A stretch of 64,000 nt of DNA from Methanocaldococcus sp. 28A (GTDB lineage: Archaea > AGJL01 > Methanococci > Methanococcales > Methanocaldococcaceae), in the NCBI GenBank assembly GCA_049852185.1, contig CP187540.1. One strand, given 5' to 3'. This document shows, in pieces, positions 1-64,000 of the stretch. A program made the translations under genes and the position numbers. The notes below the pieces were generated by a model. The model made no database searches, had not been told where the DNA came from, and saw only the letters and a list, made by a program, of their open reading frames with translations. The first letter of the stretch is position 1; each line of letters begins with the position of its first letter.

Positions 1-730
1 TGGCAATATCTTTGGCTGAATCATCAAATGTTGCCTCGTGAATTAATACATCACATCTTAATTCATTTAAATATTCCCCAAAATCTTCTAATGGAAGAGT
101 ATCTCCACTATAAGCTAAACAAAATCCTTTTTTTGGAGGTAATAAAACATCTTCTGGTTTTATGATTTCTCCATGAATATTTTTAACTGTCTCTCCATTT
201 TTTAGTTTTTTTAAATCAGGCCCTATTTTAACTCCAAGCTTTTTAGCTTTCTCAATATCTAAACGAGGTTTTTTAATTTCTTTAAATATATAAGCGTAAG
301 AAGGAATGCCATGTTCAGTAGGATAGGCAATTATCTCATAATTTTCTTGCTGATAAATATTTATAGGTTTTTTAGTAGAAATCTCATAAACTTTTATTGG
401 AAATTCTATATAATGAGTTCCAAGCTTTAATGAACTTTTAATAATATCCTTTGTTCCTTCAGGACCAAATATATTAATTTCCTTATTTCTTCCAAAAAAT
501 CCCATACTCTGTAAAAGTCCAGGAATACCCAATATATGGTCTCCATGTAGATGTGTTATAAATATATGATTAATTTTCATTGGAGATATTTCAGTAAAAA
601 GCATCTGTCTTTGGATATTTTCACCACAATCAAATAAAAAAACCTCTCCTCCAAATTTAAATGCTATTCCAATATGATTCCTATTTTTTGATGGAACTGC
701 CGCTCCAGTTCCTAAGAATACCAATTTCAT
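1..730 (-). CDS. rnz: Ribonuclease Z (3' end outside window)
   Basis: Not in ORF track; manual translation MKLVFLGTGAAVPSKNRNH...FDCGE...ITHLHGDH, later YSGDTLP and LIHEATF metallo-beta-lactamase motifs. Confidence 0.95.
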   Translation of the reverse strand, partial: MKLVFLGTGAAVPSKNRNHIGIAFKFGGEVFLFDCGENIQRQMLFTEISPMKINHIFITHLHGDHILGIPGLLQSMGFFGRNKEINIFGPEGTKDIIKSSLKLGTHYIEFPIKVYEISTKKPINIYQQENYEIIAYPTEHGIPSYAYIFKEIKKPRLDIEKAKKLGVKIGPDLKKLKNGETVKNIHGEIIKPEDVLLPPKKGFCLAYSGDTLPLEDFGEYLNELRCDVLIHEATFDDSAKDIA

Positions 731-745
731 AATAATCATCTTATA

Positions 746-1141
746 TTATTCTATATTTTCCAAATATTCCTTAACAACATCTTCAAATTCCAGCCCATCT
801 ACCCATTTTTTCATACTGTTGCACCAATCTTCTATGGTCTCATTTATAATCTTTTTTGTTTCTTCAAATGGAATTGCCTCGTAAATATAGTAATATCCTC
901 CATCTTTTATATTCACCTGCTTTCTTTTAACTAAACCTACATTCATTAAATTTTGGACAGACCTTTGAACTGTACTTCTATCTCTGTTAATTCTCTCAGC
1001 AATATCATTTATTTTTGATGGTCCGTTTTTTAAAATATCAAAATACACTTTAACATCAGAAACTTTTATACCAAAAACACATGCCATTAAACTATCAAAC
1101 GTCCACGTTGTACATGGTGTTTTTAATAAAAGTTTGTTCAT
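746..1141 (-). CDS. Winged-helix transcriptional regulator (TrmB-like HTH)
   Basis: INDIAERINRDRSTVQRSVQNL HTH followed by GLVKR...GGYYYIY wing. Confidence 0.8.
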   Translation of the reverse strand: MNKLLLKTPCTTWTFDSLMACVFGIKVSDVKVYFDILKNGPSKINDIAERINRDRSTVQRSVQNLMNVGLVKRKQVNIKDGGYYYIYEAIPFEETKKIINETIEDWCNSMKKWVDGLEFEDVVKEYLENIE

Positions 1142-1200
1142 GTTATCACCTTCATGGTCGTGGCATTGACATTAACTAACAATATCCTTATATTTAAAGA

Positions 1201-2301
1201 TTATCTTTTAATACTCTTTATAAGAATTTTAATAATCCTCTTTCCACTATTCCCATCTCCAAATGGATTTTCCCAATTTCTCTCTTTATTGAGCATTATT
1301 TCTACTGCTTTAATTAGCTTTTCTTTATTATCTCCAACTAATATATTTGCTCCAACTTCAACAGTTTCAGGTCTTTCAGTATTATCTCTAAAAGTTATAC
1401 ATGGAGTTTTTAATATACAAGCTTCTTCTTGAACTCCTCCACTATCCGTTAAAATTAAATCAGCATTTTTCTCTAATATTAAAAATTCCAAATAACCAAT
1501 TGGCTCAATAATTTTTATTTTTTTATTACTTTTTAGTTTATTAAATAAATTAAACTCCTTAAGTCTTTTCTTAGTTCTCGGATGGATTGGAAAAATAATA
1601 TCTTTATCATATATTTCAGTTATCTTAAATATTCCATTTATGATATTTTTTAACCTTTTTTTATTATCGACATTTTCAGCCCTATGTAACGTTAAAAGAA
1701 AATAATTATCATCAATAATACTATTAAAAAAAGCAATAGCATTTTCATTTTTTTCAGCAATTTTTAAATTTTGTAATGTAGCATCTACAATAGTATTTCC
1801 AACAACAAATATTTTATTTTCTTCAATACCCTCTCTTAATAAATTATTTTTAGCTTTTTCAGTAGGGGCAAAAAGATAATCGCTAATATGGTCAGTTAAA
1901 ACTCTATTTATTTCTTCAGGCATGTTTCTATCAAAACTTCTTAATCCAGCTTCAACATGAGCTATATTTATTTTTAATTTTGAAGCCACTAATGCCCCTG
2001 CAAGTGTAGTGTTTGTATCCCCCTGAACTATAACAATATCTGGATTTTCTTTTAAAAGAACCTCTTCCATTCCTATTAACATCTTTCCTGTTTGTTGAGC
2101 ATGAGTTCCAGAGCCTACATTTAAATTATATTTTGGTTTTGGTAAATTTAGCTCCTCAAAAAATATTTTATCCATATTTTCAGAATAATGTTGATTAGTA
2201 TGGATAATGTGCCAATTTAAATCCTTATTTTCCAATCCTCTAATGATTGGTGAGAGTTTTATAATCTCTGGTCTCGTCCCTAAAATTATTGAGAGTTTCA
2301 T
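1201..2301 (-). CDS. wecB: UDP-N-acetylglucosamine 2-epimerase (non-hydrolysing)
   Basis: GTRPEIIK, HTNQHY, VQGDT, HVEAGLRS, TDSGGVQEEA, TERPE motifs. Confidence 0.95.
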   Translation of the reverse strand: MKLSIILGTRPEIIKLSPIIRGLENKDLNWHIIHTNQHYSENMDKIFFEELNLPKPKYNLNVGSGTHAQQTGKMLIGMEEVLLKENPDIVIVQGDTNTTLAGALVASKLKINIAHVEAGLRSFDRNMPEEINRVLTDHISDYLFAPTEKAKNNLLREGIEENKIFVVGNTIVDATLQNLKIAEKNENAIAFFNSIIDDNYFLLTLHRAENVDNKKRLKNIINGIFKITEIYDKDIIFPIHPRTKKRLKEFNLFNKLKSNKKIKIIEPIGYLEFLILEKNADLILTDSGGVQEEACILKTPCITFRDNTERPETVEVGANILVGDNKEKLIKAVEIMLNKERNWENPFGDGNSGKRIIKILIKSIKR

Positions 2302-2302
2302 T

Positions 2303-4642
2303 TTATCCCTCATATTTTGCTGTTAAAACTTCTCTAATCTTCTTAGCTCTCTCTTTTCCAACACCTTCAACTTTCATTAATTCCTCTTCTTTTGCTGTAA
2401 ATACATTTTCAACTGTTTTAAAGTGCTTTAATAACCTCTCAGCTAAAGCTCCACCAACATCTGGCAAACTCTCAACAATGAATTTTTGCTGTTCTTTTAA
2501 GCTCATAGTGGTTTTTCCATATCTTACCATAACAGCTCTTTTTTCTTTTATTTGCTCTTTCTCAGCAATCTTTATTAATAAATCAGCTGTTTCTTCAGCA
2601 TTTTTTGTAAATATTATTGGAATACCAAAGTCAAAGATTATTGACAAAATAGCTCCTTTAATAGCATTTTCATGCAATCTACTAAAGCTTTCCCCCTCAA
2701 TTATTAACAATGGCTTTTCAACTTTTTTTAAATTTTTTAACTGGTTAAATAACCTCTTATCAATTATTGAATTTACAAAGTCATCAACAGTTTTTCTCTC
2801 AACAACTACTCTATCACTCAAAATATAATCTCCAACTTCTAAGGTTTTTAACTCAACATCAGCATAGTTATGTAAAAGTTTAGCCATATTTTTTTCTCTA
2901 ACATCTACAATAATTTTTATTGGCTTTTTTGTAATTCTTAGTTCTTGGTTTATTCTACTTTCTTCTTTTGATTTTTCTTTAGTTTTTATCTGTTTAATGA
3001 AGTCCAATATTGTTACTGGCTTTTTAGTTTTTTCATTCTCTTCTTTTATTTCAGTTTTTGAAATTGTATTTTTTTCTTCAGATTCTATGTTTTCTTTTTC
3101 TTTTATATTTTCTTTAGATTTTTCTTCATTTTCTCCTAATTTTTTCTGTAATCTTTTGTTTATCAAATAGCACATATTTTTTAATAACCTCTTCATTTCC
3201 CTCTCTTTATACAAAGCACTTCTGTAATATGCTTCATCAGCGGTTCCCTTAGCTATTAAAACATAAACTTTCCCTCCTTCACCTCTCATCGCTCTACCTC
3301 TTCTTTGAATAAACCTAATCTCTGAAGGAACAGGCTCGTAAAATATGATATAATTTACTGTTGGAATGTCAATTCCTTCTTCAGAAACGCTTGTTGATAC
3401 TAAAACACTTCCTTCTATTTTAAATTTCTCTATTGCCTCTATTTGTTGTTTTTGTGTCATTCCTTTACCTTCTTTATTTGCTTGACCAATAAATCTTATA
3501 GCTTTAATCCCATTTTGAGTTAAAAGATTAACTATCTTCTCTACAGTATCCCTATATTGAGCAAAAATTATAATTCTTTCATCTTTATTCTTTTGTAGAA
3601 TATATCTAACTAAATCAACAACTTTATTTAATTTTGGATGGTCAACATTAGATTTCATTAAAAGAGAAACTGCTTCCCTAACTTTCTCATCATTAACAAT
3701 AGATTTAGCAGATTTTGTTCTCTGCATGGATAATTTATTTACATAATTTAAAAATACACCCTTTCCCTGACTTTCTAATAACTCTTTGGCATGCATAAGT
3801 TTTAAAGCCTCTGAACAAACCCTTATAAGTTCATATCTTATCTCTTCATCATAAGAAAATAGTTTAGAATTTAACTCAATAAGTTCTGTTTTTGTTACAT
3901 TAGTAATAGAATTTATAACTCCAAAATCTTTTAATGTTTTCAATCTCTCCTTTAATGCTTCATTTATTAACTTTAACGCTTTTTTAAAATCTTCTGGTAA
4001 ATCTACTCTAATAGGAATTAACCTTACCTTGGCAATGTAGGGCTTTACATCTTCGTCATCTTCAGTTCTAACTTCAATATGCTCAATTCCTAAGTTTTCA
4101 CATATTTCCATTACTTTATCTATATCTGAGCCAGGTGATGCTGTTAATCCTAAAATATGGCATTTATCTTTAAATTTTTTTGCTACAAAGGCATAGGCAT
4201 GGTCTCCAACTGTGTGATGAGCTTCATCGGCTATTAACAAAACAAAGTCATCTATATTTATTCTTCCAGCGATGATATCATTTTCTATAACTTGGGGGGT
4301 AGCAATAAATATTTTGCCATTTTTATAGAGCTCAGCTCTTTTCTTTGGAGGGATTTTTCCAGTTAAAGCAATTATTTTGCCTTCATCAATATTTAAAACT
4401 TCTTTTAACCTATTATAATGTTGCTCTACTAATGGTCTTGTAGGAGCTAAAAATAAAACCTTCCCATCTTTTTTTGTTAATATACCTGCAATAACTAATA
4501 TTGCTATGGCTGTTTTCCCTAAACCTGTTGATAAAACACATAAAGTTTTTTTCTTTAAAGCATTTGCCGCTATAATCTGCTGATATAACCTTGCCTCTAA
4601 AGTTTTTGGTTTTATTAGTGGATGTTCAATATACATAACCAT
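2303..4642 (-). CDS. hef: Hef helicase-nuclease (SF2 DEAH + ERCC4 nuclease + HhH)
   Basis: TGLGKT, DEAHH, TASPG, QRRGR; C-terminal GDY..ERKT ERCC4 motif and LPDVG/VEGVG HhH pair. Confidence 0.93.
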   Translation of the reverse strand: MVMYIEHPLIKPKTLEARLYQQIIAANALKKKTLCVLSTGLGKTAIAILVIAGILTKKDGKVLFLAPTRPLVEQHYNRLKEVLNIDEGKIIALTGKIPPKKRAELYKNGKIFIATPQVIENDIIAGRINIDDFVLLIADEAHHTVGDHAYAFVAKKFKDKCHILGLTASPGSDIDKVMEICENLGIEHIEVRTEDDEDVKPYIAKVRLIPIRVDLPEDFKKALKLINEALKERLKTLKDFGVINSITNVTKTELIELNSKLFSYDEEIRYELIRVCSEALKLMHAKELLESQGKGVFLNYVNKLSMQRTKSAKSIVNDEKVREAVSLLMKSNVDHPKLNKVVDLVRYILQKNKDERIIIFAQYRDTVEKIVNLLTQNGIKAIRFIGQANKEGKGMTQKQQIEAIEKFKIEGSVLVSTSVSEEGIDIPTVNYIIFYEPVPSEIRFIQRRGRAMRGEGGKVYVLIAKGTADEAYYRSALYKEREMKRLLKNMCYLINKRLQKKLGENEEKSKENIKEKENIESEEKNTISKTEIKEENEKTKKPVTILDFIKQIKTKEKSKEESRINQELRITKKPIKIIVDVREKNMAKLLHNYADVELKTLEVGDYILSDRVVVERKTVDDFVNSIIDKRLFNQLKNLKKVEKPLLIIEGESFSRLHENAIKGAILSIIFDFGIPIIFTKNAEETADLLIKIAEKEQIKEKRAVMVRYGKTTMSLKEQQKFIVESLPDVGGALAERLLKHFKTVENVFTAKEEELMKVEGVGKERAKKIREVLTAKYEG

Positions 4643-4671
4643 CCAACTCTTTAAATTTCTATTACAGTATA

Positions 4672-4849
4672 GGACTTTTGCAGTTTATAGTTGTGTGCAA
4701 AATGAAATAAACTTTAAAAAGGAAATTTTGAATGCCTTCCTTATGGAGTATTCATTAATACCTTATTTTAATTAAGATAGTTTTGCACATAACTATATAT
4801 GCTCTTTAAGTTGTTAGATGCCTTAAAAAATTTATTCCTGCAAAAGTCC
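4672..4849. repeat. Nested palindromic repeats: GGACTTTTGCAG...CTGCAAAAGTCC element containing an ATAGTTGTGTGCAAAA...TTTTGCACATAACTAT element (4687-4796)
   Basis: Two pairs of terminal inverted repeats, each recurring elsewhere in the window. Confidence 0.85.
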
Positions 4850-4880
4850 GAATGATGGGAAGATATTTAGTTTATTTATT

Positions 4881-5462
4881 TTATTTAGTTAACTCATCTA
4901 ACCTATTTGCCCACCTCATTAAAATTTCTCTTGCTTTTTTAAGTTTAGAATTACTATAATCCAATAAAAACTTTAAATAATTATTATCCACAAATATATT
5001 TCCATCTTCACCTATTGGAGCATCTACCTTATAGGTTGTTAAAATTTCAACAATAACCCTTTTCTCTGAAACTGACTTTATTGAAGAAGCTTTTAATCCA
5101 GAGTGTATGGCTAATTCAAGCATCTTTTTTGCAGAATCAATGTCTTTACATGCAATATGCAATATAGGAGAGTTCATAACAAAAACTAAATAACCTTCTT
5201 TTCTCTCTTTTAATGCATCAAACATCTCATCATAAGTAGCGTAGTGATGCCATTTTCCAAGCCATCTCGAATACAGCTTTGGATTTTTATCTTTTGGAAT
5301 TTCCATTATTCCTACTCTGCCAATACAACTTGAGGTTGTATAATAATTCTCAAGCTCATTAATTTTATTTAATATTGGAATTATCTCTTCATCAACCAAA
5401 CCTTCTCTTATAGCAAGCTCTAAATTCATTAATGTCCTCTTTTTATCATCTAAAAATCCCAT
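4881..5462 (-). CDS. taw3: tRNA wyosine derivatives methyltransferase Taw3 (Tyw3)
   Basis: YYTTSSCIGR, KWHH, PILHIAC, SGLKASSI motifs. Confidence 0.9.
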   Translation of the reverse strand: MGFLDDKKRTLMNLELAIREGLVDEEIIPILNKINELENYYTTSSCIGRVGIMEIPKDKNPKLYSRWLGKWHHYATYDEMFDALKERKEGYLVFVMNSPILHIACKDIDSAKKMLELAIHSGLKASSIKSVSEKRVIVEILTTYKVDAPIGEDGNIFVDNNYLKFLLDYSNSKLKKAREILMRWANRLDELTK

Positions 5463-5583
5463 AATACCACTTATGATTACTTTAGTAATAACAAATAAAT
5501 AAAGCAAAAAGTTTTTAAATCCCTTCTATGTCAAATCAACATTAAAAAATAATATTAAAATAATTATTAGGTTCTACCAAAAT

Positions 5584-8500
5584 GTGGTGTTATTTATGAT
5601 ACCAATGATATATAAAGAGATGTGCCCAAACTGTAGAGGGGAGATAACAAGTGAAAGGTTAGAAATTGGAGTTTGTGAAAAATGTTTAAAAGAAGAAAAT
5701 GTCTTTGAAAAATTGGAGTTATGTAAAAAACTTAGGGAAGAAAAAACCCTAAATAACTTAAAAAATTACTGTATTATGTGGAATGAATTTAAAGAATTTG
5801 AAGGATTTGTAAAAGATTTAGGATTTGAACTTTTAAGCATACAAAAGATGTGGGCAAAAAGAGTTTTAAAAAACAAAAGTTTTTCAATCGTTGCACCAAC
5901 AGGTGTAGGGAAGAGTTTCTTTGGTATATTAATGAGCTTATTTTTAGCTAAAAAAGGAAAAAAATGCTATATAATTCTGCCTACAACACTCTTAGTTAAA
6001 CAAACGTATGAAAAAATGTTATCTCTAATAGAGAAAAATAAATTAAACATTAAGGTAGTTGCATATCATTCAGAACTATCAACAAAGGAAAAGAAAGATG
6101 TAAAGGAGAGAGTTGAGAATAACGATTATGATATACTAATAACAACATCCAATTTTTTAGCAAAAAACACTCCAAGTATGAAATTTGACTTTATATTCGT
6201 TGATGATGTTGATGCTCTATTAAAAGCTTCAAAAAACATTGATAGAACTCTGAAGTTGTTAGGATTTAATGAAGAGATTATAAATGAAGCATATAAAATT
6301 ATCTATCTAATAAAAATTGGAAAAATAGATGATGCATTAAAAAAGAGAGAAATTTTAAAGGAAAAATTAGAAAAAATAAAACATGGTTGTTTAATAATTG
6401 CCTCTGCAACTGGAAAAAGTTATGGAGATAGAGTTAAACTCTATAGAGAACTTTTGAATTTTGAAATTGGATTTGGAATGAATAAGCTTAGAGATGTTGT
6501 AGATATTTATGATGAAGAATTCAGCAAAGAAAAAATATTGGAATATATAAAATTGTTTGGTAGTGGGGGGATTGTTTTTATTTCAATTGATTATGGTATT
6601 GAAAAAGCGCAAGAAATTGAGAAATTCCTATTAGAAAACAATATTAAAGCAAAATTAATTCATTCAAAAGATAAAAAAGGATTTGATGATTTTAGAAATG
6701 GAGAGATAGATGTTTTAATTGGTGTAGCTTCATACTATGGAGTTTTGGTTAGAGGCTTAGATATACCTGAAAGAGTTAGATATGCCATATTTTATGGAAT
6801 TCCAAAGTTTAAAATTAAACTAAAGGAATATATCAACAATTTAAAAGAGAAAGGAGAGTTGAAGGAAGATATTGACATTGAAGGAAAAACAGAAGAAGAA
6901 ATTAGGCAAATAATTACAGAAAAATTAAAAATAAAGAATTTTTCACTTAGAAAAGAAGATAACGAATATCTATTATTAATCCCTGATGTAAAAACCTATA
7001 TTCAAGCTTCTGGAAGAACATCAAGGATGACAGAGTTTGGTTTAACTAAAGGAGCCAGTATTGTATTGGTGGATGAGAAAGAGATTTTTGAATACTTCAA
7101 AAAATACATGTTGTTTATGTATGAAAGTGAATTTAAAAAGATTGACGAAATAAACTTAGAGGAATTAATTAAAGAGATTGATGAAATTAGGGAAAAGATA
7201 AAATTAGGTAGAGCTAAGGGAAAAGTTCCCGATTTATTAAAATCTGTATTAATGATTGTAGAAAGTCCTAATAAGGCAAGAACAATAGCTAATTTCTTTG
7301 GAAAGCCTTCTGTCAGAAAAATAAACAACAGAAATGTTTATGAGGTTTGTGTTGGAGATTTAAACTTAATTATAACTGCAAGTGGGGGGCATGTATTTGA
7401 TTTAGTTACAAAAGAGGGCTTTTATGGTGTCAAGATAGAAAATAACGTATATATTCCAATATATACATCAATTAAAAAAGTAAATGGAGAGCAATTTACA
7501 GACCAAAAAGATATTGAAGAGTTAATAAAGCAATTAATTGAAAGAGGAGAGAAAGTAAATGCAATAGATGCAAAGGAGAATATAGAAATTATTAGAGAGA
7601 TAGCAGATGAAGTTGATGCTATATTTATAGCAACGGATATTGATACAGAAGGGGAGAAAATAGGTTATGATATAGCCATAAATGCCCTTCCATTTAATAA
7701 AAACATCTATAGAGTAGGATTTAATGAAATTACAAAGAGGGCTATATTAAAGGCAGTAGAATCATTTAAAAAAGGAGAAAAATTAGAGTTAGATGAAAAT
7801 AAAGTTAAAGGTCAAATAGTTAGGAGGATAGAGGATAGGTGGATTGGATTTAGATTAAGTCAAAAATTATGGGAGGTATTTAATAAACATTACCTCTCAG
7901 CTGGTAGAGTTCAAACTCCTGTCTTAGGATGGATTATAGAGAGATACAACGAACATAAAATAAAAGTTCCTTATTTATCTTTAAAATTAGAAAATGATAT
8001 CTACATTGGAAAGGTTTGGGAAAAAGAATTTGATAAAGATGAAGTTGAAGTTGAAGTAAATATCTATGAGAAAGAAATTCCTCCATTACCACCATTTACA
8101 ACAGATACACTTTTAGAGGAGGCTACAAAGAGATTCGGGTTAGGTGCAGATGAAGTAATGGCTATAGCCCAAGAGCTGTTTGAATTGGGATTGTGTTTAA
8201 CACCAGACACTTACGTTGTATTGGGAGATGGAAGAATTGAAACAATTGAAGATATTGTTAATACTCAAGAAGGAAATATTTTATCGTTAGATTTAGATGA
8301 TTTATCAATAAAGAAAGACATTGCTACAAAATTCTGGAAATTGATGTACACTGGAAATCTAAGAAAAATTGTATTATCAAATAATTATGAGATAAAAGCA
8401 ACTCCCGACCACCACTTATTGGTTTTAAGAGATAATCAATTGAAATGGGTCCCTGCAAAAGATATTAAAGAAAATGATTACATTGCAATGCCTTTTAACT

Positions 8501-10440
8501 ACAAAGTTGATAGAAAACCAATATCATTATTGAATCTTTTGAAATATTTAGATATTACTGATGTTTTAATTGAGTTTGACGAGAATTCAAGAATATTTGA
8601 AAAAATAGAAGAATTTATTAGGAAAAATATCAAAACAAGTACAAAATATAAGTATCTTAGAAATAAAAGAGTTCCATTAAAGTATTTGATAGAATGGAAC
8701 TTTAATTTAGATGAGGTTGAAAAGGAAGCAAAGTATATATACAAAAGTGTTGCAGGCACTAAAAAAATTCCATTATTTAAATTAGATGAAAGGTTTTGGT
8801 ATTTTGTAGGTTTAGTTTTAGGTGATGGGTCTATTCAAAATAGCAAAATTAAGATTGCACAAACTCCACTAAAAGATGTTAAAACTATATTGGATGAAAC
8901 ATTCCCATTCTTACACAGTTGGATTTCTGGAAATCAAGTAAATATTTCAAATCCAATCATTGCAGAAATTTTAAGAAAATTAGGAACAAGAGAAGGAAAA
9001 TTAAATGGAATAATATTCTCTCTTCCAGAAAACTATGTTAATGCACTAATTGCTGGTTACTTTGATACTGATGGATGTTTCTCATTACTGTATAACAAAA
9101 ATGTTAAAAAACATAATTTAAGAATGCTTCTAACCTCAAAAAGAAAAGAAATTTTAGAAAAGATAGGTATTTACTTAAACTCAATTGGTATCTTAAACAG
9201 ATTGCATAAAGATAAAAATGGAATTTACTCCTTAATAATAAGCAATAAATCATTAGAAACCTTTAAGGAGAAAATTGCCAAATATCTAAGAATTAGAAAA
9301 GAAGCATTTGAGAGAGGGTATAAAACATATAGAGAAGAACATGGGGAAGGATTTGGATGTGATTTATTACCAGTAAAAGAAATATTTGAAAAATTAATAT
9401 TCAAAAAAGGAAGAAATTATATACTAAAAGATAGTAAGATATACATTGAAAATTGGTATAAAGAAAAGACAAACAATATTCCAAGAAAAAAATTAAAGAC
9501 AGTTTTAAAATATGTAAATAACTCAGAATATAAAGAGTTTTTAGAAAAAATTATTAATGGGGACATATCATTTGTTAGGGTTAAAAAGGTAGAAGATATT
9601 TTCTATAATGGATATGTTTATGACCTAACCGTTAAAAATAACCAAAACTTTATATCAAATGGAATTATTTCACATAACTGCACATACCACAGAACCTCCT
9701 CTACAAGAGTTTCATTAGATGGAATGAGAGTGGCAAGAGAGTATTTAAAGCTAAATAATTTGGAAGATTATTTAAAAAATAGAGAGTATTTTATGGAAGG
9801 AGCTCATGAATGTATAAGACCTACAAAACCAATGGATACTGAAGAGCTTATAGAGTTTTTAAAGGAAAATAATATAAAATTAACTAAAAATCATATAAAA
9901 GTTTATGATTTGATATTTAAAAGGTTTATTGCATCTCAAATGAAAGAAGCTGTTGTAGATTATGAAGAAATTTACATAAAAGATTTGGATGAAAAAGTTG
10001 AGGGCTATGTAGATATAAAGTTTGATGGATGGAGCAGAATTTATAATTTAAAGCTAAAAAAACTTCCAAAGATTGAGAAAAACTCTTTAAAAATATTAGA
10101 GAAAAAAATTAGAAAAATTCCAAAAGTTCCATTATATGATGAAGGAGAAGTTGTTAAGTTAATGAAAGAGAGAGGTATTGGAAGACCATCAACCTATGCT
10201 CAAATTATTAAAAAGTTGTTAGATAGAGGCTATGTTATAAAAAGTAAAGATAAAAATAAGCTAATTCCAACAAAATTGGGAATTGAAGTTTATAATTATC
10301 TAATAAATAATTATCCTCACTTAATATCAGAGGAGAGAACAAGAGAGTTAGAGGAAATTATGGACAAAATTGAAAATGGGGATGTTGATTATTTGGAAGT
10401 GCTAAAAGCTTTATATGAAGAGATTTTGAGTATAGTATAA
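5584..10440 (+). CDS. rgy: Reverse gyrase precursor with intein
   Basis: N-terminal CPNC/CEKC Zn finger, APTGVGKS, DDVD helicase-like domain, Toprim ESPNKA and ATDIDTEGE, SAGRVQTP, TYHRT catalytic Tyr. Confidence 0.97.
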   Translation: MVLFMIPMIYKEMCPNCRGEITSERLEIGVCEKCLKEENVFEKLELCKKLREEKTLNNLKNYCIMWNEFKEFEGFVKDLGFELLSIQKMWAKRVLKNKSFSIVAPTGVGKSFFGILMSLFLAKKGKKCYIILPTTLLVKQTYEKMLSLIEKNKLNIKVVAYHSELSTKEKKDVKERVENNDYDILITTSNFLAKNTPSMKFDFIFVDDVDALLKASKNIDRTLKLLGFNEEIINEAYKIIYLIKIGKIDDALKKREILKEKLEKIKHGCLIIASATGKSYGDRVKLYRELLNFEIGFGMNKLRDVVDIYDEEFSKEKILEYIKLFGSGGIVFISIDYGIEKAQEIEKFLLENNIKAKLIHSKDKKGFDDFRNGEIDVLIGVASYYGVLVRGLDIPERVRYAIFYGIPKFKIKLKEYINNLKEKGELKEDIDIEGKTEEEIRQIITEKLKIKNFSLRKEDNEYLLLIPDVKTYIQASGRTSRMTEFGLTKGASIVLVDEKEIFEYFKKYMLFMYESEFKKIDEINLEELIKEIDEIREKIKLGRAKGKVPDLLKSVLMIVESPNKARTIANFFGKPSVRKINNRNVYEVCVGDLNLIITASGGHVFDLVTKEGFYGVKIENNVYIPIYTSIKKVNGEQFTDQKDIEELIKQLIERGEKVNAIDAKENIEIIREIADEVDAIFIATDIDTEGEKIGYDIAINALPFNKNIYRVGFNEITKRAILKAVESFKKGEKLELDENKVKGQIVRRIEDRWIGFRLSQKLWEVFNKHYLSAGRVQTPVLGWIIERYNEHKIKVPYLSLKLENDIYIGKVWEKEFDKDEVEVEVNIYEKEIPPLPPFTTDTLLEEATKRFGLGADEVMAIAQELFELGLCLTPDTYVVLGDGRIETIEDIVNTQEGNILSLDLDDLSIKKDIATKFWKLMYTGNLRKIVLSNNYEIKATPDHHLLVLRDNQLKWVPAKDIKENDYIAMPFNYKVDRKPISLLNLLKYLDITDVLIEFDENSRIFEKIEEFIRKNIKTSTKYKYLRNKRVPLKYLIEWNFNLDEVEKEAKYIYKSVAGTKKIPLFKLDERFWYFVGLVLGDGSIQNSKIKIAQTPLKDVKTILDETFPFLHSWISGNQVNISNPIIAEILRKLGTREGKLNGIIFSLPENYVNALIAGYFDTDGCFSLLYNKNVKKHNLRMLLTSKRKEILEKIGIYLNSIGILNRLHKDKNGIYSLIISNKSLETFKEKIAKYLRIRKEAFERGYKTYREEHGEGFGCDLLPVKEIFEKLIFKKGRNYILKDSKIYIENWYKEKTNNIPRKKLKTVLKYVNNSEYKEFLEKIINGDISFVRVKKVEDIFYNGYVYDLTVKNNQNFISNGIISHNCTYHRTSSTRVSLDGMRVAREYLKLNNLEDYLKNREYFMEGAHECIRPTKPMDTEELIEFLKENNIKLTKNHIKVYDLIFKRFIASQMKEAVVDYEEIYIKDLDEKVEGYVDIKFDGWSRIYNLKLKKLPKIEKNSLKILEKKIRKIPKVPLYDEGEVVKLMKERGIGRPSTYAQIIKKLLDRGYVIKSKDKNKLIPTKLGIEVYNYLINNYPHLISEERTRELEEIMDKIENGDVDYLEVLKALYEEILSIV
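8194..9678 (+). mobile_element. Intein (495 aa) with LAGLIDADG homing endonuclease
   Basis: Begins CLTPDTYV, ATPDHH block B, LVLGDG and AGYFDTDG endonuclease motifs, ends ISHN followed by Cys; removal restores ELGL-CTYHRT. Confidence 0.95.
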
Positions 10441-10464
10441 TCTTATTTTTTACCATAAATTGTT

Positions 10465-10502
10465 GCTAAGAAAGCACCGCCCTTTGGGGTGGAGAGCAGT
10501 CA
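10465..10502 (+). mobile_element. IS200/IS605-type right-end remnant
   Basis: GCTAAGAAAGCACCGCCCTTTGGGGTGGAGAGCAGTCA: GC hairpin CCGCCC-TTTG-GGGTGG ending in GTCA, resembling tnpB right ends; no tnpB adjacent. Confidence 0.5.
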
Positions 10503-10733
10503 TCTAATACTTATCATTAAGATTAGTTTTATATCTTCCTGTGTCTGTACATATTAATTTAATCTCTATCATAATAACTTCGCAAAAAATTTTAGGTATG
10601 CCACAACAACCTAATACCCACATAAAATTTTTATATCAAATTGACAGAAATCATCGCCTAAATTTTTTGTCTTTATAAAAATAATAAGTAACCTATGAAT
10701 TATGATGGTTTAATTGTTCATAGATATTTAAAT

Positions 10734-11759
10734 TTATTCATGTAATTCATATAACTTAATTAAGCTTCTTCTAATTATAGCTTCAATAGCTTTCTCTCCA
10801 ACTAATGATGTGGCTTCTTTTATAAAAATTTGAGGAGCTACTAAATATGTCTCATTAACTTCTTTCTCTCCAATAGTTGATTTATCAAACTCTTCGATAA
10901 TCTTCAAAGCTAACTTTAAATCTTTCTGCTTTTCATCAATTAGCATATTTTTTACAGATGTAATTAAAACATCTTTATCTAAAACCTTCATCAAACCTTC
11001 AAGTCCTGAAGTTTCAACAATCGATGCTATAGTTTGAAGGGACATAAATATTTGCTTTTCTATCATCTTCTTTGGAGCATTAATAATTTCTTTTCCGACT
11101 CTATAATAGTCTAAGACTCCTACTAAAGTAGTAGCAGTAACTAAAACATTCATATCGGCAATTGCAGGCACTACATCTGCAGGAGCTATATATGGTGTTT
11201 TTCCAATGCTTTTCACTAGTTCAACTAATTTGTTTATTTGTTCTTCTGTTACATACTCTTTACCTTCTAATGCTTTTCCAGCAATTGTATAATATTTCTG
11301 TCCTGGAGTTCCTGGAACTCCTGTTGGGTGCATTGATGAAATTCCAACATCTTTTCTTTTTAATCTTAAAATTCCTTCCAATGACCTATATAAAACAGGA
11401 GTAGGAATAGTACATGTGTTACAAATAACAGCATTTTCGGGGACATGTTCAATAATCTTCTTTGCAATGTTTATTGTTATTTTACCAAACGGTGTAAATA
11501 AGATATGAACTTCTCCATGTTTTGCTGCTTCTATATCATCACTAACAACTTTAACTCCAGCTTCTTCAACTTTCTTCCATAATTCTTCACTCATTACATC
11601 TTTATTAGGTTCTGATAGGATAACATCATGTCCAGCTTTAGCAAATTCTATAGCCATTCTTGCTCCACCATAAGGTGGTTCTCCACCAAATTTTTCTGGT
11701 AGATTTAATTGGTTTATATATAAATCTTGATTTCCCGCTCCGTATATTGATATTTTCAT
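10734..11759 (-). CDS. Hmd paralog (HmdII/HmdIII family)
   Basis: YGAGNQ.LY, GGEPPYGG, LFTPFG, NTCT, SSMHP.GVPG. Confidence 0.9.
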   Translation of the reverse strand: MKISIYGAGNQDLYINQLNLPEKFGGEPPYGGARMAIEFAKAGHDVILSEPNKDVMSEELWKKVEEAGVKVVSDDIEAAKHGEVHILFTPFGKITINIAKKIIEHVPENAVICNTCTIPTPVLYRSLEGILRLKRKDVGISSMHPTGVPGTPGQKYYTIAGKALEGKEYVTEEQINKLVELVKSIGKTPYIAPADVVPAIADMNVLVTATTLVGVLDYYRVGKEIINAPKKMIEKQIFMSLQTIASIVETSGLEGLMKVLDKDVLITSVKNMLIDEKQKDLKLALKIIEEFDKSTIGEKEVNETYLVAPQIFIKEATSLVGEKAIEAIIRRSLIKLYELHE

Positions 11760-11799
11760 TTTAATCCCTCCATAGTAAAATTTAGAAGACTTAATTAGT

Positions 11800-12144
11800 T
11801 TAAATCATAGCTTTTATTTTTTCTGCAGCTCTTTTCATAGTAATTCTAATTAGACCTAAGTTAACTTTTGCATCAGTTAAAACAACTAAGATTCCCTCAC
11901 CAGCATCGACCATTAAAGTTTTACCATGCTCTCCTTCAACCATTGTTTGCACTAAACTACCCATACCAATTTCTGCAGCTGTTCTCTCAGCTGCCCCAAA
12001 TGCTGCTGATGCCATAGCCCCTACTAACTCGGCATCAATATTTCCTGGCAATTGAGTAGCTATAACTAATCCATCTTTCCCTACAACCATTGAACCTTTA
12101 ATCCCTTCTGTCTTATTTAGCTCTATTAATACTCTATCTATCAT
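11800..12144 (-). CDS. Roadblock/LC7 domain protein
   Basis: [16 protein letters not shown]...[13 protein letters not shown]...NLGLIR. Confidence 0.9.
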
Positions 12145-12365
12145 ACTATCCTTCTAAAATATGTCATGTAGATATCGAAATTTGGATCTTAGTTTAAAAT
12201 ATTTATTTTTTAATTGTGTAATAATAACTTACATATGAAAATTATATAACATTAATGGTTCGAAATTCGATAAATATTTAATTACTTGGTTTTAAATTTA
12301 TCCCATATATATATATTTCGTTTCTCATATCTTCTAATTTTCCTTATGATAATATTATACAGTAT

Positions 12366-13010
12366 CTACGAATATGCATTAGACATACACAACCAAGTAT
12401 TACGCATAACCATGATTGAATAATCGAACTCATTTAATAACTTACATATTTCGACGATGAAGAATTTTAAAGAAATACATTCTTTTTTATTACGAATTTT
12501 AATCTATAAGTTATGAATAACGCATTTAAGCATAAAAAGGAACAACCTAACTTTTAAAGAGATTGATTTCGTTTTTATAACTGCATCTTTAAGCATTCTA
12601 AATCGTGTTTCAATATTCTATCGTTTTTTATACATTTTTATGTAAGATTCTTGATTTTCAAAGTTGATATTAGTTAAAAAGGTATATTATACCTTTTTTC
12701 TTTTGTAGTTTGTAATTATTTCGTCCTCAGCAATAACTAATTTAGGAATAGTATTTTTATCGATAACATAATCGAATTTCCATTTTTCTTCTTTTTTATA
12801 TTCATCCTCAAGATAGTATTTAACTTTATCATTTTTCGGAATAAAGCTTATGTAATTACATCCGTATTTTTCAAAAATTTTTATTATTTCAAAATTTTTA
12901 AACTCTCTAATCGTATGGATTTATTTTTAAATCGTTAATAGCTAAGTGTAAAATCTCTCTTACATGGTTAAACAACGAATCCTCTTAATAGGAATATCGC
13001 AACAGTGCCA
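12366..13010 (-). pseudogene. Degraded IS4/ISH3-like DDE transposase
   Basis: Manual translation FLTNINF...MYKKR*NIETRFRMLKD...VRLFLFMLKCVIHNL*; Y..RW.IE..FR..K signature with both Trp codons read as TAG; boundaries approximate. Confidence 0.7.
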
Positions 13011-13043
13011 TTAATATGATTAAAATAATAATTAGGTGGAATT

Positions 13044-13135
13044 ATAGTAGGTATACAAAATAAAATAAAATTTAAACTTTTATAAGAACAATTTGAATGC
13101 CTTATTTTAATTAAGATACTTTTACACACAACTAT
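13044..13135. repeat. Degenerate ATAGTTGTGTGCAAAA-family palindromic element lacking its central hairpin
   Basis: Aligns with 4687-4796 and 61691-61802. Confidence 0.75.
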
Positions 13136-13158
13136 ATTTAAACAATGGAAAAAATAAT

Positions 13159-14202
13159 TTAATATATAGGAATTTCTGCCTTACTTAATTTTTCAAATCC
13201 ATTTTTTTTAATTAAATATAAATCTTCTATTCTTACACCAAATTTATTTTTTAAATATAAACCCGGCTCAATAGTTATTACCATACCTTCTTTTAAAATA
13301 ATATTCTCATTATCTTTTAATTTGTTCGATAATCTTGGCTCTTCATGAACTTCTAACCCAACACCATGTCCTAAAGAGTGGATAAACAACTTTTCATAAT
13401 CTCCCAAGAACTCTCTAACTATATTATCAATTTGTTTAGCAGATATTCCTTCTTTTAAATATTTTTCAGCAACTTTTTTTGCTTCATAAACTAAGCTGTA
13501 GATTTTTTTCATCTCTTCATCATCATCTTTTAATAAAAATGTTCTTGTTATGTCTGAACAGTAGCCATCATAAACAGCTCCAATGTCAATTAATAAAATA
13601 TCCTCTATTTTATCTTTTGTAGGTAAAGCATGAGGAAAAGAAGTTTTTTTACCAGAAACAACAATAGAATCAAATGCTGGCTTTATTGAACCATGCTTTT
13701 TCATAATATATTCTATCTCTGCCACCAACTCATATTCATTTAGATTTTTTACATCATATAAATTATTTAAAACCCAATTCATGGCTTTATCACTAATCTC
13801 AGTGGCTTTTTTAATTAATTCTATTTCATTTTTGTCTTTAATCATTCTCATCTCTCTAATTTTGTCGGATATTATTTTATAGTCTTTATCAATATATTTT
13901 AAATAACTAATTGGTAGTTCCTTCTCAACTCCATCACATCCTTTAAATATCTCCTCCCAGCTTTTGAACTCTCTAATTTCTAAAAAGTTAAAAAGTTCTT
14001 CAGCATAATCTTTATCAAGTTTTCCAACATATAGATGAGGTTGTTCTTCAAAAACTAAGATAGAAAAGCTCATAAAATATTTTCCTAAGAAGTAATTTAT
14101 ATTTTCTTTTTTAAATATCACAGCCTTTTTTATACCTTCACTTTCCATATATTTTAAGAATCTCTCAATTCTATTATTCATTACTATCATTATTATCACC
14201 AA
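13159..14202 (-). CDS. Xaa-Pro aminopeptidase/prolidase (M24)
   Basis: DIGAVYDGYCSDITRT, HSLGHGVGLEVHEEP, TIEPG, GVRIED. Confidence 0.93.
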   Translation of the reverse strand: MVIIMIVMNNRIERFLKYMESEGIKKAVIFKKENINYFLGKYFMSFSILVFEEQPHLYVGKLDKDYAEELFNFLEIREFKSWEEIFKGCDGVEKELPISYLKYIDKDYKIISDKIREMRMIKDKNEIELIKKATEISDKAMNWVLNNLYDVKNLNEYELVAEIEYIMKKHGSIKPAFDSIVVSGKKTSFPHALPTKDKIEDILLIDIGAVYDGYCSDITRTFLLKDDDEEMKKIYSLVYEAKKVAEKYLKEGISAKQIDNIVREFLGDYEKLFIHSLGHGVGLEVHEEPRLSNKLKDNENIILKEGMVITIEPGLYLKNKFGVRIEDLYLIKKNGFEKLSKAEIPIY

Positions 14203-14217
14203 ATAGGGCTGGTTGTT

Positions 14218-14724
14218 ATGATAATTTATAAGGAGATATCAAATCTTAATAAAAAATTTCCTTTGCTGAATGAAGAAAAAATACTTTTAGGAACTGACGG
14301 AAGTGTAACAAATATTTTAGAAATTTTATTTGAAGATGTTTGTAAAGTAGAAACAATAAACCAAAAAATTGTCGATAATGTAAATTATAGAGAGGTTATT
14401 CTTAAAGTTAATAATATTCCATTAGTTTATGCTATTTCAAAAACTCCTTTTAAAAATATAGAAGAGGAAAATCTTAGAGAAGAGATAAAAAAAGATTTAT
14501 TGTCAGCAGATATCCCAATAGGAAAAATTATAAGAAAACACAACTTAGAAACAAGGAGGGAGATTAAATACATAGGCATTGCAGAGCTTGACGATAGATT
14601 AAAATCACTACTAAAAACCAAACACAATAAATTACCAAAAAGAACATATAACATAATATATAAAAATAAATTATTGATGGAAATCACTGAAATATTTGCT
14701 ATCAGAGGAAAATTAGTAGATTAA
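14218..14724 (+). CDS. Chorismate lyase-like (UbiC/DUF98) protein
   Basis: LLGTDGSVT.ILE, REVIL, DIPIGKII, R.Y.I...ITEIF. Confidence 0.8.
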   Translation: MIIYKEISNLNKKFPLLNEEKILLGTDGSVTNILEILFEDVCKVETINQKIVDNVNYREVILKVNNIPLVYAISKTPFKNIEEENLREEIKKDLLSADIPIGKIIRKHNLETRREIKYIGIAELDDRLKSLLKTKHNKLPKRTYNIIYKNKLLMEITEIFAIRGKLVD

Positions 14725-14784
14725 GAGGAGTTGCTTCCATAAGGATGCAATTCATCAATTTTGATGGAACTTTATTAAAGTTTC
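14723..14784 (+). repeat. Double-hairpin element (AAGAGG-hairpin-CATC...GAACTTTATTAAAGTTTC)
   Basis: 5' hairpin GAGTTGCTTCC-ATAA-GGATGCAATTC; 3' hairpin resembles the one at 56814-56840. Confidence 0.55.
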
Positions 14785-14810
14785 TTATGGAGATATTTGC
14801 AGGTGGAACT

Positions 14811-15812
14811 ATGAGAGAGGCTATGTTTTATGAAAAGTTGCCAGATAATAAAGTTAGATGCAACTTATGTCCAAGACATTGTATAATTAAAAATGGGGAG
14901 AGAGGCTTCTGCTGGAATAAACAAAATATAAATGGAACTTTATATGCTGTAGGTTATGGAAAAGTTTGCTCATTAGCAATAGACCCAATAGAAAAAAAGC
15001 CATTATTTCATTTCTATCCAACAACTCAAGTGGTTTCTTTAGCTATTGGTGGCTGTAATTTTAGATGCTTACACTGTCAAAATTGGACAATCTCCCAATT
15101 TCCACCAGATGAAATTCCTTATAGAGAGATGACACCAGAAGAAATAGTTGAGATTGCTATAAAATACAACTGCCCAGGAATATCTTACACATACACTGAA
15201 CCAACAGTATATTATGAATTTATGTATGACACTTCAGTTGTAGCAAGAGAGAATGGGCTATTTAATGTTATGATTACCAATGGTTATATTGAAAAAGAAC
15301 CATTAAAAGCCCTTCCTGTAGATGCGATGAACATAGATATTAAAGGAAATGCTGATTTTTATAAAAAAGTATGTAAAGCAACTTTAGAGCCAGTATTAGA
15401 AACCTGCAAATTAGCAAAAAAATTAGGAATACATGTAGAGATTACAAATTTAATAGTTCCAGGTTATAATGACAATATAGATGATTTGTTATTTATAATA
15501 CACTTTGTAAGGGATGAGTTGGGAAAAGAAACTCCATTACATTTTTCAAGATTTCATCCTGATTATAAATTAACTGACGTTCCTCCAACACCAATAAAAA
15601 CCTTAGAAATAGCAAGAAATTTAGCTATTGAGGAGGGGCTTAAATATGTTTATATTGGAAATGTTCCTGGGCATGAGGGAGAAAACACCTATTGCCCAAA
15701 CTGTGGAGCTTTGTTAATAGAAAGGTATATATTCAACGCTAAGATAATTAATTTAGATGTAGAAACAAAAAGATGTCTAATTTGTGGGGAAAAAATTGAT
15801 ATAATTATTTAA
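14811..15812 (+). CDS. amrS: AmmeMemoRadiSam radical SAM enzyme
   Basis: C.LCPRHC N-terminus, DPIEKKPLFHF, GCNFRCLHCQN; RBS GGTGG before ATG 14811. Confidence 0.92.
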   Translation: MREAMFYEKLPDNKVRCNLCPRHCIIKNGERGFCWNKQNINGTLYAVGYGKVCSLAIDPIEKKPLFHFYPTTQVVSLAIGGCNFRCLHCQNWTISQFPPDEIPYREMTPEEIVEIAIKYNCPGISYTYTEPTVYYEFMYDTSVVARENGLFNVMITNGYIEKEPLKALPVDAMNIDIKGNADFYKKVCKATLEPVLETCKLAKKLGIHVEITNLIVPGYNDNIDDLLFIIHFVRDELGKETPLHFSRFHPDYKLTDVPPTPIKTLEIARNLAIEEGLKYVYIGNVPGHEGENTYCPNCGALLIERYIFNAKIINLDVETKRCLICGEKIDIII

Positions 15813-15842
15813 ATTTATATTTGATTATTTAATTTAAGAATT

Positions 15843-15904
15843 TAGCGCGATGATGAGTGCCGACTTCCCTGAACTGTGATGACACCTGGGACAACTGAGC
15901 GTTA
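15843..15904 (+). ncRNA. Box C/D 2'-O-methylation guide sRNA
   Basis: C ATGATGA 15850-56, D' CTGA 15869-72, C' GTGATGA 15876-82, D CTGA 15895-98, two 12-nt guides, terminal stem TAGCGC/GCGTTA. Confidence 0.93.
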
Positions 15905-15944
15905 CTATTTTTATTAATTAAATTAGAACATATTAGGTGGAATT

Positions 15945-16550
15945 ATGAGATTACTAACCTTAGAAGAGGGAAAATTTGCAGTAAAATTTGCAAGGGTAGT
16001 AATAGAAAACTATTTAGCAGGCAATAATATAATTATAAAGAATTACCCTCCCATATTTAATGAAAAAAGAGGATGTTTTTGCACTCTCCACACATATCCA
16101 GATAAAGAACTTAGGGGATGTATTGGAATTCCAGAGCCAATAATGCCTTTAATTGAAGCTTTAAAAGAAGCAGCAATAAGTGCAGCTACAAAAGACCCAA
16201 GATTTATTCCAGTAACCTTAGAAGAGATGGATAACATTGTGGTTGAAGTTAGTATCTTAACTCCTCCAGAACTTATTAAAGTTAGAAATCCAAGAGAGTA
16301 TTTAGAGAAAATAAAAATTGGCAGAGATGGATTAATTATAGAGTATGGATTACATAGAGGGTTGTTATTGCCTCAAGTACCTGTTGAGTATGGATGGGAT
16401 GTTGAAGAATATTTAGCTAATTTATGTCTAAAAGCAGGGCTACCACCTGATATGTGGTTAGCTGAAGGAGTTAAAATTTATAGATTTGAGGCACAAATAT
16501 TTGAAGAAATTGAGCCAAGAGGAGAAATTGTTGAGAAAAAACTAATATAA
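15945..16550 (+). CDS. amrA: AMMECR1-domain protein
   Basis: LRGCIG, DPRF, EVSILT, GLLLPQV, LCLKAGL. Confidence 0.92.
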   Translation: MRLLTLEEGKFAVKFARVVIENYLAGNNIIIKNYPPIFNEKRGCFCTLHTYPDKELRGCIGIPEPIMPLIEALKEAAISAATKDPRFIPVTLEEMDNIVVEVSILTPPELIKVRNPREYLEKIKIGRDGLIIEYGLHRGLLLPQVPVEYGWDVEEYLANLCLKAGLPPDMWLAEGVKIYRFEAQIFEEIEPRGEIVEKKLI

Positions 16551-16567
16551 TTCTGATAGTTTGGTAA

Positions 16568-17887
16568 TTAAGATACTGCTTTATATATTTTTCTTGCTTC
16601 TTCATCCACTAAATCATAAACTTTTATAACTTCATCAGAAATTATTTTCAAAGTTTCTGTTGGAAAGGTTTCCACAAACACAGAGATTAATTTAACATTA
16701 TGTTCATTTTTAAATTTGTCAAATTCTTTTAAAAAGGCATCATTCACTTCAGCATAGCCATCAGTTATCAACAGGATATCTGCATTTTTGAAGGTTTCGT
16801 TTTCGTTTATTATTTTTATTGCTCTATTTAACGGCTCTATGAAATTTGTTCCCCCACCAAAATATAAGGAAGCTATTTCAATTATTTCATCTATAGTTAT
16901 ATTCTTAGGATTTATCTTTTTTTCAAATCTAACTCCATCATCAAAGGCAATGTAATATATATCCCTATTTTCTCTCTTAGCAATCTCTATTAAAGATAAA
17001 GTAACAGCCTTTCCCCAAATTTCCCTTTCTCCATACATTGAACCACTGTGGTCTAATAAAACTACAATCGGCCCTTTTTGCTTTTCTAATTTATTTTGAA
17101 TATCATAAATTAAGAGTTTTTTATCAGCAAATCTTCTTAAAAAGTCATAATACAAAATCTCATCAGAAAAATTAGCAATCTCTTTTGGTAGTAGATGCTT
17201 TAAATCTCTCCCAATTTTTGTAGAATAAATTTCTCCAGAGTAATGTTTAATCTTTGATTTGTATTCATTTATAGCCAATAATCTTAATTTACCAAGTTTT
17301 TTCACAATCTCTCTAATTTTTTTATTCTGTAGAATTTTATCTGCCAAATTTATTCTTTCATCAGGAGATAACAGCTTTTTATGCCCTTCTCCTCTACCAA
17401 AATTCTCAACGGCATTAAATCCTTGCATAATTTCAGAAACTTCTTCTGATATGTCTTTCATAGTTTCTTTGGCAGTTTCTTTTAATTTATCTTCCAATCC
17501 ATCTCCTTTTCCTTCAGATATAAATTTTTTTATTTCTTTATTTAGCTTTTTAAGTTTTAAATTTTCAAAAAATTTTTCACAAAACATTATTGTGGCTGTT
17601 CCAGCATTTACTTCATCCAATTCAGTTAAAAGTTTACTTTTTTCATACTCAATATTTTTTATAGCACCTTCTAATATTGCCTTATTTATCTTAAATTTTT
17701 CTTCAACATGCTCATTAAATTCAACGACATATTTAAAGAAGGCATAAAAGGTATCTTCAGCCAATTTTTCATGGATTGGATGGAATTGAGAATAATAGCT
17801 AAGGAGTTTTTGTAGATATTTGCTATTCTTTAAAAATCTTTCAAATGCCTTTTTATCATAAGTATCATGCTTTATAACATTTTTCAT
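16568..17887 (-). CDS. VWA-domain protein (ViaA-like)
   Basis: MIDAS DHSGSM, GGGTNF, LITDG; adjacent to MoxR ATPase. Confidence 0.88.
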   Translation of the reverse strand: MKNVIKHDTYDKKAFERFLKNSKYLQKLLSYYSQFHPIHEKLAEDTFYAFFKYVVEFNEHVEEKFKINKAILEGAIKNIEYEKSKLLTELDEVNAGTATIMFCEKFFENLKLKKLNKEIKKFISEGKGDGLEDKLKETAKETMKDISEEVSEIMQGFNAVENFGRGEGHKKLLSPDERINLADKILQNKKIREIVKKLGKLRLLAINEYKSKIKHYSGEIYSTKIGRDLKHLLPKEIANFSDEILYYDFLRRFADKKLLIYDIQNKLEKQKGPIVVLLDHSGSMYGEREIWGKAVTLSLIEIAKRENRDIYYIAFDDGVRFEKKINPKNITIDEIIEIASLYFGGGTNFIEPLNRAIKIINENETFKNADILLITDGYAEVNDAFLKEFDKFKNEHNVKLISVFVETFPTETLKIISDEVIKVYDLVDEEARKIYKAVS

Positions 17888-17914
17888 AAGCTATCACTTA
17901 ATTATTTATATTAT

Positions 17915-19045
17915 TTATTTTTTTAATAATTCTTCAACATATTTTTTGAATCCTTCAACTTCCTTCAAAACATCTTCAACAAGCTCATAAGGTTTATTAG
18001 CTTCAATTGCTTTATTTTTTACATCTTTTAAGGTTATAGACATGCTATTTAGCTTCCCTAAAATTTCAAGGCATTTTCTATACTCTATTCCTCCTAACTG
18101 TATTCTATCTTTATTAATTTTCTTTATTTCATTCATTAAGCTGTCTAAAATTTCTCTCTGCTCCAAAGCAAAGCCAGCAAAGTGATTGGACAATTTAAAA
18201 ATTTCAACTGAAACTTTAAAGAATTCATCTGGCTCATTCCAATATATATGCCTTAAAATGTCTAAATCATTCTCATCTGCTTTTTCTTTTTCGTTTAGGT
18301 AGGAGAAGCATTTAACTGCTTTAACAGACTTTTTAAACCTTCTATCAGAGATTTTTATTCCTTCACTCTCCAATGATAATTTTATTTTAATCAAATCTTC
18401 TTTTATATTTGAGATATCAACTTTTAAAGCTTCTTTTTGCATTTCTTTAATATCTTCAACATCAATAACAGTTTTTGGCTTATATTCATCTTCTAAATCA
18501 ATCAGCTTTGATAGGTTTTCGTAGCTTCTAATTCCCTTAACAACTTTTCTAAACAAAAATCTATCATAAAAAGCTAAGAGCTCATTTTCTTCAGGGAGTT
18601 CATTTGAAGCTCCGAAGAGGCTAATTAGGGGCACTTTCTCTATCCTATCCCCATTGTGATAAATCCTCTCATTAATTATTGAAAGTAGAGCGTTTAATAT
18701 GGAGCTATTAGCTTTAAAAACCTCATCTAAGAATGCTATCTCTGCTGTTGGCAAATAACCAGAAGTTTTTCTGACAAACCTATCGTTGTCTTTTAACTCT
18801 TTAATACTTAAAGGTCCAAATAACTCATCTTCGGTTGTAAACCTTGTTATAAGTTTTTCGAAATAATTGGCATTAATATGTGAGGCTATAGCCCTAATTA
18901 ATTGTGATTTAGCAACTCCTGGATTTCCTAAAAAGACTGTATGTTCATTAGCCAAAATTGAAGTTAATGCAATATCTATTTCTTCCCTCCTCTCTAAAAA
19001 ATAAAAGTTCAACTCTTTTCTTATTTTTTCAAGCATATTTTCCAC
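17915..19045 (-). CDS. MoxR/RavA-like AAA+ ATPase
   Basis: GNPGVAKS, LDEVFKA, GASNELP, YDRF. Confidence 0.9.
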   Translation of the reverse strand: MENMLEKIRKELNFYFLERREEIDIALTSILANEHTVFLGNPGVAKSQLIRAIASHINANYFEKLITRFTTEDELFGPLSIKELKDNDRFVRKTSGYLPTAEIAFLDEVFKANSSILNALLSIINERIYHNGDRIEKVPLISLFGASNELPEENELLAFYDRFLFRKVVKGIRSYENLSKLIDLEDEYKPKTVIDVEDIKEMQKEALKVDISNIKEDLIKIKLSLESEGIKISDRRFKKSVKAVKCFSYLNEKEKADENDLDILRHIYWNEPDEFFKVSVEIFKLSNHFAGFALEQREILDSLMNEIKKINKDRIQLGGIEYRKCLEILGKLNSMSITLKDVKNKAIEANKPYELVEDVLKEVEGFKKYVEELLKK

Positions 19046-19813
19046 CTAAATTTTGTATTTATTTAAATAACCTCTTGGAGTTATCATCTTGTCATTTATA
19101 ATCTTTGTTGAAGAATTTCCAATGATTAATATTGTATTCATATCTATAAACTCTAAGTATTTTTCTAAGTTATTATAAAGCTCCTTAAAGTTTGTAATTA
19201 AAACTTCTTCTTTTTCTCTCCCAGCATTTTTAACTATTCCAATAATATAATCTCTATCTTTTTCTTTTGTAAAATTGTTTAATATTTCCATAGCTTTTAA
19301 AAATGGCTCTTTTCTCTTTTTACTTAATGGATTGTATATACAGATAACAAAATCTCCTTCTAACGCAAATCTAAATCTTTTTAATATTAAATCTAAAGGA
19401 GTTAATAAATCACTAAAGCTTATGACAACAAAGTCATGATTTAATGGACTTCCTAAGATTGCAGAAGCTAATGAAGCAGCTGTTATACCTGGAATAACTT
19501 TTATATCTACATTGTATCCTTTAGCTTCGTTTATCTCATAAGCTAAAGAAGCTAAGCCATAAATTGTTGCATCACCACTTGAGACTAAAGCAACATCTTT
19601 ATCTTTTGCCTCTTTTAAAGCATAATCAACTCTATCAATCTCTTTTGTCATACCTGTTGTATATATTGGTTTATTAAACCTCTCAACAAACTTTTTGTAG
19701 TTTTTATAACATACAATTAAATCTACGTTATTTAATATCTCCTCTGCCTCTTTTGTAAAATGCCTTTCACTGCCACTACCTATACCTACAACAAATAGCA
19801 TATTTTCAACCAT
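19046..19813 (-). CDS. cbiH: Cobalt-precorrin-3B C17-methyltransferase
   Basis: VVGIG.G, VSSGDATIYG, ISFSDLLTP, YNP, ITPRGY. Confidence 0.92.
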   Translation of the reverse strand: MVENMLFVVGIGSGSERHFTKEAEEILNNVDLIVCYKNYKKFVERFNKPIYTTGMTKEIDRVDYALKEAKDKDVALVSSGDATIYGLASLAYEINEAKGYNVDIKVIPGITAASLASAILGSPLNHDFVVISFSDLLTPLDLILKRFRFALEGDFVICIYNPLSKKRKEPFLKAMEILNNFTKEKDRDYIIGIVKNAGREKEEVLITNFKELYNNLEKYLEFIDMNTILIIGNSSTKIINDKMITPRGYLNKYKI

Positions 19814-19828
19814 TAAAAAATAATTTAA

Positions 19829-21727
<1,899 letters not shown>

Positions 21728-21731
<4 letters not shown>

Positions 21732-22621
21732 TTTATCACCGTCAATATCTCTTCAGAAGCATCTGTTGGCTCTTTAAATCCTATATATACCTCTTTAACA
21801 ATTTTTTTTATAAATTTCTCTTTATTTTTCTCAATTTTGGAGCTTTGAATACATAAAGGGCAGTAATTTAAATAATTTTCATCCTTTTTAATTTTTATTG
21901 GAAAGAGTTCAAAAAAGTTTATAATTATTGCATTCTTATATTTAAAAACTTCACAATTTAAACAGCTTGTAAATATATAGCCTTCTAAATCTTCTATAAT
22001 TTTATCCTTTAAAAATCCGCAAGGAAATGAATTTATAAGATTTTTTATTTCATCTTTTGTTAAGTTTAATTTTAAAAATTCATGCTCTATATTCTTTTTA
22101 TTTAAAAAATCTGAAATCTTTTCTTTTGTTTTTTGTGGAACTAACGCTGGAAAGTCATAAGTTATTGCTTTGATGTTAAAAATGTTTGATAAGATATCTA
22201 AGGAATATAAATCATATTGACAATGGATTAAACAAATAACATCTTTTTTCTCTTTAGGAATTTCTTTGTATAAAAAATAGTTACAGATATCTTGAAAAAT
22301 GCTATCTTCAAATAGAGATTTAATTGCTTTTATTCTCTCCTCAAATAAAACTTTGTCAGTATAATCTTCAACTCTTATAATTTCAAATCTATCTTTCATC
22401 TCTTCCCTTAATTTTCCAACTACCCAACCTCCAGGCCCTATAATTGTAGATTTATCAGTTCTGTTTTTTGTGTAAATGGTTAATATCTTTTCATTAACTT
22501 CAATATCTACTATATCAAATAATGCTTTATTTAACTCCAAACTTTCTCTAATTCTTTTAACTTTATTTTTAATTTCATTAATTAGCTGTATTTTTGACTG
22601 CAATGATTGTTTGCCCTGCAT
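21728..22621 (-). CDS. KH-domain-containing hypothetical protein
   Basis: [20 protein letters not shown] GxxG loop. Confidence 0.7.
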
Positions 22622-23204
22622 ATACCTTCTCTCCTACTTTAACTGTTATATTGTAATTAGATGGGATTATAACTGCTGTTTGTGAGCCTAATTTTATTTT
22701 TCCAATTCTCTGTCCTATTTCAACATAATCTCCTTCGTTTATACTTAACCAGCATCTTCTTGCAACAAAACCAGCTATTTGAACTACACCTATATAATCA
22801 GAACCATTTTTTATTATAACAATATTTCTCTCATTTATTTTTTCAACTCCATCTAAAAATGCTGGATAAAAGCTCCCATCAATATGCTTTATATAAACTA
22901 CTTTTCCACTTATAGGTGCTCTATTAACATGCACATCAAATGGAGACATGAAAATGCCAATAACATAACAACCATTTGGGAAGTATTTTGAAACATTTAG
23001 AACATAGCAATTTCCATCTTTAAAAACTTCTGCTTCTCCGTTTTTGTAGAATTTTATATACTCTACTGTTCCATCGGCTGGGGATATTATAATGTTATTT
23101 CCTTTTGTTATCTCCCTATCTGGGTCTCTATAAAAATAAACTGTAAATAACAGTAATGAACAAACAGCTATAGCGAAAAATTTTTTATATTTCCCCATAA
23201 TCAT
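22578..23204 (-). CDS. psd: Archaetidylserine/phosphatidylserine decarboxylase proenzyme
   Basis: [29 protein letters not shown] cleavage site. Confidence 0.92.
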
Positions 23205-23824
23205 TCACCATATTCATTGCACCATTTGCATTTTTCATAACCGAGAGCTTTTGCATCTTCCTCAGAATAAAAGTATATTATATTTTCTTCTTTTAATCTT
23301 TTTCCATAGGGGCAGTTTTTTGATGTGTGATATTTTTTACCATATATTGATGCGTATATATTAGTTGGTGTTGGAGATAAATAGATATCTCTCTCAAAAT
23401 TTTTCTTTTCTATTAGTTTAAAATTATTAATATCATTTAAAATTATCTCATATTTCCCTTGATAAATTGAGATTTTTCCTTTAACTTCAACATAGTCCCC
23501 TTCTTTAATCATTGGATTATAGCTTAATATATAGTTTAAAAGCTCTTCCCTTGTTTTTCCAAAAGCAACAACATCTAAATTTCCAGTACCATCGTTTATA
23601 ACAATTCTTGAAATGTTAATGGGATGCCTATATTTATCTCTCTTTAGGTTCATCTCTTGAATATATCCTTTTATAACAACATAGTCTCCTTCTTTTATCT
23701 CAGCTATATGTTTTTCTTTTGGTTGTATGGGATTTAAAAATATCCACGTAGTAGAGATAATTATAAAACAAGTTAAAGAAAACAGTATGATATTTTTCTC
23801 ATTTAATTTCATTTTAAACACCAT
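23201..23824 (-). CDS. Membrane-anchored OB-fold protein with Ada-like metal-binding C-terminus
   Basis: N-terminal hydrophobic helix, INDGTG OB fold, KYH...CP...A...GY..CKWC. Confidence 0.7.
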   Translation of the reverse strand: MVFKMKLNEKNIILFSLTCFIIISTTWIFLNPIQPKEKHIAEIKEGDYVVIKGYIQEMNLKRDKYRHPINISRIVINDGTGNLDVVAFGKTREELLNYILSYNPMIKEGDYVEVKGKISIYQGKYEIILNDINNFKLIEKKNFERDIYLSPTPTNIYASIYGKKYHTSKNCPYGKRLKEENIIYFYSEEDAKALGYEKCKWCNEYGE

Positions 23825-24166
23825 AATTATCCTTATAAAATCCTTTTTATAGCGTTCCAAACTAAATAACTCTGTGGCTTTAAAAAGCTTTAAATTGGAT
23901 TTAAGAATAATATATTCTTTTTAATTAAAAACTCTTTATTATATTCGTCAATTTTATACTCATTAACAATATATTCTTTTTTAAATAAAGAAAGTGCATT
24001 TGTAACTTTATTATATTTGTATTTTCTATTTTATTATTCTTCATCTTATCGATTACGCTATAAATGTCTGAAGGTTTCCACCAACATAGTAATATATTTC
24101 CACTTTCTTTTCATTGGATAGCACCTTATTTAAAATATTTTTTGCTAAGAAATCCATAAACTTTAG

Positions 24167-24475
24167 GGGGTTCTCCCAACGTAGTCATTTATAGACAAAG
24201 ATAGACATTTAGGAAATTTTAATTAGATATTTTCCATTATAATTGACTTTATAGACCATCAGAGGGAAATCTGCGATTTGAACAAAATCCGAAGGATTTT
24301 ATAGCTCGAACCTTCGGTTCGATTCCCTTACTGGAAGCTTCGCTTCCACGTTGGGATTGGGCGTCATCAGTTTCCTAATGGAAACCTCTGCCTCTGTCGT
24401 GGACATAAAAACCTTACGGTTTTTAAGTTCTCGTCGCTTCGTTCCGAGATAGCCCCAAAGCCACCCATAATTTCT
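24167..24475 (-). ncRNA. Putative TnpB omegaRNA/right end overlapping the tnpB 3' end
   Basis: GC-rich multi-hairpin region; long-range stem CCCAACGTGG/CTACGTTGGG closed by AGAACCCC; homologous to 30519-30690. Confidence 0.65.
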
Positions 24476-25590
24476 TTAACCATTCTTAAACCTCTTTTAA
24501 AGATATTAAAACAGCCAACCAATTGTCGATTAAAAGAGTTCTTACAATTAGAGCAAAAAACAACCTGTCCTTCTTGGGACTCCATTTTACTCCCGCATAT
24601 AGGACAGGTTGTCGATGTATAAGCAGGATTAACTAAAATCGTTATCGCTTTATAGCTAATTTTTTGTATTATGCTATTCCAATTAGCTCTATCCAACTTT
24701 CGATTAAAATATCTATTTTTATACATCTTTCGTTTATTCAAATCTTCGAAGATAAAGATTACATTAGAGAATAATCGGGATAGTTGAGTAGTTAATTTAT
24801 GTAAAAAGTCATTAACTCTATTCTTCCTTCTTTCGAACAACCTTTTTATCTTTCTCATAACTCTTAAAGGACACTTTTTAATTAACTTTTTAAGCAAATC
24901 GATTTTTCTATCATAAATCTCTTTAATTCTATGCAGTTCTGATATATCTATTCTAATCCAGCCCTCTGTTGGATGGAATAAATCGAGAGATTTTAAGTTG
25001 CTATCCACTCCAACGATTATATCTTTGTCTGAATAAGTTAAATTATCTTTGAAGGTTAAATATGCCTCATTTTCTTTTAGAATAATTTCTCCTATTGGTA
25101 AATCCTTAACTTTATCAAAAAACCATTTATTTTTAATATCTAAAATTAAATATTCTTTTCTTGGTTTTATGGTTATTCTTATTTCTCCTTTATCTTTATT
25201 GTATTTTATTAATGTTGTTTTAACTCTAACAAATAATCTTTTAACTATCGGTTTTGATTTCGTTCTATAACCCTTTTTATAATTCGAAGCCCAACTACCT
25301 AAGATAGAATAGGCAGTTTTAATAATTCCATCTATATATTGAGAAACATAATTCCAATTTTCTAACAGTTTATTTCTTAAATTTCTTTTGAATTCGTTTG
25401 ATTTTGGTAGTTTTGGTTTGTCCTTTTTGGTCCATTCGATATTATTCCAAATTATGTCTATGCATTCGTTTAGTTTGTCTTTGCATTCAATTAAAAAGGT
25501 TTTAAGTGGATAATTATGACTAACCTTGTAAGATAAAACTATCTGATAAAGCAATTCTTGATTGTTTTTTGATTTCGTTTCATTTGGCAT
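24367..25590 (-). CDS. tnpB: TnpB (IS200/IS605/IS607 OrfB family), no adjacent TnpA
   Basis: RuvC-I GVDSN, RuvC-II FEDL, AYTSTTCPICG...CSNC Zn finger, RuvC-III region reads NRQLVGCFNI. Confidence 0.92.
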   Translation of the reverse strand: MPNETKSKNNQELLYQIVLSYKVSHNYPLKTFLIECKDKLNECIDIIWNNIEWTKKDKPKLPKSNEFKRNLRNKLLENWNYVSQYIDGIIKTAYSILGSWASNYKKGYRTKSKPIVKRLFVRVKTTLIKYNKDKGEIRITIKPRKEYLILDIKNKWFFDKVKDLPIGEIILKENEAYLTFKDNLTYSDKDIIVGVDSNLKSLDLFHPTEGWIRIDISELHRIKEIYDRKIDLLKKLIKKCPLRVMRKIKRLFERRKNRVNDFLHKLTTQLSRLFSNVIFIFEDLNKRKMYKNRYFNRKLDRANWNSIIQKISYKAITILVNPAYTSTTCPICGSKMESQEGQVVFCSNCKNSFNRQLVGCFNIFKRGLRMVKEIMGGFGAISERSDENLKTVRFLCPRQRQRFPLGN

Positions 25591-25670
25591 AGTAATCTTT
25601 GGATTTGTTTTTAGATTGTTATATTTTCATATAATATCTTAACGCATATTTAAAGATTTCTCTAAATATT

Positions 25671-26460
25671 AGTGTGTCTAAAATCGAGTAATATTTATAT
25701 ATTAATATAACTACAAAATAAAAAAATATAGTAACGAAAAGATGGAACTCTAAGATATATGATATAAACGAGATATTAGAAGTTTTTTATGAGATTAGGA
25801 TATTAAATTACCCAAAGGATTGAAACCAAGAAAATATACTATCGAAATATTACGTAAAGTTTCTGTTGTTAAGGAGTTTTTAGGAATATCGTTAAGAACG
25901 ATGGAAAACTTGACAGAGATGTTTATTGACCATTCAGTAATCCATTACTGGGAAAAGAAAATTCTTAGGAAGTTATGAAATTTAGATTATGAGAAGACAT
26001 TTATCGACTCAACAAAGTTTTCGAATAAAGCAGGAGAATTGATAAAAATACATGCTATAACTCGTTACGATTCAGAAAATAAAACATTATTTCCAATATC
26101 TATAGGATTAGATAAATCGGACTTAGAGTTTGCTTATGGAGAGGGATATTTTTATAATTATGAGAAATACGATGACAAGGATACTCCAAATAAAATAGTT
26201 AAATTCAACTACAAGCCAATAATAAAGAAAACGAAAAGAGATAATAAGGGCTACGGTGCTAAAATTAAGGATAAAATTCTTCTATAAAAAAGAATATAAT
26301 AAAAGAAGAATATGCGAGGATTTCTTCGGAGCTTTAACCAACAGATTCGGAGATAAATTGAATACTTTCTTAACTTCGACTTCTATTACTCGAATCGCCA
26401 TCTGGGTTTGTGCATATTTTTTAATGAGGTATCGTATGTAAGTCCTATTTTAGACACACT
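25671..26460 (+). mobile_element. Degraded IS5-like DDE element with 14-bp TIRs
   Basis: AGTGTGTCTAAAAT 25671-84 / ATTTTAGACACACT 26447-60; fragments IDHSVIHYWEK, FIDSTKF, YNKRRICEDFFGAL with frameshifts. Confidence 0.8.
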
Positions 26461-26548
26461 CTTCCTGCGAAAGTCCTATTTTAAATTTTTTAAATTGTAA
26501 TTTATATATTCAGATTTACCAGTTAATGTACTTGTAAAAATAAAATAG

Positions 26549-26622
26549 TGGGCTCGGGGAGATTCGAACTCCCGACCACCGCCGTGTCAGGGCGGCATCA
26601 TAGCCATCTAGACCACGAGCCC
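26549..26622 (-). tRNA. tRNA-Val(GAC)
   Basis: GGGCTCG acceptor, CCGCC-CTGACAC-GGCGG anticodon arm, GTTCGAAT T loop; followed by CTA rather than CCA; TTTATATA promoter about 26658-26665. Confidence 0.96.
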
Positions 26623-26680
26623 ACAACGACAAGCGAAATTAAAGTAGGTATAACTCATATATAAACTTTTCGGTTGTGGT

Positions 26681-27701
26681 GAGGTTGTCGAAAAATTGAA
26701 TTAGGAAGAGTATGAAGTATTATATATTAATACAGATAATCTCATTAATATTAATATATTATGTACTATTGCAGCAGCGATATTGCTGTTTCGTCTAATA
26801 TTTAGCAATCTATCGTTTAATTTTAGACGGTTTTTAGTTTCCAGCCCACCAAAAATGGATTCTACGACTCCACGGTATATATATAAATTTTGATTAAACA
26901 TACCTTTGATTCGTTTTCTAACCTTATTGGTTTTATAATCCCATTTAAACTCTTTAGTTTTAACTATGGGGGAGATGTTGTGATTTAGTGAGTATTCGAA
27001 CAGTTCACAGCAATCGTATCCACTATCAGCCAATAGATATTCAATATCTAAAAAATCGATTTGTTTAAGCATTTCTAATAAGTTTGCACTATCGGAACTA
27101 TAATTAGTGCCCCAACGGGCAGCAACTACTGGAATATAGCCATAGTTAGGATAATAGCATGCTAAAATATGCAATTTACCAAACACTCGTCGTTTAGTCC
27201 GTTTTCCTCGATAAATACATTCACTATATAATCTATTTATGGAAACACCCGCGGAGTCAGCGATATATATTTTATTGGTGGGCTGTTTCAGTAAATTGTC
27301 TATAATTACATACGTAAAGGTAAGTAAGGCTGACAAAGAGGTATAATCTATTCGTTTGAATGCTTTACTGGTAGGATATTCGATATGGTCTCTAAGTCTC
27401 TCAAACTAAGTGTGTAGATATGTTTTAATATTTGAACAGCCATATATTCATTATGGGATATAGCTAGAGCTCGACCTACCCTTCGTCTTTCTATCGAGGG
27501 GCGATTTAACTTATTTATAATACGTAAAATAAATATATATGTCTCCACTATGTCGTATTTCTTATATCTAAGGTCGTAAGCTTTCCAATAATCCTTCCGC
27601 TTCTTGAAACTTTTCTTTTTCTCTCTTGTTTTCTTATTTTCTTCCCGCTTCATATTTCGTATTATCTACTATCAGTTAGTTTAATATTTTTCGACAACCT
27701 C
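26681..27701 (-). mobile_element. IS5-like element with perfect 16-bp TIRs, transposase split into two ORFs
   Basis: GAGGTTGTCGAAAAAT / ATTTTTCGACAACCTC; ORFs 27348-27653 and 26701-27336 with ADSAG, LADSGYD, YIYRGVVESIFG DDE motifs. Confidence 0.88.
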
Positions 27702-27708
27702 GTAGTGT

Positions 27709-28418
27709 TGTGGTATCCTGAAATTATTTCGGAATTATAATTCATGAAATTGCCTCCATATTATTAACTATATTTCCAAAATAAACTTCATAAGGAGTTT
27801 TAAAATCGATTACGTAGTAAGCGAGTAATGAAAACCTTAGGTTTTCGTCTAATCTAAAGAACGATGTGGTTTTATTTTATTATGCCAATCGGAGCGTAGT
27901 GAAGAACTATGAAATCACTAATGTGGTTTCATTTAATTTACGAACTCTTCTAAACTATCAAATCTATTTAGTCGATATTCAACCCCTCTATTTATCCGTT
28001 CAACTTTTCCTTTTTAGGTTGTATTTCACCATATTGTTTCAGTATAGTATATATACGATTATTATGCATATTATACCTACATTCGATAAAATGCTCCAAA
28101 TGTCCTGGGCTTGTCCTCTTATATTCTTCGACTGCTTTAAGGACAATATCTATCTCTTCCTGAGTAATTTCTCTTGGCTTTCGACATCTACGCTTTATAT
28201 TTGGGATTTCTCCAGTCTCTCGATATTCTTTCCATATCTGCTGAACTCTACGAGTGGATATTTCCAGCTTCTTAGCAATATCTTTCGTTCTAAATCCCTT
28301 CTCCTTCCATCTAATAATTTTCTTAATCTTTTTATCGTCAAGTTTTACACCGCCCATATTATATATGAGTTATTACTTTTTATTACTTATAGGTGCGAAA
28401 TATTTTTGGGATACAACA
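27709..28418 (-). mobile_element. Internally deleted IS481-like element
   Basis: TGT-starting imperfect TIRs (TGTGGTATCCTGAAATTATTTCG vs TGTTGTATCCCAAAAATATTTCG, 19/23); ORF 27992-28357 has only the HTH (IAKKLEISTRRVQQIW) and no integrase core. Confidence 0.7.
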
Positions 28419-28571
28419 CGACAACCTCTATTTTTTTATGAATAATTATGCACTATTTTTATTTATGAAGATTAACAATTATTCTCCCTATTTTAAAATA
28501 CTTGACTAAAAATATTTTTATATTTTAGATTTCAAAATTTAGTAGTGAGTAAAGAATTTTCAGGTGGTATT

Positions 28572-29249
28572 ATGTTCAAAATCCAAATATTTAGAAAAAT
28601 CTCCCAAACATTCTTTTTTATTAGAGCTTTAATAGTTACAGGTTTTTATTTGAGTATTATAAGCTTTGTTAAAGGATTTATTTTAGGAAAAGGAGCATAT
28701 ACCAACTTAAGGATTGTTGCAGTAATATTAGCACTAATTGCTGGAAGAATATTTTGTGGTTGGATGTGTCCTTTTGGATTCTTATTTGATTTAGTTTATC
28801 AAACAAGAGTAAAAATCTTTAAATTAAAAAAATTACCAACTATGCCAGAACATATACACCACACATTGAAATATTTTAAGTATTTTGTGTTAGTTTTAGT
28901 GATTGTATTAGCCTATGTGTTTGGAACTGATATATTTTTTAATTCATATATCTTAGCTTATTTATTATTGGCTTTATTTTTAGTTTTAGGATTTATTTAT
29001 CCAAGATTTTTCTGTAAATATGTCTGTCCTGTTGGAGCTTTATTAAGTATATTTGCAAAATTTTCAATATTCAGACTAAAACTTAATAAAAATAAATGTA
29101 CAGGTTGTAGATTATGTGAATTTAAATGCCCGATGCAAATAAAAATAGCAAATGTAGAAAATATAAACCAAATGGAGTGTATAAGATGTTTTGAGTGCAT
29201 GAGTGCATGTAGAAAAAAATCAATAACTTTCTCACCTTTCTTTAAATAA
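28572..29249 (+). CDS. Membrane 4Fe-4S protein (NapH/MauN-like)
   Basis: GRIFCGWMCPFG, RFFCKYVCP.G, CTGCRLC...CP, CIRCFECMSAC. Confidence 0.88.
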   Translation: MFKIQIFRKISQTFFFIRALIVTGFYLSIISFVKGFILGKGAYTNLRIVAVILALIAGRIFCGWMCPFGFLFDLVYQTRVKIFKLKKLPTMPEHIHHTLKYFKYFVLVLVIVLAYVFGTDIFFNSYILAYLLLALFLVLGFIYPRFFCKYVCPVGALLSIFAKFSIFRLKLNKNKCTGCRLCEFKCPMQIKIANVENINQMECIRCFECMSACRKKSITFSPFFK

Positions 29250-29261
29250 AATAACTCATTT

Positions 29262-30420
29262 ACTGACAGTGTGAATTAACGATATGAGCTATAAAAGCAA
29301 AAAATAAAAATAGGATGAGGTTAAATAGTTTATTAAAAAAAGGTGATACCAGTATGTTAGCAGCATTTAATGATATACTGGTTGATTCTATAAATAGTTT
29401 TGGGATATGTTCTTCGGAAGAGATAGCGAAGTATGGGGTGACGAGGACATTAATGCCGATAAAGACGATTAAAGGGATATCAGAGAGTGTTTTAGAGATT
29501 GATAGAACGACAGTTATTAAATATCTGCAAGAACTGTCAGAAGATGAGCATTGCCTATATAATCAGTTATTTAACCTTCCCGATATTTTAGATTACGATA
29601 GATACAAATTTGTTGCGATAGTTGATTCAATGTTGGGAAGGAAATTTAGTTGTGGCGTTTATGGATGCACTATTAGATATAATTACATCGAGAGACACTA
29701 TAAACCATACCAAGATGTAATAAATTGCTGTATTTACCATGAAAAAAAAAGGGTTATATGTGATTTACACAATAGTAAAGCCACTCGATAAAACAACCAC
29801 AGAAGTGTATATTGAGATTATCGAGTATCTATCTAAGATAGGTATCAGGACGGTCATAGGAGACGCAGCTGTAACTACAAAGAAAGTTTTAAAGAGATGT
29901 AAGGAATTAGGGATTACTTACATCGGTAGAATTAAGAAAAATTGGAAGACCGAACTTTTCGGTGATACCGAGAAAATAGAAAAATTATTCGAGAAGGATT
30001 TAGATAATAATAAGTTCAAATTAAGGACTATTAATTGAATAAAATATAAATTATCCGAAAAAGTAGTAAATATCCTTCTCGTGGGTAGAGTTAAAATCGT
30101 TGCAGTGTTGATAGATAATCAGAAAAAACCTAAATATTTAATCTCTACAGACGCTAAAAAGAAATCTGAAAACATAATAAAAGAGTATATGAAGAGACCG
30201 AAAATAGAAGAAGTCCATAGAAGATATAAATCAGTTTTAAAAATCGAATGAAATTATTTAATCTCTAAAAAAAGCAATATTGGGTTCGTTAGATTTATAG
30301 CAATTATTCATAATTGTATAGAATATTTAAGCAATAAATACTATATATCATTTTATGAAGTATTTAAAGAATGCAATAAAGAACTAATAAAGAAAGGGCT
30401 ATCGTAATCACACCGTCAGT
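29262..30420 (+). mobile_element. Degraded IS701/IS4-like element
   Basis: TIRs ACTGACAGTGTGA / TCACACCGTCAGT (12/13); fragments AIVDSML, IGDAA, YIGRIKKN, YMKRPKIEEVHRRYK with frameshift and in-frame stops. Confidence 0.78.
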
Positions 30421-30518
30421 GGAGAAAATTAAAATCGATAAAAATATCAGTTGGTACGAACTTAGAAGAAAACTAAATCGATTATCCATGGGCACTACAG
30501 AGATTAGGACTAAAATAA

Positions 30519-30749
30519 GGAGTCTGTCCAACATGGACAATTATATATAAATCCACGTTGGACTTGGGCGTTATCAACCCTCTAGGTTCATTGGCTTAGG
30601 TCTCTGTCCCTGTTATGGACATAAAAACCTTACGGTTTTTAAGTTCTCGTCACTTCGCTCCGAGAGAACCCCGGCTCCTCCCATTGGGTAAATTCGATAA
30701 TAACTGCCCCTCTTGGCCCCTCATTCTCTCCCGCATCTGGGGCAGTTAT
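30519..30749 (-). ncRNA. Stand-alone TnpB omegaRNA-like structured RNA
   Basis: Homologous to the tnpB 3' RNA region; 5' hairpin ATAACTGCCCC/GGGGCAGTTAT; 3' stem GTCCAACGTGGA/TCCATGTTGGAC; no ORF. Confidence 0.65.
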
Positions 30750-30774
30750 GATTTCTATTTCTTATATATGCTCA

Positions 30775-30788
30775 TATATAAACCTTTT
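30775..30788 (-). promoter_or_regulatory. BRE-TATA promoter of the stand-alone RNA
   Basis: AAAAGG-TTTATATA about 26 nt upstream of the 5' hairpin; same form as the tRNA-Val promoter. Confidence 0.7.
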
Positions 30789-30916
30789 AGTAATAAAAAT
30801 CTATAAATGTGTATATTTGTCTATGAAAAATTAATCTGTTTCAAACGGCAATATTTAGTAAAATATATATACTTCCAAAAACAAAACTAATTTAGAAATT
30901 TTTTAGAGGTGTTAAA

Positions 30917-31231
30917 ATGAAAAATGAAGTTTTCTTTGGGGAGGGGATGAAAGTAGTTAAAGAAAAATACCCAGATTTGTATGAAGCTATTGTTAAGTTA
31001 AATGAAGCAGCTTTTACAGGAAAAGTTTTAGATTATAAGACACAAAAATTAATAGCAATAGGGATAGTAGCTTCAAAATGTGATGAAGTAGCAACAGAAA
31101 AGCAGATGAAAAGTGGTATGAAAGAACTCGGCATAACTAAAGAAGAAATTGCAGACGTTTTAAGAGTAGTTTTATTAACAAGTGGAATGCCTGCATTCAC
31201 AAAGGCGATGAAAATTTTGGAAAAACTCTAA
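30917..31231 (+). CDS. Carboxymuconolactone decarboxylase/AhpD-like protein
   Basis: LDYKTQKLIAIGI...C...GITKEEIAD...SGMP. Confidence 0.85.
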   Translation: MKNEVFFGEGMKVVKEKYPDLYEAIVKLNEAAFTGKVLDYKTQKLIAIGIVASKCDEVATEKQMKSGMKELGITKEEIADVLRVVLLTSGMPAFTKAMKILEKL

Positions 31232-31263
31232 ATATTTAAAATTTTATTTTAGAGGGAGAGAAT

Positions 31264-31614
31264 ATGAACTATTTTTGTGGAATAAATAAAATGAAAGAAG
31301 GAAATGATTTTGAAAAGAAGCACACTCCATTTATTGACTGTCCAGATGTTGTTAAAGCAGATGAATATTTTGAAGTCAAAATATCTACTGGAATTCCACA
31401 TCCTATGGAGGATGGGCATTTCATCCAATGGATTGAGGTGTTTATTAATGAGATATACTTAGCAAGAGTTGACTTTACCCAATTCATGAAGCCAGACGTA
31501 AAGTTAATGGTAAAAGCCCCTTCAAAGGGACATGGTAAATTTTCATTAAAAGCTTTGATGAGATGCAACTTACATGGTGTATGGATATATGAAAAAGAGA
31601 TTAAATTAGAATAA
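31264..31614 (+). CDS. sor: Superoxide reductase (neelaredoxin type)
   Basis: EKKH.P, HPM...HFIQWI, CNLHG. Confidence 0.93.
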   Translation: MNYFCGINKMKEGNDFEKKHTPFIDCPDVVKADEYFEVKISTGIPHPMEDGHFIQWIEVFINEIYLARVDFTQFMKPDVKLMVKAPSKGHGKFSLKALMRCNLHGVWIYEKEIKLE

Positions 31615-31628
31615 AATCCTAAGATTTC

Positions 31629-31657
31629 TGACGAATTTAGTAGGATTAATTATAAAT
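31629..31657 (+). promoter_or_regulatory. Possible Ptr2(Lrp)-like site plus TATA upstream of rubredoxin
   Basis: TGACGAATTTAGTAG (10/15 to GGACGATTTTCGTCC) followed by TTATAAAT. Confidence 0.4.
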
Positions 31658-31740
31658 ATGGTTAATAATAAATATCATAATAGCAACATAAAAAAATATT
31701 AAACAAAAAATTAAAAAACCATTAGAATGGGTGAAAATAC

Positions 31741-31899
31741 ATGGCAAAATATCAATGTATGTGTGGTTGGATTTATGATGAAAATGTGGGGGAGCCTTCT
31801 CAAAACATCCCACCAGGAACAAAGTTTGAAGAACTTCCTGACACATTTAAATGCCCACAGTGTGGTTTGGGAAAGAATGCATTTAGAAAGATAGAATAA
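31741..31899 (+). CDS. Rubredoxin (52 aa, missing from ORF track)
   Basis: MAKYQCMCGWIYDE..GEPSQNIPPGTKFEELPDTFKCPQCG; RBS GGTGA. Confidence 0.93.
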   Translation: MAKYQCMCGWIYDENVGEPSQNIPPGTKFEELPDTFKCPQCGLGKNAFRKIE

Positions 31900-31910
31900 G
31901 GGCGATTCAT

Positions 31911-32177
31911 ATGATAACAACAAATCATCCACTATATGAAGCTTTAAAAGACATTCAAGATTTCAAATTAAGATTATTTGAATACTTCAAAGATAAAAAA
32001 GTTTTTCCAATAAAAAATAAAGTTGAATTAGCAGAAGCTTTACCTTGCGGTTTATCACTACCATGTGGAGAAATTGAAGCAGGAGAGTTGGTTAAATTAT
32101 TAACTGACGATGATTTCCCAATAAAAGACCCTGAAGATTTAGCAATGAAATTGGCAAATAAATGCTTAATAAAATAA
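31911..32177 (+). CDS. MTH865-like small protein
   Basis: FPIKN..EL..ALP.G...C......A.EL.KLLT..DFP. Confidence 0.75.
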   Translation: MITTNHPLYEALKDIQDFKLRLFEYFKDKKVFPIKNKVELAEALPCGLSLPCGEIEAGELVKLLTDDDFPIKDPEDLAMKLANKCLIK

Positions 32178-32201
32178 AATCTATAAATTTTTGGTGAAGT
32201 T

Positions 32202-32387
32202 ATGAGTTGGTGGAAATGTTCAAATTGTGGTTATATATTTGAGGCAGAGAAACCTCCCGAAAAATGTCCAAACTGTGGGGAAATTTGCACATTCTATGAC
32301 GTAACCTGCTATACACCAGAATGTGGATGTCAAGGTTATGACCCTAAATTAGTTGCGAGAAGACCAAACGAAGAAAGTAAATTCTAA
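32202..32387 (+). CDS. Small rubredoxin-like metal-binding protein
   Basis: [10 protein letters not shown]...PPEKCPNCG...[13 protein letters not shown]. Confidence 0.8.
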
Positions 32388-32471
32388 TTTCATTAATTTT
32401 ATAATTTTATATTTTATTTCATCTTCAAAAAATAAAAAATAAAAAAATAAATAAATGAAGGAGGGATACTT

Positions 32472-33140
32472 ATGTGTGAAGGAAAAATGCCAGTTATTGG
32501 AGAAAAATTCCCAGAAGTAGAAGTTAAAACAACTCATGGGACTATTAAATTACCAGATTATTATGTCGAAAAGGGTAAGTGGTTTGTCTTATTTAGCCAT
32601 CCTGCTGACTTCACACCAGTTTGTACAACAGAGTTTGTAGGATTCCAAAAAAGATACGATGAGTTTAGGAAACTAAATACTGAATTGATTGGGTTAAGTA
32701 TAGACCAAGTATTTAGCCATTTACAATGGCTTCAATGGATTAAAAATAAACTAGGAGTAGAAATTGAATTCCCAATAATTGCTGATGATAGAGGAGAATT
32801 AGCAGAGAAATTAGGAATGATAAGCCCATATAAAGGAAATAATACAGTTAGAGCAGTATTTATTGTAGATAACAAAGGGGTTATTAGAGCTATCATCTAC
32901 TACCCACAAGAAGTCGGTAGAAACTTGGATGAAATTGTTAGATTGGTCAAAGCTCTTCAAATTTCAGATGAGAAAGGGGTAGCAATACCTGCAAACTGGC
33001 CAGAGAATGATATAATAGGAGATAAAGTTATAATTCCTCCTGCATCATCAATAAATGAGTTAAAGCAGAGAAAAGAAGCTTGTGAAAAAGGAGAAATCGA
33101 ATGTTTCAGTTGGTGGTTCTGTTACAAAAAGTTAGAATAG
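32472..33140 (+). CDS. Peroxiredoxin (Prx6/archaeal type)
   Basis: [32 protein letters not shown]. Confidence 0.95.
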
Positions 33141-33208
33141 AATTAATACAATAATTCTATTTTATTTCAATTATTTTGTCCTATAATAATTATTTTGGGG
33201 GGAGGTAC

Positions 33209-33448
33209 ATGGTTGAACTTAAAATAGCATGTAAATTAGACAAAACCTGTGAAAAACCCAGATATAGAAAATACAAATGTAGAGTATGTGGTTGGGTATA
33301 TGACCCATTGAGAGGAGACCCTTCTCAAAATATTCCTCCAAAAACTCCATTTGAAAAACTTCCAGATACTTGGATTTGCCCAGTTTGCAGAGGAAAAGTT
33401 GGAAAGGAATACTTTGAACCTTTGGATGAGTGGGTAGAATTCGATTAA
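33209..33448 (+). CDS. Rubredoxin with N-terminal extension
   Basis: [12 protein letters not shown]...[10 protein letters not shown]; RBS GGAGG. Confidence 0.9.
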
Positions 33449-33466
33449 ATATTAGGTGAATTATTT

Positions 33467-34054
33467 ATGAAAGAGACTTTAATGAACTTAACAAAAGCAT
33501 ATATTGGAGAAAGTTTAGCAAGAAACAGATATACATGCTATGCAAAAATTGCAAAGCATGAAGGATATGAGCAGATAGCTGATATATTTTTATTAACTGC
33601 AGAAAATGAGAGGGAACATGCTAAATGGCTATATTATTTAATAACTGAACTAAAAAAGAAATATAACATTAATGAAAATTCAATAAATGTTGATGATGTG
33701 GAAGTTCCTATTGTATTAGAAAATACCGCTGAAAATTTAAAAGCTTCTATTGAAGGAGAACATTATGAACACACAGAGATGTATCCAAAGTTTGCTGAAA
33801 TTGCAGAGAAAGAAGGGTTAAAAGAAATAGCTGAAAGGTTGAGAGCTATTGCAATAGCAGAAAAGCATCATGAAGAAAGATTTAAAAAATTATTAAAAGA
33901 GCTTGAAAACGGAACATTATATAAGAAAAATGAACCTATAGAATGGGTTTGTAAAAAATGCGGCTATATTCATCTTGGAAATGAACCTCCTGAAGAATGT
34001 CCATCTTGTAGTCATCCAAGAAAATACTTTGAAGTTAAATGTGAAAAATACTAA
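33467..34054 (+). CDS. rbr: Rubrerythrin
   Basis: GESLARNRY, ENEREHA, EGEHYE, AEKHH, C-terminal CKKCG/CPSC. Confidence 0.95.
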   Translation: MKETLMNLTKAYIGESLARNRYTCYAKIAKHEGYEQIADIFLLTAENEREHAKWLYYLITELKKKYNINENSINVDDVEVPIVLENTAENLKASIEGEHYEHTEMYPKFAEIAEKEGLKEIAERLRAIAIAEKHHEERFKKLLKELENGTLYKKNEPIEWVCKKCGYIHLGNEPPEECPSCSHPRKYFEVKCEKY

Positions 34055-34068
34055 AATGGGGAGGAAAT

Positions 34069-34419
34069 ATGAAAGTTGCATTCTTAATTTTCTCATATTT
34101 ACACAAAAATAAACCTAACATGCCAGTAATGTTCCACACATTGTTGTTTGCAAATGAGATGAAAGAAAAAGGGGATGTAGTAAAGATTATATTAGAGGGG
34201 GAAGGAGTTTTATGGGCAAAAGATTTGTTAAGTGAAAATCATCCATTAAAAAATCATTTTGAAAAATTAAAAGAGGATTTTGTAGTTTGTGAAGCATGTG
34301 CAAGTATGTTTAACATTAAAGATGAAATTAAAGAAAAATTAAAGTTGGAGAATGATTTATTTGGGCATATAAGCTTAAAGAAATATTTGGATGAGGGCTA
34401 TAGAATAATTGAACTTTAA
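34069..34419 (+). CDS. DsrE-like protein
   Basis: VKIILEGEGV, VCEACA, GH.S. Confidence 0.7.
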   Translation: MKVAFLIFSYLHKNKPNMPVMFHTLLFANEMKEKGDVVKIILEGEGVLWAKDLLSENHPLKNHFEKLKEDFVVCEACASMFNIKDEIKEKLKLENDLFGHISLKKYLDEGYRIIEL

Positions 34420-34493
34420 AAATTAAATTTCTTTATAATTATTTATTTCATTTTATATTAGGTATAATCTCTCTTTTATTTGAGGTGATTTTA

Positions 34494-35666
34494 ATGGTTG
34501 TTGAAATAAAGAAAGATATATTTTGGGTTGGTGTAATTGATTGGGAAATTAGGGATTTTCATGGATATATAACTCAAGATGGTTCTACATATAACTCTTA
34601 TTTAATAAAGGATGAAAAAAATGTTTTAATAGATACCGCAAAAAGTTATATGTTTGATGAACTAATTAAAGGAATTAACAAAGTTATCAGTCCCGAGGAT
34701 ATTGATTATATAGTAGTAAATCATGTAGAACCTGACCACAGTGGTTGTGTTGATAAGATTGTTAAACTTAGTGGTGCAACAGTAATTACGAATGAAAAAG
34801 GGAAGGAGCATTTATCTCTATATTATGATACTAAAGGATGGGACTTTATTGTTGTAAATTCTGGAGATGAAATATCTATTGGAAAAAGAACTTTAAATTT
34901 CATAAAAACACCTATGCTCCACTGGCCGGATAATATGGTAACATACTGTAAAGAAGAAAAGATTTTATTTTCAAACGATGCATTTGGACAACATATAGCA
35001 ACATCTGAAAGATTTGATTATGAAGTAGGAGATATAATTTTTGAGTATGCAAAAGAGTATTTTGCAAATATATTAATGCCTTATAAAATGTTAATTCCTA
35101 ATGTAATAAATTCCTTAAAAGATTTAGATATAGAATATATATGTCCTTCTCATGGAGTTCTATGGAAAGATATGAAAGATGAAATTATTAAAAAGTATCT
35201 CGATTGGGCAAATAATAAAGTAGAAAATAAGGCGATTATTGTTTATGACACAATGTATAACTCCACAAAAAAGATGGCCCATGCTATTGCAAATGGTTTG
35301 ATAGAAAAAGGCATTACTGTAAAAGTATATAGAATTTCTGAAACTCCTATGAATGTAATTATAAGAGAAATTTTAGATGCAAAATATGTTATTATTGGCT
35401 CACCAACATTAAATCAAAACATTTTACCGAACATTGCAAAATTTTTAGCTTATATGGAGGGATTAAAGCCCACAAGTAAAATAGGTGTTGCATTTGGCTC
35501 CTATGGTTGGATGGAAATGGCTACTGAAAAAATAAAAGAAGTATTTAAAAGATTAAATTTTAAAATCATTGATGATGATTCTCTAAAAGTTAGATTTGCT
35601 CCTAAAGAAGAAGATTTAAAGAAATGTTATGAATTTGGTAAAAGATTAGCAGAAGAAGACTTATAA
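34494..35666 (+). CDS. fprA: Flavodiiron protein (F420H2 oxidase type)
   Basis: NHVEPDHSG, HWPD, SNDAFGQH, PSHG, YDTMY.ST, FGSYGW. Confidence 0.95.
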   Translation: MVVEIKKDIFWVGVIDWEIRDFHGYITQDGSTYNSYLIKDEKNVLIDTAKSYMFDELIKGINKVISPEDIDYIVVNHVEPDHSGCVDKIVKLSGATVITNEKGKEHLSLYYDTKGWDFIVVNSGDEISIGKRTLNFIKTPMLHWPDNMVTYCKEEKILFSNDAFGQHIATSERFDYEVGDIIFEYAKEYFANILMPYKMLIPNVINSLKDLDIEYICPSHGVLWKDMKDEIIKKYLDWANNKVENKAIIVYDTMYNSTKKMAHAIANGLIEKGITVKVYRISETPMNVIIREILDAKYVIIGSPTLNQNILPNIAKFLAYMEGLKPTSKIGVAFGSYGWMEMATEKIKEVFKRLNFKIIDDDSLKVRFAPKEEDLKKCYEFGKRLAEEDL

Positions 35667-35719
35667 TATTTTCAATTATTTCAATTATATAATTTTATTT
35701 TTTTATTTATGGTGGAAAT

Positions 35720-36310
35720 ATGAGAATCTTTGGAATTAGTGGGAGCCCAAGATTGCAAGGAACTCATTTTGCAGTAAATTATGCTCTACAATATTTAAAA
35801 GAGAAAGGCGTAGAGGTTAGGTATTTTTCTGTTCATAGAAAGACTATAAATTTTTGTATCCATTGTGATTACTGTATAAAAAAGAAAGAAGGTTGCATAC
35901 ATAAAGATGATATGAATGATGTTTATGAAAACCTTATTTGGGCTGATGGAATTATAATAGGAACTCCAGTTTATCAAGGAAATGTAACAGGACAATTAAA
36001 AACATTGATGGATAGATGCAGGGCAATATTGGCAAAAAATCCAAAGATTTTGAGAGGAAAAATTGGAATGGGTATTGCTATTGGTGGGGATAGAAACGGA
36101 GGGCAAGAGATTGCTTTAAGGACAATACATGACTTTTTTATAATAAATGAAATGATTCCCGTGGGAGGGGGTTCTTTTGGAGCAAACTTAGGAGCTACGT
36201 TTTGGTCTAAAGATAAAGGTAAAAAAGGTATTGAAGAAGATGAGGAAGGATTGAGAGTTTTGAGAAAAACACTTAATAGATTCTATGATGTTTTAAAAAG
36301 CACTAAATAA
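35720..36310 (+). CDS. Iron-sulfur flavoprotein
   Basis: GISGSPR, CIHCDYC....GC, GTPVY, DR, GGQE. Confidence 0.9.
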   Translation: MRIFGISGSPRLQGTHFAVNYALQYLKEKGVEVRYFSVHRKTINFCIHCDYCIKKKEGCIHKDDMNDVYENLIWADGIIIGTPVYQGNVTGQLKTLMDRCRAILAKNPKILRGKIGMGIAIGGDRNGGQEIALRTIHDFFIINEMIPVGGGSFGANLGATFWSKDKGKKGIEEDEEGLRVLRKTLNRFYDVLKSTK

Positions 36311-36322
36311 AGAGGGATAACA

Positions 36323-36895
36323 ATGCTAAAAATTGCATGGGGGATAACTGGATGTGGGGATAAACTTCCAGAAGTTGTTGAAATAATGAGAAATTTAAAA
36401 AATAAATACAATTTGGACATAGATGTTTATTTATCAAAAAACGCAAAGATTGTTGTAAAGTGGTATAAACTTTGGCAAGTTTTAGAAGATGAGTTTTATG
36501 ATTTAAGGGTTGAGGTTAATGCAAACGCTCCATTTTTAGTTGGAAAATTACAAACTGGAAAGTATGATTTGTTTTTAGTAGCTCCAGCAACAGCAAATAC
36601 AACAGCAAAAATTGCTTATGGGATAGCAGATACATTAATAACCAACTCAGTAGCCCAAGCAATGAAGGCAAGAGTTCCTGTCTATATCTTCCCACCAGAT
36701 AATAAAAAAGGAAAAATAGAAACGCTTCTACCAGGAAATAAAAAATTAACATTATACATGAGAGATGTTGATGTTGAGAATGTTGAAAAAATTAGAAAAA
36801 TGGAAGGGATTGAAGTTTTAGATAAACCAGAGGATATAGAGAAGGTTATTTTAAAGCATTTGGAAATGAAAAAACAGAAAGAAAAAGAAGATTGA
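36323..36895 (+). CDS. afpA: Archaeoflavoprotein AfpA
   Basis: IAWGITGCG, APATANTTAKIAYGIADTL. Confidence 0.85.
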   Translation: MLKIAWGITGCGDKLPEVVEIMRNLKNKYNLDIDVYLSKNAKIVVKWYKLWQVLEDEFYDLRVEVNANAPFLVGKLQTGKYDLFLVAPATANTTAKIAYGIADTLITNSVAQAMKARVPVYIFPPDNKKGKIETLLPGNKKLTLYMRDVDVENVEKIRKMEGIEVLDKPEDIEKVILKHLEMKKQKEKED

Positions 36896-37074
36896 ATTTT
36901 CATCATTTTTCTATTTTTTATTTTATTAAATCCGTTAATCTAAATTCGTTATTTTAATGTGAATATCGTTTTTAATAAAATTTTTGGAGACGATTTTCAA
37001 ACCGTTAATGATATTTATTCGTTACTATACTAATGATTATCGTAAATCAGTTAAAAATATACTTGGTGATAGGT

Positions 37075-39120
37075 ATGAAAAACTGCATCGCTGCCATACC
37101 AGAAATTAAGGAGATGGTTGAAAAGGCAAAATTAAAAGGTATTGAAACCCCTCACACAAGATTCCCTAACCAATTTCCAAAATGTCCTTATGGATTAAAG
37201 GGGGTTTACTGTATATTATGTGCTAATGGACCTTGTAGAATAACTGAAAAAACACCATATGGTGTTTGTGGTGCTACAGCAGATGTTATAGTTGCAAGAA
37301 ACCTCTGTAGAGCAGTAGCTGCTGGAACTTCATGTTATGTCCATTGTGCTGAAAACGCTGCAAGAGCTTTATTGTCAGCAGGTAAAGGAGAAGGAAACTA
37401 TGAGATAAGAAATGAGAAAAAATTAAGATTTTTAGCAAAAAAACTTGGATTTGATGCAAATAAAGATGCTAAGCAGTTGGCTGTTGAAGTTGCTGAGTTC
37501 ATATTAGAGGATATGTACAAACCAAGATGGGAAAAGAGTGAATTAGTCCCTAAATTATGTCCAGAAAAGAGATTAGAAGTATTTAAAAAATTAGATATCC
37601 TTCCAGGAGGGGCAAAAGGAGAGATTGTTGATGCATTAACAAAGACTTCAACAAACTTAAACAGCAATCCAATGGATTTATTGGTTCATTGCCTTAGATT
37701 AGGATTACATGCTGGATTTACAGGGCTTTTGATGACATGTTGGTTAAACGATATATTATTTGGCTCACCAAAGATTACAGTTGTAGAAAATGGATTCAGC
37801 TCAGTTAAGCCAAACAACGTAAACATTATGATAACTGGGCATCAGCATGCATTAATTCAGCCATTATGTGAAGTAGCAATGGAAGAAGATTTAATAAAAA
37901 TGGCAAAAGAAGCTGGAGCTGATGAGATTAAGATTATTGGAGCTACATGTAATGGACAAGATGGATTCAGCTCAGTTAAGCCAAACAACGTAAACATTAT
38001 GATAACTGGGCATCAGCATGCATTAATTCAGCCATTATGTGAAGTAGCAATGGAAGAAGATTTAATAAAAATGGCAAAAGAAGCTGGAGCTGATGAGATT
38101 AAGATTATTGGAGCTACATGTAATGGACAAGATATGGAGACAAGAATTGCTCATTTACCAGAAAGCTTTGTTGGTTACATAGCTAACAACTTTACAACAG
38201 AGCCATTAGTAGCTACTGGATTAATTGATGCTGTAGTTTCAGAATTCAACTGTACATTCCATGGATTGAAGTTTGTTGCTGAAAAAACCAAAACAAAATT
38301 AATCTGTATTGATGATATGGCTTACATTGAAGGAGCTGAATACATCCCATGGGAGCCAGAAAATGCAAAAGAAAAAGCAAGAGAGATTATTAAGAAAGCA
38401 ATTGAAGCATTTAAAGAGAGAAAGAACATACAGAAAGATTACTATGACACAAAAGTTAAATCAGTAGTAGGAGTTGGAGAAGAATCATTAGTTGAATTCT
38501 TAGGAGGTAGTGTAAAGCCATTAATTGATTTAATAGCCAAAGGAAAGATTAAAGGGGTTGTTGGAGTTGTTGGATGCTCTAACATAGCAAGTGGAGGTCA
38601 TGACAATATAATTGTAACATTAACAAAAGAACTCATCAAGAGAGATATTTTAGTCTTAGCAGGAGGTTGTGTAAATAGTCCATTAAAACACGCAGGTTTA
38701 TTCTCTCCTGAAAGTGCTGAATTGGCAGGAGAGAACTTAAAAGAGGTTTGTAAGAGCTTAGGAATTCCTCCAGTATTAAACTTTGGAGCATGTTTGAGTA
38801 TTGCAAGAATTGAGCAAGTTGCTGTTGCAATTGCTGAAGAATTGGGAGTTGATATTCCAGATTTACCAGTTGCAGCTTCAGCTCCTCAGTGGTTGGAGGA
38901 GCAAGCGTTAGCAGATGCAACTTATGCAGTAGATATGGGTTTCACCGTCCACGTTTCACCGGTTCCATTTGTTACTGGCAGTGATTTAGTAACAAAGGTC
39001 TTAACAGAGGCTGTTGAAGGCTTAACAGGAGGTAAATTAATTCCTGAACCAAATCCATACAAAGCTGCTGATATCTTAGAGAATGTAATTATGGAGAAGA
39101 GGAAGAAATTAGGACTCTAA
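37075..39120 (+). CDS. cooS: Divergent anaerobic Ni-CO dehydrogenase-like protein with internal 57-aa duplication
   Basis: CPYG..G..C..C..GPC...CG B/D cluster motif; TGH, ATC, EFNC, VGC, GGC, GAC C-cluster positions. Confidence 0.9.
   Translation: MKNCIAAIPEIKEMVEKAKLKGIETPHTRFPNQFPKCPYGLKGVYCILCANGPCRITEKTPYGVCGATADVIVARNLCRAVAAGTSCYVHCAENAARALLSAGKGEGNYEIRNEKKLRFLAKKLGFDANKDAKQLAVEVAEFILEDMYKPRWEKSELVPKLCPEKRLEVFKKLDILPGGAKGEIVDALTKTSTNLNSNPMDLLVHCLRLGLHAGFTGLLMTCWLNDILFGSPKITVVENGFSSVKPNNVNIMITGHQHALIQPLCEVAMEEDLIKMAKEAGADEIKIIGATCNGQDGFSSVKPNNVNIMITGHQHALIQPLCEVAMEEDLIKMAKEAGADEIKIIGATCNGQDMETRIAHLPESFVGYIANNFTTEPLVATGLIDAVVSEFNCTFHGLKFVAEKTKTKLICIDDMAYIEGAEYIPWEPENAKEKAREIIKKAIEAFKERKNIQKDYYDTKVKSVVGVGEESLVEFLGGSVKPLIDLIAKGKIKGVVGVVGCSNIASGGHDNIIVTLTKELIKRDILVLAGGCVNSPLKHAGLFSPESAELAGENLKEVCKSLGIPPVLNFGACLSIARIEQVAVAIAEELGVDIPDLPVAASAPQWLEEQALADATYAVDMGFTVHVSPVPFVTGSDLVTKVLTEAVEGLTGGKLIPEPNPYKAADILENVIMEKRKKLGL
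37790..38131 (+). repeat. Perfect 171-bp tandem duplication within cooS
   Basis: 37790-37960 identical to 37961-38131. Confidence 0.97.
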
Positions 39121-39190
39121 ATTTTTAGTTCAGATTTTTTAATTTTAAATCTTTTTCTTTATTTAAATAAAAATTTAATTAGGTGGAATT

Positions 39191-40087
39191 ATGAAAATTA
39201 GAGGGTTTGAGAGCTCAATGATGGGGAGAGATATAGATTTTATTCCCCCAGCAATGACAAGATTATGTTGCTTAAATGAAATTTCACATGCGTTAGCAGG
39301 AGTTATGGCTGTTGAGAAAGCTTATAATATAACTGTCCCAAATGAAGGACAGTATTTGAGAGAAATTGCAAGATTGGGAGAGATTGTTGAAGTAGATGCA
39401 ATAAAGTTAGATGAATTCATAGATACAGATAAATTAGCAGATATTGGAAACAAAATAAAATCAATCTTAGGAAAAAAAGGAAAATATTTAGCAGTTGGTG
39501 GAGTCTTAGAAAATATAAGTGAAAAAAGAAAAGAAAAATTAATTAAATTAGCAAAAGAGGGATTAAGCTTAGTTGATAAAGATTTTGTTAAGTTAGTTGA
39601 TGAGAGAAAGAAAAAGATACCACTTCCAGATGTTAATTTAATTGATGCTTACAACTTTAATGTTAATAAAGTAGAAACAAAGGGTTTGCCTAAAATTGCT
39701 CTTTATGATGGAAAAGCAGTTTATAGTGGAGCTTTAGCAAGAATGTATAAAGAAGGATTAATAAACTCAAAAAATATGTGGAATGTATTATCTTCAAGGA
39801 TGATTGAAATAGAATTCTGCTTAAATAAAATTATCATGCTTTTAAACAAATTAAAATTAACTCATCCATACATGGAGCCAATTATAAGGGATGGAAAGGC
39901 TGTTGGGGAAGTTGTTATAGAAGGTGGTGAAGGAATCATTTATCACAAAGTTGAATTACTTGGAAGAGAGATTTTGGATTACACAATACTAACAAGTGAA
40001 AACTTCAACAAAGCAGTATTAAATAGCATAAACAATGAGGAAGCAAAAAGAATCATCCAGCTTTGTGAAAGATGTTACTATTTATAA
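39191..40087 (+). CDS. Short [NiFe]-hydrogenase large-subunit-like (FrhA-like) protein
   Basis: RGFE, RLCC...SHALA, EGGEG.IYH, C-terminal LCERCY; only 298 aa. Confidence 0.75.
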   Translation: MKIRGFESSMMGRDIDFIPPAMTRLCCLNEISHALAGVMAVEKAYNITVPNEGQYLREIARLGEIVEVDAIKLDEFIDTDKLADIGNKIKSILGKKGKYLAVGGVLENISEKRKEKLIKLAKEGLSLVDKDFVKLVDERKKKIPLPDVNLIDAYNFNVNKVETKGLPKIALYDGKAVYSGALARMYKEGLINSKNMWNVLSSRMIEIEFCLNKIIMLLNKLKLTHPYMEPIIRDGKAVGEVVIEGGEGIIYHKVELLGREILDYTILTSENFNKAVLNSINNEEAKRIIQLCERCYYL

Positions 40088-40113
40088 ATATTTTAGCATA
40101 AAGAGGTGATTTT

Positions 40114-40773
40114 ATGACCGGATGCGGTTCTTGTGGCAAGATTATCAAAAATATTGAAAAGAAATATTACAACAAATTAAAAGAAAAAGGCATTGTGTTG
40201 GTTGGTGGGGCTGTAAATTTAGATGATGAAGAAGAAGTTAAAAAAATAAAGGAAATTAGAAAAAATGCAAAGATATTAATTGCTGTTGGTAGCTGTGCTG
40301 TAAGTGGAGGTTTCCAAAGAATGCTTATTGGCTTAGAGAATGGATTCCCACAAAGATTTGTTAGAGTTGGAGATGTTGTTAAGGTAGATTATGCAATAAT
40401 TGGCTGCCCACCAGATGAAAAAGAGGTTGAAAAAGTAGTGAGAGCAGTTATTGAAAAAGATACTGCAATAGTTGATTCATATTTAATACTAAAACCTTAC
40501 GAAATTATTGCTGGAAAACCAATTATTGATGCTTACATGAAAGTTAATGAGGTTTTATTAACTTCAAATAAAGAGTTATGTTTAGGATGTGATGATAAAC
40601 CAATAAATGATGAGTTCTGCACAGGTTGTGGGACATGCGTTGCTAAATGTCCAGCAAACGCTTTAACAATTGATGAAAAGCCAAAAGTCAATATAAGTAA
40701 GTGTATTAAGTGCGGTACTTGTTTCTTTAACTGTATAAGAGTAAAAGAGGCACTACTAAGCGAAGCGAGGTAG
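40114..40773 (+). CDS. FrhG-like small subunit with ferredoxin domain
   Basis: TGCGSC, AVGSCAVSGG, GCPP, CTGCGTC...CP, CIKCGTC. Confidence 0.85.
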   Translation: MTGCGSCGKIIKNIEKKYYNKLKEKGIVLVGGAVNLDDEEEVKKIKEIRKNAKILIAVGSCAVSGGFQRMLIGLENGFPQRFVRVGDVVKVDYAIIGCPPDEKEVEKVVRAVIEKDTAIVDSYLILKPYEIIAGKPIIDAYMKVNEVLLTSNKELCLGCDDKPINDEFCTGCGTCVAKCPANALTIDEKPKVNISKCIKCGTCFFNCIRVKEALLSEAR

Positions 40774-40811
40774 TGCATCCTAAGTCTCCCAATAGGGCAA
40801 AGCCCTATGGG
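40745..40811 (+). repeat. Double-hairpin element supplying the frhG-like stop codon
   Basis: AAGAGGCACTAC-TAAGCGAAGCGAG-GTAGTGCATCC...CCCAATAGGGC-AAA-GCCCTATGGG. Confidence 0.85.
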
Positions 40812-40859
40812 TGTTGGAACTTGCTTCTTCAACTGTATAAGAGTTAGAGGTGATGATAA

Positions 40860-41645
40860 ATGAAATATCTCTCAGTAAAATCAAAATTAAATATTGAAGC
40901 ACAAGATGGGGGATTCACAACAACCTTTTTAGGTTATTGTTTAGAGAGTGGAATATTAGATGCAGTAGTAGTAGTTAAAGATAAAAATTGGAAACCAATT
41001 GCCTATTTAGCTACAAACACAGTTGAATTATTAAAATCACCAAAAAGTAAATACTCTATCTCACCAAACAACAAGTTGTTAGAATATGCAACTGAAAATT
41101 ATGATAAAGTTGGATTGGTTGGTTTGCCTTGCCATATATTAGGAGGATTGCAGTTTGATTTAGCTTTAAAAGTTGGTTTATTCTGTACAAAAAATTTCCA
41201 CTATGAAACAATAAAAAACATTATAAAAGAGAGATTTGGACTTGATATGGATGAAGTTGTTAAAATGAATATCACAAAAGGAAAATTTGTTGTTGAAACC
41301 TTAAAAAGTACTGATTTAGTCCATTCAGAAAAAGTAATTTATGAAATTCCAATAAAAGAGATTGAAAAGTTCTGCAACTTAGGATGTAGATTATGCACAG
41401 ATTTCTCAGCAAAATACGCAGATGTATCAGTTGGAAGTGTTAGTAGTGAAAATGGATGGAATACTATAATTATAAGAAACAAGAAAGTTGAAGATATAAT
41501 AAATGAAATGGTTGAGAAGGGATTAATTGAAGTTAAAGAGGCTGTTGATATTAAAGCAGTTGAAAAATTAGAAAACATTAAAAAGAAAAATGAAGAAATT
41601 AACAAATGTTCTGCATACTTTGCTGTATGCCCTGCTCTATTTTAA
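40860..41645 (+). CDS. FrhB-like F420-interacting subunit
   Basis: AQDGG, KSKY, VGLPC, GLFC..NF, C..C.DF.A..AD.SVGSV. Confidence 0.88.
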   Translation: MKYLSVKSKLNIEAQDGGFTTTFLGYCLESGILDAVVVVKDKNWKPIAYLATNTVELLKSPKSKYSISPNNKLLEYATENYDKVGLVGLPCHILGGLQFDLALKVGLFCTKNFHYETIKNIIKERFGLDMDEVVKMNITKGKFVVETLKSTDLVHSEKVIYEIPIKEIEKFCNLGCRLCTDFSAKYADVSVGSVSSENGWNTIIIRNKKVEDIINEMVEKGLIEVKEAVDIKAVEKLENIKKKNEEINKCSAYFAVCPALF

Positions 41646-41736
41646 AATGGCCCCTTATTTTTATTTATCCAACCGTAAGAGATATAAATTTAATAAAATT
41701 TTTTACTTTTTTATAATTTTATTTGGAGATGAAAGT

Positions 41737-42357
41737 ATGCTAATTAAAAAAATTGAAGCACTAAAAAATTCACAGATTAAAGATATTATTGATAAAAGAA
41801 TCCAAGAATTTAAATCTTTTAAAAATAAATCCAATGAAGAATGGTTTAAAGAACTATGCTTTTGCATATTAACAGCTAATTTTACAGCTGAGGGTGGAAT
41901 AAAAATACAGAAAGAAATAGGGGATGGATTTTTAACACTTCCAAGAGAAGAGTTAGAAGAAAAATTAAAAAATTTGGGGCATAGATTTTATAGAAAAAGA
42001 GCAGAATATATTGTTTTAGCTCGAAGATTTAAAAATATCAAAGATATCGTTGAGAGTTTTGAAAATGAAAAGATAGCGAGAGAGTTTTTAGTGAGAAATA
42101 TAAAAGGGATTGGATACAAGGAAGCAAGCCACTTTTTGAGAAATGTTGGCTATGACGATATTGCCATAATTGACAGACATATACTAAGAGAGCTTTATGA
42201 AAACAACTACATTGATGAGATTCCAAAAACATTGAGTAGGAAAAAATATTTAAAAATTGAAAATATATTGAGAGCTATTGGAGAGGAGGTAGATTTAAAA
42301 CTCTCTGAATTAGATTTGTATATATGGTATTTAAGGACTGGAAAAGTTTTAAAGTGA
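41737..42357 (+). CDS. ogg: 8-oxoguanine DNA glycosylase/AP lyase (Ogg2)
   Basis: ELCFCILTAN, GHRF, KGIGYKEASHFLRNVG, AIIDRH, TGKVLK. Confidence 0.95.
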   Translation: MLIKKIEALKNSQIKDIIDKRIQEFKSFKNKSNEEWFKELCFCILTANFTAEGGIKIQKEIGDGFLTLPREELEEKLKNLGHRFYRKRAEYIVLARRFKNIKDIVESFENEKIAREFLVRNIKGIGYKEASHFLRNVGYDDIAIIDRHILRELYENNYIDEIPKTLSRKKYLKIENILRAIGEEVDLKLSELDLYIWYLRTGKVLK

Positions 42358-42400
42358 GATTATGGTAAATGTTGAAAGAATTAGCATATCATTCTCTAAA

Positions 42401-42467
42401 CCATAGGGCCTCGCCCTATTGGTATACTCGGGATGCGTTGATTAGCTTTAGCTAATCAACGCCTCTT
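42401..42467 (-). repeat. Double-hairpin element (same family as 40745-40811)
   Basis: Reverse strand AAGAGGCGTTGATTAGC-TAAA-GCTAATCAACGCATCC...ACCAATAGGGC-GAG-GCCCTATGG. Confidence 0.85.
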
Positions 42468-42488
42468 AAGTAGAGATAGGTGAAATAA

Positions 42489-42899
42489 ATGGTAAACGTT
42501 GAAAGAATTAGCATATCATTTTCAAAATTTCTTTTAAAAGAGATAGATGATGTTGTTAAAAAGAAGGGATATTCAAGTAGAAGTGAATTAATAAGAGACG
42601 CTGTGAGAAAACATATCCTAGAAAGTAACTCATTATTAGATAAAGAAGGAAACATTAGTGGGATAATTATTGTTGTCTATACACCAACAAAAGAGTCTAT
42701 GGAAAAAATGAGTAAGTTGTATTTTGAATATAACGATATAGTTAAATCATTAAATCAATCCTACATAACAACTTCATGTGGTAAAAATAAGAAGGTAGAG
42801 ATTTTTGTTGTTGAAGGGAATGCAAAGAGAATATCTGAATTTTACGATGGAATTTCAAAGATTGATGGAAAGATTTATGATAAAGTTATTGTATTCTAA
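42489..42899 (+). CDS. NikR-like ribbon-helix-helix regulator
   Basis: RISIS...LL..ID......GYSSRSELIRDAVR; ACT-like C-terminus without the His-rich Ni motif. Confidence 0.85.
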   Translation: MVNVERISISFSKFLLKEIDDVVKKKGYSSRSELIRDAVRKHILESNSLLDKEGNISGIIIVVYTPTKESMEKMSKLYFEYNDIVKSLNQSYITTSCGKNKKVEIFVVEGNAKRISEFYDGISKIDGKIYDKVIVF

Positions 42900-43062
42900 C
42901 GTAAGATAAATTAATAATAATTTGTAATAATTTGTCATTCAATTCTTTATTACCTTTTTATTGTTATTTCATAATAATTATAACAAATTTACATCAGTAA
43001 AGATATAATAATTATATCCATTTTGAGTTATATTTTGGCAAAAAAAGGTTTCTGGTTTCTCG

Positions 43063-43076
43063 GGAAATAGGTTTTC
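43063..43076 (+). promoter_or_regulatory. NrpR-like operator (one mismatch)
   Basis: GGAA-ATAGGT-TTTC vs GGAA-N6-TTCC, just upstream of the narK remnant. Confidence 0.45.
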
Positions 43077-43087
43077 TATTATTATAA

Positions 43088-43360
43088 ATGGGATAATAAT
43101 TATAAAAAGAAAGTCAGTATTATTGAAGCCCTTAAAAGTGGAGATATAAAAACATTGATTGCATCGTTATTATATTTTGATACAGGATTCCTGGTTTGGT
43201 TATTATTTGAACCTGCTTTAGGTTTATTTATTGCACAGGACCTGGGTTTATCACCTGCTGAGAAAGGATTTATGATTGCAGTTCCAATCCTCGCTGCGAC
43301 ACTATTTAGGATTCTTTTTGGTTACATTTACCAGGCAATAAATGGAAAATACATTGCAAT
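43088..43360 (+). pseudogene. NarK/NRT2-like nitrate/nitrite MFS transporter, 5' fragment
   Basis: ALKSGDIKTLIASLLYFDTGFLVW...LGLFIAQDLGLSPAEKGFMIAVPILAATLFRILFG; +1 frameshift after ATG 43088; truncated at a hairpin element. Confidence 0.75.
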
Positions 43361-43361
43361 G

Positions 43362-43450
43362 AGGGCCCTCTATTGCTATACTCCTTAACACCTCTACTAA
43401 AGGAAGAGGAGTAAATTTTGGTTATACCAATAAGGGCGGAGCCCTATGGT
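43362..43450 (+). repeat. Back-to-back double-hairpin element remnants
   Basis: GCCCTCTATTGCTATACTC (reverse remnant), TAACACCTC...GAGGAGTAA hairpin, ATACCAATAAGGGC-GGA-GCCCTATGG. Confidence 0.7.
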
Positions 43451-43507
43451 TCGAGACACCCCCGTATGCTTGCATTTTTTATTAATTAAAATAAAATTCT
43501 GTTCTTA

Positions 43508-44164
43508 TTATAAAACTCTTCCTCTAACTTTATTTATGTCAAATTTTGCTGTTTCTGCAATAGCCATAACTGCCAAAACTCCTGCTTGTAATGGGTCTCC
43601 AACAACTAAATCAGCTACTTTTGGAACAGAGCCAAACATCTTTAAGCTTATTACTGGAATACCTGTCTTTTCTTTCAACTCTTTAACTGCTTCAGTTATC
43701 TTTCCCCCCATTAGAGAGCCAGCTAAAACTAAAATCCCTACTCTTGGTAAGGTTGCTACAGCTCTAACAGCCTCATATAAATTTTCTTCACCTACAATAG
43801 GAAGAGTGTCAACGCTAATCCTTTCCCCTCTTATATTATGTCTATCTGCTTCACTTATAGCTCCTCTTGCAACTTCAGCAACTTGAGCTCCTCCACCAAT
43901 AATAATAACTCTCTTACCATAAATCTTTTTTAATGAGCTGTGAATCTCAAAGCTTTTTACATATTCACAGCTTTCTATTCTTTTTTTTAATTCATTAATA
44001 TCTTTAATTCCTTCAACTTCCATATAAATAAATCCAATTTTGCCATCATCTTTAATAAATTGTTGAGTATAAGTTATATTTCCACCCAATTCAGATAAAA
44101 TGCCAGTAAGTTTATGTAAAACTCCAACTTTATTCTCAGCCTCTATGCTTATTCCTATCTCCAT
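43508..44164 (-). CDS. ACT-domain protein (DUF5612-like)
   Basis: NKVGVL..LT ACT motif; GGGAQVAEVARGAISEADRHN. Confidence 0.8.
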   Translation of the reverse strand: MEIGISIEAENKVGVLHKLTGILSELGGNITYTQQFIKDDGKIGFIYMEVEGIKDINELKKRIESCEYVKSFEIHSSLKKIYGKRVIIIGGGAQVAEVARGAISEADRHNIRGERISVDTLPIVGEENLYEAVRAVATLPRVGILVLAGSLMGGKITEAVKELKEKTGIPVISLKMFGSVPKVADLVVGDPLQAGVLAVMAIAETAKFDINKVRGRVL

Positions 44165-44173
44165 ACTCTCACA

Positions 44174-45457
44174 TTAAATTTTTCTAATTCTTCTTCTAAC
44201 AGCTTCAGCATGCCCCAACAATCCTTCAGCTTCAGCTAATGTGATAACAATATCAGCAATATTTTTTAAACTCTCCTTATCTAATTTTTGGAATGTTATT
44301 TTCTTTAAAAATGTCTCTACATTTAAACCAGAACTCATTCTTGCAAATTGTGAAGTTGGCAAAACATGGTTTGTTCCAGAAGCATAATCTCCAACAGGAA
44401 CTGGGCTATACTCACCTAAAAACACACTTCCAGCATGTTTAATTTTATTTAAAACTTCTTCTTGGTTTTTGGTTAATATTTCCAAATGCTCTGGGGCATA
44501 TTTATTTGAGAACTCAATACACTCTTCTAAATCACCAATCAATATGGCAGAGTTTTCCAAAGCTTTTAATATAATTTCTTTTCTTTCAGCTTTTTCTATC
44601 TCTTCAAATATTTTATTTTTAATTTCTTCTGCCTTCTTTTCAGATGTTGTGGTTATTATGCAAGAGGCATTAGGGTCGTGCTCAGCTTGGGCTATAAAAT
44701 CTAAAGCAACAAACTCTGCATTAGCTGTTTCATCAGCTATAATTAAAACTTCTGAAGGACCTGCTAAAAAATCTATTGCCACATCTCCATAAACCATTTT
44801 TTTGGCTGTTGTTACATATATATTTCCAGGACCTACAATAATATCAACTTTTGGAATAGTTTCTGTTCCATATGCTAAAGCTCCTATAGCTTGAACTCCT
44901 CCAACTTTAAAAATGGCATCAACTCCTACGATGTCTCCAGCTATCAATGTAGCTGGATTTCCCTTCCCTTCTTTTGTTGGTGGGGAAGTTATATATATTT
45001 CTTCACATCCAGCAACCTTTGCAGGGATTGTAGTCATTAAAACAGTTGAAGGATAAAATGCCCTTCCTCCAGGAACATAGCATCCAACTTTTTCTATTGC
45101 TCTAACGACCTGTCCTAAAATTATTCCGTTATTTTTAACCTCTAAGTCTTTAATTTGCTCCATTTGCTTTTTGTGGAAGAAGTAAATATTTTCCTTAGCT
45201 TTTTCTATTGCTTCAATAATTTTGTAATCTACTAAATTATATGCCTCTTTTATCTCCTCTTCACTAACTTTAAAATCTTCTATTTCAACACCATCAAACT
45301 TTTTTGTGTAATATTTTAAAGCTTCATCTCCCTTCTTTTTAACATCCTTCAAAATCTCCATTACTGTTGGTAAAATTTCTTCAAAGTTTGTTTTATTTCT
45401 ATTAATTATTTTTTCCTCCTCTTCCTTAGATAAATCCCTAATCTTTTTAATTATCAT
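44174..45457 (-). CDS. hisD: Histidinol dehydrogenase
   Basis: YVPGG, GPGN.YV, AGPSE, QAEHD, APEHLE, GDYASGTNHVLPT. Confidence 0.97.
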   Translation of the reverse strand: MIIKKIRDLSKEEEEKIINRNKTNFEEILPTVMEILKDVKKKGDEALKYYTKKFDGVEIEDFKVSEEEIKEAYNLVDYKIIEAIEKAKENIYFFHKKQMEQIKDLEVKNNGIILGQVVRAIEKVGCYVPGGRAFYPSTVLMTTIPAKVAGCEEIYITSPPTKEGKGNPATLIAGDIVGVDAIFKVGGVQAIGALAYGTETIPKVDIIVGPGNIYVTTAKKMVYGDVAIDFLAGPSEVLIIADETANAEFVALDFIAQAEHDPNASCIITTTSEKKAEEIKNKIFEEIEKAERKEIILKALENSAILIGDLEECIEFSNKYAPEHLEILTKNQEEVLNKIKHAGSVFLGEYSPVPVGDYASGTNHVLPTSQFARMSSGLNVETFLKKITFQKLDKESLKNIADIVITLAEAEGLLGHAEAVRRRIRKI

Positions 45458-45490
45458 AATTTATCACCAAATTTTGATTAACAAACTTTA

Positions 45491-45658
45491 AATAGGACTT
45501 TTACACTTTATATAATAATAAGGAAAATATAATGCCAAGAGCATCAATACTGTTCGAATGCAAGAGAACTGATTGAGGTTATAGGCTTCAAAGTTATAGA
45601 TATTTAAATTGCATTCAGACCGTTATACCTTTCAATATTTATTAGAGAAAGTTCTAAT
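45491..45658. repeat. Degenerate AGGACTTT-family palindrome interrupted by a ~72-bp TIR-bounded mini-element (45550-45621)
   Basis: AATAGGACTTT...AAAGTTCTAATT outer arms; inner CTGTTCGAATGCAA / TTGCATTCAGACC imperfect TIRs. Confidence 0.55.
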
Positions 45659-45715
45659 TTAATATATATTTAGTGCTTATAATATTTACTATTAAGAAAA
45701 ATTTAAGGTGAGAAG

Positions 45716-46630
45716 ATGATACTCTTTGAGTGGGGGACTTATAACGCTTTATCAACATTAAAACAGGCAGCATTATTAGGAACAAGAATTACAGAAATTC
45801 CACCAGCAGTGTTATCAAGAAGATTACCAACTGGATACTATGAGAGTTATAAAAAGTTAAGTAAGGAATATTTTACATCAATCTTAGCTCATGGCCCATA
45901 TTACAGCTTAACATCAGAGAAAGGGTTAAATGCTCATCTTTCAGCCATAGAAAAAGCTACACTATGTGGGGCTGAGATTTATAATTATCATCTTGGTAAA
46001 AGAGTGGGGGATGATTTGAACTACCACTTAGAAGTCTTAAAAAAATTCAGTGAAGTTAATAGTGAGATGATTTACTCTCCAGAGCCAGCGACAAATATTG
46101 GCGAGTTTGGAACATTGGATGAAGTTGAAGAGTTAGTAAAAGCAGCTAAAGAGGAAGATATAAAAGTCATTCCATCTTTGCAGTTAGAAAACATCTTCTT
46201 AAATGAATTAGGAGTTTATGAAAAGGATGATTTAGATGAAGCAGCAGAAAAGGCTGATGTTGATTGGGGGCTAAAAATCTTTAAAAGAATGGATAAAATA
46301 TCAGATTATATAATGCATTTCAGATTTTCACAGGTTATAGGGCTAAAATATGGAAAGAGATTTTATAAGAAAAGAGTTCCTTTAGGAAAAGGTTATCCTC
46401 CAATTGAACCATTAACTGAAGCTTTATCTATATACTTAGTTGAGAACGCTACAAGAGGGGGCTTTAAGAAAGTTCTATTTGTCTATACTGGATTGCCAGA
46501 GGTTAAGTATAGAGATTTAATTGATTTATATGCAATGATTATGAAGAAATCTGTAGATAAGTTAATGAGCAAAGAGAGCCAGGTTGAATATGGAGAGTTC
46601 TATAAGGTTATGAGTTCAGAGGAAGAATAA
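45716..46630 (+). CDS. Conserved hypothetical, AP-endonuclease-2/TIM-barrel-like
   Basis: AHGPYY.L, YHLG, PE....GEFGTLDE, MHFRFS. Confidence 0.6.
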   Translation: MILFEWGTYNALSTLKQAALLGTRITEIPPAVLSRRLPTGYYESYKKLSKEYFTSILAHGPYYSLTSEKGLNAHLSAIEKATLCGAEIYNYHLGKRVGDDLNYHLEVLKKFSEVNSEMIYSPEPATNIGEFGTLDEVEELVKAAKEEDIKVIPSLQLENIFLNELGVYEKDDLDEAAEKADVDWGLKIFKRMDKISDYIMHFRFSQVIGLKYGKRFYKKRVPLGKGYPPIEPLTEALSIYLVENATRGGFKKVLFVYTGLPEVKYRDLIDLYAMIMKKSVDKLMSKESQVEYGEFYKVMSSEEE

Positions 46631-46722
46631 ATTATAATCTATTTTTTATTTTTTTATTTTTAATTTTTATTTTTACACTTTATATTGGTGTTCTCATTTT
46701 TAAATAAAAAAAGGTAGAGAAT

Positions 46723-47391
46723 ATGATATGTTTGCCAGTAATTGAAAATAATGTGGAAGACGCAATAAAAACAGCTGAGAAGTATTTAGAAATAGTAGAT
46801 ATTGTTGAATTTAGGATAGATATGCTTAAAGAAGTTAGTGAAAATGATATAGAAAAATTTACCCAATATCCTTGCATAATAACAGTTAGAGCGGATTGGG
46901 AAGGGGGTTATTGGAAAAAATCTAATGAAGAAAGATTAAATCTAATAAAAAAGGCAATTGAATGTAATGCTAAATTTGTAGATATTGAGTTAAAAGAAGA
47001 GAAGAATAAAGAACTTGTAAAATTTAGAGATGAGATTGGTTCAAAAACACAAATTATAATTTCATATCATGATTTTGAAAAAACACCTTCAAAAGATAAA
47101 TTAATTGAGATAATTGAAAAAGCTCTTAGCATTGGAGATATAGCAAAATTTGCAGCTATGGCAAATAGTAAAGAAGATATTATCAATATTTTGGATGTGA
47201 TAAACAAATATTCAGGAAAAATTATTGGCATTGGAATGGGAGAAAAAGGAAAACTAACAAGAATCTTAGGGGTTTATTTTGGTTCAATATTAACCTTTGC
47301 CTCTTATAAAGGTAAAAGCTCAGCTCCTGGGCAGATTGATATTTACACTCTAAAAGAGATTTGGAAACTTATGGATTTAAAAGCATATTAA
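46723..47391 (+). CDS. aroD: Type I 3-dehydroquinate dehydratase
   Basis: EFRID, R...EGG, SYHDF, AK, MG..G...R, APGQ. Confidence 0.95.
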
Positions 47392-47947
47392 GCATAGTTT
47401 CAGCCAATTGTTTATGCTCTTTATTGCCAACTTTTTTAATTATTGAAAAATATTTTTTCATATCTTCCAGCATATTTTTTTTCTCATTTTCATCAATTTT
47501 TATACTTTTATTTATTAATCTTGAGTAAATAACTGCCATCTCAACTAACAAGCCATCTGCTCTATTATATGGCTGTGGAATATTGTTTAAATATATTCTA
47601 TCTATTTCCTCTCCTTCTAAAATCATTAATTTATTTTTTCCAAATTTATCTTCTCTATCAACAAATTCTCTTTTTATAACTTTGTAAAGTATAACATAAT
47701 AAGAATTTTTTAAGTAAGGGATGTTGTTATAGTAAAGATATTCATCATTATCATCTAAAACTGCCTTTGTTATCTCTATTGGTGGAACTACATTAACTGA
47801 AAAATAATCTTCAGTTAAAAGATTTTCATAAGTATGAGAGCCAGAAAAAAGATGCATAATAACTTTTTTATCTTTAAAATAAACACCTATTGGAGCTTTG
47901 TTATCTTTATCATTTCTTCTTGTTGCTACAACCACTTCATTTATCAT
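47369..47947 (-). CDS. DUF447-family protein
   Basis: [25 protein letters not shown]. Confidence 0.75.
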
Positions 47948-48729
47948 AGATATCCCAAATTCACTTTTATACTCTCTAAATCTTTTCCTCTTCCATAAGA
48001 TAAATTTATCTTAACTTTTCCTTTATTTGCCTTTTTGTTTAATGGAATCACCAATGGAGGGTTTAGCATTGGTGTTTGCCCTGCAATATGTTTATCATCT
48101 AATATTGTATATGTCCTTAATTTTATTCCTAAGTTTTCACAGCTTTTTTCAAGCTCTAACTCTATATTATAGCTTACTTCAATAGGATTTATCTTATAGA
48201 AATTAACTTCCTCATAAATAATCTCTTCAGAAACTTCTTCTGATTTAATATCTTCATCATAATAGATATGGTTCATTTTTGCCTCTACAAGTTGTATAGT
48301 GGAGATTGCCTTAGCTGGAATAATCTTAGCATCTTCTTTTAAAAAACCTCTCTCTATTATTGAGTTCATAACCTTAACTTGTGGTTCAGTAATTAAAGCA
48401 GTGTCTAAAAGCTCGGCTATAACTACATCAGCTTTTTCTTTAAATTTGTATGTTGTAGCATCTCCTTCAATAATCTCAATGTTATTGAATCCATTAACTT
48501 TTATATTTTCCTTTGCGTAATCATATGTGAAACTATCTAACTCAATAGCATAAACCCTCTTAGCATTTTTTGCCGCAATCATCGCTAATATTGCAGAACC
48601 AGTCCCTAAATCAAAGACTACATCATCTTTATCTACAACCCTTTCTATAGCATTTTTAAAGATTGCTAATCTTTCATAATCAGTTAATAAAGAATAGTGC
48701 CACTGTGGGACTTTCAATTTTAGCATCAT
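47944..48729 (-). CDS. SAM-dependent methyltransferase (PRMT-like)
   Basis: HY.LL.D.ER, DLGTGSAIL, AELLDT.LI.E. Confidence 0.85.
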   Translation of the reverse strand: MMLKLKVPQWHYSLLTDYERLAIFKNAIERVVDKDDVVFDLGTGSAILAMIAAKNAKRVYAIELDSFTYDYAKENIKVNGFNNIEIIEGDATTYKFKEKADVVIAELLDTALITEPQVKVMNSIIERGFLKEDAKIIPAKAISTIQLVEAKMNHIYYDEDIKSEEVSEEIIYEEVNFYKINPIEVSYNIELELEKSCENLGIKLRTYTILDDKHIAGQTPMLNPPLVIPLNKKANKGKVKINLSYGRGKDLESIKVNLGYL

Positions 48730-48890
48730 ATTCTCACATAAATTTATATAACATAATAATTTTATAATTGATAATTATCCATATAGTTCGAAATTGGACA
48801 TTGTCGGAAATATTAAACTGATAGTAATACCTGGTTGTGCATAATTTAGTGTATATCCATAGATAAAGAATAAAAGATATAATGATGGTT

Positions 48891-50450
48891 TTATGATTTT
48901 TCTTTTTTTGCTAATATTTTGTTGATTCCATCTATAACTGCTTCAACTGAAGCTCTAACTATGTCTTCACTTGCTGCTTTTGTAGTAATTTCTTTTCCAT
49001 ATCCTTCTAATGTTACAATAACCTCTGCCAATGCATCAGTTCCTCCGGTTATGGCGTTTATATGATACTCTTTAAGTTTAATTTTCTCTCCTATAGCTTT
49101 TTGTATTGCCTTAACAGCAGCATCTACTGGCCCAACACCAATAGCTGAACTTTTTTTAAGGTTTTCTTCAATCTTTAAAGCAACTGATGCTGTAGGAATT
49201 ACTTTATTTCCAGTCATAACTGCTATTTGCTCTAATTCAACAACTCTATCTTCTTTAGCTAACTTACCGACAACGTCTTCAACTATTGCTTCAACATCTC
49301 TATCAGTAACTCTCTTTCCTTTGTCTCCAAGGGCTTTAATTCTCTTAACTATCTCATCAAATTGCTCTTTATTTATGTCTTTACCTATCTCAATGCCAAG
49401 CTCTTTTAACTTTGCTTCAATTGCATGAGTTCCTGTATGCTTACCTAATATTATTTTTCTCTTCTGTCCAACTAATTCTGGAGGAATTGGTTCATAGGTT
49501 AATGCATGAGCTAAAACTCCATGGGCATGTATTCCACTTTCATGAGCAAAGGCATTTTCTCCAACAATTGCCTTATTTGGTTGAACCTTAATTTCAGTGT
49601 ATTTTGATACAAGTTGAGAAATTTCATAAAGTTTTTCAGTCTTAATTTTAGTTTTTATACCATAAATTGACATTAAGCTCATAACAACCTCTTCTAATGC
49701 CGCATTCCCACCTCTTTCCCCTAAACCATTTATTGTACAATGCACTTGCTCTGCTCCAGCTTCAACTGCAGCTAATGAATTAGCTACTGCTAATCCAAAA
49801 TCATTATGGCAATGAACTGATATTGGGACTTTTATTTCTTTTTTTATCTCATTTATTAAGTAATACATTGCCCTTGGAATCATAACACCAACAGTATCTG
49901 GGACATTGATAATATCTGCCCCAGCATCAACTGCCTTTTTATAAACCTCTATTAAATAATCAAGCTCTGTTCTTGTGGCATCTTCTGCAGAAAACTCTAC
50001 TCTAATTCCATGTTCCTTTATATATTCAATAGCATTAATTGCTATGTCAATAATTTCTTCCTTAGATTTCTTTAATTTGTATTTTCTATGCAATGGGGAT
50101 GTTGCTATAAATGTGTGTATTCTATCTACACCACAATCAATAGCCACGTCAATATCTTTTTTAACAGCTCTTGCCAATCCACAAATCTCAGCATTTAAAT
50201 TTAATGAGCAGATTTTTTTAATAGCCTCTTGCTCACCTAAGGAAGAAACAGGGAATCCAGCTTCAATAACATCAACACCTAAATCATCTAACTTTATAGC
50301 AATTTCTATCTTTTCTTCTGGAGTTAATGAAACTCCTGGAGTTTGCTCACCATCTCTAAGTGTTGTATCAAAAATATAAACTCTATTTGGAATATCTATG
50401 TTTTCAAGAGCCTTTTTGATAATTTCGTTCTCTTCTTTATAAATTATCAT
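48891..50450 (-). CDS. leuA: 2-isopropylmalate synthase
   Basis: [29 protein letters not shown]-terminal regulatory domain GPVDA. Confidence 0.88.
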
Positions 50451-50510
50451 AATCCCACCAAAAACTTTATTATCATATTTTACCTATTCGATGAGATATT
50501 ATAAAAATTT

Positions 50511-51632
50511 TTATAGAAAAATTTTTTCTATGAAGCTATAGACTCTAAACGATATTAGCATCCCAGATATTAATAGAGAAAGTAATGAGATGATTTTTAT
50601 TTTTCCTGAAGATTCTTTGAACACAGCCAAATAAAGCAAAAAATAAGCTATTAGTGTAAAGAACATGCTTATATCCACCAATGTTTTTGCATCAAAAATT
50701 AATAGAATTATAACTAATAGAGTATTTAAGATAACTCCATAATGTGGAATTTCTTTTCTCAATTTTGTAAATATTTGAGGAAATATTTTATCCCTTCCCA
50801 TCCCATAAGGCATATAAGATAATGTAAATAAAACGCTAAACGCACAGCTTGATATAATAATCAATACTCCAACAAACAAAAATAAGTTATCCCCGATTAA
50901 TATCCTTAATATCTCATTCAAGTTGTTTGTTTTTACATTTAAAGATATTACAGTTAAAGAAAATAATAAATAAAGAATTCCAATAATAAAAGTTCCTATT
51001 AATAGCCCATAAGCTATAGCTTTTTGATTTTTAAATGCAGATAATGGCATTGTTATGCCTTCCCAGCCAGTAGCTGCCCATAATCCAAAATAAATTGTTA
51101 GAATAGTATTTTTTAAATTAAACTCTCCAATGCTACCAATTTTTATGCCGTTTGAAAATACTATATACAAAATAATCGTTATCGTTAAAATCCCAAAGAT
51201 TCTGACAAAGTTTCCTACAATTTTTAAACCACACAATATTAAAGCTGTTAAAACAATAATTAAGAGCAATCCAACATAAGGAACATTAAATACTGTATTA
51301 AAAATTATCTCAAAGAATGACACAACTCCAGATAGGGCAAAAACTCCAGAGAGCCACAATATATAAGCTGAAAAAACTCCAATCACTCTCCCTAAAATTT
51401 TCATTACAAACTTATAAACTCCTCCACTTTCACTAATCTTTGTTGAAGCATAAGCAAAAGGAGAAGCCATAATTAAAGATACAAATATTAGTAGAATCCA
51501 ACCCCATACTATAGATTTCCCAAACATCATATATGTCAAAGGAGATAAAACAAAAATCCCTCCACCAACAATAGAAGTTATTGTTAAAAATACAGCATCT
51601 TTAAGAGTTAAATGTCCCATAACTAACACCAA
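50511..51632 (-). CDS. APC-family amino acid permease
   Basis: IVGGGIF, ESGGVY, W...GWE; multiple TM helices. Confidence 0.85.
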   Translation of the reverse strand: MVLVMGHLTLKDAVFLTITSIVGGGIFVLSPLTYMMFGKSIVWGWILLIFVSLIMASPFAYASTKISESGGVYKFVMKILGRVIGVFSAYILWLSGVFALSGVVSFFEIIFNTVFNVPYVGLLLIIVLTALILCGLKIVGNFVRIFGILTITIILYIVFSNGIKIGSIGEFNLKNTILTIYFGLWAATGWEGITMPLSAFKNQKAIAYGLLIGTFIIGILYLLFSLTVISLNVKTNNLNEILRILIGDNLFLFVGVLIIISSCAFSVLFTLSYMPYGMGRDKIFPQIFTKLRKEIPHYGVILNTLLVIILLIFDAKTLVDISMFFTLIAYFLLYLAVFKESSGKIKIISLLSLLISGMLISFRVYSFIEKIFL

Positions 51633-51728
51633 TTATTGTTAATAAATATTTAATGTATAGCTTAAAGCAAAAATATTTAATACATTCTTTTATAATTATC
51701 TTTATTCAAAAGTTGATTGAGGGATAAG

Positions 51729-53591
51729 ATGAAGATGCTATTAATCCACTCTGATTATTTAGAGTTTGAGGCAAAACAAAAAACTAAAATTGCAGAAGAA
51801 ACTGAGAATTTAAAAGGTAAATTAGATGAGTGTTTAGCTTGCTTTATTGCAGTGGAGAGAGAGGATGAAAATAACCCAAAAGGAACTGCTATAGGGGCAG
51901 TAGAAGAGATTGAGAAAGTTGCTAATCAGTTAAAAGTTAATAATATTGTTGTTTATCCTTATGCCCATTTATCAAGTGATTTATCTTCACCTGAAACAGC
52001 TATAAAGGTTTTGAAAGAGATTGAGAATATTTTGAAAGAAAGGGGCTATAATGTGTTAAGGGCTCCATTTGGATGGTATAAAGCATTTAAAATTAGTTGT
52101 AAAGGCCATCCATTAAGTGAGTTATCAAGAAAGATTGTAGCTAAGGAAGAGAAGAAAGAGAAAGGAGAAGAATCTAAGTTTTATTTATTAAATCCAGAAA
52201 CAGAAGAAGCTGTTGAGCTAAGTGAAGAAAATATTAATATAATAAAAGATGAAGAGCTTTTGGCATTAGCTAAACATGAATTGGGAATTAAAGAAAATAA
52301 AGAAAGAGAAGAACCACCACATGTAAAGTTTATCAAAGAAAAAGATATTTGCAGTTATGAAGAGGCATCAGACCCTGGGCACTTTAGATGGTATCCAAAA
52401 GGTAAGTTGATTAGAGATTTATTAGCAGATTATGTCTATAACATGGTAGTTAGATTAGGAGCTATGCCAGTAGAAACACCAATTATGTATGATTTAGGAA
52501 ATCCTGCTATTAGAGAGCATGCTGATAAATTTGGTGAGAGGCAGTATAGGTTTAGACAAGGAAATAGGGAGTTAATGTTAAGATTTGCGGCATGTTTTGG
52601 GCAGTTTATGATGAAAAAAGACATGTATTTGTTGCCAAGATATTTGCCTTTAAAACTTTATGAGCTATCAACATACAGCTTTAGATATGAGCAAAGAGGG
52701 GAGTTAGTAGGTTTAAAGAGGTTGAGAGCATTTACAATGCCAGATATGCATACTGTCTGCTTAGACATAAAACAAGCAATGGAAGAGTTTGAAAAACAAT
52801 TTTGGGAGTGTTTAAAGACAGGAGAGGATTTGAATTTAAGTTATTCAGTAATCTTTAGATTCACAAAAGATTTCTTTGATGAGCATAGAGATTGGTTCTT
52901 TAAGATAGCTAAGGAATACAAAAATAAATACGGAAAAGATGTTATCTTAGAAATTCTTCCTAAAAGAAAACACTATTGGGTTGGTAAGGTAGATATTGCT
53001 GTAATAGATAGCTTAGGAAGACCTATTGAAAATCCAACTGTTCAAATAGATGTTGAAAGTGCTAAAAGGTTTGACATAAAAGTGCATACAAATGAAGGAG
53101 AAGTATATCCAATAATATTGCATTGCTCTCCTACTGGCTCAATTGAGAGAGTCTTATGTGGTTTGTTAGAAAAAGCAGCTATAGAAGCTAAAGAAGGAAA
53201 AGCTCCAATGCTTCCTGTTTGGCTCTCCCCTATACAAGTTAGAGTTATTCCAGTAGCTGATAGACATTATGACTATGCTTTAAAAGTTGCTGAAAAGCTG
53301 AGAGAAAATAATATTAGAGCAGATTTTGATGATAGAGAAGATAGGGTAAGCAAAAAGATTAGAAATGCAGGAAGTGAATGGATACCTTATGTTGTTGTTA
53401 TTGGAGATGAAGAAATGGAGTCTGGAAAATTAACAGTAACAATTAGAGAAAAATCAACTTTAAAAAAGCCTTATAAAGAGAAGATGACATTAGATGAGTT
53501 GATTGAGAGAATCAAAAAAGAAACTGCTGGATATCCATATAGACCTTTACCATTACCAATAAGATGTTCATTACAGCCAAAGTTCCATTAA
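51729..53591 (+). CDS. thrS: Threonyl-tRNA synthetase (archaeal)
   Basis: YPYAHLS editing domain, RFAACFG, FRYEQ.GE, MPDMH, HCSPTGSIER. Confidence 0.97.
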   Translation: MKMLLIHSDYLEFEAKQKTKIAEETENLKGKLDECLACFIAVEREDENNPKGTAIGAVEEIEKVANQLKVNNIVVYPYAHLSSDLSSPETAIKVLKEIENILKERGYNVLRAPFGWYKAFKISCKGHPLSELSRKIVAKEEKKEKGEESKFYLLNPETEEAVELSEENINIIKDEELLALAKHELGIKENKEREEPPHVKFIKEKDICSYEEASDPGHFRWYPKGKLIRDLLADYVYNMVVRLGAMPVETPIMYDLGNPAIREHADKFGERQYRFRQGNRELMLRFAACFGQFMMKKDMYLLPRYLPLKLYELSTYSFRYEQRGELVGLKRLRAFTMPDMHTVCLDIKQAMEEFEKQFWECLKTGEDLNLSYSVIFRFTKDFFDEHRDWFFKIAKEYKNKYGKDVILEILPKRKHYWVGKVDIAVIDSLGRPIENPTVQIDVESAKRFDIKVHTNEGEVYPIILHCSPTGSIERVLCGLLEKAAIEAKEGKAPMLPVWLSPIQVRVIPVADRHYDYALKVAEKLRENNIRADFDDREDRVSKKIRNAGSEWIPYVVVIGDEEMESGKLTVTIREKSTLKKPYKEKMTLDELIERIKKETAGYPYRPLPLPIRCSLQPKFH

Positions 53592-53704
53592 AAATTTCAT
53601 AACAACAATAATATCTTTTTCATGCATGTATGAAAAAATATATAAATAGCAATCCATATTTTTAAATAATTATCTACTGCTATTTTTTATATAATCTCAT
53701 TATT

Positions 53705-53779
53705 ATAGGACTTTCGCAGTGTGTATATTAACTATGGAAATTAGGTGCCTTAAAACATTAATTCCTGCAAAAGTCCTAT
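53705..53779. repeat. AGGACTTT-family palindromic element
   Basis: ATAGGACTTTCGCAG...CTGCAAAAGTCCTAT. Confidence 0.85.
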
Positions 53780-53822
53780 ATTATATAAACTAATAAATTT
53801 AAAGTCATTAAGCTTTTTTATT

Positions 53823-53908
53823 ATAGGACTTTCACAGGAATGAATATAACAATGAACTTTGATGCCCTTTGGGCATCTAAGAGAATATATAAACTGTGAA
53901 AGTCCTAT
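53823..53908. repeat. AGGACTTT-family palindromic element with central GATGCCC/GGGCATC hairpin
   Basis: ATAGGACTTTCACAG...CTGTGAAAGTCCTAT. Confidence 0.85.
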
Positions 53909-53930
53909 TACAATCATTTTGGGGGAGAAT

Positions 53931-56213
53931 ATGATAGTAAAATGTCCAATTTGTGATGGTACTGGAAAAAAGGTAGTCAAATATAAAACATGCCCTGTAT
54001 GTGAAGGAACTGGATTTATAGATGAATTTTCACCAAAGCAACATATGAAAAGAGTTTCTAAGAGAGCAAACTATGACTTAGATTATGGAGAAATAGAATG
54101 TCCAAAGTGTAAAGGAACAGGAAAAGTTCCAATTTATGCAAAATGTGATTTTTGTGGTGGTAGTGGAAAAGTAGTTAAATGTGATAGATGTGGAGCTGTG
54201 ATTGGTAGATATCCTGACTTTAAAGATAGAACATTGTGTGATAAATGTTTAAAAGAAGAGGAAGAGAGGAAGAAAGGATTAAGAAATGTATATGTGTTTG
54301 ATGAATTAGCTACATTTTACGATGTTGAGCCTGGTAAATTCTATAAAGGAGTTGTTACAAGAATTGAAAAATATGGGGCTTTTATTAACTTAAATGAGCA
54401 AGTTAGAGGGCTTTTAAGACCAAGAGATAGGATAAGCTTAAGATTAGAGAATTTAAATGTTGGAGATGAAATAATAGTTCAGGCAATAGATGTAAGACCT
54501 GAAAAAAGAGAGATAGACTTTAAATACATTCCATTAACAACCTATGATTTAGTTAAATATGAAAAAGAAGTTCCTCTCTCTAATATAAAGGATATCTCTC
54601 AAAACTTAGTCGAGATGAGAGACCAGGTTGTGCATATAAGAGGAGAGGTAGTTCAAATAGTTCAAACTCCTGGACCAACAGTATTTACAATAACCGATGG
54701 AACTGACTTTGCTTGGGTAGCTGCTTTAGAAATAGCTGGTTTGAGAGCTCATCCCGATGTTAAAGTTGGAGATATAGTTGATGTTATTGGAAGAGTTACA
54801 ATAAGAGATGGAAGATTACAGATTGAGAGGATAAAACTCAATAAGTTAGTAGGTGAAGAGGCAGAAGAAATTAAGAAAAAGATAGAGGAAGAAATTGATA
54901 GAAGGGCAGAGCCTGCTAAGAATATACCATTCTTAGTTAAGAGTGAAGTTTTAGAGAGATTGAGACCAAAAATGGTGGATGTTGCTAAGAGAATTAGGAA
55001 GGCAGTTTTGGATGGAAGACCAATAATTATTAGACATCACGCAGATACTGATGGTTACTGTGGAGGAATTGCGTTAGAAAAGGCCATATTACCAATAATT
55101 GATAAATTTGCCATAGATGTTGATGCAATATGGCATTTCTTTAAGAGAAGACCTTCAAAGGCTCCATTCTATGAGTTGGAAGATGTAACAAAGGATTTGG
55201 TATTCTCTATAGAAGATGCCCTAAAGTTTGGGCAGAAATTGCCTTTAATTGTATTAATTGATAATGGAAGTACTGATGAAGATATTCCAGCTATATCCAA
55301 AGCTAAAGCCTATGGTATAGAGGTTATAGTTATAGACCACCACTTCCCTGGAGAGGTCGTTGATGGTAGAGTAGAAGTTGACGACTACGTAGATGCCCAT
55401 GTTAATCCTTATTTAGTTGGTGGAGATAGCAACTTAACTGCTGGTGTATTAGGAACTGAAATAGCGAGAATGATAAATCCAGAAGTAGAAGACGAGATAA
55501 AACACCTTCCAGGAATAGCGGTTGTTGGAGACCATGCTAAGGGAGAGGAGGCAGAGCAGTATATAAAAATAGCCCTTGATAGATTAAATGAATTTAGTAA
55601 AAAATATGGTAAGGGAAGAACCTATGATAGAGAGTATTTAGAGAAAATAGCTCTATGTATGGATTTTGAGGCATTTTACTTAAGATTCATGGATGGTAAG
55701 GGGATTGTTGATGATATATTGGCAACAAATATAAAAGAGTTTGGAAGACATGAGAAGTTAATAGATATATTGTATGAGCAGGCAATGAAGATGGTTGAAA
55801 GACAGATGAAAGCTGTAATTCCCGCTCTAAAAACAGAGTTCTTAGAGAATGGAATTATATTAAATACTTTAGATGTTGAAAAATTTGCTCACAAATTTAC
55901 ATTCCCAGCTCCAGGAAAAACCACTGGATTTGCTCATGACTATATTGTCCAAAAATATGGTGAGGATAAGCCAATTATAACTCTTTCCTATGGTCCAGAC
56001 TTTGGAGTTGTTAGAGCAACAGATGCAGTTCATGAAAAGTATAACTTCAATTTAAACTTAATAGTTGAGCAGTTAATGGAAGAAATTCCTGAAGCATCAA
56101 TAGATGGAGGAGGACATGAGTGTGCTGGTAGCTTAAAATTTGTTGAAGGTTTGAGAGATAAGGTAATAAATAGATTTATAGAAATTATTAAAAGTTTAAA
56201 GCCAAAAGAGTAA
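53931..56213 (+). CDS. RecJ-like DHH nuclease with DnaJ-type Zn finger, S1 and OB domains
   Basis: CxxCxGxG repeats, S1 (KYGAFINL), HHADTDG, DNGS, IDHH, GGGHECAG. Confidence 0.9.
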   Translation: MIVKCPICDGTGKKVVKYKTCPVCEGTGFIDEFSPKQHMKRVSKRANYDLDYGEIECPKCKGTGKVPIYAKCDFCGGSGKVVKCDRCGAVIGRYPDFKDRTLCDKCLKEEEERKKGLRNVYVFDELATFYDVEPGKFYKGVVTRIEKYGAFINLNEQVRGLLRPRDRISLRLENLNVGDEIIVQAIDVRPEKREIDFKYIPLTTYDLVKYEKEVPLSNIKDISQNLVEMRDQVVHIRGEVVQIVQTPGPTVFTITDGTDFAWVAALEIAGLRAHPDVKVGDIVDVIGRVTIRDGRLQIERIKLNKLVGEEAEEIKKKIEEEIDRRAEPAKNIPFLVKSEVLERLRPKMVDVAKRIRKAVLDGRPIIIRHHADTDGYCGGIALEKAILPIIDKFAIDVDAIWHFFKRRPSKAPFYELEDVTKDLVFSIEDALKFGQKLPLIVLIDNGSTDEDIPAISKAKAYGIEVIVIDHHFPGEVVDGRVEVDDYVDAHVNPYLVGGDSNLTAGVLGTEIARMINPEVEDEIKHLPGIAVVGDHAKGEEAEQYIKIALDRLNEFSKKYGKGRTYDREYLEKIALCMDFEAFYLRFMDGKGIVDDILATNIKEFGRHEKLIDILYEQAMKMVERQMKAVIPALKTEFLENGIILNTLDVEKFAHKFTFPAPGKTTGFAHDYIVQKYGEDKPIITLSYGPDFGVVRATDAVHEKYNFNLNLIVEQLMEEIPEASIDGGGHECAGSLKFVEGLRDKVINRFIEIIKSLKPKE

Positions 56214-56235
56214 TTAAAAAATAAAAATAACTCTT

Positions 56236-56667
56236 TTAGATTTTTTTGCTCATTTCATATAAGAAGATAGATAAATTACCTAAAGCTCCAATCTCATTTT
56301 CAACAATGTATCTTCCTAATCCTTTTTCTAACTCTAATTTTGTAAATCCTGTTGAAGCTCCACAGAAAACAACTAAATCATTTTCTCCAATTTCATTAAA
56401 ATCTAATTTTTCCTCACAAATATTTTTGTTGCCTATTAAAAACACTTTCTCAGGTCTTAAAACTTCTATAGCATCATCCAACTCTTCAAAGAATAAAACA
56501 TTTTTTCCTAATTTGTATGCCATTTTATGCAATGTAGGAATTCCACTTTGAGCAGCTGATGCTGTTGCTTTTGTAACAACTATTGTATTGACATCAAATC
56601 CATATGCAATTCTTCCAAACTCTTCTACCTGCTTAGAACTGTATGTGTTATGCAAGCAAATAAACAT
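56236..56667 (-). CDS. Conserved archaeal protein, SPOUT-like
   Basis: LHNTYS, AAQSGIP, VFCG...GF...E. Confidence 0.55.
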   Translation of the reverse strand: MFICLHNTYSSKQVEEFGRIAYGFDVNTIVVTKATASAAQSGIPTLHKMAYKLGKNVLFFEELDDAIEVLRPEKVFLIGNKNICEEKLDFNEIGENDLVVFCGASTGFTKLELEKGLGRYIVENEIGALGNLSIFLYEMSKKI

Positions 56668-56813
56668 AACCTCTCACCTTTTTAGTTTTTTAGTCTTTTA
56701 TTATTACAAGACAGATTATTTATTCTAAATTACTTTCTAAACTACTTTATTTTAAGTTTTCTTTAACTACCTTAGCTATAGCTTTACTCAAAGCTACAGG
56801 AACACTCTCCTCC

Positions 56814-56876
56814 GAACCTTTTAGTAAAAGCTTCACTAAAATATAACACCTCCTCGCTTACGCTCGGAGGTGTAAC
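56814..56876 (-). repeat. Double-hairpin element downstream of dcm
   Basis: Reverse strand ACACCTCC-GAGCGTAAGCGA-GGAGGTGT then TGAAGCTTTT-ACT-AAAAGGTTC. Confidence 0.8.
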
Positions 56877-56877
56877 T

Positions 56878-57975
56878 TTATAAATTATTTTTAATTTCTC
56901 GTGCTATAGCTCTACTCAAAGCTACAGGAACACTTTCTCCTATCTGATTATAACAGCTTCTTATTCCCCCAGCAAATAGGTGATAATCAGGATAACTCAT
57001 CAACCTTGCCTGTTCTCTTGGTGTTAATAATCTATCTTCATAAGGATGGATAAAGAATCTCTTACCCATAACTGTCTCAGCTAATTTTAGAGGATGTAAT
57101 CTTATGTAATTTCCTAACCTTCTATTAGCCCCTTTGAAATAGATAAATGCATCCCCCCAACCTAATCTATGAACTCTCTTCCTAAATCTTGCAGGTAGAG
57201 CGGCAAATTCATGATTTGGAATATCTCTACCTTTATACATTAAATCTCCTATAGCCTCAATAACAGTTTTTGGCTGAGTTTTTTCTGGATTAATTTCTAT
57301 GTTTGAGACAAAGACTCTCCTTCTAACAGATGGATTTCCATAATCCTCTGCTTTTAATGTGTTGAAATAGACATTTTCATAACCAATTTCTCTAAACTCT
57401 TTTATTATTTCTCCTCTAACCTCTTTAATTCCAGGAACATTTTCCATAACAAATATTTTTGGCTGTAAGTCCCCAACAATCCTTATATACTCTAAAACTA
57501 ATCTTCCAGTTTCATCTTTATATAATCTATCATAAGGATTTTTCTCTCTTTTTGGATTAGCTCCTGTATATCCTTCACAAGGCGGACCTCCAATAATAAC
57601 ATCTACTTTTTTATTTTTGATGAACTTTTTTATCTCAAGTGAATGAATTTCTCTAATATCATCATTAATAACAACTGGATTTAGTTTTTCAGTTTTTTTA
57701 TTTAAAGTTCCCAATTTTTTTAACCACTTTATATCTTCCTCCTCAAAAGGAAATTTAAATGAGTATATCCCAACATAACCCTTTAATTCTTTCAATTTGA
57801 ATTCTCCAGGTCTTACTTTTTCATATATTCTACCATTAAAATTTAATGCATAAGAAAAAGCAGCATCTTCCTCTATTTCAATAGCCACTAATGGCTCAAA
57901 ACCCACATCTACAAACCCTCTTGAAAATCCCCCACATCCACAAAATAAATCAATAAATTTCAACATTATCACCAA
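56878..57975 (-). CDS. DNA (cytosine-5) methyltransferase, no adjacent endonuclease
   Basis: DLFCGCGG, GGPPC, MENV, RRRVF, TPREQARL, QIGESVP. Confidence 0.93.
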   Translation of the reverse strand: MVIMLKFIDLFCGCGGFSRGFVDVGFEPLVAIEIEEDAAFSYALNFNGRIYEKVRPGEFKLKELKGYVGIYSFKFPFEEEDIKWLKKLGTLNKKTEKLNPVVINDDIREIHSLEIKKFIKNKKVDVIIGGPPCEGYTGANPKREKNPYDRLYKDETGRLVLEYIRIVGDLQPKIFVMENVPGIKEVRGEIIKEFREIGYENVYFNTLKAEDYGNPSVRRRVFVSNIEINPEKTQPKTVIEAIGDLMYKGRDIPNHEFAALPARFRKRVHRLGWGDAFIYFKGANRRLGNYIRLHPLKLAETVMGKRFFIHPYEDRLLTPREQARLMSYPDYHLFAGGIRSCYNQIGESVPVALSRAIAREIKNNL

Positions 57976-58048
57976 AAATAAAATGTTATTTAAAAAATAA
58001 AGTAACGCTTAAAAATTTTTAATTGAAGGGTAAAAAAGCTATAATAAT

Positions 58049-58261
58049 TTATTGTGATTCTTGAGCTTTCTTTAACTCTGCTTTCATATCTTGATAAACC
58101 TTAGTCCATTTTAATTTTCTTGGGTTTCTTCCCATTTTATAACTCTTCTCACATTTTGATGAGCAGAAATACAATACAGTTCCATCTTTTTCTACTATCA
58201 TTTTTCCTTTTCCTGGCTCAATTTCATAACCGCAAAAGCTGCAAGTTCTCCATTCTGGCAT
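58049..58261 (-). CDS. rpl24e: 50S ribosomal protein L24e
   Basis: CSFCG..I.PGKG...FCSSKC...RNPRKLKWT. Confidence 0.97.
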
Positions 58262-58322
58262 AGCTATCCCTCTTTAAATAGTGTTTCAATGATTTAAAAT
58301 AATAGTTAGAGTATTAAGTTAT

Positions 58323-58559
58323 TTATCTTCTTCTGTCTAATGGTCTTGCTTCTCTTTCTGTCTCTCTTAACATTATGATGTCTCCAACTTTAACTGGACC
58401 TTTAACGTTTCTAACTAAAACTCTACCCGTATCTTTTCCACCTAAGATTTTACATCTAACTTGTATGATTCCTCCAGTAACTCCTGTTCTACCAATAACT
58501 TCAATAACCTCAGCAGCTACTGCCTCTTTATAAACAAATTCATCTTCCATCCTCATCAC
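58323..58559 (-). CDS. rps28e: 30S ribosomal protein S28e
   Basis: IGRTG..G...QV...[21 protein letters not shown]. Confidence 0.97.
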
Positions 58560-58622
58560 CTATAAAAAGGCTAAATTAGAAAATTTATAAAAAAATATTT
58601 GATAAATTCAGCTTCTAATAAT

Positions 58623-58976
58623 TTACTGTTTCAAAGCATTTACTTTTTCAATTAATGCCTTCAACTCTTCAGCATCTCCTTCGTTGACGATAGCAACTGA
58701 TGATGCAGCAACTTCTAATCCAGCTGCTCTACCTAAATCTTGTTTTGAAGCTACGTAAGCGTAAGGGATTCCTTTTTCTTCACATAAGTATGGAAGGTGA
58801 GCAACAACTTCTTCTGGTTTAACATCTTCAGCAATGATAACTAATTTTGCTATTCCTCTCTCTACAGCTTTTGTAACTTCATTAGCCCCTTTCTTTATTT
58901 TTTGTGCTTTTGCAACTGCATCTAATAACTCTTTTTGAATTTCTTCTGGAACTTTAAATTTTACATAAACTGCCAT
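58623..58976 (-). CDS. rpl7ae: Ribosomal protein L7Ae
   Basis: [28 protein letters not shown]. Confidence 0.97.
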
Positions 58977-59028
58977 AGCTTTCAACCTCCTTCATTTATT
59001 AAAAAATGGGCAATCCGGAGGGAATTGC

Positions 59029-59067
59029 CCACTCCTACAGGGCAAAAGCCCTGTAGTATCATCGTGG
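59029..59067 (-). promoter_or_regulatory. Kink-turn in the rpl7ae 5' UTR (autoregulation site)
   Basis: CCAC-GAU-GA...CUACAGGGC-UUUU-GCCCUGUAG-GA-GUGG; TATA about 59102-59110. Confidence 0.7.
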
Positions 59068-59123
59068 TTTAGAATAGGTATAACAACTTATTGATTTTTA
59101 GTATATAAAACTTTTGGATAAAT

Positions 59124-59990
59124 TTATAGAATTCTTTCAATTGGCACTACTAATATATCTCTTGCCCCCAAAGCGTGAAGTTTAGGAACTAATGTAAATA
59201 TCTCATCCTCATTAACAACGGCATGGATTGCAACCATGCTGTCATCAGATAGGACTTCAGAAACTGTTGGACCAGCCATTCCTGGAATTAGCTTTCTAAT
59301 TTCCTCAACCTTATCTTTCGGGGCATTCATCATAATTAATCTTTTTGTTTCGGCAAATAAAACACTTTTTATGGCAATAACTATTTGATTTATCTTTTCT
59401 CTCTTTTCTTTATCCTTTAAGCTATTTTTATTGGCTATTAACCTTGTAGTTGATGAGACAATCTCATCTATAACTTTCAACCTATTTAACTTTAAAGTAG
59501 TCCCTGTAGATGTTAAATCACTAATTAAATCAGCTATACCTATGAATGGAGCTATTTCTGTTGCTCCACTAAGTTCAATGATTTCAACTTTCTTATTTAA
59601 TTTTTCAAAATATTTTTTTGTTAGATTGGGAAACTCTGTAGCTACTCTCATCCCTTCTTTTATGTCATCAATACTGTTTATCTCTGAACTCTCCGGAGCA
59701 GCCAAAACCAATTTTGCAAATCCAAAACCAAAATCTAATAGAAAATCAACTTTATCTTCAACATTTCTCTCTAAGACCAAATCATAGCCAGTAACTCCAA
59801 TGTCAGCAACACCATCAGCTACAAATTCAGGAATGTCTCTTGCCCTTGCAAACATTACTTTAATGTTGTCATCTACAGTATTTGCAAATAAACTTCTGCC
59901 TTTAATAGTAATCTTTAACCCTGCTTTCTCTAAAACTTTCATTACTGGCTCTGAAATTCTCCCTTTATTTGGTAGTGCAAACATTATCAT
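59124..59990 (-). CDS. hisG: ATP phosphoribosyltransferase (long form)
   Basis: ALPNKGR, DIP.FV, GVTG.D, ATEFP, GATE.AP, DLTSTG.TL. Confidence 0.97.
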
Positions 59991-60007
59991 CCTATCACGT
60001 AAAAAAT

Positions 60008-60319
60008 TTATGTATTTATATTTCTTATTTTTCCTCTCTTTCTTAGAATTTCCTTTTTTATTTTTTCTCCACTAACTCTAAGTAAATTTGAAACACTTCT
60101 TGGTATTTTTCCATTATCAGAAAGTATTTTTGCAATAATGCTTGATAATAAAAAGATGGCATATATATGCTCAGCTTTTGTTCTATGTATGTGATGTGGA
60201 TAAATATTTAACTCATCATACTCTTTAAATTCGTTATTATCGCAATTATATTTTTTTTCAATATATTTTCTTAAATAAATAAGGAGTTGATGTAATTGTA
60301 TAAGCTCATCTTTATGCAT
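60008..60319 (-). CDS. UPF0058-family metal-binding protein
   Basis: [10 protein letters not shown]...YP.HIHRTK.EH. Confidence 0.8.
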
Positions 60320-61589
60320 TTAAATCACCAAAAGTGATAACTGTCAAATTAACAGGTTTTTTTATAATTTTTGCATCCTTACAGAAAATTAAATTAGTTT
60401 TCTCATAAAGTATATCTATAAGCTTTTGATTAACAGTTCCATTAATTATAATTGTATCAACGGTTTTATAGTTATCTATATTACTTATTAGTTCTTCAAC
60501 ACCAACAATAACCTCTTCTTTATCTCCAAAAATTATTAATGCCTCAGAATCTTTTAATTTGTTGAACTTTTCATAAAACTTTCGATATTTCTTGATTTTT
60601 GGAGGAAGCCTTTCTATATCATTTAAGGGATTGCATTCATTACTTACATCTATTTCATTAATTTTATTATAACTTATGTTTATTTCTGCCTTTGTTTCTG
60701 GCATTATTTGGACTTCTATATTTTTAATATCTTCTTTGCATATAATTTTTTCATCAACTTTTTGCTTATCTTTTAATATTTGACTTAATATATGTTCAGC
60801 AGGGATTTTGCTTCTTAAGCATTTTATTATTTCTTTTTTAGATAACTCTTCAACTTCTTTTCCTTGAGGAGCTCTTGCTATAAAATCAACATCACAAACA
60901 TGTAATAGCTCTTTTAAAATCAGTTCTCCTCCTCTATCCCCATCTGTAAAGACAGTTACTATCTTTTTCTTACTAAGCTCTATTATGGTTTTTGGAACTG
61001 AAGTTCCCTCAACTGCTATCACATTTTTAATACCACATCTCAATAAATTGAGAACATCAGCTCTTCCCTCAACAATTATAATATCGTCTGAGCTATCAAC
61101 TGCAGGACCTGCAGGAAGTTTTTCAGGCCCATACTCAATAATCTCCCCCATCCTTACACTTTCTTTAACTTCTTCAACAATTGTATTTATATCAATATTA
61201 CTCATTAACTGCTTTAATATCTCCTTAGCTCTCTCAACTATGTATTCTCTCTTTTTCTTTCTAACATCTTCAATATCTATTACTTTAACTGTTGCTACAC
61301 ACGGCCCTACTCTATCTATTGTTTCTAAGGTAGCAGCTAATATTGATGTTTCAATTCTATCTAAACTTGAAGGGACTGTTATCTTAGCTATTGACTTTCC
61401 ATTAATATTGGTTAGCTCAACATCTATTCTTCCAACTCTTCCTGTCTTTTGTAGCTCTCTTAAATCTAATTCATCTCCCAACAGCCCCTCTGTCTGCCCA
61501 AATATTGCTCCAATGACATCATGTTTTTCAACGTAACCATCAGCGATGAGCTCGGCATAAATGATATACTTAGTAGTTCCTAAATCCAT
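60312..61589 (-). CDS. dnaG: Archaeal DnaG
   Basis: [32 protein letters not shown] Toprim. Confidence 0.95.
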
Positions 61590-61690
61590 GATAATCACCA
61601 GTAATAATTCTACCAGTCTCATGAGTGAGAGTAATCTCACAATATCTAACATATCTAATAGAACAAATTAAAGTATAAAAAATTATTTTT

Positions 61691-61802
61691 ATAGTTGTGT
61701 GCAAAACTATCTTAAATAAAATAAGGAATTAGTGAATGCCTTCCATAAGGAAGGCATTCAAATTGTCCTTATAAAAGTTTATTTTATTTTGCACACAACT
61801 AT
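61691..61802. repeat. Intact 112-bp palindromic MITE-like element
   Basis: 16-bp TIR ATAGTTGTGTGCAAAA / TTTTGCACACAACTAT; central hairpin TGAATGCCTTCC-ATAA-GGAAGGCATTCA. Confidence 0.9.
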
Positions 61803-61917
61803 ATTTTGGAGCTTCTTACATTATTGAATATTATATTAAAATATTTGACATAATAAAACCAAAAAGTATATATAGTAGTTCTACGTATGTTATTCTTGCT
61901 TACAACCGCTCAAATGA

Positions 61918-61993
61918 GCGGCCTTGGTGTAGCCTGGTAACACACGGGCCTGCCACGCCCGGACCCCGGGTTCAAATCCCGGAGGCCGCACCA
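61918..61993 (+). tRNA. tRNA-Gly(GCC)
   Basis: CGGGC-CTGCCAC-GCCCG anticodon arm, GGTTCAAATCC, encoded CCA. Confidence 0.97.
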
Positions 61994-62027
61994 CTGGCTT
62001 TAATTAGCCAGGGCTTGATTTGAACAT

Positions 62028-62103
62028 GCGCCGGTGGTGTAGCCTGGTATCACTCTGGCCTTCCAAGCCAGCGACCCGGGTTCAAATCCCGGCCGGCGCA
62101 CCA
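62028..62103 (+). tRNA. tRNA-Gly(TCC)
   Basis: CTGGC-CTTCCAA-GCCAG anticodon arm, encoded CCA. Confidence 0.97.
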
Positions 62104-62177
62104 TAATTTATTTTTTATTTTACTTCTATATATTCATGAAATTAAATTAATAAATTTAAAATTTTTCCTGTGAAATT

Positions 62178-62858
62178 ATGAGGGTTTATTTAAGATTTCA
62201 TTTAGATATACCAAAAGAAGTTTGTAAAAGCTTAGAGGTTGATAATTACATTAATGAAGATATTGAAATTAATTTAAAATGTGAGAAAAAGCCTATATTG
62301 TATGTTAAAACTCATTCTATAGGTTCTTTAAAATCAATATTGGATGATTTCTTTAGATGTTTAAATGCTGGAATGGAAGTTTATGGCATAACAAAATATT
62401 ATTTAATAAGGAATGTAACTAAGGATGATTTAAATAAATTTTTAGAATTATACTATAAAGCATATAGAGGTTTTGATAAATATTATTATAAAAAGAAGAA
62501 ATGGGCAAGATGGTATTTTAAATGGTTGATGAGGAGAGATGAAAATGGATTTTTTGTATATGAAATAGAAGGAAAGCCCATAGGTTTTGTAGCCTGTGAT
62601 TGCAATTGGATTAGTAATATAGAAAAAAGAGAAGTGGCTGAAATACATGAAATATTTGTTGACCCAGATTTTAGAGGAAAAGGAATTGGAACCGCTTTAA
62701 TAAACAAAGCTATTGAATATGCCAAGAAAAGAGGAAGAAATATTGTAGAGTTGTGGGTTGGGGTTGAGAATGAAAAGGCAATTGAATTTTATAAAAATTT
62801 GGGATTTGAGGAGAAAGAAGTAGTTAAAGAATGGTTAAGGATGGTAAAGAGGATTTAA
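62178..62858 (+). CDS. GNAT acetyltransferase with N-terminal Pcc1-like domain
   Basis: VDPDFRGKGIGTAL, N.KAI.FY..LGF; first ~70 aa resemble Pcc1. Confidence 0.8.
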   Translation: MRVYLRFHLDIPKEVCKSLEVDNYINEDIEINLKCEKKPILYVKTHSIGSLKSILDDFFRCLNAGMEVYGITKYYLIRNVTKDDLNKFLELYYKAYRGFDKYYYKKKKWARWYFKWLMRRDENGFFVYEIEGKPIGFVACDCNWISNIEKREVAEIHEIFVDPDFRGKGIGTALINKAIEYAKKRGRNIVELWVGVENEKAIEFYKNLGFEEKEVVKEWLRMVKRI

Positions 62859-62961
62859 TTAATACTTTTTTAAATTTGTTGTTTTAATAAAGGATTAACT
62901 TTAAATATAAAAAATTTATCTTATCATTTTTACTGTTGATAATTAGGACTTGGTGATATAG

Positions 62962-64000
62962 ATGAGAAATATAATCGTAAAAAAATTAGATATTGAGCCA
63001 ATTGAGGAAAGACCTGTTGAAATTGTTGAAAGAAAGGGTCTAGGACATCCAGATTCAATTTGTGATGGTATAGCTGAGAGTGTTAGTAGGGCTTTATGTA
63101 AGATGTATATTGAAAAGTTTGGAACTATTTTGCATCACAACACAGACCAAGTTGAGCTTGTAGGAGGGCATGCCTATCCTAAATTTGGAGGAGGAGTAAT
63201 GGTAAGTCCTATTTATATTTTATTATCAGGAAGAGCTACTATGGAAATTTTAGATAAAGAGAAAAATGAAGTTATAAAGCTTCCAGTAGGAACAACAGCA
63301 ATCAAAGCAGCTAAGGAATATTTAAAGAAGGTTTTAAGAAATGTTGATATTGATAAAGATATAATTATTGACTGTAGAATTGGACAAGGTAGTATGGATT
63401 TAGTTGATGTCTTTGAAAGGCAAAAAAATGAAGTTCCTTTAGCTAACGATACATCATTTGGTGTTGGCTACGCTCCATTATCAACAACAGAAAGGTTAGT
63501 TTTAGAAACAGAGAGATTTTTAAATAGTTATGAATTGAAGAAAGAAATTCCAGCAGTAGGAGAGGATATAAAAGTTATGGGTTTAAGAGAAGGGAAGAAA
63601 ATTACTTTAACAATTGCTATGGCTGTTGTGGATAAGTATGTTAAAAATATTGAGGAATATAAAGAGGTTATTAAGAAAGTAAAAGAAAAAGTTGAAGAGT
63701 TAGCTAAAAAAATAGCTGATGGATATGAGGTTGAGATTAATATAAACACTGCAGATGACTACGAAAGAGAAAGTGTTTATTTAACAGTTACTGGAACCTC
63801 TGCAGAAATGGGAGATGATGGTTCTGTAGGTAGAGGGAATAGAGTTAATGGATTAATAACTCCATTTAGACCTATGAGTATGGAGGCTGCAAGTGGTAAA
63901 AACCCAGTAAATCATGTAGGTAAGATTTATAACATCTTAGCTAACTTAATAGCAAATGATATAGCTAAGTTGGAGGGAGTTAAGGAGTGTTATGTAAGAA
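62962..64000 (+). CDS. mat: Archaeal S-adenosylmethionine synthetase (partial)
   Basis: Not in ORF track; MRNIIV...[14 protein letters not shown]...LHHNTD...ANDTSFGVG...GEDIKVMG...[13 protein letters not shown]. Confidence 0.96.

What the first reader, a model, noticed from the sequence alone, without database searches (positions are those of the whole stretch)
30499..30790. Stand-alone, promoter-driven TnpB omegaRNA-like gene with its own putative guide
On the minus strand a canonical BRE-TATA precedes a ~230-nt GC-rich RNA with no ORF. It has an added 5' hairpin (11-bp stem), then a scaffold collinear with the tnpB 3' region: ATGGG..GGGGTT...GA(T/C)(A/G)ACGCCCAA..CCAACGTGGA, a closing stem, then AGACTCC vs AGAACCCC, which can pair back with GGGGTT as a pseudoknot. 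The 3' flanks differ: TTATTTTAGTCCTAATCTCT here vs CTAAAGTTTATGGATTTCTT at tnpB. Established: TnpB guides are the sequence just 3' of the scaffold. Inference: this is a trans-acting guide for the nearby TnpB. It is transcribed divergently from the oxidative-stress cluster. I found no target for either flank within this window.
Basis: partly seen in the sequence, partly recalled or inferred. Interest (0 to 1): 0.72.

Follow-up and report, generated by a model that had tools for sequence, protein, structure and literature searches.

The report
Gene-less IS607 transposon keeping guide RNA
This is one copy of a 330-base, protein-free jumping element, repeated in this heat-loving methanogen and its relatives, that keeps a promoter and the folded scaffold of a TnpB guide RNA, which TnpB made elsewhere would likely load; its "guide" is only the transposon debris it happens to sit next to.

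Summary
The described sequence is real, but it is not a dedicated host RNA gene. It is a 330-bp non-autonomous IS607 mini-element (30848-30519, minus strand). I delimited 38 end-to-end copies in 9 genomes, each with a different 3' flank, inserted at (T/A)GCC. None of 16 relatives has it at this locus. The "added" 5' hairpin is inherited from the tnpB zinc-finger codons and is present in the nearby tnpB. The RNA fold shows compensatory changes, so the family is likely selected to make a trans-loaded omega RNA. The guide is debris of IS6 and IS701 transposase genes, with no TAM-adjacent target found and no match in 40 relatives. Transcription and TnpB binding are untested. This copy has lost a conserved GA, and the genome has no IS607 transposase. 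Stand-alone omega RNAs acting in trans are published, and Pyrococcus abyssi sRkB/sRkC are transcribed analogues. Two points go beyond that: K-turn/K-loop-like motifs (predicted L7Ae sites), and Gln in place of the third RuvC Asp across this TnpB clade. The scan noted an analogous, sequence-unrelated element elsewhere in this genome (e1-6914220). New member of a known kind.

The parts
30519..30848 (-). Whole non-autonomous IS607 mini-element (330 bp), from the CC core at the left end to the CC core at the right end
   Evidence: boundaries shared by copies with unrelated flanks; scarless empty sites
30847..30850 (-). Insertion motif TGCC (predicted TAM; the last CC is the recombination core)
   Evidence: G before the CC in 54 of 58 left ends: TGCC 34, AGCC 16, CGCC 4 (the CC itself was a filter)
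30795..30848 (-). Left end with ATAGACA-type repeats, inferred TnpA binding sites
   Evidence: similar to left ends of autonomous tnpA-tnpB IS607 elements of relatives
30775..30791 (-). BRE-like run and TATA box (predicted promoter; start near 30750 inferred)
   Evidence: TTTAWAW at element positions 51-100 in 31 of 38 elements against 15% of random genome 50-mers
30700..30749 (-). 5' hairpin P1 derived from tnpB zinc-finger codons; 11-bp outer stem; inner 4-bp stem keeps only 2 of 4 pairs in this copy
30519..30684 (-). omega-RNA scaffold core; predicted pseudoknot between 30672-30667 and 30524-30519; closing stem 30563-30552 / 30537-30526
30615..30661 (-). 47-nt hairpin insert, present or absent both in mini-elements and in tnpB genes
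30564..30594 (-). K-loop-like motif (30594-30579) and junction K-turn-like motif (30575-30571), the latter with a private G>A at 30572
   Evidence: K-turn consensus recalled; L7Ae binding untested
30499..30518 (-). Predicted 20-nt guide = DNA flanking the element
   Evidence: position by analogy with characterised IS607 TnpB; no TAM-adjacent target found
30483..30516 (-). 34-nt fragment of an IS6 transposase gene, read antisense
   Evidence: 88-94% to 9 other places; family by NCBIfam NF033587, over cut-off
30422..30484 (-). 63-nt fragment of an IS701 transposase gene, read antisense; a broken DDE element follows (29258-30420)
   Evidence: 90-97% to 10 other places; NF049921, over cut-off; frames
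24367..25590 (-). Nearby tnpB (407 aa): RuvC D196 and E282 kept, Gln356 at the third catalytic position; one of two intact tnpB genes of this clade in the genome
24167..24613 (-). omega-RNA region of the nearby tnpB, including the same P1 hairpin inside its coding sequence

Best explanation
It is a 330-bp protein-free IS607 mini-element, an internal-deletion derivative of a tnpB element that keeps both ends, a predicted promoter and the structured parts of the omega RNA; that RNA is likely loaded in trans by a TnpB encoded elsewhere and would point it at the element's own empty site. Shown from sequence: the ends, multicopy spread, scarless insertion at (T/A)GCC, origin from tnpB, and that the guide is flanking DNA. 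Inferred from characterised IS607/IS605 systems: a serine TnpA supplied in trans moves the element; after excision, TAM and flank are rejoined; TnpB with this RNA recognises that joint and favours restoration from a sister chromosome. In this copy the flank is IS6 and IS701 debris, and with no IS607 TnpA found in the genome the element is probably immobile at present.
For: 38 end-to-end elements of 259-430 bp in 9 genomes with 38 different 20-nt flanks (only the loci I fetched, not a census). Matches in 16 of 41 genomes. Insertion motif. Two clean empty sites among 36 elements tested, plus a paralogous empty site for the nearby tnpB element. The sister TnpB clade (54-56% identical) lies directly behind IS607 TnpA, and those elements have related left ends, with GCC in 6 of 7 distinct cases. 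Fold on 19 hand-picked copies: 91.7% of cells paired, 15 of 46 pairs with two-sided changes, 0 of 500 shuffles as high, at most 6 such pairs when slid. IS607 moves as double-stranded DNA, so hairpins are not expected for mobility itself (inference). TATA kept in 31 of 38. Precedents: PATEs and stand-alone omega RNAs acting in trans; P. abyssi sRkB/sRkC transcribed from such promoters.
Against: No transcript or TnpB binding was tested for this RNA. The TnpB clade has Gln, never Asp, at RuvC-III (108 of 120, 9 gaps, 2 His, 1 Asn), so cutting may be weak or absent. The pseudoknot (98% paired) and the ATGGG/CCCA helix show no two-sided change, and the aligned copies are kin, which inflates covariation. 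P1 is missing in 8 of 38 elements by a crude motif test, including a spreading 260-bp subfamily, so it is not needed for spread. Only 2 of 36 empty sites were cleanly seen. This copy has 10 private substitutions against six sisters, one in a conserved GA. No IS607 TnpA was found in G000.
Confidence: 0.67

Rival explanations
1. Passive remnant. It is the same mini-element, but the RNA of this copy no longer guides anything, either because the copy has decayed or because the Gln-bearing TnpB clade cannot cut. The conserved fold would then be inherited or serve another purpose, such as RNA stability.
For: Private G>A in the junction GA that 46 of 52 parsed elements keep, and a half-broken inner P1 stem. 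No IS607 TnpA in the genome. Several copies here are cut by other IS. RuvC-III Gln.
Against: Promoter, outer P1, pseudoknot (the C>T change leaves a G-U pair) and closing stem are intact here. Subfamilies without coding constraint show compensatory P1 variants. D196 and E282 are invariant in all homologues that cover them, and conserved active-site rearrangements are argued to retain activity.
Confidence: 0.25
2. Domesticated anti-transposon guide. The host keeps this copy because its 3' tail directs TnpB to IS6 copies, or pairs antisense with IS6 and IS701 transposase mRNAs.
For: Guide positions 3-36 match 9 IS6 places at 88-94%, the next 63 nt match 10 IS701 places, and both read antisense to the transposase.
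Against: The five best IS6 matches mismatch guide positions 1-2 and are preceded by TTTC, not GCC; TAM-proximal double mismatches abolish ISDra2 TnpB cleavage. Repeats follow 7 of 17 right ends against 192 of 400 random non-coding sites and 7 of 14 left-end flanks, so there is no enrichment. The flank is found in 0 of 40 relatives.
Confidence: 0.05
3. Host regulatory RNA tied to the divergent oxidative-stress operon.
For: The left end lies about 70 bp upstream of the CMD start codon.
Against: Absent at this locus in 16 of 16 relatives, whose upstream neighbours differ. Copies sit beside unrelated genes elsewhere.
Confidence: 0.03

Closest known systems
Stand-alone omega RNAs / PATE-like minimal elements (PMC10055086, passages; PMC10691335, passages and section 8)
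   Same: Protein-free, bounded by transposon ends, multicopy, carry an omega RNA whose guide is the flank and that needs an effector in trans.
   Different: The PATEs described are IS200/IS605 (Y1 transposase). This element has IS607 ends with a CC core, is archaeal, and keeps a separate hairpin from the tnpB zinc-finger codons.
Pyrococcus abyssi sRkB/sRkC (PMC3124441; passages, section 9, supplement 4)
   Same: About 210-220 nt, BRE/TATA-driven, one of six dispersed copies related to the 3' end of an orphan orfB (tnpB); shared sequence starts in the zinc-finger coding region and flanks diverge after a sharp boundary (my reading of the supplement).
   Different: Different sequence family by eye (not compared by tool), ending in GG rather than CC. 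There, transcription and L7Ae binding at two K-turns were shown but no link to TnpB was tested; here nothing is shown experimentally.
IS607 TnpB systems CboIStron (10.1101/2023.11.20.567912, passages) and ISFba1 (PMC11061315, passages)
   Same: Serine TnpA family, 2-nt core shared by both ends, TAM equal to the insertion motif, guide immediately after the right end.
   Different: G-rich TAMs (TGGG, AGGAG) and a canonical D-E-D active site there; predicted (T/A)GCC TAM and D-E-Q here; no intron; no RAGATH-18 match at the Rfam threshold.
HgcC (RF00062) and halophile sotRNA / PATE RNAs (PMC4615843, passages)
   Same: GC-rich archaeal RNAs linked to tnpB 3' ends.
   Different: HgcC does not match this RNA; its only hit in the genome is sub-threshold and elsewhere.

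Membership tests
IS607 family (non-autonomous derivative) | Ends shared with elements encoding a serine TnpA | tested here: met
   left ends and right ends resemble those of tnpA-tnpB elements in relatives; TnpA over the NF033518 cut-off
IS607 family (non-autonomous derivative) | 2-nt core at both ends, scarless insertion, no target duplication beyond the core | tested here: met
   CC at both ends; 2 clean empty sites of 36 tested, 1 diverged, 1 remnant, 2 self-match artefacts
IS607 family (non-autonomous derivative) | Multiple copies with unrelated flanks | tested here: met
   38 distinct flanks of 38
IS607 family (non-autonomous derivative) | TnpA available in trans in this genome | tested here: not met
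   0 matches to NF033518 in G000, 99.94% complete; over cut-off in 11 of 41 genomes searched
TnpB omega RNA | Scaffold homologous to the 3' region of a tnpB and ending at the right end | tested here: met
TnpB omega RNA | 3'-terminal pseudoknot | tested here: inconclusive
   6-bp helix 98% paired in 19 copies, predicted by RNAalifold, but no two-sided change
TnpB omega RNA | Transcribed, bound by TnpB, guides cleavage next to a TAM | not testable with these tools
   needs RNA-seq, RIP and cleavage assays
Canonical TnpB nuclease (partner protein) | RuvC D-E-D triad | tested here: not met
   D196 and E282 kept; the position of ISDra2 D361 is Gln356, Gln in 108 of 120 homologues and never Asp
HgcC (RF00062) | Covariance model score at or above gathering | tested here: not met
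IS200/IS605 PATE | Y1-type ends with subterminal DNA hairpins at both ends | not tested
   not examined directly; the ends match IS607 instead
K-turn / K-loop RNAs bound by L7Ae | Helix, 3-nt bulge and tandem GA/AG (consensus recalled) | tested here: inconclusive
   K-loop-like segment in 38 of 56 rows, 37 of the 38 fitting, this copy included; junction GA in 46 of 52 parsed elements but AA in this copy; binding untested

The most novel reading that the evidence does not exclude
A hyperthermophile-specific IS607 TnpB clade with a D-E-Q active site uses K-turn-bearing omega RNAs that need the host protein L7Ae to fold, and dozens of promoter-driven mini-elements supply its guides in trans. This would make the known P. 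abyssi L7Ae-binding RNAs sRkB/sRkC members of the same class, and give a host-factor-dependent, possibly non-cutting or nicking RNA-guided complex.
Probability: 0.25. Interest if true: 0.62.

Novelty: new member of a known kind. Interest (0 to 1): 0.3.

Why it matters
As a single locus it is ordinary: a selfish mini-transposon whose guide is whatever it landed beside. As a family it is a tidy natural experiment. Deletions have pared the element down to ends, promoter and RNA modules, which marks the scaffold's 5' boundary inside the tnpB coding sequence, predicts a (T/A)GCC TAM, and gives a testable thermostable TnpB with an unusual active site and a possible L7Ae cofactor. It bears on the open question of what stand-alone omega RNAs do (stated as unknown in PMC10691335), and supports the self-maintenance answer rather than defence.

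Tried and rejected
Rfam at gathering and at E up to 10: only three tRNAs in the window and three sub-threshold chance hits in the region. Sequencing runs: no RNA holder listed; this is no evidence either way. Guide targets: none TAM-adjacent in the own chromosome or C2; none in viral contigs, plasmids or phages; 9 exact 20-mer hits in metagenomes, none preceded by GCC or extending further, treated as chance. Guides enriched for other transposons: rejected. P1 as a K-turn in this copy: does not fit the recalled consensus by eye, although the P1 variants in other species may. The sigma-70 scan does not apply to archaeal promoters. The element in plasmids: one weak 53-nt match, dismissed. Technical failures: one search timed out; one search stopped at L069, so L069-L080 were seen only; the junction parse failed and was redone, where the 5' side was still parsed unreliably and is not counted. 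Literature: searches listed no paper on this Methanocaldococcus element, and 44 and 77 listed none whose title or abstract start joins TnpB omega RNA with L7Ae or K-turns; most subscription papers are not searched. Two recalled older papers (GC-rich RNAs of M. jannaschii; archaeal IS review) were not held under the ids I tried, so an earlier description there is not excluded. Supplements of the bioRxiv IStron paper and the clade tables of PMC10691335 were not seen; the latter may already name the D-to-Q clade.

Full report
Observation. The minus strand carries a BRE-like run and TATA box (30791-30775), then 231 nt of 47.6% GC in a 29.9% GC window. The stretch folds far better than shuffles (z -4.5) and holds no ORF of 80 aa. 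The 11-bp stem, the scaffold motifs and both 3' flanks are as quoted, except that the nearby tnpB has GGGGCT at the pseudoknot strand. Rfam has no real match, and HgcC scores only one sub-threshold hit elsewhere in the genome. The closest named TnpB relatives are from Methanocaldococcus.

It is a mobile element. BLAST finds 7 other long matches in the same chromosome. Aligned with flanks, similarity starts at CC|GTTTGAAAC (30848) and ends at the AGACCCC-type end (30519). Matches occur in 16 of 41 genomes searched. A profile built from delimited copies found 38 end-to-end elements of 259-430 bp in 9 genomes, 6 of them in this genome, with 38 different 20-nt 3' flanks; this covers only this genome and the loci I fetched. 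Beside the orthologous CMD gene the element is absent in 16 of 16 relatives, so the oxidative-stress neighbourhood is incidental.

Family. The sister clade of the nearby TnpB (54-56% identical) lies directly behind an IS607 serine transposase. Those autonomous elements have related left ends, preceded by GCC in 6 of 7 distinct cases, and related right ends. Among 58 left ends, 54 have G before the CC core. Of 36 elements tested for an empty site, two gave clean scarless joints, one a diverged site, one a remnant element and two self-matches; the nearby tnpB element has a paralogous empty site too. This fits IS607 chemistry, in which a 2-nt core is shared and the TAM equals the insertion motif (passages). 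No IS607 TnpA was found in this genome; 11 of 41 genomes have one over the cut-off.

The hairpin is inherited, not added. It aligns to the CPxCG..SQEGQ codons of tnpB (0 of 1000 shuffles as high). All 21 distinct tnpB rows parsed carry it, with 4 of 4 inner and 9-13 outer pairs; the nearby gene has a 13-bp version. The mini-element thus keeps two structured pieces of tnpB and drops about 76 nt between them.

Is the RNA selected? On 19 hand-picked copies that carry P1, my 46-pair structure gave 91.7% paired cells and 15 pairs with two-sided changes, above all 500 shuffles and all slid controls. P1 comes in at least three compensated variants. Against this, the copies are kin, the pseudoknot and the ATGGG/CCCA helix show no two-sided change, the inner P1 stem was misaligned in that alignment (70% paired), and 8 of 38 elements lack P1 by a crude test. 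A TATA motif sits at the same place in 31 of 38 elements against 15% of random genome windows (an intergenic background would be higher). A K-loop-like segment fits in 37 of the 38 rows that carry it, out of 56, and the junction GA is kept in 46 of 52 parsed elements; the K-turn consensus is recalled. This copy has 10 private substitutions against six sisters (range 1-20 among them), one removing that GA.

The guide. The flank is a mosaic: 34 nt of IS6 transposase, 63 nt of IS701 transposase, then the end of a broken DDE element. The five best IS6 matches mismatch guide positions 1-2 and follow TTTC; such mismatches abolish ISDra2 cleavage (passages). The flank is in 0 of 40 relatives, and no target was found in viruses, phages or plasmids. 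Repeat-matching flanks are no commoner after right ends (7 of 17) than at random non-coding sites (192 of 400). The genome has been shuffled through IS copies: the left and right flanks of one original tnpB insertion now lie 580 kb apart. The present flank is therefore likely a rearrangement product (inference).

The partner protein. The nearby TnpB has a TnpB/Cas12f-like predicted fold, D196 and E282, but Gln where ISDra2 has D361. Gln is found in 108 of 120 homologues and Asp in none. Conserved RuvC-III rearrangements, some nearly confined to archaea, are published and argued to stay active (section 8); whether this clade is among those named could not be seen. A second intact gene of the clade (444 aa) exists, so proximity singles out nothing.

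Mechanism. Shown: structure, spread, origin, insertion motif, and the nature of the flank. Inferred: transcription from the TATA, loading on TnpB in trans, recognition of the post-excision joint, and restoration by recombination, as shown for other IS605 and IS607 systems. I put this at about two in three, a passive remnant at one in four, and a host-useful guide or regulator under one in ten.

Novelty. Stand-alone omega RNAs working in trans are known, and P. abyssi sRkB/sRkC are transcribed, L7Ae-binding RNAs of the same architecture. My searches listed no paper on this family, with the gaps given under Tried and rejected. Verdict: new member of a known kind, modest interest, with the K-turn motifs and the D-E-Q clade as the parts worth a bench test.

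Noticed in passing
window 24367-25590 (-), residue 356: TnpB clade of Methanococcales and Thermococcales with Gln at the RuvC-III position in 108 of 120 homologues and an invariant Asn two residues after the RuvC-I Asp.
   Followed up: partly
window 30615-30661 and about 24406-24452: A 47-nt hairpin insert is present or absent at the same site in both mini-elements and tnpB genes of several species; in tnpB it shifts the C-terminus (407 against 444 aa here). It suggests a smaller mobile hairpin or recombination between copies.
   Followed up: partly
G000:C1:748257-748340, 1215903 and 632167 (window 24167): One paralogous empty site joins the flank of a left end at 1215903 to the right flank of the window's tnpB element: the two ends of one insertion were separated, apparently through another IS (window 25647-26460).
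   Followed up: yes
window 25647-30420: IS graveyard: a repeated element at 25647-26460, a split IS5-like element at 26680-27702, a repeat at 27706-28418 and a broken DDE element at 29258-30420, around a tRNA and a 4Fe-4S membrane protein gene.
   Followed up: partly
G000:C2 (10393 bp): The small contig gives the same hits three times at a 3896-bp period, so it is probably a plasmid assembled as a multimer; it carries a short tnpB fragment and a promoter-like piece similar to the element's left part.
   Followed up: no
window 37033-39120 (+): The 695-aa ORF (CO dehydrogenase-like by recall) contains an exact in-frame internal duplication of about 60 residues; real or an assembly artefact.
   Followed up: no
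G000:C1:1519051 and 574496: The other intact tnpB element has a near-perfect paralogous match to its flank preceded by GCC; whether it is a self-target depends on a 2-nt uncertainty in that element's right end.
   Followed up: partly
L012 (G007:C139) and G000:C1:953970-954051: Very short derivatives with left and right end but no scaffold exist, so the scaffold can be lost.
   Followed up: partly
G000:C1:741661-742025, 1422318-1422661, 360159-360502: A second, unrelated family of protein-free tnpB-derived elements in the same genome; the sub-threshold HgcC hit overlaps one end of a copy.
   Followed up: partly

What the first reader, a model, noticed from the sequence alone, without database searches (positions are those of the whole stretch)
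40714..56937. Candidate system: short double-hairpin elements joined to orphaned, synonymously diverged copies of gene termini (element-anchored allele replacement)
Seen at three clear sites (frhG-like, nikR-like, dcm) and one weak site (14723). The layout in element orientation is always: working gene terminus, then a ~60-70 nt double-hairpin element, then a second copy of the same 30-63 nt of coding sequence within 0-5 nt of the element's terminal hairpin. At the first two sites all 7 aligned differences are synonymous third-position changes. At dcm the orphan is an intact alternative C-terminus. A neutrally decaying target-site duplication should mutate at all codon positions, so both copies look as if they were once functional. 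Inference: donor DNA from a related strain enters by homologous recombination on one side and by hairpin-end strand transfer on the other, replacing a gene end without killing the gene. This would resemble one-ended HUH-type (TnpA-Y1/RAYT) transposition. Palindromic repeats are known in M. jannaschii, but I know of no description of this junction pattern. No candidate enzyme lies in this window.
Basis: partly seen in the sequence, partly recalled or inferred. Interest (0 to 1): 0.8.

Follow-up and report, generated by a model that had tools for sequence, protein, structure and literature searches.

The report
Hairpin elements flanked by duplicated gene ends
A family of small double-hairpin DNA elements in these heat-loving methanogens sits right after gene ends between two long copies of the gene's last 20-60 bases, and the two copies differ mostly by silent changes, which points to the insertions being passed between related species by recombination.

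Summary
All three clear window sites (frhG-like end, nikR start, dcm end) are real; the weak site at 14723 is not. In the whole genome 7 of 12 full-length copies of the ~67-nt element have flanking direct duplications of 21-48 nt, above the 99th percentile of 2000 random positions. So do 25 of 38 copies found in 16 relatives by element similarity alone.

In 27 coding pairs (19 loci), 52 differing codons are synonymous and 24 are not; 58 of 81 changed bases are third positions. The working copy faces the TAAGAG/stem-1 end at 18 of 19 loci. At 14 listed pairs (about 12 loci) the stop codon ends 12 nt before to 3 nt inside the element.

Orphans do match functional alleles of element-free relatives, and junction scars shared between species point to single origins followed by lateral spread. 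But perfect duplicates that share lineage-specific bases show the target itself is duplicated. A Y1/HUH transposase occurs in only 3 of 17 genomes, in an ordinary IS context.

Best model: an MJRE-like element inserts with a long target duplication, then homologous recombination between lineages and paralogs reshuffles the copies. The inserting enzyme is unknown. Earlier notes of this scan described the same layout in other Methanocaldococcus genomes.

The parts
40114..40773 (+). frhG-like gene (Oxidored_q6 + 4Fe-4S). Its last ~9 codons and its TAG stop are read from the element.
   Evidence: ORF list; Pfam; sequence; empty allele in G001.
40714..40742 (+). Working copy (L) of the duplicated frhG end, on the stem-1 side of the element.
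   Evidence: It carries GGT/TGT/TTT where the orphan and most relatives have GGA/TGC/TTC.
40745..40810 (+). Element copy 1: TAAGAG-type start, stem-1 hairpin with a GAGCGAAGCGAG loop, linker, terminal hairpin CCAATAGGGCAAAGCCCTATGG.
   Evidence: nhmmer 66.9 bits; fold z-score -4.59; motif match.
40816..40844 (+). Orphan copy (R) of the frhG end, 5 nt after the terminal hairpin. Its own tail and the old spacer were deleted, so it now runs into the RBS and ATG of frhB at 40860.
   Evidence: comparison with G001, G007, G005 and G012.
42362..42400 (+). Orphan copy (R) of the nikR start (ATG plus 12 codons), abutting the terminal hairpin. The last ~9 nt (TTCTCTAAA) may belong to the element's GGTTAG-type 3' end.
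   Evidence: The site is empty in G014, G001 and G002.
42401..42468 (-). Element copy 2 (stem 1 = GCGTTGATTAGC/GCTAATCAACGC).
   Evidence: nhmmer 57.9 bits; fold z-score -7.92.
42469..42488 (+). 20-nt filler between the element's TAAGAG end and the working nikR start. It contains a new GGTGA Shine-Dalgarno-like motif and is absent from the empty alleles.
   Evidence: G000 compared with G014 and G001.
42489..42899 (+). Working nikR gene (RHH + NikR_C). Its first 39 nt (42489-42527) are the L copy.
56747..56813 (-). Orphan dcm C-terminus (R), GGESVPVALSKAIAKVVKENLK*. It is the resident allele. Its first ~9 nt (GGAGGAGAG) form a scar shared with other species and with a paralog.
   Evidence: It is 56/58 identical to the working end in the element-free G014 (my own reading of the printed sequences).
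56814..56877 (-). Element module pair E2: CACCTCC-GAGCGTAAGCGAG-GAGGTG hairpin plus TGAAGCTTTTACTAAAAGGTTC hairpin.
   Evidence: Fold z-score -5.99. The same module occurs in arrays in relatives.
56878..57975 (-). Working dcm (C-5 cytosine methylase) gene. Its end (core repeat 56903-56937) is the L copy. Its tail ...AREIKNNL* differs from the resident tail.
43355..43450 (.). Cluster of three related hairpin modules next to a truncated MFS ORF. There is no flanking duplication.
   Evidence: score 8.0.

Best explanation
The elements belong to a modular, non-autonomous hairpin repeat family of this genus, probably the MJRE repeats described for M. jannaschii. I propose two steps.

Step 1 is inferred from anatomy. 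A copy is inserted at a gene boundary, most often 0-12 nt after a stop codon with the TAAGAG end facing the gene. It also lands at gene starts, tRNA 3' ends and CRISPR repeats. Insertion duplicates 20-59 nt of the target (about 40-59 nt at the well-preserved pairs). As a result the upstream gene keeps an intact end and the downstream gene keeps its native upstream sequence.

Step 2 is supported by cross-species comparison. The duplicated segment is long enough to pair homologously. The insertion allele is therefore copied into element-free orthologues of other species and into paralogs, and is partly overwritten by incoming alleles, through ordinary homologous recombination or gene conversion with exchange points inside the duplicate. 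One copy then carries lineage A's functional allele and the other lineage B's. Their differences are the silent differences that separate working alleles, not decay.

The enzyme for step 1 is unknown. A classical fixed-stagger transposase does not fit, and neither does an HUH enzyme or a reverse transcriptase. Replication or repair template switching is my preferred guess for step 1, and it is inference only.
For: Duplication is the rule: 7 of 12 full-length copies in this genome and 32 of 46 in relatives exceed the random 99th percentile.

The target itself is duplicated. Pairs are identical at 43/43, 47/48 and 50/51 positions. Both copies share bases specific to their own genome: G000 against the empty G014 site, AGG in both copies in G005, and AAC/GAC in both copies in G013. 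Empty sites hold exactly one copy.

The differences are allelic. There are 52 synonymous against 24 non-synonymous codons, P = 3e-6 against a 0.42 mixed model; counting one pair per locus gives 40 against 18, P = 3e-5. Runs of consecutive third-position differences lie next to identical stretches, with fewest mismatches in the middle quintile (24/19/11/15/13).

Lateral exchange is visible. In G013 the left half of the orphan equals the G012 allele at all 5 variable sites, while the left half of G013's working copy equals G005's allele. G012 and G013 share a T-to-G scar at the junction, although their gene bodies are only 89% identical.

The dcm site shows the same. The orphan matches the resident allele (56/58 to G014). 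E2 plus 15 nt of orphan differ at about 2 of 80 positions between two dcm paralogs whose gene bodies are 79% identical (both figures are my own reading).

Presence is patchy. The frhG insertion is absent from G001, which is 96% identical in the flank, but present in genomes only 84-89% identical there.

Candidate enzymes do not track the element. Y1_Tnp is in 3 of 17 genomes, RVT_1 in 0 of 17, and the element in 14 of 17.
Against: No insertion event has been caught with an identifiable source copy. The nearest non-orthologous element copy is only 73-97% identical, even for perfect duplications: at genome position 1494779 the flanking duplication is 43/43 while the nearest element is 91% identical. 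So perfect pairs could be old insertions homogenised by gene conversion, or whole alleles imported from unsampled strains, rather than fresh target duplications.

Duplication lengths of 20-59 nt fit no known transposase, so step 1 has no known enzymology.

Exchange points would have to fall within about 45 nt of the element repeatedly, and the rate of this was not modelled.

Recombination rates in this genus were not measured here, and literature search found nothing on them.

Only one genome per species was available. Several loci are orthologous and not independent.

Codon frames in the short loci come from open-ended ORFs.
Confidence: 0.5

Rival explanations
1. Spread is purely homology-driven and no transposase is involved. 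A broken or replicating gene end copies 'tail + hairpins' from an element-bearing homologue (an orthologue taken up from another strain, or a paralog). It then re-anneals at the second copy of the shared segment. Alternatively, a circle made of one duplicate plus the element, released by recombination between the two copies, re-integrates by a single crossover. The donor's end becomes the working end and the resident end is orphaned. First insertions at new loci arise by the same copying, primed at microhomology.
For: At dcm the working tail and E2 look donor-derived, and the orphan is the resident allele except for its first ~9-15 nt. The paralog's two copies differ at 13 of 20 codons, 10 of them silent including stop-to-stop (my reading). 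Junction scars travel with the element. Working-copy tails at unrelated loci resemble each other and the element start (GAAGAATAA against TAAGAGG), which could serve as microhomology. The 5' junction carries variable filler while the 3' junction is fixed. No candidate enzyme co-varies with the element.
Against: Many pairs are identical in the element-proximal half and diverged only in the gene-internal part. That fits a later partial overwrite better than donor-versus-resident full alleles. How a microhomology event returns 40-59 nt upstream so regularly is unexplained. No circles or excision products were observable here.
Confidence: 0.22
2. Donor DNA from a related strain recombines homologously inside the gene. 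On the other side it is joined by a hairpin-end strand transfer carried out by an HUH (TnpA-Y1/RAYT-like) enzyme, giving one-ended transposition that replaces the gene end.
For: The polarity, the silent differences and the orphans matching alleles of element-free relatives are all as predicted. The orphan lies 0-5 nt from the terminal hairpin in most pairs. An intact Y1 transposase exists elsewhere in this genome.
Against: Y1_Tnp is found in only 3 of 17 genomes (one of them broken by stop codons), while 14 of 17 carry the element. The copy in this genome sits beside a second ORF that I take, from its position and without testing it, to be TnpB-like; the unit resembles IS200/IS605. nhmmer at E<=10 finds no element in 3.3 kb around it. 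The orphan's first bases are co-transferred scars, so the joint lies inside homology. Perfect duplicates with shared lineage-specific bases need a duplication step that the model lacks. Known Y1 elements make no target duplication (established knowledge, recalled).
Confidence: 0.08
3. The cause is subfunctionalisation rather than recombination. Before insertion, the duplicated segment was both the coding end of one gene and the promoter, 5' UTR or RBS context of the next. After duplication the orphan stays constrained as a control region and barely changes, while the working copy changes only silently.
For: Orphans lie directly upstream of the next gene's RBS and ATG at frhG/frhB and at genome position 1494779. 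Silent sites of the frhG end are unusually conserved across species, and the working copy, not the orphan, carries the derived bases in G000, G014 and G011.
Against: It cannot explain why the orphan in G013 carries G012-specific bases. It also cannot explain the foreign dcm tail, the orphan nikR start, which has no downstream gene to serve, or the G006 frhG orphan, which decays at all codon positions. A promoter would constrain about 15 nt, not 45.
Confidence: 0.08
4. Insertion is spacer-like and done by the CRISPR adaptation integrase (Cas1-Cas2) or a relative. The hairpin DNA is integrated with staggered attacks on both sides of a target segment, which is then duplicated as a CRISPR repeat is.
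For: In G006 at least 6 arrays carry the element between a degenerate and an intact CRISPR repeat, next to a flank conserved between arrays. Cas1 is present in all 14 element-bearing genomes and missing from 2 of the 3 element-free ones. A duplication of tens of bases is the known signature of spacer integration (recalled).
Against: Duplication lengths vary from 20 to 59 nt instead of matching the ~30-nt repeat. The element is about twice spacer length. One element-free genome has two Cas1 genes. The correlation rests on 3 related genomes, one of them only 85% complete. The repeat copy on the stem-1 side is degenerate at its element-proximal end.
Confidence: 0.05

Closest known systems
MJRE1-3, palindromic repetitive elements of Methanocaldococcus jannaschii (Suyama, Lathe & Bork, FEBS Lett 2005; PMID 16182294)
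   Same: Both occur in the same genus and are short GC-rich palindromic repeats lying in extragenic DNA. Some are fused in frame into genes. [quoted passage not shown] Here the frhG-like gene likewise ends inside the element.
   Different: I could not read the paper itself (not held), so neither sequence identity with MJRE1-3 nor whether it reports flanking duplications could be checked. What I recall of its abstract mentions neither long duplications nor silent divergence of the copies. Searches found no open paper describing them.
REP/BIME repeats and REPtrons (RAYT, a Y1 HUH transposase) of bacteria
   Same: Both are short hairpin modules with compensatory stem changes that occur singly or in mosaic arrays after gene ends. 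Both are orientation-biased and non-autonomous.
   Different: No RAYT-like gene flanked by the hairpins was found: Y1_Tnp is in 3 of 17 genomes, in an IS-like context. REPs are not known to carry 20-59-nt target duplications (recalled).
Classical MITEs
   Same: Both are small, non-coding, multi-copy, flanked by direct repeats of the target, and show filled and empty sites among relatives.
   Different: These elements have no terminal inverted repeats spanning the two ends. Their duplication is 20-59 nt and variable, whereas MITEs have a fixed 2-10 bp. One junction is precise and the other carries filler.
CRISPR spacer integration and off-target 'neo-CRISPR' integration by Cas1-Cas2 (recalled)
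   Same: In both, an insert becomes flanked by a duplication of some tens of bases. Here the duplicated target is sometimes a CRISPR repeat itself.
   Different: The duplication length is variable, the insert is a conserved structured element rather than foreign DNA, and the insert prefers stop codons.
Homing of introns and inteins with co-conversion of flanks; homology-facilitated illegitimate recombination (recalled)
   Same: In both, an insertion spreads into empty homologous alleles of other lineages, carrying short stretches of donor flank with it. The resulting distribution across species is patchy.
   Different: No endonuclease gene is involved here. The insertion does not interrupt the gene but leaves a duplicated, orphaned end.

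Membership tests
MJRE palindromic repeats (Suyama et al. 2005) | Sequence similarity to the published MJRE1-3 consensus sequences | not testable with these tools
Only the genus, size and palindromic nature agree.
MJRE palindromic repeats (Suyama et al. 2005) | Multi-copy palindromic element, mostly extragenic, occasionally fused in frame to genes | tested here: met
   There are 12 full and about 4 partial copies in this genome and copies in 14 of 17 genomes. The frhG-like ORF ends inside the element.
REPtron (REP + RAYT) | A Y1 HUH transposase gene flanked by the repeats and co-occurring with them | tested here: not met
   PF01797 is in 3 of 17 genomes. There are no element hits within 1.5 kb on either side in G000 and G007, and one weak hit (E = 1.3) in G016.
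IS200/IS605-type single-strand transposition | No target duplication; insertion 3' of a short fixed target word | tested here: not met
   Duplications of 20-59 nt flank most copies. Target ends are A-rich and end in TAA, but there is no fixed word.
Classical MITE / DDE transposon derivative | Terminal inverted repeats and a fixed short target duplication | tested here: not met
   The ends TAAGAGGC... and ...GCCCTATGG are not inverted repeats of each other. Duplication lengths range from 18 to 59 nt.
Diversity-generating retroelement (template repeat and variable repeat at a gene's 3' end) | A reverse transcriptase nearby; differences confined to adenines of the template copy | tested here: not met
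   RVT_1 is in 0 of 17 genomes. Differences include C/T, T/A and G/A in both directions.
Retroposon (target-primed reverse transcription) | A reverse transcriptase encoded in the genome | tested here: not met
   RVT_1 is in 0 of 17 genomes, while the control genomes gave matches. Divergent reverse transcriptases outside PF00078 were not searched.
Cas1-Cas2 spacer-like integration | Duplication length set by a ruler close to the repeat length; dependence on Cas1 | tested here: inconclusive
   Lengths of 20-59 nt do not fit a ruler. Cas1 is present in all 14 element-bearing genomes and absent from 2 of 3 element-free ones. Dependence on Cas1 cannot be tested here.

The most novel reading that the evidence does not exclude
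These hairpin elements may be a new kind of mobile DNA with no transposase of its own. In this reading they enter a gene boundary by a copying or template-switch reaction that re-copies about 40-59 nt of the target. They then 'home' between species and paralogs using the long duplication as built-in homology arms. Each transfer swaps a gene's last codons for a foreign allele and leaves the old end as a fossil. If so, the orphans are a dated record of inter-species recombination in hyperthermophilic methanogens.
Probability: 0.25. Interest if true: 0.8.

Novelty: new variant of a known kind. Interest (0 to 1): 0.6.

Why it matters
If the reading is right, three things follow.

First, a known but neglected archaeal repeat family has an insertion signature that no characterised transposase produces. 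That signature is a variable 20-59-nt duplication, one precise junction and one filled junction, and strict orientation next to stop codons. It would point to an undescribed insertion route in archaea.

Second, the orphaned gene ends are natural markers of homologous exchange between Methanocaldococcus species. They show where exchange points fall and that short tracts cross species that are about 89% identical. This makes gene flow in vent methanogens directly measurable from genomes.

Third, there is a practical consequence. Annotators should expect element-encoded C-terminal extensions, new stop codons and pseudo-duplicated gene ends in these genomes.

Tried and rejected

The weak site at 14723 and the cluster at 43355-43450 have flank scores of 8.0, equal to the random median.

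Rfam found nothing for the elements. In 40000-58000 only two sub-threshold chance hits came up, one of them GA-cis at E = 0.57 over the dcm module.

No reverse transcriptase was found, so the retroposition idea was dropped: 0 of 17 genomes.

The diversity-generating retroelement idea was dropped for the same reason, and because the differences are not adenine-specific.

I looked for a source copy behind the 'young' insertions. No copy at another locus is more than 97% identical, and there is no link between duplication divergence and nearest-copy identity. Recent within-genome bursts are therefore not shown.

Sequencing runs gave little. One metagenome run held a small share (0.06) of the stretch and no RNA holder was listed. 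Its contigs are short fragments that stop near the elements, and its single joint is an opposite-strand join between two element copies. Nothing usable came from this on filled or empty alleles or on expression.

The Suyama et al. 2005 paper is not held. Searches for MJRE1/2/3 returned 0 papers, and searches returned nothing relevant (listings only). Supplementary files were not consulted.

Searching at family level added no genomes beyond the genus.

One search failed on an invalid reference format. It was repeated with a window reference.

Full report
WHAT IS THERE

The window is G000:C1:608001-672000 of a 1.56-Mb genome with 30% G+C.

At 40745-40810 (+) and 42401-42468 (-) lie two copies of a ~67-nt element. 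Aligned copies give the consensus TAAGAG-GCAYTRCC-GAGCGAAGCGAG-GGYARTGC-ATCCCGGGTATA-CCAATAGGGCGAAGCCCTATGG.

At 56814-56877 (-) lies a related two-hairpin module, CACCTCC..GGAGGTG plus TGAAGCTTTTACTAAAAGGTTC.

All three fold as double hairpins in single-stranded DNA, with z-scores of -4.6, -7.9 and -6.0.

Across 48 distinct copies, stem 1 keeps pairing through compensatory changes. At pair 10/30 there are 30 T-A and 15 C-G; at pair 12/28 there are 27 G-C and 14 A-T; 96-100% of cells are paired.

Pfam confirms the neighbouring genes: an frhG-like gene, frhB, ogg, nikR and a C-5 cytosine methylase.

The weak site at 14723 scores no better than random flanks.

In the whole genome nhmmer finds 12 full-length and 4 partial copies at E < 1e-4. 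Seven of the 12 full-length copies (8 of 16 in all) have a direct repeat of 21-48 nt between their two flanks, scoring 16.5-45.5. The 99th percentile of 2000 random positions is 15.5.

In 16 other genomes of the genus I fetched 36 loci chosen only by element similarity. Of the 38 element copies in them, 25 have such a duplication. Adding the orthologues of the window sites gives 32 of 46.

The duplicated lengths are 18-59 nt. The best-preserved pairs are 43/43, 47/48, 50/51 and 48/50 identical.

The dcm-type module usually sits inside longer arrays of hairpin modules, and those arrays carry the duplication outside the whole array (for example 46 and 41 nt).

POLARITY AND TARGET

In 19 coding loci the copy contiguous with the gene lies on the TAAGAG/stem-1 side in 18.

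Most of these are gene 3' ends co-oriented with the element. At 14 of the pairs listed (about 12 independent loci) the stop codon ends between 12 nt before the first element base and 3 nt after it. At two loci the element's own TAA is the stop. In the frhG-like gene of this window, translation runs 29 nt into the element.

The remaining loci are antisense gene starts (nikR and four others), tRNA 3' ends (L076, L058, L149) and CRISPR repeats (six or more arrays in G006).

The terminal-hairpin junction is tight, with a gap of 0-5 nt in most pairs. The TAAGAG junction carries variable filler: 3-5 nt at the perfect pairs, 20 nt at nikR and 11-19 nt at frhG in G005 and G016.

THE SILENT-DIFFERENCE PATTERN IS REAL

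I first removed 9 pairs at CRISPR repeats or tRNA ends and one pair with an indel. That left 27 pairs (19 loci).

In these, 52 differing codons are synonymous and 24 are non-synonymous. By position, 13, 10 and 58 changed bases fall on codon positions 1, 2 and 3.

Counting one pair per locus gives 40 against 18 codons, and 9, 7 and 46 bases.

I compared this with a model in which the working copy accepts only silent changes and the orphan decays freely. That model expects about 0.42 of differing codons to be synonymous. The excess has P = 3e-6 over all pairs and P = 3e-5 per locus.

Decay does occur as well. The G006 frhG orphan differs at all codon positions.

WHAT THE RELATIVES SHOW

(a) Empty sites hold exactly one copy of the segment. 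This is seen for nikR in G014, G001 and G002, frhG in G001, dcm in G014 and others, genome site 1494779 in G014 and G006, and genome site 776420 in G010, G006 and G011.

(b) Some pairs are true duplications of the resident target. At 1494779 both G000 copies share two substitutions and an indel relative to the single copy in G014. Both G005 frhG copies share AGG. Both G013 copies share AAC and GAC.

(c) Each locus has a junction scar shared across species, which argues for a single origin per locus:
- an extra base in TGTN-GGAACT at frhG, in three element variants;
- GGNGGAGAG at dcm, in G000, G010, G007 and G013 and in a paralogous dcm gene;
- a T-to-G change at the locus of loci L062/L049, which I take to be a hydrolase gene.

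(d) Presence is nevertheless patchy against relatedness. G001 lacks the frhG insertion although its frhB flank is 96% identical to G000. G011, G010 and G006 carry the insertion at 87-89% flank identity. The nikR insertion is absent from the closest relatives but present, at the same junction, in distant G007. There, 7 of 8 differing codons are silent.

(e) Orphans match functional alleles elsewhere:
- The dcm orphan is 56/58 identical to the working end in G014, while the working tail (AREIKNNL*) is foreign.
- The module plus the first 15 nt of orphan differ at only about 2 of 80 positions from those of the paralogous dcm locus at G000:C1:89994-90287. The gene body there is 79% identical. (These figures are my own counts from the sequences printed.)
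- The G003 orphan is about 90% identical to working ends in G008, G012 and G002.
- In G013 the left half of the orphan equals the G012 allele at 5 of 5 variable sites, and the left half of the working copy equals the G005 allele. The gene bodies of these species are only about 89% identical to each other.

(f) Mismatches within pairs cluster toward the ends of the duplicate, with quintile counts of 24/19/11/15/13. They often form runs of consecutive third positions next to identical stretches, as expected for exchange points inside the duplicate.

MECHANISM

The data need two things: a step that duplicates the resident target, and later exchange between lineages.

I therefore favour insertion with a long, variable target duplication, followed by homologous recombination or gene conversion. 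That second step carries the insertion allele into empty orthologues and paralogs, and overwrites parts of either copy with foreign functional alleles.

What is shown:
- the duplication;
- its polarity;
- the allelic nature of the differences;
- single-origin scars with a patchy distribution;
- mosaic copies.

What is inferred:
- that perfect pairs are fresh target duplications, rather than homogenised or imported ones;
- that the exchange is ordinary homologous recombination;
- that the first step is a template-switch type of reaction.

The main weakness is that no source copy is identifiable for any insertion. The nearest copies at other loci are 73-97% identical.

ENZYMES

PF01797 (Y1_Tnp) is found in G000, G007 and, broken by stop codons, G016 only. 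The element is in 14 of 17 genomes.

The G000 gene (C1:830896-831249) lies next to a 238-aa ORF that I take, from its position and without testing it, to be TnpB-like. No element lies within 1.5 kb on either side.

RVT_1 is absent from all 17 genomes.

Cas1 is in 15 of 17 genomes. The two that lack it (G009, 85% complete, and G015) also lack the element. However, G004 has two Cas1 genes and no element. This is a lead only.

RANGE

Full-length copies occur only in this genus. One genome of another genus in the order has the stem-1 module alone.

COMPARISON WITH WHAT IS KNOWN

The family is most likely the MJRE repeats of M. jannaschii. I saw that paper only as a citation, and in one review passage saying such repeats are fused into protein genes; the paper itself is not held.

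I found no open paper describing the long duplications or the silent divergence of the copies (searches; listings only).

REP/RAYT, classical MITE, IS200/IS605, DGR and retroposon membership each fail a defining feature that I tested here.

Earlier notes of this scan on other genomes describe the same layout. e1-2523113 reports a ~41-nt duplication at a comE end. e1-2522676 reports a hairpin cassette that orphans ATPase gene ends and says it spreads by recombination. e1-1011134 reports a bacterial RAYT next to an orphan ruvA tail from another strain's allele. I saw these only after forming my own reading and treat them as agreement, not as evidence.

VERDICT

I rate it a new variant of a known kind, interest 0.6.

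Noticed in passing
G006 loci L057, L063, L064, L065, L070, L075 (for example L063:350-520): In at least six CRISPR arrays of one relative, the element sits between a degenerate repeat (...CCCCTAAGGGGAAAATAA) and an intact repeat. Beyond the intact repeat lies an AT-rich flank that is conserved between arrays, possibly the leader. The element therefore occupies the position of a spacer. Whether this is the leader end was not settled.
   Followed up: partly
L076, L058, L149/L150 (G001, G005): tRNA gene 3' ends, including CCA, are duplicated around elements just as protein-gene ends are.
   Followed up: no
G000:C1:89994-90287 (L089): A second, paralogous dcm gene (79% identical) carries the same two-hairpin module and its own orphaned C-terminus. 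The two paralog copies differ at 13 of 20 codons. Ten of those differences are silent, including TAA against TGA stops.
   Followed up: partly
G000:C1:830896-831249 (L100): An intact 143-aa Y1 (IS200-type) transposase lies next to a 238-aa ORF that is possibly a truncated TnpB. It is single-copy. The same gene is present in G007 and, broken by TAG stops, in G016.
   Followed up: partly
window 43155-43450: A 77-aa MFS-transporter fragment ends at a cluster of three hairpin modules. This looks like a gene truncated at a repeat cluster.
   Followed up: no
window 42469-42488: The 20-nt filler brought in with the nikR insertion supplies a GGTGA Shine-Dalgarno-like motif 6 nt before the working ATG. 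It replaces the original context, which overlapped the ogg stop.
   Followed up: no
all stem-1 and dcm-type hairpins: The loops are GAGCG(T)AAGCGAG. That is a GCGAAGC core flanked by GA/AG, which I recall as an exceptionally stable DNA mini-hairpin with sheared G-A pairs. This would suit a single-stranded DNA intermediate at high temperature.
   Followed up: no
G039 (another genus of the order), for example C1:1180658-1180693: The stem-1 module alone (94% identical over 36 nt) occurs at five or more places in one genome outside the genus.
   Followed up: no
G001 L090 compared with G000 L084: Two different element subtypes are inserted 10 nt apart at the same intergenic boundary in two species, while the closest relative is empty. 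This suggests the same boundaries are used repeatedly.
   Followed up: partly
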